Origin: Ophelia neglecta
Taxonomy: Eukaryota
Direction of reading: 5' to 3'
Assembly: GCA_965285935.1 (NCBI GenBank)
Contig: OZ260663.1
Location: 93,124,001-93,188,000 of the forward strand
Length of the DNA: 64,000 bases
The notes below the pieces were generated by a model. The model worked only from the letters and a program-made list of their open reading frames with translations. It ran no database searches and was not told where the DNA came from. The position numbers and the translations under genes are program-made. This document shows, one piece after another, positions 1 through 64,000 of this stretch. Within the stretch, counting starts at the first letter, position 1, and each line of letters begins with the position of its first letter.

Positions 1-240
1 TGTGCACAAATACTACGTAGAATAATGGACAAATACATATAATTACAGTGAATACCCTGTTGGAATACTTCGTTCTTGTCTTAGCGAAAATGGCGATTTG
101 GAAAACAACAGGAAGTCCTAGTAAGTATTGTGTCATTTATCAGTTATGGGAGAAGTCATCTGGAACCGAGTCCAGTCGCTCCTTGATTTCTGAATATTAA
201 AATGTGTGTCTACGAACAACTTATAATTGTGATATCGAGA

Positions 241-345
241 GCCGCAAGCGGAGCGAGTGATGCGCACTGCGTCGGCGCTGCGTTGACCACCCATTGCATT
301 GCGCCGCGGTACGGTGTGCATCGAGTTCTGATACTGACACTACCG
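241..345 (+). promoter_or_regulatory. Conserved upstream element, A1 copy
   Basis: GAGCGAGTG..GCGCACTGCG..CGCT-N7-CCACCCATTGC(287-297)..AGTTCTGATACTGACACT, ending ~130 nt before the ATG; shared by all paralogs. Confidence 0.8.
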
Positions 346-475
346 GTCTGTGAAGGAATACTTCGTTGAACACTGATATAAGGAGCGACAGATAATGATA
401 TGCGGATTAAAATAGGATTACAACAGGATGCTTTATGAAATAGTTCAGTGATTGGAATAAACACCGAATATTAGA

Positions 476-3400
476 ATGGATAAACTGCTGAAGGACTTCA
501 TACTAGGCGTTGTGATCATGGCAATATGGCTACCAACAGCGTGCTCGAGTAAGTAATGTAAATACATTATCATATTCCAAGGAACGCCATTTTGCGCAGT
601 AACCGAGCGTATTGCTCCGCGTGTTAGTATTGCACGGATTGATGGCATGCTTTTAGTGATCTTATCCGTTTTATACGGTTGCTTACAGTTCGGCTTTAAT
701 GCACATTTTTGTGTATGCAATGGACTATTTTTATTTGGGTCATGTTATTTATGTTGGGGAGGGGTGGGGGGGGAGGAACCAGGCACTTTGAACAAATAAC
801 TTTCTACGAGAGTAATATTTTGCATGATATGTATTGAATCAAAATACGTGTATTTTCACATATTTAGTATACAATTTCTCAGAAAAGTGTTATAATGTGT
901 GTTCCTATTGTCATTTACGAAATAAAATTATAAGCAGAATCTACTTAGCATGATATTTTTATAAATCAATCTAACACGATTTTCTTTTAGCATATAACTT
1001 GAGGCTGTCCAAAAAAACTTGGTGCTTGTATGCCCAAAATTAAGTAGAAGCTAACATAAATTTGATTGAAAGTTTATTGGCAAGTATTTCAACGTGTCCA
1101 ACTATTAGGCGTAGGTAAGGGAGTGGATAACCGACAGACAGCGTAAAATATATAATCAGGACGTATCTTTTAACACAGCCCAGAGTCCTTAGGTTCCATC
1201 AGCTGCATGTCCACAAAATTGATTTCCTTAACTTAATGAGCTGTATTTGATGTCATTTGTAATGGGATGAGGATGATTATTACATGAATGGCTATGGAGA
1301 GATTTGTTCATATAAACTGTCAAAGTATGCAGTAATATGATAAAAAACACTCATCGGTTGTATGATTCACCATTGTTGCTTAACGATTTTAGACAGCCCA
1401 CCGCTTGCACTTACTAAATTCCAGTATAATATTTTCAATACACATTTTAGTTGTTGTCTATTACGCTGTCTCGGAACAAAATCGAGGTTGTATAAACCAA
1501 AAACAATACATCCTGAGCATAGCCTGTATTTTTGCAGCAAGGAAAATAATGCGACCACTCGGTTGAAATTTACAGCATATATTACTAAAGTATGGCCAAA
1601 GGGTTTATTAATTGTCATTTGGTATGCAAAGGATTTCTCTAGAAAAAATAATATTCAACGTATTTAAAAAAAAAATTGACTGTCGAATTTCCGTATTGCA
1701 TCGCATTCAATGTAAAGAATTTTTTATATTTTCTTCGCCTGCCGGGAATCCATTCTCGTTTGTCCACATTGTAAATAGCCATGGAATATGTGGTTGCACA
1801 TTCACCTATTCCATGTTAGAACTCGACCCGCGGTGTGGTATATCATGTGATACATATAACTGCTAGTGCAGCGCATCATTGTCAATAGAAAATTCGCACT
1901 CTCTTTTAAAAAATGATATCATTCCATGTTTGGTTCAATGTATAAGGCTTGACTCATGTTTACTACACTATCATTGATCTTTCATTAGGTGCAAATAAAC
2001 AATTAAGGGGGACGTGAAATACTTTTATCGAGTCCCCAAAACAGTAAATACTACAAACTTAATCACGTCACATGTTCAGCAGATTTGTACTCCACTGTGT
2101 ATGATTAATTAAAAATGCATTTTATTTTCATAAATATCTTTTATTTTAAAACTTTAGTCCAAAAATAAACGAGGATAATGGATACATGGGCAGACAAACC
2201 AAATATGAGTAATGTTACCATACTATCGACAGGAAATTCAACAGCCCCCCCCCCTAATTGCAGGCTCAAACATCCAACCCCCCACCCCAACCCCCCTCCC
2301 CCTGTGCCGCCACCACCGAATCGTAACTAAATCCAAACCAGGGCATAATACAACTTGGCACAGTGTGTTAGAGTGAATCTAGTACGCTTTCATTGTGACT
2401 GAACTTAGTTTGATATATACGAATTACACACCAAGGGCCTGCTGATGTGTCTGATTGCATATTTTAATTACTGTAGCAATCTCATCAAGCAGTGTGTCAT
2501 GCGTAAATCTATTTTACACTATACATTTAAGTTTGAATTTCATAAAACTGTTGCGTTTGTAGATAAAACACCAACCTAAATATTGCTAATTAAGACTACC
2601 TCACTGCATAGAAAACAAAGCAACATGTTTATGAAAATTGATAGTTCCTTAGTATATTTATTGTTGAACAACCGATGTAATGAATAGTAGCTGAATACTG
2701 ATTAAGAATAAGCTGCCAGATGTCTTCCCAGGTTCTATAAACCGTTTTTTAACAAGTGTGTTAGCATTCCTGGAGGTTGACAATATAATCAAAGCTGATT
2801 TGAACAGCCACATCTTCCTGTTAATTCCGAACGGGTTTGGTCAGACAAAATAAATGCATTGCCTGCCCCTTTAGATACTAAGTGAAATTAAAGTTTCCGT
2901 TTCGTTTGAAGGAAGGGTCATTGCAAACGGCTCGGTATAGAGTAAGAAATCCCAACAATGTAGACCTTGTTTCAGGGAATCCATATGAATAACTCCGACC
3001 GCTATACATCCCATTAAATAATAATTAATACTAAGATTGTCATTCCAATTTTATTTTTTCTATTTCTTCAAAGTTGGTTCATCACGCAACCCACCGCTAT
3101 CGCACAGGCGTCTTTAATAACATCCTTAATTTGTTTTCATTTCCTGTGTAGGAGAAGATGAAATTTGTTTATGGAGTACATACGATGCTACCTGTGACGA
3201 AAACGAAGTTATTCAAATAGAGCAAGCGTCCTACGGACGGATGTCAGTAGGACGGTGCATCACTGAGGACGTAGCTATCAAGATGGGTTGTCAGGTGGAC
3301 GTGTTGAGTTACTTAGATACGGTATGCTCTGGCAGACAGTCGTGTCAGCTAAGACTACCGCAGGATCATCCAGCATCCGAATATCAACCTTGTCCACGAG

Positions 3401-6156
3401 GGTTGGAGTCATACCTACAGTTGAAATACAGCTGCATAACTGGTAAGGCAAACAAAAAAGGTTTTATATATATGAAAAATGGAATGATCATACAGTCCTT
3501 GGGAAATGGATATAGTATGCAACGGATACGGTGTTTACCGTACCCGATAAGGGGAAGTGCTCATACTAGCCTGGATATATAAACCTAGGTTTATGGCCCA
3601 ATGGTGTTGATTATTGTCCACGCAAACCCTGAATCGGACATACATCATTCTATGCCCATTGTCCGCCTAAAACGGTGATAAAACTCGCAAAATGTGATTC
3701 TCTGGTAAACAATTATGGTTGCCTTTACAGTTAATTGTACTTTTAATTACTCCAGGAAGCCATGGAAATAATCACTAGCACCTATTATGCAGTAAATCTA
3801 AACTAATAGTGACTTTGAAAGTCTTTGGACATAAAGACCAGCGTTTTGTTGTCATTGGGAAGTGAATGGTAATCCGTGATGCACCTAATGGCGATAAATC
3901 AGAATAAACACTGTAGATACCTCTTTTATGTATTTTTATTAGATTCATTACAAGCTTATTTACAGTTATTGGCCTTGGTTCTTCTAGCGGTTTCTAGTCT
4001 GATGGATTATTCTTGCTTAATGATTTTACATTTTTTATGGGTTATGCACAGCCCACTTTTCAATTAACTATCAAGAGGTTTCCTAAGTCTTTAGGTGTTA
4101 TAGACACATTGTTTCGTGCTATCATTGGGATATAATTATTATTCTAGTTAACGCTCCGCCACAGTCGTGCGCCAGTTATCCTATTCCGATCACGGGAACA
4201 TCTGGGTTGCTGGCTAATTTCATAACGGAACGAACTGGTCAGGGATCACAGGAATGTCCCTGGGAGATCCGGGGATCCCCCGGACAAAGAATCCGCCTCA
4301 TATTATATGATTACGGTGTGTGGACGCCTTCTTTGTCCCAAGGAAGCGAATCAGGGATCCATGACCTGGGAGTACGACAACCAGAGAAATCGGATATATG
4401 TCCCATATACGCCCGTGTTACGGAAGGTAAGTCAAGTTTAATCAAGTGATAACTGTGCCCTTCATAGCAATGCTTTTCGGTGTCTAATCAATTTGTTATA
4501 GTAATAATTTGTATACTTTTCTTTGACACTAGGCTCCGCTGAGAGTTCTATACCAATATGTGGGGGCGAGGCAAGGGAGAAAGTAGTATACCTCTCAGAG
4601 ACAGAGGAGCTGCAAATCGCGTTAACTGACCCCAAACACAGTCAGCATTCGGCGTATTTCCTGTTTCGCTACGAAAGTAAGTGAAACGTACTCATATTGA
4701 TTTTGAATAAAACAGTACTTCCCCTATCACATCATTTTACTAATCCCAGATGTATCCCGTCATGCGTAATACCACTGAATTGTTCTTATATCCTTTTAGT
4801 CATAGGATGTTTAACGTACACACCACCAGAGGGTGCTGTAATGGTGAAATATGAAAACTATATAACCGTAACGTGCCCTGATACCGGAAGTGAGTGGAAG
4901 GTGGTATGTGATGGCACAAGGTGGCAAACAGAAGGAAACGTCACAAACTGTACTGAGATTCGTAAGTGCACAAAAGAATAACGAGAAAAACTGCTTTACT
5001 TTTGATTCATATTAATTTATTTATATTCCGAAAAGCAATTATCTCAATTATATTTTAGTTCTTGAAAAAACGGAAGTGGATAAAACGGAAATACCGGTGC
5101 CCGGTGAAGCCCTATTGGAGGGTGGGCTTACCTTATCTCAAGGTGATGAACAAGCACGAGACGTTAGAATGTATGACAGCAATCATTAAAAACGTACCCT
5201 ATTTATTAAAATTCCTTTCTTGCTGTATATATATACACTATATGACTCTTATGGTTGTAGGTAACAGAAAGAACATAGTAATAATATATTGTTGTGTTCA
5301 CTTTTAAAATATATTCTTTTCAAATTCTCCAAATCCTGTTTGTCTCTGTCAGAGGAACTAAATAATACTTCTGTGTGTTTCCAGGACTCGTAATTGCATT
5401 CTTTTTATCAATTGCTGTACTCATAGCGGTCATTATTATGGTGATCGGCATTGTTGTTCTTCGAAGGTATGTGGTGCTTTTCGTCACAAGACTCTTTGAT
5501 CCGATTTACAATCGATTTAAATAAAATTAGTGTTTAACTAGTTTTCCTAGCCTGGCACACGTACAATAATGGGTTGATTTTGTATAAAAATAATAAACTC
5601 TGGGGCTAAACGAAAAAAAAAGAAACAATCGCCAACCTTTTATTCATAAACACGTCTTTGCAGGAGGCAAGATTCAAATATGGGATATAGCAGTAAGGAA
5701 CATTTCCCCATGCTAACAACAGATCAGCGGGAGCAGCAGTCTCTTCGGGACATTCCGGGTTATATTACTACCGCACACCGGCAGGCGGCTGTACCCCCGG
5801 GCGCCGGACCACCTCGTGGGAAATTACCGCCACTACCACCGCCACCGACGTCTTCGTTCACGGAAGTAGGCAACTGTACTATCCACGGGACATCAATCCT
5901 TGGCCGCTATTCGCAGGGTAGTGCCAATACAGCACAATCTTTAATCGATCATAATTTACCTAATGAGTGGACAAGTTCTTTACAGAGCAGGCGCAGTATT
6001 GGTAAAACGAAGAACCATTTCTACCATGAATTGGACCCTGAACATACCAATGTTCGTACCGGGGCTCCACTCGTTCATAAAGATTCCGACTTTGAGAGGT
6101 GTGACTTGGACGAAAACCTGGCCCCTCTTCCTGATGTACTATATGCGTCCTCATAA
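476..6156 (+). CDS. A1: type I membrane receptor, SP + SUEL lectin-like + CUB-like + sushi-like + TM + Tyr/Pro tail (~535 aa)
   Basis: Exons 476-548, 3152-3442, 4148-4426, 4533-4676, 4800-4961, 5059-5142, 5385-5466, 5664-6156. All introns GT-AG; total 1608 nt, in frame. SP MDKLLKDFILGVVIMAIWLPTACS; SUEL YGR..C..C..CSGRQSC..PC..YL..Y.C; CUB-like CPWEIRGSPGQRIRL..CGG..F...Y; TM GLVIAFFLSIAVLIAVIIMVIGIVVL-RR; tail PPLPPPP and HFYHELDP. Confidence 0.88.
585..593 (+). promoter_or_regulatory. YY1/Pho-type motif CGCCATYTT at intron-1 +36/37 (also at 6792, 17433, 34877, 40389, 49706, 58286)
   Basis: Matches the YY1 consensus CGCCATnTT; positionally fixed in all seven complete genes. Confidence 0.65.
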
Positions 6157-6530
6157 GGACACAGCTAGATGACGTTAAATAATGAAACTCTCGTCAATTT
6201 ACACTTGTGGTGTAAAATAATGCTAAATAGCCATTTCCAATCAAATAATATTCATTTATATTTATATAAATTATGGTGTGCACATTCATGAAGATTTAAA
6301 GTATATACTTTGCATGGATAATCTTCAATCAATTTCGGAGATGAAATATTTCTGGAACTTCCACTTGGATAGTTAAAAATTAAATGTGGGTGTAGCTCAC
6401 TCAAATGGCTAGGCTGCAATGATATTAAAAGCTGTAATATGTACATTTCGTTCGACCCGTCTTTCGATGCCATTTATCATGTTTATTGTAAATAGATATC
6501 ATTTAACTACTTTCGATGTGGCCAAAGTGA

Positions 6531-6635
6531 GACGCGAACGGAGCGTAAGATGCGCACTGCGCCGTCGCTATATGTACCACCCATTGCACTGCGCGGTGCC
6601 TCTGTGTACATCAAGTTCTGACACTGACACTAACA
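6531..6635 (+). promoter_or_regulatory. Conserved upstream element, B1 copy
   Basis: Core CCACCCATTGC at 6577-6587; AGTTCTGACACTGACACT downstream. Confidence 0.8.
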
Positions 6636-6683
6636 GTTTGTGCATAATACTTGGTGGAATAGTGGAAGTTACACACAATTACA

Positions 6684-9600
6684 ATGAACATCAAGTTGGA
6701 ATATATTATTCTATTCTTAGTGATTATGGCGATTCGAATACCTACAGGAAGCTCGAGTAAGTACTGCCTGTCATTGTTCAGTTAAAAGAAACGCCATCTT
6801 GAAAACATCAAAATCGGTCCTCGTTTTCAGATCAGATAAATACGTGGTAGCGAGTAATCCTATACAGTCCGTGCAATCATTGGAGTTTTACTTACGTTCA
6901 AATTGCCCCCCAATGTACTGTTGGGCGTGGACTGGACAAGGTTTTTGTTGGTTATGACGCAGTTAGAAATATGGTCAATCTGAGCACCTAGTACTATCTT
7001 CTAAGCAATGTATTATAATTTATTTCAAATAACATTGGCTCTACGCCCCTGAATGTATTTTTTCTGGTCCAAGCACGTTCGTTCCAACACAATACTTAGT
7101 GAATGACAATGAATAGCTAACAAACACGCAAAGTAAATTCTACCTGAAAGGCCACAATTATAGGCAAAAATTCAATTATTTTATTCCATAGATATTATCC
7201 CGTCTCCAATTCAATGCATAGCCAATACTTGTACTTGCCAAATAATATACATGATAACCAATGCATATTGCGTAAGATGTGAACTATGGCAAAATGAGTG
7301 CTATAAAACATTTAGATCCATTATCTATAAGTATTAAGCGCTTAATTATTTTAATAAATTATATATCACAATTTTATGCGTCTAAATTTTTATCTTTAGG
7401 ATTCAATTTGAATGTAAGTTAGTAAAATTTCTTTTACCAGTATCATTTATCCAGTATTATTAAGTCACAATCACATATTCGTTATTAACGGAACTAGGCT
7501 TTTTGAAAAGAGGCAGTGTGGACAAAAGAAAGTGTTTCTAGATGCAACTTGCTTAAATGCACTATTTTCACTTTGTGAAAGCTATAAGACAATAGTTTGT
7601 TGTAGGCTTACCGGAGAAAAAGTTTGGTTGTGGAAAGGGTGGGCTGTACCTCAAAGTTATATACAATGGAGTTGGCTGTTAATACTTGGGCAACTTTTAA
7701 TGTTCATTTTTTTCTGTACATTTTTCTTTATTGAAGTATTCTTCAATTAACGTTTAAAAATTAAGTTTTTGTCCTAAAATAAGTTCTTATTATAAAACTT
7801 GAATCTACATTAAAGAATATAACGGGTTTAAAAACAGATTTATTGGAATATCTATTTCCAATAGTACAACACGCGAAACAGCTTTTAGAATCCATTTTGT
7901 TTCTTAATTACCATTCAAACGTGCAAGCCTCAAAGCATTAGACTAAGAGTGCATGGCCTTTGACCGAGGAGAGTTTTATATACCGAGTAAATATGGCACA
8001 ATACGAACATATAGTACAACTGTATTACGCAAAATGTGCTTAGTACCTATCATGTTAACTCTCTGACACTTATCAATACTCCTAAATTTATCATAACCAT
8101 TTGTAGGAAACAACTATTTGATGGGCCAATGCAAGACTTATGCACGTAGTATAGTACATGGTTGCATAGAAAGTCTATATTACATGTAAATACTTGTCCT
8201 GTGGAGGGTTGTACTAAAATGCAGTCATATTTGTAAATTTTCACTAAGATCGCCATAGTTGACAAAATACCGCCCGTATACAAAGTGAAAGAAGTTATAA
8301 TCGGCATAAGATGCATACTAAAGATAATGTGAGCGAACCGATCCTTGTGTGAACTTCTAGCGTGGAATACTGTTCCGCCTTAGCTATCCTTCCAACAGCT
8401 CTTTACAACAATATCTGAGGTTAATTCTTACTTACATGTATCAGGTTGGTGGTATCAACAAGGATTAATTGGAAAAAAGTGAAGTCAGCCAATGTTTAGA
8501 ATATTTGCAGTACATTTTCTCACCTTTCTATGTACAGTTACGACCAGACAATCATTACTAGATAAAAGGGATGACAGTAAATTATCAAACATTCCACGAA
8601 CGTGAATTGTTAATAAAAAGAAAAGACATTGAATTAACGGTAACGGTGTTAAAGAAATAGCTACAATACATTATGGGATTTGATAGTTAAACCTAAGCCA
8701 CAATACGTTCAGAAAGCAGCCATTTAGTTAACTACCCAATCCAGGTCCCGGAACCTAGGGAGCCATGTATTGACTACAATGAAATATGTCGCAACGTTTC
8801 ATTGGTGGCCTATTGACAACTGGCACGATTATAATACACTGTTATTAAACAAATGGATTGCCCACAAACCGGTCAAAATTGCGAATACGTTTGGATCCAT
8901 GTGTGCCGCAATTAACGTATTGACATATAGATTCGACTATTAACTCTTTCAACAATACAGCCCTCTACAGAGGGCAGATACTCCTTAGTTACAGATACAC
9001 AAAGTTGAAGGGGTTAATAGTTTAGATACTGTATGTAGTTTGTAAATAAGCAAATTTAAACGCTGAGCACGTTCAATCTGACGAAAGTAGCTAGCTGGTA
9101 ACGCGTTGTAATTACACAAAATCAACCGCAAAAGCGATTCTTGCAACTTGTACAGCAAAGGTGTATGTTTTCATTAACTACTGATTGGGTTTAGAACTTT
9201 ATTTTCTGTTTGGGAGCTTGAGCTTAATTTATTGATGCGTGTGGAGCCGTGGCTGCTAGTTCCTGATGATTTCGGACCGACTATTATTGATCAATGATTT
9301 GGCTTTGTTGTCGGGTATCCACTCCAGGTTTTTACAGTGTACATGTATGAGTTGAATCGCCAATACTTCTCCTATGTTAACAGCATTAGTCATTGCACCA
9401 AGTAATACGGCTTTCATATCTCTACGAGCCTTTCAACAAGCATGCTAGAGCTATTGATCAATTTCAGTGGCAAGCATTGCCCTTGGCTGTTTTATTTAGA
9501 AACGATTAGTCATGCTGACCTAGATAAAGACTGGCATGTGGGATGATTACACATTGATACTAGATCTCTTACAAAAGTACAGGCAGGCAACTCAGTTGCT

Positions 9601-12600
9601 CCACCTGTACACTCGATGGTGTTTTAACATTTAATGAATAGTGTGTTATAATTAGTGTTGTATTAGACGTGCTTCGCTTTCTTCATATAAATAGGTTCTA
9701 CGCTATAATCCTGGCGGATTAGATGAAATCTATAGGGACGTTCAATGTACTGGCAAATAATACGGTACACATAGCTATTTTTAAAATAATTCTGCGCATT
9801 CCAATAATAATTGTTGAGAGTTAAGGGCAATTTTATCATGCACGCAATTGATATTTGATCTTCTATTCCCGGCTGCGGAAAACAAATATTGCAGCTAAAC
9901 CTATATCCAAGTGTCATTGGATTAACCTTCCATTGTTAAAACACACTTTGTTAAAACAGCAGGTGTTTCCATAATCAAGTAGCTTCGGTTAATGTATAGA
10001 TTATGCGGGTCATTGTATAATACCAACCCCCAGACTAGGCAGGAGTCTAAAGTACTCACCGGCCGATAGTCAGGGGCATACCTGTCTGTACTCGTTCTAT
10101 TGACGGCATGCATTTAAAGGTCATAACAAACCGTACGCAAAGCATTCAATATAGAGGCTGGAATTGAAATATTGATTTTTAACGGCATGAACGTGCATAT
10201 TGATTTATCTGTGGTAGTTTAGTCTTTGAGTCTCACTGGTCCGCAAGCAGAGCATATGCACATGCACATATTTTGATAAGAGTACCATTATAAAGCACCC
10301 CCACCCCATATTAGTTGAAAGGTACGGTTTACAATGGCGGGTTGGGTATTCAGAACCTACTCCGGCAAATCCCTGTCTGAACAAGTTAAGGCACAAATGA
10401 CGACAAATCACTGTACGCGTCTCTGTTAAATTGTGCAATGCCGCAATGGCCTTGGCTCATGTACAATCTTTTACGGAAATAGGTGCTAGTACAGAGGGTT
10501 TATTTTTAATTATTTTAAACCTGATATTCGCATTTAAGTAGTTATTGGTTCTTTGTATTAGTGAATGTTACAATGGAGAAAGACAATCTAATTTGATATT
10601 ATTCCGGCATAAACTATAGTCACTAAGTACGCATTAAATAAGTTATGTTCCTGCAATAAGTACAAAACCATTTTTGATTGTTATCAACATTTTGTACTGA
10701 TCAAGGCTATGGCATATGTAACTTAAAGAACGACTAAATATATTAATGATCAACCCTTGTCCCCTCGACACCTCGCATATGAAGCCCAATCACATCACCT
10801 AAACAATGCGTCTTAGCAATTTGCCTAATCTGTACACTACACTGGTTTGGAACCCTGGTTAGATCCCACTGCTGACAATATCCAGACAGCATTGATAGAA
10901 TGCAGGCACGTGCTGTTCTATACAGTTAATTTGGCACACAGAACATTGTATAAAAACGGCCCCTCAGACATGACTGTGTGACATGATTTGTCATGCTACA
11001 CTAATACGCTGAAGGATGTCTAATCGAAGGGAAGTTTATTCAGCCCCTACCAGGGATTTCATAGACCTTTTTTAATAACTTGATATGTCATGTTATATTG
11101 TAGCTCTGGGTGCACCTAAAATGTTTACTGTACTTTCACTCTATGCTCGTTGTTTTTCCTTCTCGCCAATGACAGAAGGTATTTTTCCCTATTTAAGGTG
11201 CATTTTCTTCATTATGTTTTATATTGTGCAGCAATACATTCAGATATTCATTGGTGCCATAAAACTAGTTTTTGTGCCGTGCTTTCCGTATTATATGCGA
11301 ATTATAATGCAGTATGTCTAATGGAATCACATGCATATCAACGTGTGTAGCACACTTAGAATAATCACCTAGCAAATGACATGGTTTACTCCAACTTGGT
11401 TGCTACCAATTAGATATGCTCGGATTCTGCATTGATTGGCTTCTTATGAAGTCTGCATTAAACAAGGTTGCAATTGGTTTCCAGAAACGTGTGTTTCAAC
11501 CAAAACTGGGGAAAATAAATTCTGTCATTAAGAAAAAACTGCTGGATATCTATCACTTTTTGCTCCAGCAGCATGATTAAACCCATATCTTGGCCATGTT
11601 AATATTATTAGTCAAACAATTCTCATAGCTTGAGTTAGTTGTATACATTTCAAACGATATTGCCGTCATGACATAGTTCGATTTTTAAGGATGCAAGCTA
11701 ATAATAGATATGGGTTCTCTTTACTTTCAGTGAAACACGACCTGTGCTTTTGGAACACACTCAACGCGTCCTGCGCCCAAAACGAGGTTATGCAAATGGA
11801 GCATGCGCAGTATGGAAGGATGTCCGTGGGAAGTTGCATACAAGAAAACGATGCTTACAATATGGGCTGTAAGAGAAACGTATTGAGTTATATGGACTCG
11901 GTTTGCTCTGGGAGACAGTGGTGTCAGCTCAAACTCCCGGATGAACAACTGGCAACAGAAAATGAGCCATGCCCTCGTATGATGTCGTACCTCCAATTAC
12001 AATACAGTTGTGTACAAGGTAAGTGAAGTTTGCAAAGCTTCTATTTGTTAATGAAATAAGCAGTAAAAAATGATGTTGTTTTGTTTCTGCGTGGGTTGAT
12101 TTTATCGGCCCATGAAATTAAGAACATAAACGTTATAGTGTTGTAAGTGCCACTTGGCTTATTGGATTTGAACTTTACGGTGTTACTTCCCGTAACAAAT
12201 ACGATTGATATTATTAAAAAATGTGAAAAATGTTCGATTCAACGTGCGTACTACACACAAATAAAAAAGCACACAGTGTGTATCATAATGGAATCATAGA
12301 TTGTTAGACCCCGGCATATATTCACTATGCTCGGATTTACACAGTATCTGAGAAACATTGAATCTTTTGTGTGTGTTTGCGTATCTGTTGTTAGAATTTT
12401 GACCGATTTTATGGATGTGTTATTTTCTAGTATCCTGTCTTGACTTCTGTCAAACTTTTTCAGCAGGTTTGCATTATTTAAGTGTATTAACTTTAAATAT
12501 ACTCATTCAAATACATGATGGGCCTACAGTCGGCCATATCAGTCACTGGGGAATGTCGATTTCCCTAGTCGCTGTCGCAGTGTGGTTGAGAGACTGGGGT

Positions 12601-15300
12601 CTTCTTTATGGCACACACCCAGCCTTTCCCTGACCTCATTTATAAAGACATATCAGTGGTAGGATTTATTTCAGTTCTAACATTCCCGACGCCGTGTACA
12701 CGAAACCCCCTCATAGTCACTAGAACAAAAGGCATGCTGTCAAACTACATCACTGGGCGGACTGGTCATGGTTCTTTCGACTGTCCTTGGGAGGTCCGGG
12801 GTTCCCCTGGTCAGAAGATACGTCTCACACTACATGACTACGGACTGTGGACGCCACCTAAGGCCGCTGGAGACGGTCCTGGAGTTCGGGGGACAGGAAT
12901 TCGACAAGCGGATGGTGCGGGTACATGTCCTATTTACGCCAAGATTAATGAAGGTAATGCATTGCCATAAATAGATACAAATTCGCAAGTTATCATTATA
13001 AAATAAATGGAGTTAAATGTGACTGGAATTGCAAACAGAAATTATCTAAATGGTATATTGGCGACTTCAAGGAAATCTTTCTTTTTTGTTTATTTCAATA
13101 GACACTAACTAAACCTAATGGTAATCTAATAAACTAAGTGTTGTAGAACCAAACATATTTCATTTCCTTTATGCATTCAGTAAGGGATTAAAGCTTCCGC
13201 GTCTCATGCTAATATTCGTGTTCCAAGTGTTTGTTCGTCTTGGTTGTGCCTTGGGTTTCATTCAGAAACCTCTGAATGAAACTCAAGGCACAACCAAACA
13301 AAAAGTACATTTGCTCTTGATTGATAGATGTGTTTCCATCATTCAACAGGTGAAATTAAGCGTTCTATCACCCTTTGTGGTGGTGAGGCGAGGAATAAAA
13401 TAGTATACATCTCAGAGGCAGAGAGCGTTCAGATCGTCTTGACTGACCCTAAGCATTCACACTCCCCGAAGTACTTCCTTCTTCAATACGAAGGCGAGTA
13501 GACTGCTATTGATAATATTAGAAATGTTAACAATACCTTTATAACAAACTCAATGTACATCGCAGAGCCACATCACCCGTGTAACTCATATTTTTTCCAA
13601 AATCCAAGCGTTCACTGTGACCACAAAATACTCAGATCGTCTTGCGCATTAATTTTGATTCTGATAACAGTTGTTTGCTGCTGTTATCATTCGCTTTATA
13701 TGGGATGCCATACATAATATTGTACGAAACTTTAAAAGGGTTTAAACGTTTCAATCAAAAGGCCCTATCTATGATATTTGATTCCTTTACAGCCATAGGG
13801 TGCCCGGCCTATAAACCACCAGAAGGCGCTGTTGTTGAGAAACATGGTAACGATATTGCTGTAAAATGTTCCAATACCGGAATTGAAACGATTGTGTCGT
13901 GTGACGGGAATAACTGGATCTCTGAGAAGGCAGTCAACAAATGTAACGCGTCAGGTTTGTTTATTTGGATTAATTAGTCACATTTAAATAACATGATATC
14001 GAATTTAACTATACTTTGATAGCAAAGCATAGCTCAATTAAGGACCAATACATAAGAAACAACCACTAACGTACATCAAACAATTTTCATTTTATTAGTA
14101 GATCAATTTAATTAGTATATCAACGTGATCAATGTTCAATGTATATTTTAGTCGTAGGTGGACCTTCTCTGTCAATGGGTGCCTTAGTAAAAGGTGTTCT
14201 GACCCTACCACAATGTAAGTAATAAAACCATGGATTCTCTACGTTATTTCACACAATGAATGCTACATAACACCAATAAAATACTGCTTTTTTCAATTTG
14301 TATACTAAACCTTTTTGGCTCACCTTTTTTATTACTAGTGTATTTTTGATCGATCACTTTCCTAATTAAGGACCTTGTATTATGATTTACATTATAAGTA
14401 ACAGATATTATCATCATAGAGATATGAAATTGTATTATGGACATGTATTACAGGGATACTCATTGCGATAATCATAGTCGCCGCCGCTATCATAGCAGTT
14501 CCTATCCTTGTGGTTGGCATTATTAGTTTACGAAAGTAAGTGTTAAAATTTACATTAGAGTCGTATAAAAAGCACGAAAGAAATAATAAGTAATGTGTAG
14601 GGTGTCATACCTTAACATTGCTAGGCATATGCGATCATTATCCACTACAATCACATAAGACCAGCTTGCTCAGTAAGTAAAGATTTTGTTTTAATACGAC
14701 AATCATATTATTTTGTATCTAAGGTTCGTTTTTATAATTTATCCATTTTACAGGAGGAACGATGCAGTGTTGAGGTCAGCACAAACTCCCAATGTGGACA
14801 CGGTGAAACGCCTGCCAGATTTAGGAAATTATGCTAAAGAGAACGATCTCATGCTGGACAAATATGAGAGATCGCGTAAGTCTCTTCAAGGCAGAGAGTA
14901 TACATCTACTGCAGACAGACACGGATCAGTGCGTCCGGATGTGGTGACACCTAGTGGAGGATTTCCTCCACTACATTTACCACCATCGTCATCCTACCTA
15001 GGCAAGGAAGGTTCTTTTGACAGGAAACCAAGTCATGAGTGCCACCCGTGGGATAGTAACCGGTCAACACTGCAACGCCCTCACCCCGACCATAAATATG
15101 AATCGCCGAAGGCCCTTCGGCGCACGCGCAGTACGAGTGACGCTAGTGATCCGTTCTACCGTGAGTTAGGCTCCGTGCACCCTGATTTGCATTCAACTTC
15201 GCAACTAGAGTACGCGGAATCAGATACTGAATCACTCGGAATGGACACACCAGTGCCGCTTTCACCGGGGGTACTTATAGGTTCTTCATACGAGAGCTGA
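6684..15300 (+). CDS. B1: subfamily B paralog, same architecture (~545 aa)
   Basis: Exons 6684-6756, 11731-12018, 12675-12953, 13350-13493 (GC donor), 13793-13954, 14152-14214, 14454-14535, 14754-15300; total 1638 nt, in frame. TM WILIAIIIVAAAIIAVPILVVGIISL-RK; tail REYTST, HKYESP, DPFYREL. Confidence 0.85.
8937..9020. mobile_element. Tiny inverted-repeat element, piggyBac-MITE-like
   Basis: ctattaactctttcaac ... gttgaaggggttaatag (15/17 inverted match), TTAA at both ends, internal hairpin gccctct-ac-agagggc. Confidence 0.45.
9407..9640 (+). repeat. B-subfamily intron-1 conserved block (copies ~24870-25092, ~30843-31070, ~42853-43072, partial ~26915-27290)
   Basis: Shared acggctttc..atct..gctaga..tgatc..atgct.ccctac..tact.g..atctgaca..tacaggc sequence. 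Confidence 0.75.
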
Positions 15301-17125
15301 GGAACTGAACACGTTTAAGTATGAAACTATTATTTGAATGGTAATCAAAGGACTGACCATGTGTCATAAATAAGTTGATATGGAAACGGTTACGTTCTTA
15401 AGTCTAAGTGCGCAAATGGTAATGCCCGTTACTCATTTAGAAAGGGTATACTTACTTCATCACAAATGACATTAAAACATTCTGGAGAAGTTCCTTGGCA
15501 GACATTGAGCACGTTTCATGCGACGAAATGTTCCAATTCTCGGATGTCAATATAGAGGTTATTCATCGCAGCCCCTATAGCATTGTCGTGACTGCTCCTC
15601 ACATAAAAGAAAAAAATCAAAATGAAGGTTTTGGATTAGAGAATGACACCAATTTTAAAGAGGGGGAGACAAATATGTTGTCCCTGACAATATATATCAC
15701 ATCCGGAGCATTCCACTAAAGAACAATATCTAGTGTTGGCAGAATCAGGAGATCCCATAAATCTCTCCGAACAAAAACACGTGACTACTCGTTTGGGTAA
15801 AAAAAAACTCAAACTCTCAGCTTCTGTTTATAATGCCGACGGCATCCTTAACTCACGTTAGACATTCTACAGTCCACGCTGTACGACAGAATTGCGGCAG
15901 GCCATGCAATAAGGAGCATATAACATCAAAGTTGCCAGAGCCCTTAAATGACAGTGTTACTAGTGACCAGTTCTACCACGTGTACGTGTAAGAACGAACA
16001 CAGACGGGTTATTACACTGATTCTCCGCATGATGACACAGACATTTTGCTCGTTGACCTCCTCCCGAGGTCATTTTTTATTTCATATTCCTGCCCAGGTA
16101 ATTCAAGGACTTCAGGACTGTGCGGTCAACATACGAGTTATTTGCAATTGGAAGCTATCTTTGGGCTTTGTTTTGTATGTGAACATTCGACGCAACACTG
16201 TCTACAAGAATGGATACATTATACACCAACGTAAAACTGAAATATGTGAATAAATACCTTTAAAGGTTTAAATCATGTGGAATATAAATGTTAATCAAAG
16301 TTTTTAGAATTGTGTGTCATGAACTACGATTGACTTGTTCGCTAATTAAAATGTTCTTCTCTGTGATATCTTTGTGTAAAGTTTTTAGGCTATTACTACA
16401 AAGAATGGATACATATACTTTACCTTCATGAAGAAAACAAATAAGCGTACAACAATACACATTTTTTTCAAGAAAGCTATATATGGTGGCGGACTATGTC
16501 CTGCAGACATGCCTAATGAATCATTATAACAAACCATTCACCACCATCGGTTAGCTACATCTCGCATACATAGTGTTAACACACATTTTTCAATGCTGAT
16601 CGCACAATATATGAATGGTTGCCTGCGAATTTCTATGTCGTATCTCTCAGCATTGTGCCTATTTCCGCAATAACATTAGTTCATTGGCCAAAGGCGGCAT
16701 TAGTACTGAAGAGCTGTCGTTACGATTATGCTGATATGTGATCAATAGAGGTGTTTATATTCATCATTTTAAAGTTTTGCCTCCTTTATATGTATTTTGT
16801 TAATATGTTGATTTTAGCTTCGATATTACTGCAAGCCCCGCAGCGAGTGACGTGGAAAAGTCTTATGGACCATTTTCCATCAATATCATAGTTGAACATA
16901 ATTAGGCAACCATGCGTATTTGTCTGTGAGATCAAACCTGAAATAACGTTACTTACCGAGTGAATGATGATAATAATTGATGGGGTAATAATCAACACCT
17001 GACTGTCTTTGTTCAGACTTTGCAATCCTAAACAATCATTCCGACCTCTTTTTTGGCTTGGATGCTTTAAATATAAGTTGAAGACCTTTGAACCATTGTA
17101 ATATAGAATATGCGATCAGCTAACT

Positions 17126-17222
17126 GGGCGAGTGCTGCGCACGGCGCCGGCGCTATGCTTACCACCCATTGCATGGCGCCGCGGTACAGTGTGCATCGAG
17201 TTCTGATACTGACACTACCAGT
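17126..17222 (+). promoter_or_regulatory. Conserved upstream element, A2 copy
   Basis: Core at 17162-17172. Confidence 0.8.
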
Positions 17223-17326
17223 TTGTGAAGGAATACCCTGCGTAATACAGATATATTGAGAAGCAGATTATAATGTGAGATTACAGTATTAGTATTGCAG
17301 TATTTGGATAAATACGCAGATTTGCA

Positions 17327-20300
17327 ATGGATATTATACCTAAAGACATTATACCCTTTGTGATCATGGCAATATGGCTACCAACAACGAGCTCGAGTGA
17401 GTACTGTAAATACATTATCATATTCCTTGGAACGCCATCTTGCGCATTTACCAACCTTATTGCTGCGTGTGTTAACCTTGCATCCATTACTGAAACCATT
17501 TTAGTGGGTTGGCTTGACTTAGACGTTAGCTTATAGTATGCAATTAATGTTCTGTTATTGCTACACATATGCTTCGTTCGTAAGTTTCATCGGAAGTGTA
17601 AATATATCAGCATTGTTTTTACGAAATAAAATCGCAAGAAGATACTACAGTGGTCCCAGCGATGAATGGCCACTTGCGATGGCAGGACAGTTTTTGAATT
17701 GCCATGTACATCTTTTCCGTGTTTAAGTACCTCCGATTGGGTGTCACCTGCAATGTAGGACCACTTTTCCTTTGATTTAGGGCAGGCACTTTATCGAGGA
17801 GACCTCTGTATATATTATAATCTGTGCATCAAACCTACGGACATATCATATTTTGTTTTGCAAAGTTTACATACATTGACAACTGTTTCTTGTTATAAAT
17901 TGTTCCTCTTATGTAAATATATAAATTATCTTTACAAACTAGCACATTGAAATTAAAGTTGTAATATATTACTCTCCAAATGACTAGATATGCAGGAGTA
18001 AGTCTCTGGTACCATAAACAACAAGTCTATGCATAAGAATTTGTTGTCGACTGTGGCGAAGCCAATTGAAATAAGGCCTAGGAGACAGTCTCCTAAACTT
18101 AATGCATGGCTCGACCTATAGAATAATGCCTAGAGCTGTTGATTGCTTTTCCTAAATCCGAATTGCAAATAATATAATATTTTATTAAGAATGATGAAAT
18201 AGAGAAGCCTATCATAGTCTTTTACATTTTGGGAAAATAAGGTAAAGTAGAACCCCACCTTTGTAGTTAATTTCCATTATATTTTAATTCGTGGAAAACA
18301 CCCTTTGGTGTACGGCTTTGTCTTAATGTAAGATAATGCAGCGGAAGAAAGCATAAAAATGATCTATAAAAGTATCTGATAACCTGTTTATCACATTTTC
18401 ACATGGATAAAATAGTTAAAGTCAATTGGGGATTAATCCATAGGGTGTTATATCAATATTAAATATGCATACGTGTCCTGTTAATGGGTCTGATCGTATC
18501 TTTATCAAATAAAACATTTCTTTTGGTTGAATAAAATATCAGAGTTTCAAGAAACTTGTACAGTTAGTTTAAATTTGTGCACTTTACGAAACGAGTACAT
18601 CCATGGATAAAAACACCAAATCAACTGTTTAATACAAAAGACAATGTAATATTCCGCGCGGTATCATTGGAATCAAGTAAGAACAACATGTTTAAGGAGA
18701 GTCACTAAGTCGTAACTATTTTATGTATTTCCAGTTTTATCGGAAAATAATTGACACGAGGTAATTAGATGAGACCATAACTGAATAATTTCAGGAAAAA
18801 CAGGCAATTTTTTTTCTAAACTAACACCAAATGTTTCAAAAATGAGCCGTCTATTCCCCTTTATGTGATAATTTTGGATATTTATTAATCATTCTAGGTG
18901 AGGTTTTAGAAAAACAGCCCGGGGACGCATTGCGGTTTGCTCATGTTAATTATTATTACGATTGGACACATGAAAGGCATATAACGACAGTTTTTACACA
19001 AAAAAGAGAGATAAACGCAAAATTTAGGATCAAGGATCTTGAAAAACAGGTATTTAGGATAACGAACTCATTTTTTTAAAACAAATATTAAAGTCTAAAT
19101 ATATTCTGTCTACCTGAAAAAGGTCAACCAAGATTAGATATTTTTCCTTACATTCATTCAGCAATAAATTAATGTGACCTTTGAAGCGTCATTTTAAACA
19201 AATGGGAATGTATTACAAAACAATATCATTTATCCATATAATCGGTCAGAAATTATCGGGAACAACTAACCAAAGGCTGACACCGAATCAGGCCCTTTGC
19301 AAATGCTTAGGAGCATATCGCCCATCCCCAAGGGACAGCCTGGAGGTGGAGGCGTACATGCCTTCTCTTCATCTAAGAAGAGAGAGACTTGGGCTGCAAT
19401 ACGTGACTCTTCCATCCCTTCCTTCTCTAGTGTCTTTAACCCTCCTAACCCTTAATTGTTTGCCACCATTCCTTAGTTTGGAATTCGAATCCAGCAATCC
19501 CTAGGCAATCTGGGCTTCGAACTCAGATGGATTGCTGACAAGAAGCTACCAAGGATCCCATCATGGACATCCTGAGTGCGATAGCGACTATTAAAAGTTG
19601 AGCGTGACAAAAACTTTTATGAACCGTTACTGGTCCTTTTTAATCGGAGCAAAGAGCTTTGACCCATACTTTTAGGATGTTTTACACAATAAAGCTCAAT
19701 AAAATATCCCATATACCATTACTACATGTGGACAAGAATGTACACAGTTCTGATACTAACACGAATTACACCCAACTACAGACACTTAATGGCCCACCTG
19801 GTGCTTATGTGTCGTTAAACCAAAAATATCCAAATCCACAGGCTCACACACAGGCTCACACCTTAGTAGACTATAAATATGCATTGAAAATTATATTGTT
19901 TATTAATAACACGATGTAACCGGGTTTGGTGCCTATTTGCACCGTAAGACGAATAAATCGTTTTCATTGTCATTTATAATATATAAATATTTTTGTTCAT
20001 GGCAGAATCGGATGATGTTTGTTTATGGAGCACATACGACGCTACCTGTGGTGTGAACGAAGTAATACAAATGGAGCGTGCGCTCTACGGACGGATGGCT
20101 GTGGGTCGATGTATACCAGAGAACGTTGGTTTCATGATGGGTTGCCAGGTAGACGTTTTGAGTTACTTGGACTCGGTATGCTCTGGCAGACAGACGTGTC
20201 AGCTTAGACTCCCGCAGGATCACCCAGCAGCTGAATATCAACCTTGTCCACGAGGGTTGGAATCTTATTTACAGTTACAGTACAACTGTACAGCTGGTAA

Positions 20301-22676
20301 ATAAACACATAAAGATCCATACCTCTTGAGAGTAAAATGATGCCAAATTAAAACCTATTTTTAGCATTTACATGTAAGCAGCCATCAACAATTATTGCAC
20401 AACTGTTATGTTAGTGACCCTTTCCAGTACACGCCCAAGCATCACCCTGTGACGGTAGCCCTATACTTGTGACGGGAACAACTGGGTTACTGGCAAATGT
20501 TATAACTGAACGGACTAGTCAAGGTTCTCAGGAATGTCCATGGGAAGTACGTGGGTCACCTGGACAGAAAATACGCCTCACATTGTACGATTACGGGATA
20601 TGGAGAGCCAAAGGGGATGACTCTGGAGTGAGGCATCCAGAGATGGCAGATATGTGTCACGTATACGCAAGGGTTACTGAAGGTAGGTCCATTTTGAAAC
20701 GAATATTATGGTATTGCATTCAATCAAATGACCAATATTTGCTATAAAATATCACCAATGAAGAACTAAAGTTATGGTTTTAAAATAAACGGGATAGACT
20801 TAAAGAAATATTTCAATGACTCTGTCCTCTTAAGGGCAGTCTGAATTGCAACGATAATAAAATAAGTTAGACTGCGCTATTTCTGCATATTCCGTGTCCA
20901 TCACCAGAACCCACTGGGAGTTCCATCACTCTTTGTGGGGGCGAAGCAAGAGAGAAGGTAGTTTACCTCTCGGAAACAGAGGTCCTGCAGATCGCTTTAA
21001 CCGACCCTAAACGCGATGTACACTCGACATATTTTCTACTTCGCTACGAAAGTGAGTACAAGCCTCAAAACATATGATAATAAGACAACCATTATTGTTT
21101 TATCAATATATTTGAACATTGTCAATGTCTGACACAATATTCAAAATAATAATTTTATATCCAGCTATGAATTTATTCAGCTGATCACAGTACAGTTTGC
21201 CAAATCAAATGTAATGACATGGATAATTTTCTAACCATTTCAGTCATAGGGTGTCTTACGTACATACCACCACCTGGAGCTGTTTTTGAGCGGCATGATA
21301 ATGTTATATCAGTAAAATGTCCAACTACAGGGAGTGTGTGGACTGTGGTGTGTGATGGGACGAGTTGGAAAGCGGAAGGAAACGTCACCAACTGTACTGA
21401 CATTCGTATGTACAAAAAAGAGAAAGCAAAAAACACATTTGCTATTTATTTGATATCAATATTTTTTCAATTCCATATGTCGCACAAAAGAAGCAGAACC
21501 AATACAAATGAAATGTTGTATATCAGTTATTGGTTTTTAGACAATAAAAAAATGGAAGTAGATCAAAGGGAACTGGTCGCGTCCACTGCAGCGCTGTTGG
21601 AGGATGACCTTACAATATCGCATGGTAAGAAACTAAAACCAAATATACTGAGTAGAATATAACGGCAAGAACCTTATATAACGTACACACTCTGTTCTGT
21701 GGCATATTCTTTCTTTTATTGCGGGCAAAGATCAGGAATTAATATAACCATTTAATCAGTTCTCTGCGAAAATTCAAGTTCTTGTTAATAATGTTAGCAA
21801 ACAAAACTGACAAAAGCAATCATTTAAACATGTTCGAAATATATTTTGCTTTGACATATCACATGAAAACGCTTTGTCTATTTCCAGGACTTGTGATTGC
21901 ATTCTTTTTGTCAATTGCTATACTCATCTCGGTCATTATTTCGGTGATCGGCATTGTTGTGCTGCGAAGGTACGTGCTGTGTTTCGTCACAAGACTCGCT
22001 GATTCGATTTACATGGGACTTTCTTTTCTTAAGTATCTTATACTTTGTATAATGTATGTGTGTATGTTTTCAAGTGTTCTGCATAGTTGGCACACTTAAA
22101 ATATAGCGTTCATTATGGAAACATACCAACATATGAAACAGACAGGACCCCTATACTTCATGCGCATGTCGTTGCAGGAGGCCAGAAACCGCGATAGAAT
22201 TAACTCCCGGATATAATGTGAAAGAAAATGTACCCATGCTGAACAAAGATCAGAGGGCGCAAGGTTCCCTTGGGGATAGGGATTATACTACTACCGCTCA
22301 GAGACACGCGGCTCTCTCTGCGGGGACCGTTACACATCTTGGGCGATTTCCGCCACTCCCGCAACCACCTACGGCATCATTCTCAGAGGTTGGACACTGT
22401 ACTGTCCACGGGACATTAAGCCGTGACCGATATCCGCGGGCCTATAACCAGGCAACACAACCTATCACCGATCATGGTTCATCAAATGAGTGGTCAAATT
22501 CCCTAAGGAGCACGCGCAGTAACGGTAAAACCAAGAACCATTTCTACCACGAGTTGGACCCGGAACATATCCATGGTAACACTGGGCCGCCACTGGATCA
22601 CAAGGAGCTCGACGTCGAAAGGTTTAACGGGAACGACCACGTGGAACCTCTTCCTGATGTACTCTTCGCTTCATAG
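17327..22676 (+). CDS. A2: subfamily A paralog (~528 aa)
   Basis: Exons 17327-17396, 20006-20296, 20428-20682, 20908-21051, 21244-21405, 21541-21624, 21888-21969, 22178-22676. GT-AG introns; total 1587 nt, in frame. Confidence 0.88.
17646..17810. mobile_element. Tc1/mariner-pogo-type MITE
   Basis: TA-CAGTGGTCCC... and ...GAGACCTCTG-TA termini; imperfect ~26-bp TIR (about 19/26). Confidence 0.6.
19285..19700 (+). mobile_element. Degenerate I-group LINE fragment
   Basis: QALCKCLGAYRPSPRDSLEVEAYMPSLHLRRERLGLQY resembles the GA(F/Y)RTSP..SL.VEA..PL.LRR segment after the RT of I-group elements (recognised from memory); right boundary approximate. Confidence 0.6.
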
Positions 22677-23728
22677 TAAGGACAACGCAAATATGATGAA
22701 GTTTAAAATGTACACACTGTCAGTGATTAACTAGTGATTTCATTAAACTGTTACATAGTCAGCGATTTGAAAGTACCCAATATAGTGGTAAAAGTTTGAT
22801 GTACATTTAGGATGAGTGCAACTATTATATAATGCGGATAGTTTCCATTTACTCTGCGTGAGAATAAATATTGCTTTGAGTTGAAAACACCATTTCTATG
22901 CTTATATAGCCGATGAACGAACCAGGGATATAATTATACTTTCTATTAGATATGTATTCGATGGAGGATTTTGGCCACAACATATAGAGTATTAAATTGT
23001 GGCTAATTATGAAAGTTTGTTCATTGACAAGTGCCATTGGTTGGAATAATATGGTGATAGTGGATTTACTACACGTTTCTCGTTGCTTCATTGAAGACGT
23101 GCTATATGAATAAACCATTCATTATCACAATGTGGAACCCATTACATTTGTGTGATGCTATCATTGCCTATTATGATTTTGATTCCTGTTCACAGTGATC
23201 CTACATCACCCATTTTAGCCGTATTCACTAGATTTTGGAACGGATGACAATGATGGCTGTCCCTGAAGGATGTTGAGTGAGCCCTCAGAAGTTTCGAAAC
23301 ATTTAGTTTCATTTGGCTATTCGTGTAGGATTATCTGCGAAGCATTGCATATTATATACATGGCATTGATGACACAATATTTGAATTCGTCGCGGATCTC
23401 CAAGTTAACTGATTCGGAGGAAGTTAAAAAGCTCATGATCGACGTGAAAGTTTATGTTAGATGTCACCTTAACCTCTTAAGATGGGCCAGCAATATCTCG
23501 GATAACAGTTTGAAAATAAGAAGTAAGAATGCCAACAAACAGTGATTTCAATAGTGGCTTCACTTTGGATAGCGCATCTTTTCCAAATGTTTTGCTACAT
23601 GATGATCACACAACATTGTTTGGATACATAACACACCAGTTTATCAATTAGTTCTACCATTTTAAGGTTGCACTTTAACTATTTCATTTTAACTTGATAG
23701 CATTTCAACAATTTTCCACACACGGTGA

Positions 23729-23818
23729 ACAGGGCGAGTGATGTGCACTGCGCCCTCGCTGTATTTACCACCCATTGCACTAATGTGTTCATCGAGTTCT
23801 GACACTGACACTAGCAGT
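23729..23818 (+). promoter_or_regulatory. Conserved upstream element before orphan B exon 1 (internal deletion)
   Basis: Core at 23768-23778; second GCACTGCGCC box partly deleted. Confidence 0.7.
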
Positions 23819-23867
23819 TTGTGAAGACTAATACTAAATTGATTATTGGAATACACACACACTTACA

Positions 23868-23940
23868 ATGAATACTCTCTTGAAATACTACAGTCTTATG
23901 TTAGTGATCAAGATGATGTGGGTACCAGACGGAAGATCGA
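23868..23940 (+). pseudogene. Orphan B-type exon 1 (signal peptide) with damaged donor
   Basis: MNTLLKYYSLMLVIKMMWVPDGRS aligns with B1/B2 exon 1 and follows an upstream-element copy. Donor is GTTCTT rather than GTAAGT, the intronic CGCCATYTT is missing, and no exon 2 occurs before the next element. Confidence 0.75.
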
Positions 23941-26900
23941 GTTCTTTCTCTCTCAATTTGGCTATAAGAGAGGCTCTAAACTCTGTAATGTGGTTATGTT
24001 GATATAAACTCGTTCACTCAAACGCAGTACCAAGTGCAAGAATTTGACCATGTAATGCATACAGCAAAGTAAACCCTCGCTCCGAGGCACAGATTATATG
24101 TATCAGATCAATTATATATAACGCTATGTCGTTCTGTTCAGTTTCTCAACACTGATCTATCCGTGTCGTAATATATTCGTCTAACATCAACACCACCACA
24201 CACGCCCCCCCCCCCGCCCACCCCTCGCCCACCCCTCTCCTGACCAACCCTTTTTTTCTTGATACTATATTCCCCGCCAAGGCCTTAGACATTTTTTTAC
24301 GTATAAGTATTCAGCGCTAAGAGTATCTAGGACTTAAGTATAATGAGTGCCCTCTCGTAAATTGACACGATCCAAACGCAAAAATATTTTATTTGAAAGA
24401 AGGCAATAGCAAGGGCAATGAATAAATGAAATAAAATACTTGTCCTTCCTGGATGTCAAGTTACAATGATATATCTGCTCATAGCATAATAATTGTCTCC
24501 GCAAAATCAACTCCTGTTTGCACAAAGTTGGGCTCATTGGTCAAGAAAATCATACAGCGAAAGAACGCGGATAGACACCCAACAGGCAGGTCAAAATGCA
24601 CTTAAATGCATTTATAATCAGTCAAATCTAACCCATACCACAATATAGTTCCCATGTTCAGTGAACAATTTAATGGTTAGTAAAATACACATACTGGACT
24701 TACTTCCCTCATAGTAAGAACATTTTTATTTCGGTTATTTTCGTATAAAAAGATACCCAACTCAGACGGAAATTGCCAGGCTTCGGGTGTGCATGTTATA
24801 CGCTGAAGATCCCTAGCCAATATTACTCACATGCCCATTTTAACGGCATCAGCATTTTCACTTAATAATACGGCTTTCGTCTATCTACGTGCCTTTTGCC
24901 CAGCATGCTAGATTTATTGATCGGTTACAGCAGGCGATGGGCTCGTAGCTGAATTACACATGGACGATGAATCATGCTGCCCTACTTGTGGTCGATGTAG
25001 GCTGGCACGTCTGATGTACTAGATATCTGACAGTGTACAGGCGGGTGTTTTTGTTGGTTCGCCTACGCTCTCCGGTGTTTTAAACATTTGATCCAGGGCG
25101 TGAAAGAAATAGTCTAGTTACAGTATGTTCATGCTTCTCGTATATAAACATGTTTAGGGCTCTACAACCGATAAACTGAATAAAGTTTGCACAGTTATTT
25201 CCGCTCACAAATTATGGGAAAATACAATAATGCAAATGTAAATGTAACGGGTAGTATACAGTGCACAACGATAGTACACATTCTTAGACTAGTACAATAC
25301 TATTCCTCCAACCGATATGCACATTTGTTGTACGCAACCACTATACGGAGTAACAATACGTTCACATATGAACATAATAGGGGCAGACCAGTCTGTCTCT
25401 GGGGACTGGAAAACTGTTTACATAATTATACCAAACATCATGGCAGATGCGGATTTAGCAGCGTAGTCAGCGACGAGTCGGGGCCCCTTACTCTGCAATA
25501 CACCAACCCTTCACCGTTTTGTTTAATGTTCTTATTCCACCCAAGCTTAACACAGTTAAGAATAATATATTAATATTAATAAAGATGTCTTTGTAGTTCC
25601 GCATGGCAGTGGATACCCAGTTGATTAAACCTCCCCGAGATATCTTACAGCCTAGGATCCGACCCAGTAGACGACTATTGTGACACAAATACAAGCTCAA
25701 AACGGGTCAATATGCAACTGTACGGCTTTTTTATTCCACACTTCATGCCTTTTCATACTAGTATTGGCGGACAATATGGTGGCTGAAAATCGATGGACCC
25801 TTCCCACGGTATAACTCTCTATGCTTTGTGGACGGCGAGTAATTACCTTCCCAGACATGGCATTCATACCATGTGTACAGTCAGATACACCGCTTTCTCT
25901 GCTAGCGAGCGAGCATTTAGAGTCTAGTCTAGGCCAGCTTCATTGATAGACCGGGCGGTCTGTGTATCATACAATGGCTCGTCTCATTCTGATTAAACAT
26001 GAACCGATGCTACGTGATAGGGTCAACGCTGGTCATATTGACCATGTTTTTCCCTGGCTTGGCAGATCTCTTCACAAGTATATGGGTCAAAGGCCAATAC
26101 GTATACCTGTTTATAAAGAGTATCCCAATACCCGGGGCTTTAGATATATCAATTTCGTAGGCGATTACTTTTCAGTTACCTGCTTACAAGCATTGCTTGA
26201 ATCAGCTTCGAGTACTGTCGTATGGTATTCTCCAGGTCTATTCGTTAGAGGTTTAGCGCATGTGAAATGTGCTTTCACTATGTACAGATGTTATGTCCTT
26301 AAAACATTTGAAGTCGCATATATATTCCATGGGGACATAATAAACCAACGGAAAAACTTGCACTTTCGCCAAATGTTTTGGCTGGTTGTATTGTGCAGCT
26401 AGATATTCAGAAACCATTGGCCTCTTATAAATTGTCCCCATAGTGTGCTTCCCGCTATATCGACACCTTGCGCAGTATTTGCTTGGAGTTTTTCCCTCAC
26501 CGATGTAGCAGTGTAAGTAGACCCGACACTTAGCCCTTATCAAATAAGGTAATAGACAGTCACTCGCCTGAAATCATTTCGAGATTTTATTGCCCTCCAC
26601 TGGCATGCTTCTCATGCAGTGTGCTAATGCGGCGTCCCAATTAAGTTATAGGTATGTTTGTCTATGCAGGCAAAGTGGATCCTGAAATACTCTCTTTAGA
26701 GATAAAGCGCTGGTTAACTATCATTTTTTGCCATTTTCAAAATAACGCACTCGGACATCGCTAGGATTATTCCCTAGAGAGGCTAGACGCAACACTATAC
26801 AATGCTTCATGCCACACATAGGATTATGAAAACTAGCCTTAGTATTAAAGTGGCTATAACGTATGAATTGAAAAATGAGTCCAAGTTAATGACATTTTCA

Positions 26901-27585
26901 TGTAGACAATAGTATTAGATCTCTGACAAAAATACAAGAAGGTTCCTTGGTTGGTTCACCTCACACTTACATTTTTAACAGTTGATAGGTAATAAATAAG
27001 AACTAGTCTTGTATTAGACGTGCATCGCCTCCTTCATATATACATGTTTAACGCTACAATCCTGGTGAATTAAATGATATGTATTTGGCATATTCACAGT
27101 CACAAAACACTTAAAAATAATACAATACGGATAGTAATTTCAAAACACTTCGGCGCATTCAAGTAAATTATATTAGGAGTTAACTGTAAATTTGTGATAT
27201 ACGCAAGTGTCATTTATGAGACTTTTTTGTATCGCTGCGGAAAAAAATTAATATTGCTGTTAGACCCGTATCCTTGCGATACTGGGGTAACCTGCGTATG
27301 GTATGCGAGACATCGTTAAAACAGCGTAATTTGTTTGATTAACTATCTATTTTGTACAATGTGCTGATTTACTATATATTAAGTGACATCTTTTCTTAAT
27401 GATACAATGTCCTTGAGACGATTTTCACAGAAATTTCCATATGCATTTGTCATGTGTGTGTTTTTAAAACTTTTCATATTGTGTCGTACCTAAAACATTG
27501 CGTTAATTCATTAAACAAAGTGTTTTATTTTTGCCACAAAAAGATTCAATCATGCGTCCTACAATTCATAAGCATGTCGTTGCAG

Positions 27586-28084
27586 GAGACCAGAAGCCGG
27601 GCAAGAATCAACTCCTGGATATAGCTATAAAGAAACTGTCCCCATGCTGACAGAAAGGCAGAGGGCGCAGCAAACTCTTATGGATAGGGGTAATACTACT
27701 ACCGCTCAGAGACACGCCGCTGTCACCACGGGCGCCATGACACATCACGGGCAATTTCCGCCACTACCACTACCACCCACGGCATCACTCTCAGAAGCCG
27801 GACACTGTACCATCCACGGGACATTAAGCCGAGACAGCTATCCGCGTACTAACACCCAGGAAACACAACCTTTCATCGATCACAGTTCATCAAATGAGTG
27901 CCCAAATTCATTACGACGCATGCGCAGTAACAGGAAAGCCAAGGACCATTTCTACCACGAATTAGATCCGGAACATATCAAAGATCACGCTAGGCAGCCT
28001 CTGGATCATAAAGAATTAGACATCGAGAGATCAATTCTTGAACATGTGACCCCACTTCCTGATGTAATCTCGACATCCTCATAA
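27586..28084 (+). CDS. Isolated intact A-type terminal exon (cytoplasmic tail): alternative last exon of A2 or pseudo-exon
   Basis: Same acceptor as A2 exon 8 (gcatgtcgttgcag|gag), same length (499 nt) and phase 2, open frame with FPPLPLPP, HFYHELDP, PLPDV. No exons 2-7 recognisable between 23940 and 27585. Confidence 0.6.
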
Positions 28085-28894
28085 GGACGCACCAAAAAAG
28101 ATGATGTTTAAACATGGACACATTGTCAGTTAATACTAGTGATTTCATTAAACTGTTATCTAGGATATGCGAGTCGAATATTGTGGTAATAGTGTGATGT
28201 ATACATATACGAATAGTTCAACTGATATAAAGTGCGGATACTCTTCATTTACTCTCAGCGAAAAAAAGAATATTGCTAGGACCTTGAACGCATTTGAAAT
28301 ATTACAAAATAATTCAATATTTATATAGCGGATAACCATACCAAGTATATAATCATGTGTTCAATTGGAAATGTATTCACGGAAAGACCTTGGTCACAAC
28401 CCAATTCAGGTGAATGAATGTGTGGCTTATTGTGAACGTAAATTGATAAGTGCTGTTTGTGGGAAATATACCCTTTTGATGGTATCATATTTCATATACT
28501 TTTCTCGTTGCTTAATTGGAGACATTTTATGTTATTGCATTATCGCTCTGTAAACCACATTACATTGGTGAGCTGCTATCATTGATATTATAGTTCTGAT
28601 TCCTTACGGATATGCACGATAGTGCTAATCCCACATTTTTAACTGTATGCAGTTTCTATACAACAATATTCAACCCTTGTCCTATTCGAAACATTCGGTT
28701 TCATTTAGCTGATCAGTTTATATATTCTAAACATTGCATGCTATGAACATGACATTAAAGACACATTTTCCTAAACTGCGGACACATAGTAGCAAGGTAA
28801 ATAATTCTTTATAACCACCAAACGCCTATACGACATCACAGTTTGTTCAATGGAGCGTGCGAATACCCTTTCATCAACTTCGTTTCACTGCCTC

Positions 28895-29390
28895 AAGATT
28901 AATGGTGTGGGAGGAAGTTAAAGCAGCTTGCAAGTCACTTGAACACTTTATGGTTGTTGCGTTAATCTATTAAGGTAGGATAACAATATCTCAGATAACA
29001 GCCTGAAATCAGTTATCAGAAAGCCCACAACCCCCAGAAATGACTTCAATAGTGACTGCTCTTTGGGACCAACTTTCCACCTGTTCACCTTCATCCATAT
29101 CTTCGATATTTTAATGCGTTCGCGGTTGATGATCAAAAGCAGAATGTATGGGGCATATAACAAAAAAAAATTATCAATCTGTTCAACCACCTTGAAATTG
29201 CGCGTCAGCAGTCGTGTTATAACAAAAAGGCACAACCGTTTCCACTTGGACAAGAGCGACGAGCAGGGTGTGTGATGCGCATTGCGCCGTTGCTGTACTT
29301 ACCACCCATTGCATTGCATAACGCAACCAACCATAAACTGTTCAAGTGTCTTGCAAGCTGCTTTAACTTCATCCCACACCAGTAAGTCTT
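28895..29390. repeat. ~70-bp inverted duplication (arms 28895-28964 and 29319-29390)
   Basis: ggtgtgggaggaagttaaagcagcttgcaagtcacttgaac versus the reverse complement of gttcaagtgtcttgcaagctgctttaacttcatcccacacc, with few mismatches. Confidence 0.88.
29261..29318 (+). promoter_or_regulatory. Truncated upstream element (5' half only)
   Basis: Core at 29302-29312, then abruptly replaced by an inverted duplication; no exon 1 follows. Confidence 0.68.
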
Positions 29391-32194
29391 CTAGTATGAT
29401 TTCTTTTTCTGACTTCCTCTTCTAGAACAAACTTATTAACCATTAGGGTTCCGGCGATTAGTGGTTGTTGAAATGAAGCTAACAGTTCCTAAAGATAAAA
29501 AAAATAACTTAATGAAACATTCTTGATTAATGATTTGATATTGTCTGTCGGGTATCCTCTCAGATGTCGCGTTTCTTTGGACTCGTCTACCAAAGAGCCT
29601 ATTTCATGACACAACTCTTAGTGAAATAAGTGCAGACGATTGCTTAATTTTTGAAACCCACATGCACAATGGTTAGTCTCGACACTAAAGATAACGTTAG
29701 AAGATAGCTTAATAATAGGAGGAATTTTTTCATGAAACTGTTCTCCTATTTAACGCATAGTGATGCTATGATAATTATACACATTGATAGATATCGTGAC
29801 AAGAGTAAATGTTTTCTCAGCATGTGGTCCTACTCGCCATAGGTTCAATGAGGTGAGGCGTCGCTTGGCACTGCACTGCGCATCTAAGTATAAGGGCTGA
29901 CGACCCTTCCTCGCATTTCACTTTTTTTCACACAATTTTTTAAAAATAATATACGGATTCCCCATTTATCATACAGGCGCAAGCCAAACTGGAAGCACAT
30001 TCTGATTTGAATATTCAATTTGAATACTGTTTACTTCTACTACCTTATAGCTGTGAATATTAGCCATCCATCTGTGGTGATTGCGCTCCTTTATTTCAAA
30101 GGAGGCATCCTATGAAATATTACGTTATCATTTACTGGTATCCTTTGAAAAGGCTCCCAAAGGTAGAGTTTTAGGACTTTATGGTTGAGCACATGGTCCA
30201 TTATTTTGAAAATGCGGGCGTTAATCTAGCCAACCAGTAATGGTCTAGGACGCCATGCAACCTTATTAGGACCTCAATGGTATATACCTCAAGGGATAAT
30301 ACCGCGACACAATCCAAACACCAAAGGAGGTCCGCCAAGCTAGACTTCAGCGTTTTACTTTTGTAACGTTACAATATTATATCTGCGTTCAGAGCATCAG
30401 CACTGGCTCCACATAATGAACAGATTGGCACATTAACAGAAAGTTGGGCTCGATGAAATGATACATGTGTAAAGAAAGAACACGGCGGAATACACCGCCG
30501 CCAGATAAAAATATGGCCTAACTGTAAATGCATTTATAATCAGCCAAAACTAACATATACCGTTGTAAGGTTCTAAATTAAGTGAAAATGTGTAATAGTT
30601 TGTTTTACTGCTTGTAAATTATATGTACCAAAATTACTCGCAGAACCCTAACTTCGTTCATAGTACGATACATCTTCATTTAGGTTCTCCTTGATTGACA
30701 AAATTGAGTAGCTGGTGACGAAAAAATAAAATGCAACGCGGAAGGAAATGGCTACGCTGCCAGGGTGCATTTTATGGGATGAAGAGCCCTAGGCAAAATA
30801 GCTCACAAATGCCTATTTTATCGACAGCAGACTTTACATAACACGGCTTTCGTCCATCTACGTGCCTTTTGCCCAGCATGCTAGATTTATTGATCGGTTA
30901 CAGCAGACTATGGGCTCGTAGCTGCATTAATCAAAGACGATGAGTCATGCTGCCCTACTTGTGGTCCATGTAGGCTGGCACGTCAGATGTTTTATCATAG
31001 TACTGGATATCTGACAGTATAGAGGTCATGTTGGTTCGCCAACTCACTCCGGTGTTTTAGACATTTGATCGATGGCATGAAAGAAAAAGGCTCGCTATGT
31101 GCATGCTTGTCACCATGTAAACAGGTTTAAAGGTCTACAGCATTCCACAGTTATTTTCGCTCACAATTTGCGGGCAATTGATAATATGCTTATAGGAAGC
31201 GTTGTTTAAATAATAATACCAAATGACAGAGCAGATTATCTTAAATGATTAATACTAATAATAGGTTAATATTATTAAAGGTGCTTATGTTTTTTTGAAT
31301 GTACACCCAGTTGATTAAACCTCCCCGAGATACCTTACAGCTCTCATTGATCCGACTTGGTTGAAAACCAGTGTGACACAAACACAACAACAAAGCCGAT
31401 CAATATGCAGGTGCAGCGTTTTTATTCCACAGCTCAAGGTCATTGATTTTTCTATTAGCAGACAACATTGTAATCGATTGTCCAATCCCGGGCTGTTAGG
31501 CCACATCCACTGTGGGCGACGCGTTATAACCTTCCAGGCCTTGGCATCTATACAATGTGTTTAGTCTGATAAGCCTATGTGTCTACCGTTCAGCGAGACT
31601 ATTCTAGGCCAGCATTAATAATACCGCCTGGAGTTGTGTATTATATAATGGCTCGTCTTGTCAGCACATGAGCCAATGTTACGTAATAGGCTATTCGGGT
31701 CAACGCGACTGGGTATTTTGACGAGGTTCTTCACTGGTTTGGTAGATCTCATATCATCAGTATATGAGTCAAATTGAGAAAAGCCTTACAACTAGTGATA
31801 AACGATCTCGCCAGCTATATCAATCTCATTGGAGACTACTTTTAATTTGAACCAGTCCATAGGCATTGCTTGATCGGATTCATATTATCCTAACCTCCTG
31901 CCCCTACCCCCCTCCCTCCCCCCCCCCCCCCCCGCCGCCCGCCACTAGATGACGCAAGGAGTGCGGAGGGCTAGGAGGCTTCTCAATTTATTAAAAAAAT
32001 GACTAAGGGAGCTATTTTCCACGTCGCTCCATGTCTTGGGGCATTGGGTACAGCATCCGATGATGAGGTATGCAAACATTGGGAAATCACCAATATCCAC
32101 ATGTTCCCTTAATCCAACACCTACTTGGCTTTTCGAAAAGGCAATGTGAGCTGAATTGACGAAACTGCAATTTTTTTAAAAAACATCTAATTGC

Positions 32195-32280
32195 TCTTCT
32201 GCTGGACAGAATGGAAACCAGGGTGGGTGTCAAGGGGAATGCGCTGAGATGGTTTCGATCCTATCAGCAGACTGACGACA
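32195..32280 (+). mobile_element. Short CR1/L2-type RT relic
   Basis: Translates LLLDRMETRVGVKGNALRWFRSY, typical of the G(I/V).G..L.WF.SYL RT segment. Confidence 0.6.
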
Positions 32281-32867
32281 TCATTTAATCGGTCAGAAAT
32301 CATCAGAAACCGTCTGCCACAGTCCCACATATATCAATCCCAAGTATCCCAAAGTTCCCAAACAGCAACAAATGAAATGTAAATAACCAAAATAAATAAA
32401 AGAATATTTCACTTGCAAAAATAGCAGTTTTCCCTGATACGAGACAGATAATAAAACACAGAATTTTAGTTAAGGAAAATTGATCAAGACGGAGAATTAA
32501 GAAATAAGATACGGAGTACGGAGTAAACGACAATGTTTACTTCTAATATCACTAGTATGACGGTAGGTGCGAGTTTAAACAATTCTTATGGCATCGGTAT
32601 CCACACAATTCAACCTAGACGAACGCAAGGCAATAATATATAATGTATGAACTCATTAATGCGGAAAGGAGCGCTCTATAGATACAAATATTGATAATAT
32701 ATAATAATAATATGCAGTTGCTATTGACTTCTGATGATTTTGGGCCGATTTAATGGGTTATTCTTCATCAATGATTTGACTTTGTCTGTCGGGTATTCAC
32801 TCCCGCCTTCCCAATGTTGTCGACAAATATCTCTCAACATGCTGCACTTTTTTTTCGGTGTTTCCAG

Positions 32868-34362
32868 TAAAGCATGAAATCTGCTTTTTGAACAAAATCA
32901 ACGCCACATGCGCACCAAACGAAGTAATACAGAAGGAACATGCGCTTTATGGAAGAACGTTGGTAGGAAGTTGCATAACAGACTAAGAAGGTTAAAAGAT
33001 AGGATGTAAGAGAGACTCGTTTAGATATGTGTAATCGGTTTGCTCCGGGAGGCAGTTGTGCCAGCTAAGACTGCCCGATGAGCAGTTGGCAACCGAAAAT
33101 GAGAGCCATGCCCGAATATGATGTCATACCTCCAACTACAGTACATATGTTTACAAGGTAAATGAAAGGGTAATAACTAGTAGTCGCTACTTAATTTACC
33201 GTCACATGCGGTTCCACGCGATGCCGGCATGTACTTTATCACATTTAGAGCTGCATTTCACCTGTTTTTGTTTCTATTTGTATTAATTTTAGTTGTATTC
33301 TTCTTTTGTCGCCCTGCACCAGCAACCCCTGCTAATCTCGCGAAAACAAGGATTGCTGGCAAACTTCATTACTGGACGGGCATGGTTCTCCGGATTGTCC
33401 CTGGACAGAAAATCCGACTTATATTACATGATTACGGGGTGTGGACACCTCCCAAATCCGTGGGAAGTGGTCGGGTAGCTGGTACTCGAACGTCGTAGAG
33501 GTCGGGCACATGTCACATATACGCCAAGATTTCTGACGGTAGCTTTGATTATAATGCATCTTAAATCGCGGAAGTAAACGTGTTAAGTGGTCAGTAATAA
33601 ATTTGTAGTATCGAGTGTCGTAGGCCACGAGACATGTCACGATTTTGACTTACAGTAGGGTGAGACTGGAGCGATCCAAGGTAGTCGTCGACCATAGCTG
33701 GATAAGATATGTTTCTATGTACTAAAACTCTACTGACATGCAAGACAATATACAAATAAAGACTATACACTGGTTTGTATAGCTTACCTATCTGTGTGAA
33801 TTAAAACCCAAGAAATACTACCACAGGTTCTTACCGTTGTTCTTAATTCAACCAGTATCATCAAAAACAGAGTAACCAGTAAACTAATTTAATCTACATC
33901 ATGTGTTTTCATTAACCCCCCGAACACATTAGCCGTTATATCGCCATTTTGTGGCGGTGAGACAAGAGTAGAAGAAAATAAAATACATCGTGCAGATCGC
34001 CTAAACCAAGCCAAAAAACTCACAAAGTTCTGTGCTGTGTCCTAATTTCAGAATGCACCTCCGCCTAGCCTTCGCTCTTCCGATTCTAATGAAAAGCAAT
34101 TGGAAGGTAGGCATGGATTGGAGCAGCTGAGGAAAATACTCAATTTACAAAGTTGCTACTAATTTAGCGCATGAAAAGTAACTATTTACCCGCGAATCTA
34201 TGTTTCTACAAGTGATAGGGTGCCCGAAGTACAACCCGCCAGAAGGCGCTGTTGTCAAGAAACTTGATAAAGATGTTCTTGTTAGATGTGCCAGTACCGG
34301 AATAGAATGGCGTTTAAACCACTGGGTTTCAGAAGGGGAAGCCATCAAATGTGCCGAGTCAG
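32868..34362 (+). pseudogene. psiB: decayed B-type exons 2-5
   Basis: SUEL exon 32868-33157 has several in-frame TAA stops and a frameshift. Degenerate CUB exons at ~33293-33538 and ~33930-34030. Sushi-like exon 34213-34362 has an internal deletion. No TM or tail exons before the A3 upstream element. Confidence 0.85.
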
Positions 34363-34550
34363 GTATATGTACTTGGTTTAAATGTCATTGTACCAATGTC
34401 AAATAAAGAAAACAATGCTGTTAATTAATTCCAGCACACATACACAAAGGCACACACACAGAAAAAAAAATAGCTTTGTAGAATTATTTTGAAATACGCT
34501 TTGCATATTCTGTACCCTTTGCATCATTCTCCAATAGAATTGCAATTGGT

Positions 34551-34652
34551 GCGCCGCGAGCAGAGCGAGTGATCCGCACTGCGCCGGCGCTGCAGTTTCC
34601 ACCCATTGCGCTGCGCCGCGGTAAATGGAGTTCAGAAATTGACACTGCCAGC
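34551..34652 (+). promoter_or_regulatory. Conserved upstream element, A3 copy
   Basis: Core at 34599-34609. Confidence 0.8.
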
Positions 34653-34770
34653 TTATGTGTGGATACTACGAGGAATACAGACATAATGAGCTGCAAATTA
34701 TAAAATCAGGACTACAACATTACAATTACCACAAGATAGCATAGTTTTCGGATAAATACATAGACTTATC

Positions 34771-37700
34771 ATGGATATACTGCTTAACGATATTCTACGC
34801 TTTGTGATCATGGCGATATGGCTAACAACCGTAAGCTTGAGTAAGTACTGTAAATACATTATCCTCTGACAAGGGACGCCATCTTGCGCATCGTCCTGCC
34901 ATATTGCTCTGTGGGATTTTAGATACCAATGATGTTTGGCTCCCTATTACTGCTCTGTTTCAAGTAATGCTGATATTCATAACCGCTACTGTGAGTTCTT
35001 TTGAAGTTACATTAGTATGTAAAATGCTTTCCTTGAGAGCTTTATATGATATGTAAACGCCATTGGGTTTAAATGTGTATATGTACACATAATACTCCTA
35101 AGCCGGTTTCAACAAAAGATAACATATATGAGCGCCTTCTTTTATTGTATGTCAAAGTGACATAAATACCAGATATTGCATACAGAGTTACATCCGTCAC
35201 ATGAATATCATGCTACCTTCTTTGGGCTAGTTAACACATAGTAAAATGTGATATTACGAACAGTAGACCCCTGCCGAATTTTTGCCTTACGTTCCTAAAG
35301 GCTATTGATATTTAACAACTGGGGCAAAGTAAATAGTACGATGTAGAACAATATAATGGGAATTGACTGGGCTAGGGTGCCCATCTTTAAGTGTGGGGTA
35401 CTTTATACTAGGAGTATTTACATTATTTCATTTTGATTCGCAGTGAGCTCGTTCAACATAATGCACCCTAACCTACTGTACCTGTTAACCCAAGCGGTAT
35501 AAACATAACATTTTCAAGCGTATACCCTGATAAATAAATATTTCGTCGTTTGTGCATTTCGTCTAGTACAAATTTGGATTGGCCATTATAAACCAGTGGG
35601 CATTTTTTATCATTAAGGTATTTTCTCATATATTCACTCAAAATAAGTCAATCAATATTAATTTGGTAGCATCCTGGTCTCACATTATAATTATGATGAT
35701 AGAAGAGTGCGAAAATACAAATGATCACATAAATGGAAATACAAATGAATCAATTAGTAATTTACAATATGCAAAGGAAAATGTGCTATACATAAAACCT
35801 CAAATGAATTGAATAAACACAGATACAAAAACAAAACTAAATGAAAAATAAACCCAAGGTGAAATTCAACGACACCACTGGATTCCTTGTATATATTTCC
35901 TATTAGTGTTCAATACATATTATGCGCGTTAACACCGTTAAGCTTCCAAAAGATTCCATGTTAATGCATTTCTAAATTATTGCCCTCGGCGGCCATCTTG
36001 TTTTTCCGATCTTGCCCAAAACCTTTTCAGCACAACCCGACTACATAATGCCTCCGGCCCCCTTCGGGCGGAGGCATACCATTATTTTCAGCCAGAAATT
36101 ATATAATGAAGCGTGGTGCAATTTTGCAGATTTAAAAACCTCATAAATAGAAATAAAATTAAAATAAGGCACATTACAAATTATAACTTTGATACAACCA
36201 AATCCATTCTGTCTTGTTTTCTTTATCAGTGAAAACGTGTCATGATAACCGCGATGGAAAAAAGTGCAATTAGACTAGGTTACGTTCCAATAAGGTCGTG
36301 GATCAAATGCAGGATCAAACCAATGAGATATTTGAGTTTTTATTTAGAAACATATTATTGCAACTATCCTGGAAAATTGGGTGAAATAGATAGAAAAAAT
36401 ATTCTACAGTAGCTACAGGTACGTGTTTATGTTCCAATATGAGCAAAGCCTTGTACCATATGTGTATGAAATTTTAATTTATTTGTTTGCTACGCGAAGC
36501 TTTTTTTGTCCTGATTCATTGTGTTCAATTATCAGTTAATTTCAAAACATATTTGTGTGTTATGAAAGTGTTTCCTATAATATTTTCATATATTTCTTCG
36601 GTTTTTAGAAGAACAAGACGTGTGTTTTTGGACAACATACGAGCTTACCTGTGACGAAACCGAGGTTATACAAATGGAACATGCGCTCTACGGACGGATG
36701 TCGGTAGGGAGCTGTATACCGGAGAACGTAGGTTTCCTGATGGGTTGTCAGGAAGACGTATTGCAGCACTTGGACTCGGTATGCTCTGGTAGACAGTCGT
36801 GTAAGCTACAACTGCCAGAGGATGGAATAGCTACCGCACATCAACCTTGTCCACGAGGGTTGGAGGCCTACCTACAGTTGGAATATAACTGCATAACTGG
36901 TAAGGAAAACAAACATACTTTAATTTCATGGAATTTCGTGATAACAATTGGTACTATAACTATAGGCCGCCAGTTTGAGCAATACTTTCACTGAAGCAAT
37001 CATTTAACTTCCAGTACACACCTTGCCAACAGCGTGTGGCGGTAACCCTCTAACAGCCAAGGGAACCACTGGATTACTGGCCAATTTTGTAACGGAAAAG
37101 ACTGGTCAGGGATCTCAGGAATGTCCGTGGGAGATCCGAGGATCCCCTGGCCAAAAAGTGCGCCTCACCTTATATGACTACGGTGTATGGAATCCTTCCA
37201 CACCTGAGGGGGTAGGTGGCTCTGACGTTCTAGCAGAGAGAACGGATATATGTCGCATATACGCAAGGGTTTCAGAAGGTAATTCACGATAGAATAGATA
37301 TATTTGGTTCAGTGGCATGTCTTAAATCCGTTTTATATTTCTAATTAATAAGGTCACAGTCATGTGTTGATTAGAATCGATGTTGACATAGGGCATGTTT
37401 TCATATGTCCCATGTTGAAACCGGGCAATCATTGTTTAAACATAAAAATTTGAACACATATAATGTATAAAAGAGTTATTACTATAGACCTGTTTAATCA
37501 GCATACCCCATTGGGAATTCCATCACCATTTGTGGGGGTGAAGAAAGGGAGAAAGTAGTATACATGTCAGAGACAGAAAGCGTGTACATCGCCTTAACCA
37601 ACCCAAAACACAGTCAACAAGCGGCTTATTTTCTGCTTCGATACGAAAGTAAGTAATCCTATGCAAACAGATACATTTCACTCTTATATTGCTCTAAATA

Positions 37701-39329
37701 TGTTTCAAAATACTCTAGACATAAATGTCAAATAAATAACCTCAATTCCTTCCAAAATATACTCATTCAGCTATTCATACATTAAAGACACACTCTTACA
37801 ATTTCAGTCATAGGGTGTCTTACGTACATCCCACCAGAGGGCGCTGTTATTGTGCGATATGATAACGATATATCGGTATCATGCCAAGCTACCGGAAGTG
37901 AGTGGAAAATGGTGTGTGATGGGACCCAGTGGCGAACAGAAGGAAACGTCTCCAATTGTACTGAAATACGTATGTACAAAAAATTAGTGGTGGCAGAAAA
38001 CATGTTTGCCGTGGATTTTATATTAATTTGTATTCAATCCAATATATCTCACACACAAAAGCAGAACTAATATCAACAAGCAGGTTACAAAAACAACTTA
38101 GTATAAGCGATTGTGTTTTAGGCAATAAACAAACGGTAGTGGAGAATGGTGAGCAGTCCGTGTCCATGGAAACAGTCTTGGAGGGTGGCCTAACTTTATC
38201 TCAAGGTGATGTACAAATGTGGATTAAAAAATAAAAGCAACATCCTATAAAAACGTTTTCTGCATGGATATGAAGTTAGCGGTACTCACAGCACGTTCAG
38301 CATCTGGCTAATATTGGTGGTATGAAATTTACCAACAGGTATCACTTGCCTTTGTTGGACTATTAATTGCTTCGACATTGACACTAATAAGGCTCCTCAT
38401 GTTTCCAGGACTGGTCATTGCATTCTTTTTATCAATTGCTGTACTCATAGCGGTCATTATTATGGTGATCGGCATTGTTGTATTGCGAAGGTAAGAGCTG
38501 CTTTAAGTCACCAGATTCTTTGATTCGATTTCCACAGGAATATCTTTATCCATTTTATAATTTACAATGTATGGATGTATATTTGAACTATATTGCAAGT
38601 TTGCTTTCAAGTATGGCATAATTGTAAAGCAAGTATTTCGCTTTTCGAAACAGGACTACGATGTAATTTCCCCATAAATTACTTTTTTTATTCATAAAAT
38701 TAAGTACTCGATTTTATAGCCTGTCTTACCCAAACATCATATGGCAAGCTGCATAAAAAATTAGAAATCATGCGCCTTATGTCTCATAAACATGTCTTTG
38801 TAGAAGGCAGGACACCGTCATAGAATCAACTCCGGGGTATAACTGCAAAGAACATGTCCCCATGCTGACAAAACATCAGTGGGCACAGCAGTCTCTTGGG
38901 AATAGGAGTTATACTACTACCCCTCAGAGACAGGCGGCTGTCCCATCAGGCACCGTGACACATCGAGGGAAATTTTCGCCACTACCACCACCACCAACTT
39001 CATCATTCCAAGAAGCCGGACACTGTACCATCCACGGAACACTAAGCCGTGACCGTTATCCTCAGGGTAGTAACCCGACAACGCAGTCTATCATGGATCA
39101 GAGTTCGTCCAATGACTGGCAGAATTCCGTACGTCGCACTGACAGGAACGCTAAAGACAAGGACCATTTCTACCACGAGTTAGACCCGGAACAAATCAAT
39201 GTTCACGCCGGGCCGCCACTGGATCAGAAGGAACTCGACATCGAAAGATTCGGCTTGGACGAACACGTTGCCCCTCTTCCCGATGTTCTGTCCAAGTCCT
39301 CATTAGGGCAGAGCAACTATGATGTTTAA
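34771..39329 (+). CDS. A3: subfamily A paralog (~541 aa)
   Basis: Exons 34771-34840, 36609-36899, 37015-37278, 37502-37648, 37808-37969, 38122-38205, 38409-38490, 38804-39329; total 1626 nt, in frame. Confidence 0.88.
35988..36080. mobile_element. Helitron/Helentron-like end fragment
   Basis: ggcggccatcttg..ccgatc followed by GC hairpin atgcctccg-N12-cggaggcat (36048-36077). Confidence 0.4.
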
Positions 39330-40130
39330 AAATAAACAGTTTTTAATGGCGATGTCTTATAACTGCTAAATAGTTATTCATCGACGGATTGAAACTATTC
39401 AAGGTCCTGTTAGTATTGTGATGTACAATATTTATAAAAAATGCCAAGACTACGATTTTATGTATAAGTAGGAATATATTCACCCGCAAATATGACAACA
39501 AATTACTTTGCGAATTTTGAGCTGTGGCTTATCAGGAAAAGTCCATGTACATTGGATGTAGATAACGTTATTCTTTGCAAAATTGAATCTTTGAAATCAT
39601 CAAATAGGTCCTTTTTCACGAGGTAAAACTATCACAACTGTATGATGCTGTACTGTATTATCATAATCATCGTTTCTGCTGCCTATTAGCGATGTATCAA
39701 ATACAACCATTCACTTTAGCCAATGGATTTCGGAAGCTTTTGTGGCAACCTTGGGCTTTGAACGGGCACTGGGATTACTTCGAAGGAGGAATTCGGCATA
39801 TCAGCGAAGAGAATAGATCATTCTAGCTCTTACGTTTAAATTAATTGTGCAAGGCCAAAATCTCGGAATATGATGGACTACAAACAACAAATGATTTGTG
39901 CAATTATTAGACCACTATTTTGGGAGAGCATCTATGCCACTTACTCACCTACATGGACGTGGTGTTTGGACCGATATTCGAAAGGGCGCGATTCTGTTGA
40001 TGAATACTAGAATGTACGTGGTGCATACATGCAAAACATATCATTTATTTCAACCCGTTCAGTTGCTCTCTGAAAGGTTTGTTATAATGAGGCGTCAGTT
40101 CAAATAGTTTCGCCATGAATAAGTGTGCGT

Positions 40131-40232
40131 CGAGCAGAGCGAGTGATGCGCAGTGCGCCGTCGCTGTGTTTACCACCCATTGCACTGCGCGATGGCAGTG
40201 TGCACGTCGAGTTCTGATACTGACACTACCAT
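40131..40232 (+). promoter_or_regulatory. Conserved upstream element, B2 copy
   Basis: Core at 40173-40183. Confidence 0.8.
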
Positions 40233-40280
40233 TTTGTGAAGATATACTTTCTGGAATAGTGGAACTTATACCAATTCATA

Positions 40281-43200
40281 ATGACTACCTTCTTGGAATA
40301 CTACATTCTAATACTCGTGATCCTGGCCATTTGGATACCAAGAGGCAGCGCGAGTAAGTACCGTCTCCTATACTTCACGTATAGGAAACGCCATTTTGAA
40401 CCCAGCCAAGGCGCTCCTCAGTTTAGGCGCACGAAAATAAGCGAGCAATCCGCAGTAGCTAAGGCAATATTTCGAGTTAAACTTTCGCTCAAAATGCACT
40501 CATTTATATATTGTATAATAAAATGAAGTTCTTGACCAATTTGCAAATATAATCACTATTTAGGCTCACGATTCTGGCCCATGAGTAATGTATTATAATT
40601 TATTGCAAATGGCACTGGCTTTAGACGCCCGAATGTACTGTTGTTGATATGTACTCTTTCGCTCCAATACTAGATGTGCAATTCTGTGGGCACGATTGTT
40701 TTTACAATGTAAAGTTCTACTCACAGGCCAACACTACATGAAACAGGTCAATAATTCTGAATAAGATATAACGCCGTTTAGCCCTTTCTGTTTGATAAAT
40801 GCTAATATTTGTGTAATTAATACGCGCCAACCTTCCCCCACCCCAAGCCACACTACCCCAACACGCAGCTCCTTTTATACTCATCAGGAATCCTACACAT
40901 GACTGATTCATATCAATTAAAATTCGTTGTACATAAAATTTGTGTATGCATAAATGTTATTGTGGTAAAAAGATATAGGTAATTATGTTTAATCTGTGTT
41001 ATACATTATTATTAATGCAAATTACTCACTTCGTGAACCAGGGCAGAAAGAGAATGACGGCAATTAGTAATGATCGTTTATATACGTATTAACAGATATA
41101 GAAATTAGAAATTTAAAAGTAAGCTGCATCTGCGGCAGGTTAATATGTAAACATATTACGCGGAATATTCCAATTTCGTGTTTTAGAGTATTAATTTGTT
41201 TCTCAGTCGATAAATACCACAGGCAGCTTTATCTTCTTACAGATGCCATTTCATAACTTATTACAAGAAACTTTTAGTAAAAATGTTAACAAAAAAATCC
41301 AAAATTACATTTGCCCCCCCCCCCCCATGTCGCATTTTCTGCAATGATTTAGTGCAATAGTGAATGTATTTGGAAACAAAGATTGCTGTAGGTCCATCAC
41401 CAATCAGGAGTTGGCAATTTAAACCATCCGAAAAAGCCAAAAATGGTCGGTAGGAGGCCCTCCACGTACAATCATTAAATATCTATTGCAACGAAAAATA
41501 GTAAAAGAAGAATATAATATAATTTTACCAATGTAAATAAAACAGTTATCCTCGACGAGTGTCAAATCACCAGATCAAAGGGGGCCAGGGTTCACAGTAA
41601 GACGAAATCTAAGCATGTCGTAGAAGAGTCTACGAAGGACTAGGCGGAAGATCAATGCTTCAGATTAAAGAAGTCTTAAAGTTATACTTTAGGGTTAGTT
41701 ATTTCACCTAAGAAAACATTAGAAGAGAGATTTCAAGAATGCGTGTTATGTTTGCGTCACACATAACGCATATGTTGTGTGAAGTGAGGGCGCGATGGAC
41801 CGCACAGAAAGGGAGTAGATACGCTAGACAGCAAGGAAGACGGTTTATGCACTAACAACATGTCGATCTTTCAATTTTTTCCTCTTCATTTCGTTGGCAT
41901 TTTTTCAACAGCTTAAATGCCATGTGGTCAGTTGCGCATGGCCAACACATGGGCAGCACAGTATTACTGCTTAGCATAGCTGTTAAATATTATAGGAACA
42001 CAGAAATATACACACTCCCTATTCGTAAGCCAGAGCTTTAACCCCCAACCCACAGCAACCCTCTACCAACACTGCATCTGTCGAATGAATGCTATACAGC
42101 TAATAGCGAAATACTGATTACAAATAGATTAAATGTAAATTGGCTATCCCGTTCTGGTGCCTGCTCCCTAGGTCACAGAGGGTCACCTATTTGGAATTTA
42201 AACCTTTGACATCCTATGTTATGGCTCCACAAGGTCCAGCTGTAGGACTATATCTTTAACAAAATTGCCCCATAGTTTCAGAACTGGGCCGTTTATCTAA
42301 AAACTAAAACGGGAACATGGCTCCATTGAGGTTTATCTCAACTTCAATGGATTTTATAGGAATTTTAAGGTTTGTGGTTGCTCACACACTCGTAATTCAT
42401 AGCCTAAGCGTCAGGCAGACTATTTGTTTTCGATGTTGTTACTTTCTCATTATTTATCTGCGCGCAGAGCACTGTACTTGCACCGATGCAACTATAGGCC
42501 TGAACCTTTCAGGAAGGAGGGGGTAATTTAATAGTAAATGATAGAACGTTCGAAAGCGAATTGATAGCTGACAAACAGATAAGTCAAAACTTTAACATTA
42601 AACAAATATCTGTATATATTTTAAATAGTCAAAATAAAACACTGAACACTTACTGTGATCATATTGCGAAATTAGAATATTATTGCTATTTCTGTTTTTC
42701 GTTTTATTGCGGGAATTTCTAATCTGGTAATGTATTTAAAAGGTATACACCACAGATACGGACACCGCTAGGCTTAAAGTGTACATGTTATGTCTTAAAC
42801 AGACATGGCCATTATTCCTCACACTGGCCTTTGCTTACTTATTAGTCCTTACACGGCTTTCATCCATCTGCGTACGTTTTGCTAGATTAATGATCGGTCG
42901 CAGCAGTAGGTGTGCCCGCAGCTGCCTTATACAGGAACAATGAGTAATGCTACCCTACACGCAGTCTGGCAGGTGGAATAATTGTTTATCATTGGTACTA
43001 GGCATCTGACAATATACAGGCGGGCGATCCAGCTGGTTGGCCTACACACTATGCGGTGTTATTTATTTGATAGATCAGTCTAAAGAAGTATTGTAGTACT
43101 AAATATACTTTGTTAGTATTAAAGTCACTAATGCTATGGACCTTATGAATGCCATAACATTTGAAGAAAACACAGTGTAGGAAAAATCAACACAATGCTG

Positions 43201-46200
43201 GTAGCCACTTTCACAACTCTTCCCCGCATACAAATAATGGCGCTTTATTCTCCTGACTGTTAGTTTTGGGGGTTTCAGTTATTACTAGGCTATAATATAT
43301 TGACATTAGACCCCGATTTCGGAACGGATCAGAACCATCGTCAAAATAATCATTCCCTTTTGGTGCTATCAGGCAGGTTGGGGTCATATACTGACAAGAG
43401 GATTCGTTTAATAATTCAGAATCCGGACTTTATTATTGATGCTGGTCTAGACTAAGAGACAAAATACTCGCTCGCTAGTAGATACGGCGCCGTAATGGAG
43501 TGCACACGTTCTGTGGATGACGTGCCTGGGAAAACCAGTACATACCGTACGCAAAGCATGATACAAATCAAAATGTGGGTCTAATATCGATTGCAAGCCA
43601 TAATACTATCTGCTGATGCAAAAATGAATGACATTAAACTTTTAAAGTCCATTCTGTATGACGCCATCACGTAGAGGCATGTGCATTTAGAATTATTTGA
43701 TTTATTTTACTCTTTAGTGCACACTGGTCTTCAACCATTCAACCAGTAATGGGTCTATTTTGATTATTTAAGCCGCTGAGTGCAACCTGGATCACAAACA
43801 TATTAGGAAGGGGTTGTAGTGTGTGAAATAAGGGTAGAGGGGTCCTGGTTCCGCCGCTGAAAGTACCTTCGATTTAAACAGCTTTCCAATCTCAGGATTT
43901 ATATTTATTTGTCCCGATTTTGTTCCGAGTCGGAAGTAGTTTTCAGTCTGTCTAGCGGTTGTGTATAATAATTGGCACTTTTGCAAAGTGCCAATTATTA
44001 TATTACTGTTCAAGCGTGTATGTGTATTATAATATCGTACAACATTTGTCCTCGCAGCCGGATTGTTCCAGGTCAATGATACAATATGCTTTTTCTATGA
44101 CAGACATATGTGAACAAAATTCGTTAAAAATACCGCATGGCTCCTTCTGTACACGTTCAGCCGCATGGCCGAATAAATCGGTATTTTAATTTTCTGTCAA
44201 TTGTATTATAAAGCCAAGACATCGTTATAAATGCTTGTTGACCAATATTCTAGTCTGTTTACTGTGTGGCCTAATAAGCTAAAAGCATTAGGCGCATTAA
44301 TGTACAACCCGAACGCCGCGTAACTATGCCCATTGTACACTATTGCAATAACTACCGAGAACTTTACATTGTGTACTGCTATTTGACCAGTACAAATTAT
44401 AATTAAGGGATGTAAAAGAGTAAAATAAATGAAACTGTAGAATATGTGTTACTTATTTAGTTGAGTAATGCCATGGCTTTCGCTTTCAACGTCTATGAAG
44501 TGTTTATGTTTGCTTAAAAGAAATATATATACGTTTATGCGCCTTTCCTGTGGAATATGGGTTAAAATTGCAGTCCGGGGACGAGAAGTAATGTAGGAAC
44601 GATATAACAGATTCACTGATATCTGGTTAACATCTTGATCTATAAGAAAAAAACTGAGCCTAGCCTTTTTCTGGTAAGGACAAGTTCAATATAGCTTATA
44701 TAAATATATTAAGTTTGTAGGTGTTGTTAAATTACCTACGTCTATTTTTGCAGTAAAACACGACCTGTGCTTTTGGAAAACATACAATGCCACCTGCGCA
44801 CAGGACGAGGTTATACAAATGGACCATGCGCAGTATGGTAGGATGTCCGTAGGAAGCTGCATTACCCAAGAAGAAGGCATCAAAATGGGGTGTAAGAGAG
44901 ACGTGTTGAACTATGTGGAATCCGTATGCTCTGGTAGACAGTGGTGTCAGCTCAGACTGCCAGATGAACAACTGGCTACGGAACAAGAGCCATGCCCTCG
45001 TATGATGTCATACTTACATTTACAATACAAATGTGTACATGGTAAGTGAATCACAACAGCAAAATCATCACGGTATTGTCTATAAGGCTGTTTGATGTAT
45101 TAACCATTTCTACAATCACCTGATTGTGTTGTTGATGCCATAATCCACTAACGTTTGGGCTGGCGGCCAGGTACTATTTTATAAGACTATCACAATAGAA
45201 CTGTAATTTATGACATTTAATTCTACTTGGCTACACTTATTTGTGCGGGTGCTTTGACCTTCAATTGTTATTTTCTGTTTCCTCTGAAACTGTTTACTCT
45301 GAGCAACAGATAATCTGCTAAATTCAATCAGACTTTAAGACTTGGAATACTTGGAGATGTTGGTTAGTTATATACTATTCAGGAAATGGGGATTACTGTC
45401 TATGGGGAATGCAATTACTGCTAATCGATGGTTAATTGTCAGACGAAAGGCGTTAAAAAACCAACCGGCCTGTTCGAGCTACATTCGTATATGAACTTTT
45501 TGTGTATTTTTTCCAGTGTTTACATCTCCGAAACCATGTAACAACAATACTCTAGAAATAACGGGAACACAAGGGATGCTGGCAAACTCTATAACCGGCA
45601 GGACGGGACAAGGTTCTCCGGGCTGTCCCTGGGAGGTTCGGGGGACCCCTGGACAGAGGATCCGTCTCACATTACATGACTACGGATTTTGGATGCCGCC
45701 AAAGTCTAATGGAGAAGATTCGGGAAGACCAGGGCCTGGAGTCCGACAACCGGATGGGGCGGCTACATGTCCTATATACGCAAGGATTACAGAAGGTATG
45801 AATAATTCGAAAGCAATTTGAAAACATTAGAGCTAATGATAAAACGCTCCCTGAATTCAATTCAAAAATAGAATCATTAACTCTTTCCACGAGGTTTCAC
45901 AATTAGCTTATACAAGAGTTTTTACATGAGCCATCACCAACGCGTAACAAATCATTTAAATGAATTTACGTAACTACAATTCTGTTTGGCATATATTGCG
46001 CCTCGCAGGGTGTATCACAAAACACAAAGACATGTTTTAGGGTTGATTCACATAAAGATTATTTAATGCGGTTTCTCACTTTACATGTGATTGAAATACG
46101 CTAAATCAGTTTTGAACATTTAGGAGTAGGTTAATCCGTTTTTTATTATCTAAAGCAAAAATCAGAATGTGTTAAATATATAATATAAAGAGTTTATCAT

Positions 46201-48220
46201 AATAATGGAGAGCATATTCTTTTAACGTCAGGTGCCAATAAGCGTCCTATCACCCTGTGTGGGGGTGAGACCAGGAAGAAAGTGCTCTACATCTCTGAGA
46301 CAGAGAGTGTTCAGATCGTGTTGACAAACCCCAGACAATCACAGAATCCGAAATATTTTCTTCTTCAATACGAAGGTGGGTGGGTTAAATTTTAAACGTG
46401 TACCCTATATAGACACTTATTTTTTAACATCCGAATTATAAAACAATGTGCTTCAAACCAAGAGCGTATATATATGTATATAATTATAAATATAATGATA
46501 AATATAATGATAAAAATACAAATATTTGTTGCTGTCACTCACTACTCAACATATGATTGGTATGCATCAAAGGATGATTCGATTGCTAAGAATTGTTTCC
46601 CCCTCTGCCCCCCTCCCCCCCCCCACCACTCACACCAACCTCCCCCCCCCCCCTTCCACACACACACCGTGATTATCAAACTGAATATGCCACTAGTAAC
46701 GTAGCTAATAAACATTATGTATGGCAGAATGTATATAATAATCTCATTCACAGTCATAGGCTGTCCGAAATACATTCCGCCAGAAGGCGCTGTCGTCGTG
46801 AATCAGAATAACGAGATTTCAGTGAGATGTTCAAATTCTGGCATAGAGTGGCGCTTGTCATGTGATGGGAACCAGTGGATCACCGAAAAGAACGTCTTCA
46901 AATGTACAGATCAAGGTAATAAGAATTGGATTCAAGTGTTTTTTTTTTTGCTAATACTAAATATACATGCTAAAATGTAATTAAATAATAAATGCATACA
47001 TCATAACATTATAATCACGAAGCAGGAAGTACAACCCAGGATAAACTGATAGATATAACCATAACATATGTTTTTGTCGACACAATGTATTTGTCGCATT
47101 AAACAATTCAATTTAAGTTTAATATAGATACGCGATATCTCGTCAGTAAGATGTATATTTATGGTTGCAGATGAACTGTCTATGCCAATGAGAGTTCTTG
47201 TGAAAGGTGTACTTACCCTGCCACAATGTAAATAGCAATAATGATAATATTTTATCATTAATATATAGTCTTTGTATATTACACAGCCCTAAAGATAATC
47301 ATATATTCACCCATTTATATATTTAAGGCTGTATATAATTTTAAGCACCAGGATTCGATTAGTAATCTTATGTAATTTTTGGTACTAAAAAACTAAAGAA
47401 ACCAACGTTACAAACAGTATATTGGGAAAACTTTTCAGGGATTCTCATTGTGATAATCATTGCCGCCGCCGTTATCATAGCAGTTCCTATATTTGTGATT
47501 GCCATTATCAGTTTTCGCAGGTCAGTTTTAGGTTTATATGTTAATGTTCTATATACATAACTTCATAGTTATCAGTCTACCTGCTATCGACAAGTTAACT
47601 TAAAATTTTAGTTACACTTGGGAAAATAGTGCCAAATTAATTAATATTTAAGCTATTTTTAACAGGAGGCAGGCGCGGTGATACAGTCAGCACCAAGTCC
47701 TAAGATGGATACAGTTAAACGCATGTCACATCCGGGACCTACTGCTAAAGAGTACGATCCCATACTGGGTACAAACGGAAGATCGCGGAAATCTCTTCAA
47801 GGAAGGGAATATACATCTACTCCTGATAGACATAGGACAATGCGTCCCGAAGTGGTGACACCTGGTGGAGGATTTCCGCCTCTGCCTTTACCACCGACCT
47901 CATCATACATAGATCCAGCGAAAAGTACCGTACATAGACATCAGTGCCACCCAAGGGACATTAATAATGCCACAGTCCAACGGCCTTACGGGGAACATAA
48001 ATATGAATCTCCGAGTGTCACACGACGCACGCGTAGTACGAGTGACACTAGTGATCCTTTCTACCGCGAGTTGGATTCGGAACGCCCGGATGTTCATAGC
48101 AATCTGCCACAAGATTTCCAGGAGCCGGATACTGAGACTCTCGGATTGGTCCGACCCGTGTCCACACTGTCGCGGGTAGAAATACCTGTGTCTGTTTCCA
48201 AAACAGGGGACAACCATTAA
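40281..48220 (+). CDS. B2: subfamily B paralog with apparent 1-nt frameshift at start of tail exon
   Basis: Exons 40281-40353, 44754-45041, 45517-45795, 46232-46375, 46754-46915, 47171-47227, 47439-47520, 47666-48220. Total 1640 nt is not a multiple of 3. Homologous splicing reaches TGA at 47679-47681; the downstream tail ORF (47678-48220) is otherwise intact. Confidence 0.78.
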
Positions 48221-49370
48221 ATTATTATAGTGTAGAATGCAGCTATGGTGATAGACAAAACGTGCCCACATTCGTAGGTAGGATATGCGACAGGATTTCA
48301 GGTTTCCGGAGATCAATAGCCTGAGCATCACTGTTTCATGACCTATTTTGTTATGTGCCAAACATATGTAGTGATTGCTGATTTCGTTTCGTAAGGTCAT
48401 AATCTCAGATAAGTGTTTTAACTTATAAACAGAAGCAGTTCCCGATTAATAGAATTGGTATTTCGCTTCCTACTTCGTGGCCTGATAATTTGACAAAGTC
48501 TAAAAATGAAAAAGCAGTTAGTTGAGCAATATGATATAACTAATTCCAATGTTTATTTATGTAAGACTTATAACGTTACTCATTAATATAGTGGAAGTGT
48601 GTATAACAATGAGGAAGCAACAAAATATATAGGTTAAGCGAATTCCGTTTATCGTCATTGAAATACACACTCAGTAAAAACGGCTGGGTAAAATATCACT
48701 TTTGGAACGTTTATTATTTTCGGAATCCAATAAAGATTATAACGATATACAATATCTATCAGAAGACATATTCTTCTTCTCTGTCAGCAAGCCTATTTAT
48801 ATGGTTTTTCATAATAACATAACATTCTTTATATAACAATGAGCCATAATAAGCTTATGTTATATGTTGTTAATTTTGTTCTCAAACACATTTTGTATGA
48901 ATAAAAATGTAACTAATTGCGATGCACACAACACAGTTTATTTCTTGTCGTCGACATGCTCCCACGCCATTTTCTTCCGTCAGGACAGAAGAGGAATTAT
49001 GTTGGATATGGAGTCCAGAGCCGAATATTCCTTTGAGTAATTCCATTTGAAATATCCCCACAAATGCGCAGTGTATTTATACGAATAGTATTTAATTAAA
49101 TTAATTGATTTGGTCAGCGAAGGTCTATGGCGCTAACTGACACAGAAACCGCTATGTCATTAAAATATTATTTTACTTGTATTTCAAGAATATTATTGGT
49201 ATACTTTGAACATTTTTCTGTATGCAACTGATCACATTCCTTTAAGCCGCTTTTGACATTCGCACATACCTATGTACACCTTACAAATGTTCGATATTCT
49301 ATCAGCTATGGTTCGACGGTTGAATACTAATTTGATGACCTTCTAACCATCCTTATAGAGAGTTGGTGAG

Positions 49371-49476
49371 GCGCAAGCACAGCGAGTGCCGCGCACTGCG
49401 CCGGCGCTGTGTGTACCACCCATTGCACTGCGCCGCGGTACTGTGTACACTGAGTTCTGATACTGACACTACCAGT
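49371..49476 (+). promoter_or_regulatory. Conserved upstream element, A4 copy
   Basis: Core at 49416-49426; GCACTGCGCC repeated at 49393 and 49425. Confidence 0.8.
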
Positions 49477-49597
49477 TCGTGAACGAATATCGTGTGGAAG
49501 TGAGGCGTTACATTATAATATTAGGAGTACAGCATTAGGATTATAGCTTAATTTTGCTTGAGAGGGAATATCGTTTGGATAAATACGCCACTGGGCA

Positions 49598-52500
49598 ATG
49601 GATACACTGCTGAAGGACTTTATTCTACGCGTTGTGATCTTGGCAATATGGCTAGCAACAGTAAGCTCAAGTAGGTACTGTAATACATTATCATATAACA
49701 AGGGACGCCATCTTGCGCACGAACCAACCATCTTGCTATTTGTGTTAACATCTGAAGGATGGGTGATTCCTTGTTAGTGCCCACATTTGACTAATGCTTG
49801 TGCCGATAATGTATAATATTCGTGTATGCAAGAAGCTTTTTTTTTTACAGTGGTCATATTATTTATGCGACGGAAATGGCACTATGAATATTCTTTTAGC
49901 TCCTGAAATGACCTTTATGTAATAGCAATATGCGTATATTGTTTCTCGACCAGATCTAACGAAACTGTACCTCTAACGGGTAAGGAATCTATTCACATTC
50001 ATCCACTCTATTTCTCTGTTTAAAATGGCGACAATTGCACTCGCTGGAGCTTATTGAAGTATATTGACATATGGTTATCACACCCCCCCCCCCCCTCCCC
50101 CCTTTCTCCTCGTATGCCCATATTCTCATGAGAAACAACCGGGGCAAACTAATTTTTATAAATTTATAACACAAAAGATAATTAATAATTCCTACCCGCT
50201 TACGGAAAATAAGTGGAAATATATAGCCCAACTCAACAAGTCTTCTATGAGCACAATATGCCTAATACTATAGTAATCTAATACTTTTCTTTCCTTTCGT
50301 TTAAGGTAACCTAAAATGGCGAAAAATAGTTAATCGCAAAAGTTATAACTTTTAAATATAAAAAAGGCATGTTCCATAAAATAATATTTCATATGCTTAA
50401 AATCAAAACGTAGACACAAGCGCATTTCAATATTTAAAATGTATTTAATTTGGGCAATTCAATCCGTGTTTACAATCACACTCTGAACACGGTGAAATCA
50501 TGTAGGGTTTTATGGTAACTTTTGACAATAAGCATCATACATTATATCTTTATGAATGTAGAAAAAATTAGGAAAATGCGACATAGTCAATTGTGTTCAT
50601 ATTCCCATTCTAACCCCCTAAATTGTATCGTTACCATTAATTGAGTCTTATACGTTTAGAAACTACAAATATAATATATGTATTGAATCCGATGATATGT
50701 CAGGCAACTTTTTATCTAAAACATGCGAAATATAAAATATGAAAGTCTAATGGTTAATGCAAATTGCACTTTTAGACAATCAATTACACAAGAGACATTC
50801 AACAGAAGCTTTTATCCTAGAAGTTGCTCTCACGAGAAGATGTAGGTTTCACGAAATACTTAAACAACGAAATTCTTCGTAGTGAATTCACGTAGTACAC
50901 GGAAAGCGAATGACAACAGCAGTTTTTCATGTTTTCAAGTATGTGCGATACACCATGTTGGATTGGTCAGGCAGAGAGAATTATTTCTTGTTGTTGTACG
51001 TAATAAGTTGTACTGAAAAGAACAATTGTATTAACAATTCTGTTGCCAAACTAAAATGTGTTAACTTATAGTGCGGTATCATTACCATGGACATCTTAAA
51101 AAGAGTCATCGATCTTATGTGGACTCTTCTCGAGCCTGATTCTAAATTGGATTCTTCAAGTCCTTAAGACGATTGTTGCATTTGAATATTGATGGAATAT
51201 TTATCCGTGAAATAAGAAAATGCCCTTTTCATCCTACAGATTTCACACCCCCGGGTCAGTGATTTATACATCAGGGCTACGTGTCTCCCCTTAAAATCAG
51301 TCCGAAAAGCAAAGCTCTTACAAATATATCTAAGAAAAAAAACCCATAAGGGTGATAAAATGGAGCGTTCAATGTATATGTTCCTTCTTAATCATTGTTG
51401 TTTCGATCATATCTGTTCCAGTGCAACAATTCATTAATTTACTACAGCAAACTTATCTAATTATTTGTGTAGAGTTTCTTTCATCTGGTAAACTCTTTTT
51501 TTTCTGAATAAATTTGGATGTATTTAGTTGATAAACATTGATGCAATAAACACGGACGGGGACCAAATAAACGAGGAATATATTAATTTTTGTGGACTCG
51601 CTAGAGGCCCTCCAGCTTGGAGCCCAGATCTTCCAAACACCATGTTGTGACCCAGCGTATGCCGACGATGTGACGATCATGGCTCTCTCACATCACAATC
51701 TTCAACTTATCGTTAACGCAGCCATGTCATACAGCAGGCGATGGAGGTTCAGTTTTAACCCCAAAAAGTCCGTGTACATGTTATTTTCCTCCACGCCGTC
51801 CAAACAGAGACATCCAAAACCTTTAGTGATGGGAGATTCCCTGTTGACAGCTGAAGAAGGATGTACCCACCTTGGGATTCCCCTGTCTCAGTCACGACGG
51901 TACCTAACTGAGGCAATTGACAACAAAATTCTCTCCGCCAGGAGAAAGTCCAACGCCATATTTGGTATCGGAAGCTCCTCGAACGGACTTCAACCAGCAT
52001 TAGCCAGTAAACTCTACAAAACTATCATTCTCCCCAGTCTTTTATATGGATTGGAGCTCATGGATCTACAGGAAAGTGACATTGACAGACTCGGGAAAGC
52101 CCATAGAGTAGAGGGGAAGCGACTACAGAGGATCTCCCCTCGATTAGCAGCCCCACTTAGCTACTGCACTATGGGGTGGTGGGCTATTGAATGCGAAATA
52201 GACTATAATCGACTTTTGCTCTTATACAGCATTCTCAGCGCGAGACCAGGGTCGATTTTGCGTAAGACGATTATTGACAGAAATGTGGAGTATAGCCTTA
52301 GCAATTCTGCGCAAGGGGGGCCAGTAAGTGCCATGATTGCTGCCTGTCACAAATACGGTCTAGGTGATGCTTTGGAACAATCAGTGCTTCACGGTATCCT
52401 CCCGGGCAAGCGCCAGTGGAAAAACATAGTGAAGAACGCCATTAATCATGCTGCTGACCAAAACCTCAAGCTATCTTGCCTGTTTTATCCTAGCACGCGA

Positions 52501-55500
52501 TCCTTCAGGAACACTCTGAACCCATCGGAGATGAGCAGTTGGTGGTCACTTGCCCTTAGCTGTCCTGGGGCCCTCCCTGCCTGTAGGCTGATGGTGAAGA
52601 GCGCCCTGGAGGGCGTCGACTCTGAGGTAGTAACTGGCAAATACGAGGACACTCCGCGCCAGCTAAGAATTTGTAAACTGTGTAGGTCAGCAGTAGAGGA
52701 CACTCTACACTTCCTGTTGGAGTGCCCCACTTTAACTGAGGAAAATAGGTGGCTTTGCGATCGACTGGCCGAGTGCGGCATAGCAGACTCGGAGGCGCTG
52801 TTTTGGGTGCTAACCGCTTGTGAGAGGCTGGAGGGCGTGTCAGTATCCGAGGCAGTTTTCAAGTCATACTCGAGTAGGGCCAGAAAGCTTCTATGTATAT
52901 CTCCGTGATAACTGTATATCCTCGTGTTGTCCGTGTGATGCAAACGGAATGTAGCATCAACCTACCTATATGCCTGTATATATATATTTTCCCTTAACTA
53001 ACCGAATGTTGTAAACCTTATTGTAGTGTGCTGACGTAGTGTTATTATTATGGATATGTTTTTTTTCTCCCTCTCTTGTATTATTACTCTCCATGCTGGA
53101 GGAATAAAGAAAAAAAAACAAAAAAAACAACACACTTTATATATAAATATATACTTATATATTCCCCAATGTGTATATTCACCACTGTGGGACTATTAAG
53201 AAATCAAAAGACGCCGTGTCTAAGGTATACAGACAATGGTGGTAGGCAAGTAAGAGACTGTGTTTCATTAATTTCCGAAAATTAAAATTGCATAGGCAGT
53301 AAATTAACACTCAATTTCCTTTTTATTCTTTATTTATAGAAGAACAGGATGTGTGTTTTTGGAAAACATACGAACTTACCTGTGACCAAAACGAAGTTAT
53401 ACAAATGTCGCATGCTTTGTACGGACGGATGGCGGTAGGGAGCTGTATACCGGAGGCTTTGAGGATGGGGTGTCAGGTGGACGTATTGGAACACTTGGAC
53501 TCCGTTTGCTCTGGGAGACAGTCGTGTCAGCTAAGGTTGCCACAGGATGACATTGCTACAGCACAACAACCTTGTCCACGAGGATTAGAGGCATACCTAC
53601 AGTTGGAATACAACTGCATAACGGGTAAGTCAAACATAGATTTTAACGTCTCACGAATTATATTTACACCAGGCTGAAGCCATGGCTGGTAATCTAAAAG
53701 CAGCCCACTTCATCTATTATTATTGCGCAAAATCATTTTAGATATTATTTCTATTTCCAGTACACACCTCGCCAACGCCGTGCGCTGGAAGCCCCATACC
53801 AGTCAAAGGATCCAATGGGCTACTGGCAAATATTATAACAGAACTGACTGGTCAGGGATCTCAGGTATGTCCCTGGGAGGTTAGAGGCTCTCCTGGACAG
53901 AAGGTCCGCCTCACATTATATGACTACGGTGTATGGAACCCTCCCACGACCGAAGGGGGCGTCTCACAGCCAGAAATCCGGCGACCAAAGAAGACAGATA
54001 TATGCCACATATACGCAAGACTAACAGAAGGTAATTCAAGCTTGAACAGAATTTTATTTGTATTTCCTGTTAATGGAATGGCATTTGGTGGTCTGCTATA
54101 CAGTATTAGTTGCTATACAGTATTAGTTGCTATACAGTATTAGTTGTTAAAGAATACAGCCATGAGTAGACTGTATTTTATTTGTGCTATTAATTATAAT
54201 TGCGTTCCCTTTTTGTATTGGTTATATTTCTGTTTCATCAGCAGATCACACTGAGAGTTCCATCCCCCTTTGTGGGGGCGAGGCACGAGAGAAAGTAGTT
54301 CACCTTTCAGAGACAGAGGGCTTGTATATCGCCTTAACTGACCCTAAACATAGTCCAAACGCCGCGTACTTCGTACTTCGTTACGAAGGTGTGTGGTATT
54401 TTTAAAACATATGCATCTACCCTTTACTTTATTGACAATCTTTGAAACAACGCATGTCAGAGACATAATTGCTAAAATATTGACATAAATTCAGTTGATC
54501 TAGTCATTCAAAGATTCATAATCTAATGTATATATGAAAATGTTATATCATTGATAATTCTCTTGACATTCCAGTCCTAGGATGTCTTACTTACATACCG
54601 CCAGAGGGCGCTGTTATTGTGCGACGCCATAACGATATATCAGTGACGTGTCCAGATACCGGACATTTCTGGAATGTTGTGTGTGATGGGACAAAGTGGC
54701 AAGCAGAAGGAAACGTCACCAACTGTACTAAAACTGAGATAAGTCGAAGTAAGTAGAAAACTTCAAAGCAGAAACAAGCATGCTTTTGCTGTTTATTGTT
54801 TTAAAAATTTCACGTACAACTTTATATCCATACAAACAACAGAAACAATATAAACAAAAATGTTGCAAATTCTTACGAGGAATTTTATTTAGAACCAAAA
54901 AGGACGGGAATGGATAAAAGAGAGCCGCCCGTGTCAAGTGAAGCGGTAATGGAACGTGGCCTTAACTTATCTCAAGGTGATGATCAAGTACAAAATGTTG
55001 ACTAGAATATAAAATAACAACCCAAAATAGCGCATAATTTTCATTTGATAACTTTCTTTTTAAGCATGCGCAATAGGTAGGATCAAACTTTTCTAAATAA
55101 CACATTCATCAACTGTCTAATTTGTCTATTGTAAAAATGAAATACTAGTAACCAGTAAACATTTTCGAATATTTTCCATATTTAAACCACATACCCTCTG
55201 TATATTTCCAGGACTAGTGATTGCATTCTTTTTATCAATGGCTGTACTCATAGCAGTCATCATCACAGTGGTTGGCATTGTTGTACTTCGAAGGTGAATT
55301 AAGTATTCTGTCATATAACTTTTTGATAAGATTTTCTCGGAGAAATAACTCAGTAATCTAGGCATAAGCAACTGTTTTCGATTTACTCTATATTAAAACA
55401 TATTTCAGGTAATGTCCAGTAATGAGGTTTTCGTACGATAAAGTTGAATCTAAAATTGAAAAGCCTAAAGCGCTGAAGAAAATAAAATTAAAAAACTTAA

Positions 55501-55986
55501 ATTTACCAAAAATGTCGTTTCAGAAGGCAAGACACAGTAGTGGAATCAACTCCCGGATATAGCTGCAAAGAACATTTTCCTATGCTTACAAAAGATCAAA
55601 GGGAGCAGCAGTTTATCCCGGACAGGGGTTATACTAGTACAGTACACAGGCACGGGGCTGTCCCTCCGGGCGCCATGACACAACGTGGACAATTTCTCCC
55701 GCTCCCACTACCCCCGTCGTCGTCGCTCCCACAGGGCGACCACTGTACAATCCTTAGGACGCTTGGCCAAGACCGCTACCCGAGGGTTAGTAACCAGACA
55801 ACACAACCATGTAATGACTGGCCAAATTCTTTGCGGCGTACACGCAGTAACGACAAAACCAAGAATCATTTCTATCACGAATTGGACCCAGAACATATCA
55901 ATGTTCACTCTGGGACACCACTGGATGACAAGGAATTCGCCATCGAACCGTCCAACGTGACCCCTCTTCCTGATGTCCTGTCCTGA
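49598..55986 (+). CDS. A4: subfamily A paralog (~524 aa), LINE in intron 1
   Basis: Exons 49598-49670, 53340-53624, 53761-54030, 54245-54388 (or 54242, CAGCAG tandem acceptor), 54575-54748, 54893-54976, 55212-55293, 55524-55986; total 1575 nt, in frame. Confidence 0.88.
51592..53130 (+). mobile_element. 5'-truncated non-LTR retrotransposon (C-terminal RT, CCHC knuckle, 3'UTR, A-rich tail)
   Basis: 438-aa open frame with YADD, W...FNPKKS, HLGI, LLYGLE and CKLC-x7-H-x4-C. AATAAA plus A-rich tail at 53103-53130. Sharp GC increase. Absent from paralogous A5 intron 1. Confidence 0.92.
54095..54145 (+). repeat. 17-bp tandem repeat x3 (gctatacagtattagtt)
   Basis: Three perfect units in A4 intron 3; single unit at the paralogous A5 site (~61213). 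Confidence 0.9.
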
Positions 55987-56413
55987 AGATGAACATTAAA
56001 AATAAATACGTCTTCAGTTTACAATAGTGGGTGATCAAACTGCTTATAGTCATTTACGAATTGAAACTATTCAAGATTATATCAATATTGTTATGTACAC
56101 AAGTTAAACACTTAGAATATATTCCATTCCCTTTCTACAAGAAAGCATAGTTCTTGGAGTTCGTTTATTTGACGTTAGCACTGTCTTGTTCGTAAGGATT
56201 TTTACAAGTAGATGACTATTCTCTGGAAAATGAAGACAACCTACTTCACGGATGAAGCACTGTGGGTTTTTAAGAAAAGCATCTTGCCTAGTGCCATTTA
56301 AGGCATAATGACCTTTTCACCACATTGGATATAGGTTACGTTAAGGGCTGATGTATGATGTTACCTTTGCTTATTAAAAATCATCATTTCTCTCCGGCCA
56401 TTTTAGGCGACAG

Positions 56414-57185
56414 TCATAGGGTGTCCGAAATACATCCCACCAAAAGGCGCTGTGGCAGAGAAGCAGAGTAACGAGATTTCCGCAAGATGTTCCAATTCTG
56501 GAATAGGATGGCGCTCGTCGTTTAGCCGCTAATCAATCATATTTCAATTTTCATACGACAAGCTATATAAACCCAAACTAAACACTATATTTCGGAATAC
56601 TTTTGAGGGATTCTCGTTGTGATAATCATAGCCGCTGCCATTATCATATACTTGTGATTGGCATTAATAGTTTTCGCAGGTCAGTTTTATATTTGTCATA
56701 TCCGGGACCTACTGCTAAAGAGCACGACCCCATGCCGGTCACACACGTGAGATACTCTCAAAGGAAGGGAGTATACATCTACTCCAAACATACACGGATC
56801 TGTGCGTCCCGATGCGGTAACACCTGATGGAGGATTTCCGCCTCTGTCTTTCAGATTGACGTCATCATACCTGGACACGGAAAGTACCAATCACGTGAAA
56901 CCAAGTCAACAGTGCCGACTGCGTGACAATAACCAAGCTACACTCCAACGACCTTACACAGAACATTAATATGAATCGCCGAAGGTCATACGGCGCACGC
57001 GCAGTACGAGTGACCCTAGTGATCCGTTTTACCGCGAATTAGATTCGAAACACATTCGGATTTCATTGTAATCTGCCACACGAGTCGGATCGCTTTATGG
57101 AGTCGGATCGGACCGGTCCCATCCGTGTCCACACGGCCAGGGCAAATTAGCTGATACCGGGGCCAGAGGAGGTGACCACGTTTAA
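56414..57185 (+). pseudogene. psiB 3' remnant (partial exon 5, TM exon, tail exon)
   Basis: IGCPKYIPPKGAV matches B2 exon 5. Degenerate TM exon ~56605-56680. Frameshifted tail with YESP and DPFYRELD relics. No promoter or exons 1-4. Confidence 0.85.
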
Positions 57186-57940
57186 ATTACTATTGTATAA
57201 AATGAGTATAGTATGATCAAAAATTCTTATTGGAAAGTTGGATTTGTCAATTGTTGTGTTGCTCAAAAGAAAAATTTCTATTTGTCTTCATAATTGATAT
57301 TTCCTTTTTCTCAATTTCTTTGCTAAAGATTCATTGTTTTTCTGAACACAATGAAGCTGGATTGTGATCATATTAACAAGCATGACTACATTTGCATGCT
57401 AAATATTTGACGGAATTATCGGTTTTCCAAAGTCAGTAACCTGGTCAACACTGCCCTCATGACCTAGTTATTTATATGTCACCTTAGGAAAACAGATGTA
57501 CAGATCACAGTTGATTTCGTTGTGTTTGAATATAGTTTAAGTATCTTAAAGTAACAGTAAACAATGTGATATCTTAAAGTAACAATAACCTTTTTAAGAG
57601 CTGGATTTTTACCAGATTATGCATTGGATATATGTTTTATTATGAGATATTAAATTCATTGATTTTGTCAGCAAAGAAACATTGTGCTACTAGACACAGA
57701 AATATCATTAAATGTCGTAATTTAGAGAACCGATGTGGCTTCCTAGTTTAATATTGGTTTACTTCTTGTAATTGACTATATGCGACGGGAGCGTTTAAAA
57801 TCATATTCAACATATTAGCCAGTTTTGACATTTTAAAATATATAGACCTACAAAAACATTTTCGATGACTTACCGGCTATGCTTGGACGGATGAATATTA
57901 ATTTGGAGAATATCCTACCATCCTGAGATAGAATGAGTGA

Positions 57941-58046
57941 GCCGCAAGCACAGCGAGTGCGGCGCACTGCGCCGGCGCTGTGTGTGCCACCCATTGCACC
58001 GCGCGGCGGTACAGTGTACACCAAGTTCTGATACTGACACTTCCAG
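57941..58046 (+). promoter_or_regulatory. Conserved upstream element, A5 copy
   Basis: Core at 57987-57997. Confidence 0.8.
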
Positions 58047-58176
58047 ATTGTGAAGGAATACTATGTGGAATTCAGATATTTTGTTAGGCAGATGATTATA
58101 TGAGCATTACACGCTTAAGATTTTAGTTTGGTGTTGCATGAAAGAGGGTATCCTTTGGACAATACACGGCTTTGCC

Positions 58177-61100
58177 ATGGATATACTGCAAAAAGCAATC
58201 ATTCTACGTGTTGTGATATTGGCAACATGGCTTTCAACAGTAGGCTCGAGTAAGTACTGTAAATACATTATCATATGACCAGGGACGCCATCTTGCGCAC
58301 GTAGCGACCATATTTCTCTGTGTGTTAATATTCCGAGGATGGCTGGCACCTTGTTATGTCCCACATTTGTGCAATAATTATGCTCACAGTAAGCTGATAA
58401 TGTTCAATATTTTGTTTAAAAAGAACTATTTTATAGTGGTAATATTATGTATGTTGGGGAAATGGAACGGTGAATATGTTTTTGCAACTTCCTCGATAAG
58501 CATGCAAATACATATATTGTTTCTAAACCAATTCTAACGAAAGTGCATCTCTGACGGTTTACTGAAATATATTTGCATCCGGCGTCTGCATGTCTGTGAT
58601 TTAGCTGGTTGAACATTACACCCTTGGGCTAATTCACCTTATTGACCAAGGTTAGCTTTCTTTTACTTCTGTCCCCTTTCTTATATTAAACGCAAATTCT
58701 ACTCCTGAAAACCACTTGGGCAAACTGATTGTTATTCTAAAAACAAAATAGATATTTGATGACTCCTTCCAATGTACACGAATTAAAAGGAAATATATCA
58801 ATTTTCTATAAGCACAGTATCGCTAATACCATGGGTACCATATATTTTATGTTCTCATCCAGTTTCAACGTTTCATCTTCTGTCCTTTTAAAGTTAATAC
58901 AAATGTAAATTGCTATAGGCCTAATATCGATAAGTAGATAAAAACAATTTTTGATAGATTAAATTTTGTTGGTAAAGGCAATTTAACCCGTATTAAGAAT
59001 GTCACACTAAAATTATTTTGGCGTTATGGTACTTTTTTTGATAATAAAAAACATTTTATAAACATTCATGTAATGGGCATCACGTCTCTTTTTTAATTTA
59101 TAAATGAATTTACAGACTACGGTAAATCAAGCAATACCCCTGTTGACTAAGTTAACCCACTAAACTGTACTGGTCTCATTACAGCAATTCTTAGATATTT
59201 GGTTGAAACTATAAATAGTATATACGTAATTAATTATTGGGAACAATACGTTTTTCCATTTCGTCTGATATAAACAGGTTGGGGTCTTAGGCATCGTAAT
59301 GTATTGGCTTTTAAAGAAAATTGCGCGATGTAATTGATAGTTTGTTTGCATAACCCTTACATTTTTATACATATGTGTACAAGGAACATACATGTTTGAA
59401 TTGATCACGCAGCGATAATTGTTACTTATACGTGTTTATATTTGTACTGGACTGGACTAACAGGAACTATAATATTAAAATATCTGGTGCCAAACAAACA
59501 CGTGGCTATTTAGACCAGTTTCATGACCATGTTATGCATTTACAAATTCCACCATACATACAAAACAGTATGATCCGTGTTGAACTGGATCAATTACCTG
59601 TGTAATCCTCATTAACCCGTGTTTGGTTTTTATAGTAACGGCGGTTGAATGAGTGTACTCCAGTGTGTCTTTTTGATTGAGTTTGCACCAGCGAGAGAGC
59701 ATTTCTACATATAACATGATTAGACAAACACGCTATTTATGTATTTGTTTAAACACAGTGAGATAAAACCAGGGCGGGTGGGGGGGGGGGGGGGGAGGGG
59801 TATCCCTTTTTATTAATCATTGTTGTTTCTTATCTGTTCTAATACTGCAGTGCCTACAGCAAACATATTTATTTATATATGCAAATTTATTGGGTGCAGT
59901 AGTCATTCAATTTTCAAAGCACCACTCAAAACCAAGATTTTGAAACAACTACAAACATATATGGATGTTTTACCGAGCATATGAAACATTGTTTGTGCTT
60001 TTCATTCGGTTCACCCAGTTTGGTACTCACACATACTAACATAGTCATTTGGGCTGGACTTATTTATTCATGTAATCGTAACGGAAGGGGAAAAATATAC
60101 ATGGACTATATTAAGTATGGTAATGTTTTAGAAGGGAACTACCAAGAAATAAGGTTATGTGCTAATGCCAGATACATGCGCCTGGCGGCTGGTTATGGGC
60201 CTTTTGTTCGTCCATACGTTCTGCCAAAGATTACCTAACATATCAGTTCCAACGCATATTTATTAAAAACCCTAACCAATGTCTGATGGTCTGTATAAAA
60301 GATATGCGATTACTTTTATTAAGGTCGCTTATTACGGTCGAGGCAATGGCCGCAGTGATGTTGGGGACGAGGAATCTTATTTAGTTAATATCTACAATTA
60401 GATAACCTAGACAGACAGTAAATGGGCACTACAATTCAAATATAGATTTTTGTTCTTTTATAGAAGAACTGGAAGTTTGTTTTTGGCGAACATACGAACT
60501 AACCTGTGACGAAAACGAGATTATACAAATGGAGCAAGCTCTGTACGGACGGATGGAGGTAGGGACCTGTATACCGGATGCTCACAAAATGGGATGTCAG
60601 GAAGACGTATTGGAGCACTTGGATTCGGTTTGCTCTGGGAGGCAGTCTTGTCAACTAAGGTTGCCACAGGATGAGATAGCTACCGCACATCAACCTTGTC
60701 CACGAGGGTTAGAGGCCTACCTAAAGTTGGAATACAACTGCATATCTGGTAAGTCAAACACAGATGTCCACGTCTCACTAATTATATTTATACCGGGCTG
60801 GAGCAGCAGGAAGTGATTGAAAAACAGCCTGCTTCCAGTATTATTATTGTCCAATTACTATTTAAATATTATTTCTAGTACTCACCTCACCAACGCCATG
60901 TGCCGGTAACCCAATACCAATCAAGAGTCCCACTGGGCTATTGGCAAATATTATAACGGAATTGACTGGTCAGGGATCTCAGGAATGTCCCTGGGAGGTC
61001 AGAGGCTCTCCTGGACAGAAGGTCCGACTCACATTATATGACTACGGTGTATGGAACCCTCCCACGACCGAAGGGGGCGTTTCACAGCCGGAAATCCGGC

Positions 61101-63129
61101 GACCAGAAAAGACGGATATATGCCATATATACGCAAGACTCGCAGAAGGTAATTCAAGATAGAATGGAATTACAATTGAATTCTATTGGAATGACATTTG
61201 TTGGCTGACGGCTGCTATACAGTATTAGTTATTTAAAATACAGCCAGGTATGAAAAGGAGTCGACGTTGACATAAAGAAATGATTTAGTTTTCCACTCCC
61301 TGTCGAAAAGCCCACTGTTTATGTTATTTGTGCTATTAATCATAATTACGTTACTTACTTATATTACTTATATATCTGTTACATCGGCAGATAACACTGA
61401 GAGTTCCATTCCCCTTTGTGGGGGCGAGGCACGAGAGAGAGTAGTTCACCTTTCGGAGACAGAGGGCTTGTATATCGCCTTAACTGACCCGAAACACAGT
61501 CAGAACGCGGCGTACTTCGTACTTCGTTACGAAGGTGAGTGATAATTTCAAACATATACATCTAACCGTTTTATTCTTATGACAATATTTGAAAACACGC
61601 ATGTCAGAGACATAATTGTTAAAACATTGACCTAATTTAAGTTGAACTAGTCATTCAACGATTCATAAAATAATGTATATATACAAATGTTATATCATTG
61701 ATAAGCCTCTTATCATTCCAGTCGTAGGGTGTGTTACTTACATACCACCAGAGGGCGCTGTTATTATGCGACACCATAACGATATATCAGTGACGTGTCC
61801 AGATACAGGAAATTTCTGGAATGTGGTGTGTGATGGGACAAGGTGGCAAGCAGAAGGAAATGTCACAAACTGCACTAAAAAAGAGATAAGTCGAAGTAGG
61901 TAAAAAAATCTTCTAAGCAGAAACAAATACGTTTTTGCTGTTTATTCTTAAATTCCACGTTCACCTTTATATCCATACAAACAACAGAAACAATATAAAC
62001 CAAAATGTTGCAAATTCTTATTTAGTACCAAAAAGGACGGGAGTGGATAAACGAGAGCCGTCCGTGTCCAGTGAAGCGGTAATGGAACGTGGCCTTAACT
62101 TATCTCAAGGTGATGACAAGTAGAAAATGTTGACTAGAATATAAAAATAACAAACCAAAATTGCGCATAATTTTCCTTTGATGACTTTCTTTTTCTGCAT
62201 GCACAATAGGAAGGAATTAAACTTTTCTAAATAACAAATTCATCAACTATCTAATTGGTCTATTGTAAAAATGTAATACTAATGATCAGTAAAAAAAAAG
62301 TCGTATGTTCTAGTTTCGATATTAACACTAAATACCCTCCGTTATTTTCCAGGACTGGTGATTGCATTCTTTTTATCAATGGCTGTACTGATAGCAGTCA
62401 TCATCACAGTGGTTGGCATTGTTGTACTTCGAAGGTGAATTATTAAGTATTCTGTCATATAACTTTTGATAAGATTTTCTCGGAGAAATAACTCATGTAA
62501 TTCAGGCATGAGCAACAGTTTTCGATTTACTGTATATTAAAACATGTTTCAGGTAATGTCCAATAATGAGGTTTTCGTACCATAAAGTTGAATCTGTATA
62601 AAAAAGCCTAAAGCGCTGAAGAAAATTAAATTAAAAAACTTAAATTTACCAAAAATGTCTTTTCAGAAGGCAAGACACAGTAATTGAATCAACTCCCGGA
62701 TATAGCTGTAAAGAACATTTTCCTATGCTTACAAAAGATCAAAGGGAGCAGCAGTTTATCCCGGACAGGGGTTATACTAGTACAGCACACAGGCACGGGG
62801 CTGTCCCTCCGGGCGCCATGACACAACGTGGACAATTTCCCCCGCTCCCACTACCCCCGTCGTCGTCGCTCCCACAGGGCGACCACTGTACAATCCATAG
62901 GACGCTCGGCCAAGACCGCTACCCGAGGGTTAGTAACCAGACAACACAACCATCTAATGACTGGCCAAATTCTTTGCGGCGTACACGCAGTAACGACAAA
63001 ACCAAGAATCATTTCTATCACGAATTGGACCCGGAACATATCAATGTTCACTCTGGGACACCACTGGATGACAAGGAATTCGCCATCGAACCGTCCAACG
63101 TGGCCCCTCTTCCTGATGTCCTGTCCTGA
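58177..63129 (+). CDS. A5: subfamily A paralog (~524 aa), closest to A4
   Basis: Exons 58177-58249, 60464-60748, 60879-61148, 61391-61534, 61722-61895, 62026-62109, 62353-62434, 62667-63129; total 1575 nt, in frame. Confidence 0.88.
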
Positions 63130-63579
63130 AGATGAAGATTAAAAATAAATGCGTCTTCAATTTACAATAGTGGGTGAACAAACTGCTTATAGTCATTTAC
63201 GAATTGAAACTATTCAAGATTATATCTATATTGTTATGTACACAAGTTAAACACTTAGAATATATTCCATTCCCTTTCTTCAAGAAAGAATATTTCTTGG
63301 AGTTCGTTTATTTGACGCTAGCACTGTCTTGTTCGTAAGGATTTTTACAGGTAGATGACTATTCACTGGAAAATGAATACAACCTACTTCACGGATGAAG
63401 CACTGTGGGTTTTTAAGAAAAGCATCTTGCCTAGTGCCATTTAAGGCATAATGACCTTTTCACCAGAGTGGATATAGGTTATGTTAAGGGCTGATGTATG
63501 ATGTTACCTTTGCTTATTAAAAATCATCATTTCTCTCCGCTGTTTGTGATGAATCTAAGGCGGCCATTTTAGGCGACAG

Positions 63580-64000
63580 TCATAGGGTGTCCGAAATACA
63601 TCCCACCAAAAGGCGCTGTGGTCGAGAACCAGAGTAACGAGTTTTCCGCCAGATGTTCCAATTCTGGAATAGAATGGCGCTTGTCGTTTAGCCGCTAATC
63701 AATCATATTTAAATTTTCATACGACAAGTTATATTAACCCAAACTATAAACACTATATTTCCGAATACTTTTCTGGGATTCTTATTGTGATAATCATAGC
63801 CGCCGCATTTATCATAGCAGTCCCTACACTTGTGATTGTCTTCATTAGTTTTCGCAGGTCAGTTTTACGTTTATCATTACATGTGTCTGTTTACTACGTA
63901 TGTCGGTTGATTATCAATGTATCAGAAGTTTTACTTATATTTGTCGTATCCGGGACCTACTGCTAAAGTGTACGACCCCATGCTGGGTACACACGTGAGA
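63580..64000 (+). pseudogene. psiB 3' remnant, duplicate of 56414-57185, runs off window
   Basis: Same junction (ggccattttaggcgacag) and same truncated exon 5 as the 56.4 kb copy. TM exon acceptor lost (ttctg|ggatt). Confidence 0.82.

What the first reader, a model, noticed from the sequence alone, without database searches (positions are those of the whole stretch)
241..64000. Alternating A/B tandem array of SUEL-CUB-sushi-TM signalling receptors: candidate paired cell-recognition system
Seen: seven complete genes plus five relics, all co-oriented, in strict A-B alternation, so the duplicating unit is the A+B pair. The subfamilies differ consistently in SUEL (A: CQ.DVL..QPCPRGLE.YL; B: CKR.VL..EPCPRMMSYL), TM (B has a mid-helix Pro) and tail motifs. 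B copies decay repeatedly while A copies stay intact. Known: tandem, birth-and-death, Tyr-motif receptor clusters underlie allorecognition (Hydractinia Alr), paired immune receptors and neuronal self-avoidance (clustered protocadherins, chelicerate sDscam). SUEL+TM proteins such as EVA-1 and the latrophilin RBL domain act in guidance/adhesion. I know of no characterised family with this exact architecture. Inference: a diversified self/non-self or cell-identity receptor code, possibly A:B co-receptors or many variable A with few B.
Basis: partly seen in the sequence, partly recalled or inferred. Interest (0 to 1): 0.9.

Follow-up and report, generated by a model that had tools for sequence, protein, structure and literature searches.

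The report
Interleaved two-type lectin receptor gene array
Two related kinds of uncharacterised cell-surface receptor gene alternate along this stretch because a two-gene unit was copied again and again and one partner then mostly decayed; nothing testable here shows that the two kinds work as a pair.

Summary
The array is real. The window holds five clean 8-exon A genes (524-541 aa), two B genes with lesions (B1 has a GC splice donor, B2 lacks 1 nt at the start of the tail exon) and six relic pieces, all on the + strand. Types alternate perfectly in the window and over 26 elements in the 264 kb I could read, with one A-A exception.

The window is part of a cluster of about 98 genes (C5:92.53-93.62 Mb). 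Other windows of this genome carry notes on the same family.

B is a 100/100 clade closer to neighbouring "C" genes than to A. A groups with eight upstream genes that have no intact B between them.

Pairwise dS of each B matches that of the A just upstream (Mantel r 0.72), and a 7.1-7.5 kb [A + B-relic] unit is triplicated at 87% identity. The alternation is therefore best explained by duplication of a two-gene unit, then preferential B loss.

All domains are under purifying selection (omega 0.13-0.44). A and B tails carry the same motifs, and neither helix has a charged residue. Obligate A:B pairing is disfavoured. A recognition code is untested, because no RNA or population data were available.

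The parts
26..142 (+). B-type exon-1 (signal-peptide) relic with its start codon lost; all that remains of a B gene between the A gene left of the window and A1
   Evidence: nhmmer hit to the exon-1/promoter module. The peptide VNTLLEYFVLVLAKMAIW carries the B signature NT.LEY.
476..6156 (+). Gene A1, 8 exons, 535 aa: 476-548 signal, 3152-3442 SUEL, 4148-4426 CUB-a, 4533-4676 CUB-b, 4800-4961 sushi-like, 5059-5142 stalk, 5385-5466 TM, 5664-6156 tail
   Evidence: GT-AG sites, phases consistent, all exons open; SUEL Pfam E 5.3e-11
6684..15300 (+). Gene B1: exon 1 6684-6756, SUEL 11731-12018, CUB-a 12675-12953, CUB-b 13350-13493 (GC donor), sushi-like 13793-13954, stalk 14152-14214, TM 14454-14535, tail 14754-15300
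   Evidence: SUEL Pfam E 5e-12; donor reads GAAG|GCGAGT where the paralogs have GT
17327..22676 (+). Gene A2, 8 exons, 528 aa
23797..23942 (+). B-like exon-1 module relic
   Evidence: nhmmer hit; peptide MNTLLKYYSLMLVIKMMW
27572..28081 (+). A-type tail-exon relic; no other exons of this gene remain
   Evidence: 67% identical to the A2 tail; class means A 0.60 versus B 0.34
32780..34403 (+). B relic: SUEL (3 stops), CUB-a (1 stop) and sushi-like exons; exon 1, TM and tail are missing
   Evidence: 65% identical to B SUEL versus 49% to A
34771..39329 (+). Gene A3, 8 exons, 541 aa
40281..48220 (+). Gene B2: all 8 exons present, but the tail exon (from 47666) lacks 1 nt relative to B1, B3 and B5. 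With the homologous splice sites this gives a tail-less product. The frame is kept only with a weak donor 4 nt further on.
   Evidence: tail omega still 0.22-0.35
49598..55986 (+). Gene A4, 8 exons, 525 aa; intron 1 carries a reverse-transcriptase fragment at 51571-52905
56410..57053 (+). B relic: part of the sushi-like exon plus a tail fragment with a stop
58177..63129 (+). Gene A5, 8 exons, 524 aa; recent copy of A4 (unit 87% identical)
63501..64000 (+). B relic (sushi-like fragment, TM exon, tail fragment), running on to about 64291 beyond the window; a copy of the relic at 56410
   Evidence: 89-91% identical to the 56410 relic

Best explanation
These are genes for type I membrane receptors. 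Each has a signal peptide, one divergent SUEL/rhamnose-binding-lectin domain, one CUB-like domain split over two exons, one sushi/CCP-like domain, a short stalk, a highly conserved membrane helix and a cytoplasmic tail of about 165 residues with proline-rich and tyrosine motifs. Each gene has its own promoter and first-exon module.

The window lies in the one sector (about 93.10-93.24 Mb) of a cluster of about 98 genes where two old subfamilies are interleaved. The interleaving is a by-product of how the array grew. An ancestral unit of A followed by B was repeatedly duplicated in tandem, presumably by unequal crossing-over between paralogous copies (the mechanism is inferred), which automatically preserves alternation. 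Later, B copies were lost far more often than A copies, and units consisting of A plus an already dead B went on duplicating.

Inferred, not shown: A and B act as separate ligand-binding surface receptors of the same signalling type, most likely an innate-immune or environmental-sensing repertoire, rather than as obligate partners.
For: - Gene models: 8 exons, GT-AG, phase-1 introns around the domain exons, open frames of 524-541 aa for A1-A5.
- Domains: SUEL by Pfam above threshold and by PDB profile (SUL-I E 3e-20, LAT-1 RBL E 3e-11). CUB-a exon: the only three PDB profile hits are CUB domains, 5 of 28 exons hit Pfam CUB weakly, and 27 of 30 nearest ESM clusters are CUB. Sushi exon: four-Cys and Trp pattern, model pLDDT 84, best PDB matches mostly CCP modules.
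- Every gene has a homologous exon-1/promoter module.
- Clades: B 100/100; A+U1-8 100/99; B is nearer to C and U0 than to A.
- Pair as the unit: dS between B genes matches dS between the A genes just upstream (mean 0.71 versus 0.66; Mantel r 0.72, 4 of 120 permutations as high), but not the downstream A genes (r -0.21). [A + B relic] units of 7.1-7.5 kb are 87% identical at 53320, 60447 and 67930.
- Asymmetric loss: 8 of 13 B versus 1 of 13 A positions are relics (Fisher P 0.011). Both B genes in the window carry lesions.
- Constraint: omega 0.13-0.44 in all domains and 0.13 in the A helix. The tail motifs PPLP and NHFYHELDPEH show no replacement changes among the 20 A and U genes.
Against: - No transcript evidence at all, so expression, splicing and the status of B1 and B2 are unverified.
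- The dS match rests on only five pairs within a narrow dS range. Exon-wise mosaic dS (for example A4-A5: SUEL 0.40, tail 0.03) shows recombination or gene conversion, which blurs the trees. The B2-B5 branching is unresolved.
- CUB identity is below significance at exon level, and the half-domain did not fold (pLDDT 47).
- The immune or sensing role is inferred only from the kind of family and its expansion. The lectin head has lost two of the three RBL signature motifs (motifs as in PMC10817417), so sugar binding is doubtful.
Confidence: 0.55

Rival explanations
1. A and B are subunits of one heteromeric receptor. A few B chains serve many variable A chains, and assembly goes through the two sharply conserved, distinct membrane helices.
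For: Two helix classes are each kept almost unchanged across paralogs with dS of about 0.5-1. A and B were co-duplicated. Intact B genes are still under purifying selection (omega 0.19-0.29). B exon 1 lies only about 0.5-1 kb behind the A stop codon.
Against: - The B-type helix with Pro is shared by C genes and U0, which are not interleaved with A.
- U1-U5 A-type genes have no B trace.
- Most B copies are dead, and both B genes in the window are damaged.
- The tails carry the same motifs, so there is no division of labour.
- The helices have no charged residues of the kind that drive known receptor-adaptor assembly.
Confidence: 0.12
2. The array is a cell-identity or allorecognition code. Each cell, or each individual, shows a subset or an allele set, and the ectodomains bind in a paralog-specific way (protocadherin-, sDscam- or Alr-like).
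For: About 98 tandem genes each have their own conserved promoter module. The ectodomains differ by 20-45% between paralogs, with indel-rich loops in SUEL and CUB. There are conserved cytoplasmic motifs.
Against: - There are no shared constant exons: each gene ends in its own tail and stop.
- No domain or window shows omega clearly above 1.
- There are no Ig or cadherin domains.
- Polymorphism and per-cell expression could not be examined.
Confidence: 0.08
3. Paired activating/inhibitory immune receptors: A and B see the same ligands and signal in opposite directions, as in KIR, Ly49 and LILR.
For: Two receptor types are interleaved in one birth-and-death cluster, with tyrosine motifs in the tails.
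Against: - A and B ectodomain exons are only about 44-58% identical, not near-identical.
- Both have long tails with the same F-Y-x-E-L and PPLP motifs.
- Position -2 of the Tyr motif is H or P, not I/V/L/S as in an ITIM.
- Neither helix has a charged residue.
Confidence: 0.03
4. The array is largely non-functional duplicated DNA: recently amplified genes drifting towards pseudogenes.
For: There are many relics, both B genes have lesions, an RT fragment sits in an intron, and there is no RNA evidence.
Against: The A genes keep open 8-exon frames with intact splice sites despite dS up to about 1. Omega is 0.13-0.44 everywhere. The tail motifs and the helix are nearly invariant.
Confidence: 0.05

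Closest known systems
Rhamnose-binding / SUEL lectin domains (sea-urchin SUL-I, fish CSL, latrophilin RBL)
   Same: Significant profile matches (5H4S E 3e-20, 8SUF E 3e-11, latrophilins 1e-5 to 5e-4). Eight conserved Cys and the YGR motif are kept.
   Different: There is a single domain at the head of a single-pass receptor. DPC reads QPC or EPC, and KYL reads SYL (motifs per PMC10817417). There is no olfactomedin, GAIN or 7TM part.
EVA-1 / EVA1C (SUEL-domain single-pass guidance co-receptors; from my own knowledge)
   Same: Type I membrane protein with a SUEL-type head and a cytoplasmic tail.
   Different: EVA-1 proteins have two SUEL domains and no CUB or CCP, and are single or few-copy genes. 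Here there is one SUEL plus CUB plus CCP in about 98 tandem copies.
CUB-plus-CCP surface and complement proteins (MASP/C1r/C1s, SEZ6, CSMD; from my own knowledge, with PDB matches)
   Same: A CUB is directly followed by a CCP module. The sushi-exon model matches MASP-1, CR1 and factor H CCP modules, and the CUB-a profile hits cubilin, NETO2 and TSG-6 CUB domains.
   Different: There is no protease domain and no repeated CUB-CCP units. There is a lectin head, and the tail is not found outside close relatives (11 short hits in 1.8 billion proteins).
Lineage-specific birth-and-death receptor clusters of invertebrates (Hydractinia Alr, sea-urchin SRCR and TLR expansions; from my own knowledge)
   Same: A large co-oriented tandem array, relics among intact genes, recent unit duplications, and exon-wise mosaicism.
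   Different: Different domains. There are two interleaved subfamilies co-duplicated as a unit. Diversifying selection was not detected, and polymorphism is unknown.
Clustered protocadherins
   Same: Each copy is preceded by a conserved promoter element.
   Different: There are no shared constant exons: every gene has its own TM and tail exons and its own stop. These are not cadherin domains.

Membership tests
SUEL / rhamnose-binding lectin domain (PF02140) | Pfam model matched above the gathering score | tested here: met
   43.2 and 46.5 bits against a cut-off of 31.4
SUEL / rhamnose-binding lectin domain (PF02140) | Eight conserved cysteines and the YGR motif | tested here: met
   C5, C14, C35, C58, C64, C80 and C94 invariant and C46 nearly so; Y27 and G28 invariant, R29 nearly invariant, in 26 paralogs
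SUEL / rhamnose-binding lectin domain (PF02140) | DPC and KYL motifs of sugar-binding RBL domains (PMC10817417) | tested here: not met
   QPCPRGLESYL in A and EPCPRMMSYL in B. The Asp and the Lys are replaced.
SUEL / rhamnose-binding lectin domain (PF02140) | Binds L-rhamnose or D-galactose | not testable with these tools
   needs a glycan array or haemagglutination assay
CUB domain (PF00431) | Significant match to the CUB model or fold | tested here: inconclusive
The domain is split over two exons. The first exon gives only sub-threshold matches, all to CUB: PDB E 0.16-1.4, Pfam in 5 of 28 exons with best E 0.05, and 27 of 30 ESM neighbour clusters. The second exon alone gives nothing. The half-domain model has pLDDT 47.
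Sushi / CCP module | Four Cys with a conserved Trp, and the CCP beta-sandwich fold | tested here: met
   Cys-Cys-Cys-Trp-Cys pattern, invariant or nearly so. Model pLDDT 84. Most of the top 50 PDB matches are CCP modules, TM 0.5-0.58, but E is only 0.4-3 because the domain is 53 aa. Pfam sushi is not matched by sequence.
EVA-1 / EVA1C | Two tandem SUEL domains as the ectodomain | tested here: not met
   One SUEL exon per gene, followed by CUB and CCP exons
Latrophilin / adhesion GPCR | GAIN domain and seven membrane helices | tested here: not met
   There is one 27-residue hydrophobic exon, and the 8-exon model of 524-541 aa leaves no room for them.
Clustered-protocadherin-type locus | Variable exons, each with a promoter, spliced to shared constant exons | tested here: not met
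   Own promoter module: yes. Shared constant exons: no, since each gene has its own tail exon and stop.
Paired activating/inhibitory receptors (KIR, Ly49, LILR type) | Near-identical ectodomains; one partner with an ITIM tail, the other with a short tail and a charged TM residue | tested here: not met
   A and B ectodomain exons are about 44-58% identical. Both have long tails with the same motifs. There are no charged residues in either helix.
Allorecognition clusters (Hydractinia Alr type) | Extreme allelic polymorphism and isoform-specific homophilic binding | not testable with these tools
   Only DNA contigs of one sample were available.

The most novel reading that the evidence does not exclude
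The A and B proteins form a modular heteromeric receptor in which a small set of B chains (Pro-kinked helix) pairs, through the two invariant membrane helices, with any of many A chains. The co-duplicated A+B unit would then be a functional cassette, and the cluster of about 98 genes, each with its own promoter module, would be expressed one or a few genes per cell as an annelid recognition repertoire.
Probability: 0.1. Interest if true: 0.8.

Novelty: new variant of a known kind. Interest (0 to 1): 0.5.

Why it matters
It documents a very large receptor family of unknown function (about 98 tandem genes here, more elsewhere in the genome). I found its SUEL-CUB-CCP-TM architecture in no paper.

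It also gives a clean case of how a two-gene unit propagates and then decays asymmetrically. The practical lesson is that alternation of two gene types in an array does not by itself indicate functional pairing.

If transcript and population data later show one-gene-per-cell expression or high polymorphism, the cluster would become a candidate recognition system in annelids, a phylum for which I know of no characterised recognition locus.

Tried and rejected
The phylogeny therefore covers 264 kb only.
- Tail-exon profile against 1.84 billion proteins: only 11 short fragments, no full-length relative.
- SUEL exon against 5.8 billion proteins: 9 exon-sized fragments. Their contigs (L022-L026) show the same SUEL, CUB, sushi exon order but at about 30-48% identity, too distant to test A/B synteny.
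- RNA runs: none hold this DNA.
- Read laying on three runs of one sample gave short DNA contigs. The 'joints' do not fall on GT-AG boundaries, so I read them as paralogous contigs, not spliced RNA.
- CUB-a half-domain fold: pLDDT 47, not used.
- CUB-b exon profile against the PDB: one chance hit.
- Pfam on sushi exons: nothing.
- An automatic exon modeller on all 30 genes failed on variable anchors. Completeness is therefore claimed only for the seven window genes and B5.
- Accession look-up of GCA_022702875 and GCA_022702835 in papers: nothing.
- Literature searches for the architecture: no paper.
Exons were searched one by one by reference. Exon alignments were concatenated only inside scripts, for the tree and for dN/dS.

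Full report
**What is in the window**

A six-frame self-comparison shows repeated blocks of + strand reading frames. Pfam recognises the first block of each unit as a SUEL/rhamnose-binding lectin domain (E 5.3e-11 for A1, 5e-12 for B1). By aligning the paralogous frames and reading the flanks, I placed canonical AG/GT sites at homologous positions.

An upstream exon encodes a signal-peptide-like start: MDKLLKDFILRVVIMAIWLPT... in A and MNT.LEY.IL..VI.AIWIPTGSS in B. It ends in a consensus GTAAGT donor in phase 1. Each gene therefore has eight exons:
- signal peptide
- SUEL
- CUB-a
- CUB-b
- sushi-like
- stalk
- TM
- tail

All introns are phase 1 except the TM/tail intron, which is phase 2.

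For A1-A5 the phase arithmetic gives open ATG-to-stop models of 535, 528, 541, 525 and 524 aa. The two B genes are less clean:
- B1 has GC instead of GT at the donor of its CUB-b exon.
- B2 lacks one nucleotide within the first 12 nt of its tail exon compared with B1, B3 and B5. The homologous splice sites then give a stop after RRQAR. Only a weak donor 4 nt downstream keeps the frame.
- B2's tail still shows omega 0.22-0.35, so any damage is recent or is bypassed.

**Domain identities**

- SUEL is secure. The profile matches SUL-I (E 3e-20), C. elegans LAT-1 RBL (3e-11) and latrophilins. The eight Cys and YGR are kept. The DPC and KYL signatures described for sugar-binding RBL domains (PMC10817417) read QPC or EPC and SYL, so classical sugar binding is doubtful.
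- The CUB call rests on sub-threshold but concordant evidence for the first half-domain exon. The only three PDB profile hits are the CUB domains of cubilin, NETO2 and TSG-6. Five of 28 exons hit Pfam CUB weakly. Twenty-seven of 30 nearest named ESM clusters carry CUB.
- The second CUB half alone finds nothing, and the half-domain does not fold (pLDDT 47).
- The sushi-like exon has the four-Cys and Trp pattern. It folds with pLDDT 84, and its best PDB matches are mostly CCP modules (MASP-1, C6, Crry, CR1, factor H), with TM 0.5-0.58 but non-significant E-values for a 53-residue query.

**The wider setting**

The window is G000:C5:93,124,001-93,188,000. A search of the genome with the A1 SUEL exon finds 98 matches between 92,533,163 and 93,616,559, spaced 6-8 kb apart. 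They lie on the minus strand up to about 92.93 Mb and mostly on the plus strand after it. More copies lie elsewhere on C5, C2 and C1.

In these 264 kb the order is as follows (square brackets mark relics):
1. U0, then U1-U8, which are A-type. U1-U5 have no B trace. A B-type exon-1 relic precedes U7 and another precedes U8.
2. [B tail relic], Am3, [B relic], Am2, Am1, [B exon-1 relic].
3. A1, B1, A2, [B exon-1 relic], [A tail relic], [B relic], A3, B2, A4, [B relic], A5, [B relic].
4. A6, B3, A7, [B relic], A8, B4, A9, B5.
5. Five 'C' genes.

Counting from the first B relic to B5, 13 A and 13 B elements form 25 runs (exact P = 2.5e-6). In the window alone, 13 elements alternate perfectly (P = 5.8e-4).

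**Are A and B separate clades?**

Yes. A maximum-likelihood tree of 31 genes was built on concatenated exon alignments of 467 columns. Exon alignments were concatenated only inside the script, and relics were left out.
- B is a 100/100 clade.
- A plus U1-U8 is a 100/99 clade, with U6-U8 nested among the interleaved A genes.
- B groups with the C genes and U0 rather than with A (100/99).

The membrane helices follow the same split:
- GLVIAFFLSIAVLIAVII.V.GIVVLRR in all 20 A and U genes, with omega 0.13.
- GILI.IIIAAA.IIAVPI.VIGI.SFRR, with a mid-helix Pro, in B, C and U0.

The Pro is therefore real, but it is an old feature of the non-A lineage and not a B speciality.

**Is the pair the duplicating unit?**

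Three observations say yes.
1. Synonymous distances between B genes match those between the A genes lying just upstream of them. The pairs are A1/B1, A3/B2, A6/B3, A8/B4 and A9/B5. Mean dS is 0.71 versus 0.66, the mean absolute difference is 0.08, and Mantel r is 0.72, with 4 of 120 permutations as high. The downstream A genes do not match (r -0.21).
2. B1 is the outgroup of the other B genes, just as A1's group is to A3, A6, A8 and A9.
3. DNA-level repeats of 7.1-7.5 kb at 87% identity cover A4 plus its B relic, A5 plus its B relic, and A6. Units kept duplicating after B had died. The two relics at 56410 and 63501 are 89-91% identical copies of one decay event.

Unequal crossing-over between copies of a two-gene unit preserves alternation automatically, so no functional pairing needs to be invoked. 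That mechanism is inferred, not shown.

The test is weak in one respect. There are only five pairs, and exon-wise dS is mosaic (A4-A5: SUEL 0.40, tail 0.03; U1-U3: SUEL 0.41, CUB-a 0.014). This points to recombination or gene conversion among neighbours.

**Selection and decay**

All domains are under purifying selection in A, U, B and C (omega 0.13-0.44). A sliding 9-codon scan finds only a few windows near 1. They lie in the CUB loop, the SUEL loop and the distal tail, and none is convincingly above 1.

The tail motifs PPLP.PP and KNHFYHELDPEH (DPFYRELD in B) and the C-terminal PLPDVL show no replacement changes among the 20 A and U genes.

B is lost preferentially. Eight of 13 B positions are relics, against one of 13 A positions (Fisher P 0.011; not fully independent). 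Both B genes in the window carry lesions.

**What this says about function**

These are genes under selective constraint for single-pass surface receptors, with a protein- or glycan-binding ectodomain and a tail suited to SH2/SH3-type or sorting interactions. The tail function is an inference from motifs.

Against obligate A:B pairing:
- Most B copies are dispensable.
- A-type arrays exist without B.
- The B-type helix also occurs in C genes that are not interleaved.
- The two tails carry the same motifs.

Against an activating/inhibitory pair:
- The ectodomains are only about 44-58% identical.
- Both tails are long.
- Neither helix has a charged residue.

Against a protocadherin-like locus: there are no shared constant exons, although each gene has a conserved promoter module.

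A recognition code, or 'few B for many A', remains possible but untested. No RNA run holds this DNA. The three available runs are DNA contigs of one sample. Their depth peaks on the TM exon and the promoter module only because those are the most conserved parts among paralogs.

**Novelty**

I found no paper describing this architecture. The tail has only 11 short matches among 1.84 billion proteins, and SUEL-exon relatives are unannotated fragments.

Earlier notes of this scan describe the same family on neighbouring and distant windows and call it annelid. I did not verify the phylum. New here are:
- the interleaved two-subfamily sector;
- the evidence that the A-then-B pair was the unit of duplication;
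- the asymmetric decay;
- the lesions in B1 and B2.

I rate it a new variant of a known kind (a lineage-specific birth-and-death receptor cluster), of moderate interest.

Noticed in passing
window 326-687, 6616-6864, 17201-17535, 34631-34980, 40212-40398, 49455-49807, 58026-58388: Every gene, A or B, is preceded by a homologous module of about 350 bp. It holds an upstream block (CTGATACTGACACTACCAG...), the signal-peptide exon with a GTAAGT donor, and an intronic block GGGACGCCATCTTGCGCA that contains a YY1-like GCCATCTT core. The module is as well conserved as the coding exons.
   Followed up: partly
G000:C5:92,533,163-93,616,559 (outside the window): There are 98 SUEL-exon matches in one cluster. 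Copies up to about 92.93 Mb are on the minus strand and most copies beyond it are on the plus strand, so the two arms point away from each other. Further copies lie at C5 34.8-35.2 Mb and 67.9-68.1 Mb and on C2 and C1.
   Followed up: partly
window 53340-55986 versus 60464-63129; L002/L003: Synonymous divergence between recent copies differs strongly by exon (A4-A5: SUEL 0.40, CUB-a 0.34, tail 0.03; U1-U3: SUEL 0.41, CUB-a 0.014). The SUEL exon is usually the most diverged. This looks like recombination or gene conversion with breakpoints in the introns.
   Followed up: partly
window 5385-5466 and the homologous TM exons: The membrane helix is the most conserved coding part (omega 0.13; nearly identical in the 20 A and U genes). 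Public DNA contigs pile up on it and on the promoter module (depth 302 and 466 against about 20-100 elsewhere). A helix this constrained suggests a specific contact within the membrane.
   Followed up: partly
window 51571-52905 (+): A 445-codon open frame inside intron 1 of A4 has a weak reverse-transcriptase match (RVT_1, E 4.7e-5, below the Pfam cut-off). It is probably a truncated non-LTR retroelement.
   Followed up: partly
L006:4390-4523 and L007:1034-1121: B-type exon-1 relics (ITILLKYFILILVIMAIWIQT, no start codon) lie about 0.5 kb upstream of the exon-1 modules of U7 and U8. The A/B interleaving therefore once reached at least 45 kb further left than the last recognisable B body.
   Followed up: partly
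L022, L023, L024 (ENA ERZ25084518); L025, L026 (GCA_022702875.1, GCA_022702835.1); L021 (TARA metagenome scaffold): Public contigs of other organisms carry SUEL, CUB-a and sushi-like exons in the same order at about 30-48% identity. On L023 there are two units 8.3 kb apart. The family and its tandem habit therefore exist beyond this genome. The organisms are not named in the records I could read.
   Followed up: partly
window 23797-34403: Between A2 and A3 lie a B exon-1 relic, then an A tail relic, then a B relic lacking exon 1, TM and tail. This fits either one deletion fusing the 5' end of a B gene to the 3' end of an A gene, or an A fragment inside a long B intron. I could not decide which.
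   Followed up: no

Follow-up and report, generated by a model that had tools for sequence, protein, structure and literature searches.

The window analysed here (the whole 64,000-nt stretch C5:93,124,001-93,188,000 of the 762-Mb Ophelia neglecta assembly) raises the question of what the short non-coding block is that recurs, always in the same orientation, ahead of one gene after another. Our preferred answer, to which we assign a probability of about 0.75, is that the block constitutes a family-specific proximal promoter, and probably also the transcript start, of approximately 100 tandem genes for single-pass receptors of the SUEL-lectin/CUB/Sushi type. That it binds protein, sets the place of transcription start and drives expression are points that we infer from the DNA sequence. 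A family-specific conserved promoter of a tandem receptor array is an element of known type, of which this instance is new, and a literature search for its core motif returned chance primer matches only.

The core of the block, the 11-mer CCACCCATTGC, is present in exact form nine times in the 64-kb window, on the + strand only, against a chance expectation of 0.84, and none of 100 shuffled windows contained nine. The cores begin at positions 287, 6577, 17162, 23768, 29302, 34599, 40173, 49416 and 57987, and a preliminary description of this DNA, which had listed nine copies with starts 46 nt (36-48 nt) before these positions, was thus right about all of them. It was also borne out in placing a CGCT 7 nt 5' of the core in eight of the nine, the sole exception being the truncated copy at 29302 (TTGCTG). 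The copies, together with the remains of one more, are located in the window as follows:

239-382, + strand: element copy 1, with upstream module (239-309), linker (310-322) and downstream module (323-382); CGCT at 276-279 and core at 287-297, both on the + strand
6529-6677, + strand: element copy 2, of the short-leader class, with the ATG 107 nt past the core start
17114-17257, + strand: element copy 3
23720-23861, + strand: element copy 4, whose linker has lost 10 nt, heading a partial gene
29254-29325, + strand: element copy 5, of which the upstream module alone remains, with CGCT changed to TGCT
34551-34687, + strand: element copy 6, whose linker has lost 7 nt
40125-40274, + strand: element copy 7, of the short-leader class
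49368-49508, + strand: element copy 8
57939-58082, + strand: element copy 9
47-133, + strand: first-exon relic (family D18) that has lost its ATG and belongs to a decayed tenth element copy

Translated searches, in which the exons were sought one by one rather than as a joined protein, support the further claim that the element stands before gene copies, given that copy 4 heads a partial unit, copy 5 a pseudogene and the other seven window copies complete genes. The complete genes begin with a signal-peptide exon and a SUEL-lectin exon (Pfam PF02140), continue with one CUB-like and one Sushi-like exon and finish in a tail exon with the stop codon. In the partial gene of copy 4, the tail exon (27617-28081) is the sole exon found. 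The decay of the element parallels the decay of its gene, both in copy 5, which is cut off past the core and followed by a pseudogene that lacks a first exon and has stop codons in its lectin and CUB exons, and in the decayed tenth copy at the window edge, which occupies C5:93123901-93124001 and ends on window base 1. This last copy and its relic form a dead unit of presumed promoter plus first exon that directly precedes the live gene 1, the relic lying 340 nt 5' of exon 1 of that gene. Past genes 8 and 9, at 56410-57053 and 63501-63683, we also observed Sushi-like and tail-exon fragments, one of them with a stop codon, which have neither a first exon nor an element and look like the debris of partial duplications.

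Beyond the window, a sequence-only profile built from 32 non-redundant copies found 102 matches in the genome at E <= 0.01, every one of them within C5:92,537,587-93,507,586 (0.97 Mb), and a BLAST-type search with a single copy as query placed 40 of 40 scored matches in the same region. Neither search thus gives any copy outside the cluster, and copies scattered through the genome, the pattern of the dispersed repeat that the preliminary description had envisaged as a counter-case, were not found. The last profile match on the - strand is at 92,932,230 and the first on the + strand at 92,937,945, with no exception on either side, from which it follows that the cluster consists of two head-to-head arms with their innermost elements 5.7 kb apart. 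The junction of the arms (C5:92,932,145-92,937,945) falls outside the window, and the innermost presumed promoters point away from one another. The census holds no extra copy in the opposite orientation, and the number of copies approximates that of genes, a search with the CUB-like exon yielding approximately 95 close family exons in the same span, or roughly one per element. Distant relatives of this exon (31-49% identity) form smaller groups at 13-105 Mb on C5 and 16-94 Mb on C2; the genome profile search found the element near none of these, which makes it private to the present sub-family, at about one per gene.

The weakest profile matches are three peripheral left-hand copies (E 3.5e-5 to 1e-3), two of which precede peripheral CUB exons at 92.53 and 92.55 Mb by 7-7.5 kb, and a right-hand outlier at 93.507 Mb is still strong (E 3.8e-18). 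The element therewith appears, on sequence comparison, to diverge together with its genes. A genome-wide search for the 23-nt pattern GCGCT-N7-CCACCCATTGC, allowing at most one mismatch, gave 81 matches, 79 of them at C5 92.63-93.37 Mb, against none for the reversed control, and one of the two outside the cluster (locus L001) is without the rest of the element. The 12-mer CCACCCATTGCA has 156 matches genome-wide against 30 for its reversed control, with approximately 75 estimated to lie in the cluster; the approximately 80 outside represent a roughly 2.7-fold excess that is not interpretable, as the control contains CpG and is biased low.

Half of the copies (51/102) were read at sequence level, namely those of the window, of 200 kb of the left arm and of 17 loci of 3 kb. 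In 50 of these 51, a signal-peptide first exon lies 3' of the element in the same orientation; this short exon, from its initial ATG to GAG|GTAAGT at its end, codes for a hydrophobic signal peptide. The first exons in the window, and a motif in the intron that follows the first of them, are:

476-548, + strand: first exon of gene 1, encoding the signal peptide; it starts at the ATG, and its last base directly precedes the GTAAGT donor
6684-6756, 17327-17396, 34771-34840, 40281-40353, 49598-49670 and 58177-58249, + strand: the equivalent first exons
584-594, + strand: ACGCCATTTTG in intron 1 of gene 1, a YY1-like CGCCATnTT motif

In 40 of 49 copies, the GCCAT of this intron 1 motif, (A/G)CGCCAT(C/T)TTG, lies 33-41 nt past the splice donor. 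Apart from the element itself, the motif is the one non-coding sequence with strong conservation that was seen near the first exons, and it probably belongs to the same promoter-proximal architecture.

The anatomy of the block was derived from a weighted information profile over the 51 copies, with positions counted from the first C of the core. Conservation spans approximately 140 nt, from -48 to about +95, so that the length of ~100 bp (105 nt) previously given is too short, the block extending to window position 382 in copy 1. Similarly, GAGTTCTGAYACTGACACT, which had been taken to mark the 3' end, is present but is not the end, as conservation continues to approximately +95. Three parts can be distinguished:

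-48 to +22: upstream module, made up of GAGCGAGTGATGCGCACTGCGCCGGCGCTG, a variable TATTTA-type spacer and CCACCCATTGCA(C/T)(T/C)GCGCCGCGG
+23 to +35: linker, of low conservation and shortened by 7-10 nt in several copies
+36 to +95: downstream module, GAGTTCTGATACTGACACTACCAGTTTGTGAAGGAATACTAGGTGGAATAC, which starts GAGTTCTGATACTGACACTACCAGTTTGTGAAGGAATAC...

Spacing is strict within the two modules. The CGCT is invariant in a 50-copy alignment and keeps its 7-nt distance to the core in 49 of 51 copies (GGCGCT-N7-CCACCCATTGC), while the letters of the spacer itself vary freely. In the downstream module, the spacing from GAGTTCTGA to ACTGACACTACCAG is identical in all 48 of 48 copies, and the distance from the core to GAGTTCTGA ranges from 26 to 37 nt, being 36 nt in 40 copies. 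The box reported as repeated 32 bp apart is indeed so, GCACTGCGCC occurring at -23 (with at most one mismatch in 45/51 copies) and again at +9 (29/51), and a perfect 10-nt palindrome, GCGCCGGCGC, is found in 30 of the 51. Throughout, conserved columns form long runs that lie beside freely varying spacer columns. The modules also differ in composition: the upstream module has 65% G+C, a mean of 9.4 CpGs and a CpG observed/expected ratio of 1.27, the downstream module has 40% G+C and a ratio of 0.51, and the corresponding values for the surrounding 264 kb are 38% and 0.86. The description of the element as CpG-rich within AT-rich DNA is consequently accurate for its upstream module (65% versus 38% G+C).

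Evidence that the block is under constraint comes from global pairwise alignment of five segments in 48 copies (1128 pairs; shuffled-sequence level 0.57-0.60). Among pairs with a first-exon identity of 0.55-0.75, the upstream flank (0.60-0.61) and intron 1 (0.62-0.63) are accompanied by a first exon at 0.62-0.68 and an element at 0.78-0.79; in the 22 most recent duplicate pairs the same segments stand at 0.88, 0.91, 0.93 and 0.96, respectively. The element is the best conserved of the five segments in 92.5% of the 1128 pairs, and its identity averages 0.79 even between opposite arms. Two earlier observations made by eye, that the element is conserved across gene types A and B and that its flanks cannot be aligned, both hold under alignment, with a mean A-versus-B element identity of 0.78 in the window against 0.60-0.61 for the flanks, which pairwise alignment puts at the shuffled-sequence level. 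The variable columns follow genomic neighbourhood, a G at the first core position (GCAC..., or GTACAC) being limited to about 11 leftmost copies, and this sharing of sub-family variants between neighbouring copies argues against cluster-wide homogenisation. Since the variable columns track neighbourhood in this way, the invariant ones reflect selection on particular bases.

Where might transcription start relative to the block? The distance from the core start to the ATG is 93-217 nt overall (50 copies), and the copies fall into two classes. In the short class (n=20) the ATG lies at +93 to +108, the block nearly abuts it, and none of the 20 copies has an upstream ATG from +58 to the start codon. 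With only approximately 10 nt between block and ATG, transcription must start inside the block or upstream of it, and upstream of -50 there is no conservation. In the long class (n=30) the ATG is at +165 to +217, with an extra 70-110 nt past the block and 0-6 upstream ATGs between element and start codon, which is awkward if the whole stretch is mature 5' leader; these copies may have their start site elsewhere, or a leader intron. In the window, the extra bases occupy 383-475, 17258-17326, 34688-34770, 49509-49597 and 58083-58176, and they occur in left-arm copies too. The GGAATAC-type end of the block recurs within this insert just before the ATG, and a short inverted repeat (GAACACTGA ... 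TCAGTGTTC in locus L030) occurs in some long-class copies. The extra bases could have arisen by insertion or duplication long ago, or could be a leader intron. On the other side of the block, the stop codon of the preceding gene lies 373-1814 nt 5'. Three sequencing runs, from one sample and none recorded as RNA, contain the locus, each covering 67-83% of a 6-kb stretch; introns are covered in all three, and the runs therefore appear to be DNA.

Under the proximal-promoter reading, the upstream module (-48 to +22, 65% G+C, approximately 9 CpGs) would be where one or more sequence-specific DNA-binding proteins dock. The constant 7-nt gap, whose letters are free to vary, and the 32-nt distance between the boxes suggest one long DNA-binding surface or a fixed complex. 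GGCGCT and CCACCCATTGC, 7 nt apart and flanked by the two GCAC(T/C)GCGCC boxes, might be contacted by a multi-zinc-finger protein or by a fixed assembly of proteins. An indel-tolerant linker would then connect the upstream module to the downstream one, which may hold the initiation site, possibly at an initiator-like CCAGTTT, followed by the first 40 nt of the 5' leader. This CCAGTTT is conserved at about +56, with the A of CCAG replaced by G in a few copies, including copy 1 (window position 345). Were transcription to start at approximately +25 to +60, the CpG-rich module would fall at roughly -35 to -105, the usual place of activator sites in TATA-less promoters. The simpler of the two proposals in the preliminary description, that of "simply a shared core promoter", fits all testable points, namely the fixed orientation, the location 93-217 nt before the ATG, the restriction to the cluster, a constraint above that of the coding exon, and the shared decay of element and gene.

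The identity of a binding protein was approached through consensus strings. None of those for CTCF, NRF1 (the ungapped palindrome), YY1, the GC box or CCACACCC matched the elements better than shuffled elements. For CTCF (consensus CCASYAGRKGGCRSY), the best match had 3-5 mismatches in 50 elements, the same distribution as in shuffled ones. A GLI-like site had been proposed, yet a perfect GACCACCCA is present in just 1 of 51 copies, and the suggested KLF box covers the CACCC part of the core but not its remainder. Several identities of other kinds were tried and rejected. An upstream open reading frame or micropeptide has its ATG in 24 of 51 copies and an open frame in 13 of 51, and the linker deletions of 7 and 10 nt are not multiples of three; Rfam at a permissive threshold gave chance-level snoRNA matches only (E > 4); and ARAGORN finds no tRNA in the element.

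An extension of the promoter reading would make the element a promoter-choice unit too, such that each cell randomly activates one or a few of the approximately 100 genes, in the manner of protocadherins, olfactory receptors or NK receptors. We consider this unlikely, although a number of features are in keeping with it: approximately 100 nearly interchangeable promoters in one 1-Mb array with two mirror-image arms, a constraint on the element that exceeds that on the adjacent coding exon, and approximately 9 conserved CpGs in a mildly CpG-depleted region. Furthermore, a location 93-217 nt before the ATG resembles that of the protocadherin CSE, which lies ~200 bp upstream with a CGCT box (PMC4978886, PMC3333863). 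On such a reading, the remaining genes would be locked through methylation of the CpGs in the upstream module, and shared distant enhancers would take part. However, the match to the CTCF consensus is no better than chance, every gene has its own 3' exons instead of shared constant ones, the census contains no copy in opposite orientation and so no evident enhancer-type copy, and plain co-regulation of tandem duplicates would lead one to expect shared promoters just as much. In its fullest form, in which the element would be the choice module of a one-or-few-of-~100 receptor system that evolved independently of vertebrate protocadherins, possibly with a methylation-sensitive multi-zinc-finger reader of GGCGCT-N7-CCACCCATTGC and with arms competing for shared hubs, the proposal is, judged from the sequence, likewise doubtful.

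Less probable still is that the conserved part acts mainly as RNA, a 5'-leader element for translation, stability or localisation, with a true promoter that is unconserved. In the short class the downstream module comes nearly up to the ATG, which makes transcription of at least part of the block very probable, and short leaders without upstream ATGs would suit a role of this kind. Folding, however, speaks against it: RNAalifold on 50 copies gives -2.19 kcal/mol with seven weak pairs and a covariation term of -0.03, the 30 long leaders fold no better than shuffles (mean z +0.6), and there is no Rfam family (best E 4.2). Moreover, constraint is strongest in the CpG-rich upstream module, and the lack of conservation beyond -50 would leave the genes no recognisable promoter.

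We regard as very improbable the idea that the element is a boundary or insulator between neighbouring transcription units and not the promoter itself. One copy does lie between each pair of genes, as close as 373 nt past the previous stop codon, and the block is GC-rich and partly palindromic (GCGCCGGCGC, 30/51 copies); yet its distance and orientation are tied to the first exon downstream while the gap to the stop codon upstream varies over 0.37-1.8 kb, the CTCF consensus is unmatched, and the downstream module continues into the leader. Finally, the view of the similarity as a functionless by-product (a tract of gene conversion, a mobile-element or small-RNA-gene fragment carried along by the duplications, or a short coding frame upstream) can draw on the descent of all copies from tandem duplication and on a 23-codon open frame plus stop in the consensus (ATG at -27 to TGA at +42), but is already largely refuted here by the confinement to the cluster, the lack of a tRNA or Rfam identity, the conserved runs beside freely varying spacers, variants that follow neighbourhood and not homogenisation, and flanks decayed to random level on both sides.

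The element marks all of the approximately 100 genes of a megabase-scale, mirror-symmetric receptor cluster, and offers a short and precise handle for reporters, a bait for the binding protein and a defined set of CpGs. As a result, promoter choice for cell-surface diversity in an invertebrate, beyond the vertebrate protocadherin and olfactory systems, becomes directly testable; were choice to operate, individual cells would gain distinct SUEL-CUB-Sushi receptor identities. Even with plain co-regulation of the genes, the element would provide a clean example of a promoter constrained above the adjacent signal-peptide coding sequence.

Among known elements, the Staf/ZNF143 binding site (SBS) is an 18-bp sequence that has CCCR at positions 3-6 and a C as its twelfth base (PMC3082894). 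When the core is read as CACCCATTGCAC, these minimal features, CCCR and C12, are present in 35 of 50 elements, a likeness that carries little weight as 209 of 510 shuffled elements (41%) have them as well. Like SBS sites, the core would also sit a few tens of bases 5' of the presumed start, in a CpG-rich setting. Unlike the SBS, position 12 is here C or T, and the fuller SBS consensus aligns to the core only with a 2-nt shift.

A parallel in arrangement is provided by the clustered protocadherins, whose CSE is ~22 bp long, lies ~200 bp before the ATG, contains a CGCT box and binds CTCF; a strict distance to the neighbouring SSE is needed, and the CSE is also present in the HS5-1 enhancer (PMC3333863, PMC4978886). 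As in that system, each unit of a large tandem array of surface receptors here has one conserved element approximately 100-200 nt before the ATG, the adjoining sequence is less conserved, and spacing is fixed as in the SSE-CSE pair (49/51 copies). The CGCT is invariant here as well, although a four-base match is weak evidence of relatedness and there is no sequence homology to the CSE beyond it. In contrast, the present block is approximately 140 nt long, about six times longer, and its match to the CTCF consensus is at chance level; all seven complete genes of the window have their own lectin, CUB, Sushi and tail exons and no shared constant exons; and no non-promoter copy comparable to that in HS5-1 was found. 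Given these differences in length, CTCF match, gene structure and copies, the element is at most CSE-like in action and not a member of the CSE family.

Other systems offer a similar comparison. The KIR/Ly49 receptors of NK cells, the olfactory receptors and the upstream classes of Plasmodium var genes are families of tandem surface-receptor paralogs, each with a near-identical proximal promoter that outlasts the divergence of the surrounding DNA, and variegated or mutually exclusive expression has been shown in them experimentally. The sequences of these promoters are unrelated to the element described here.
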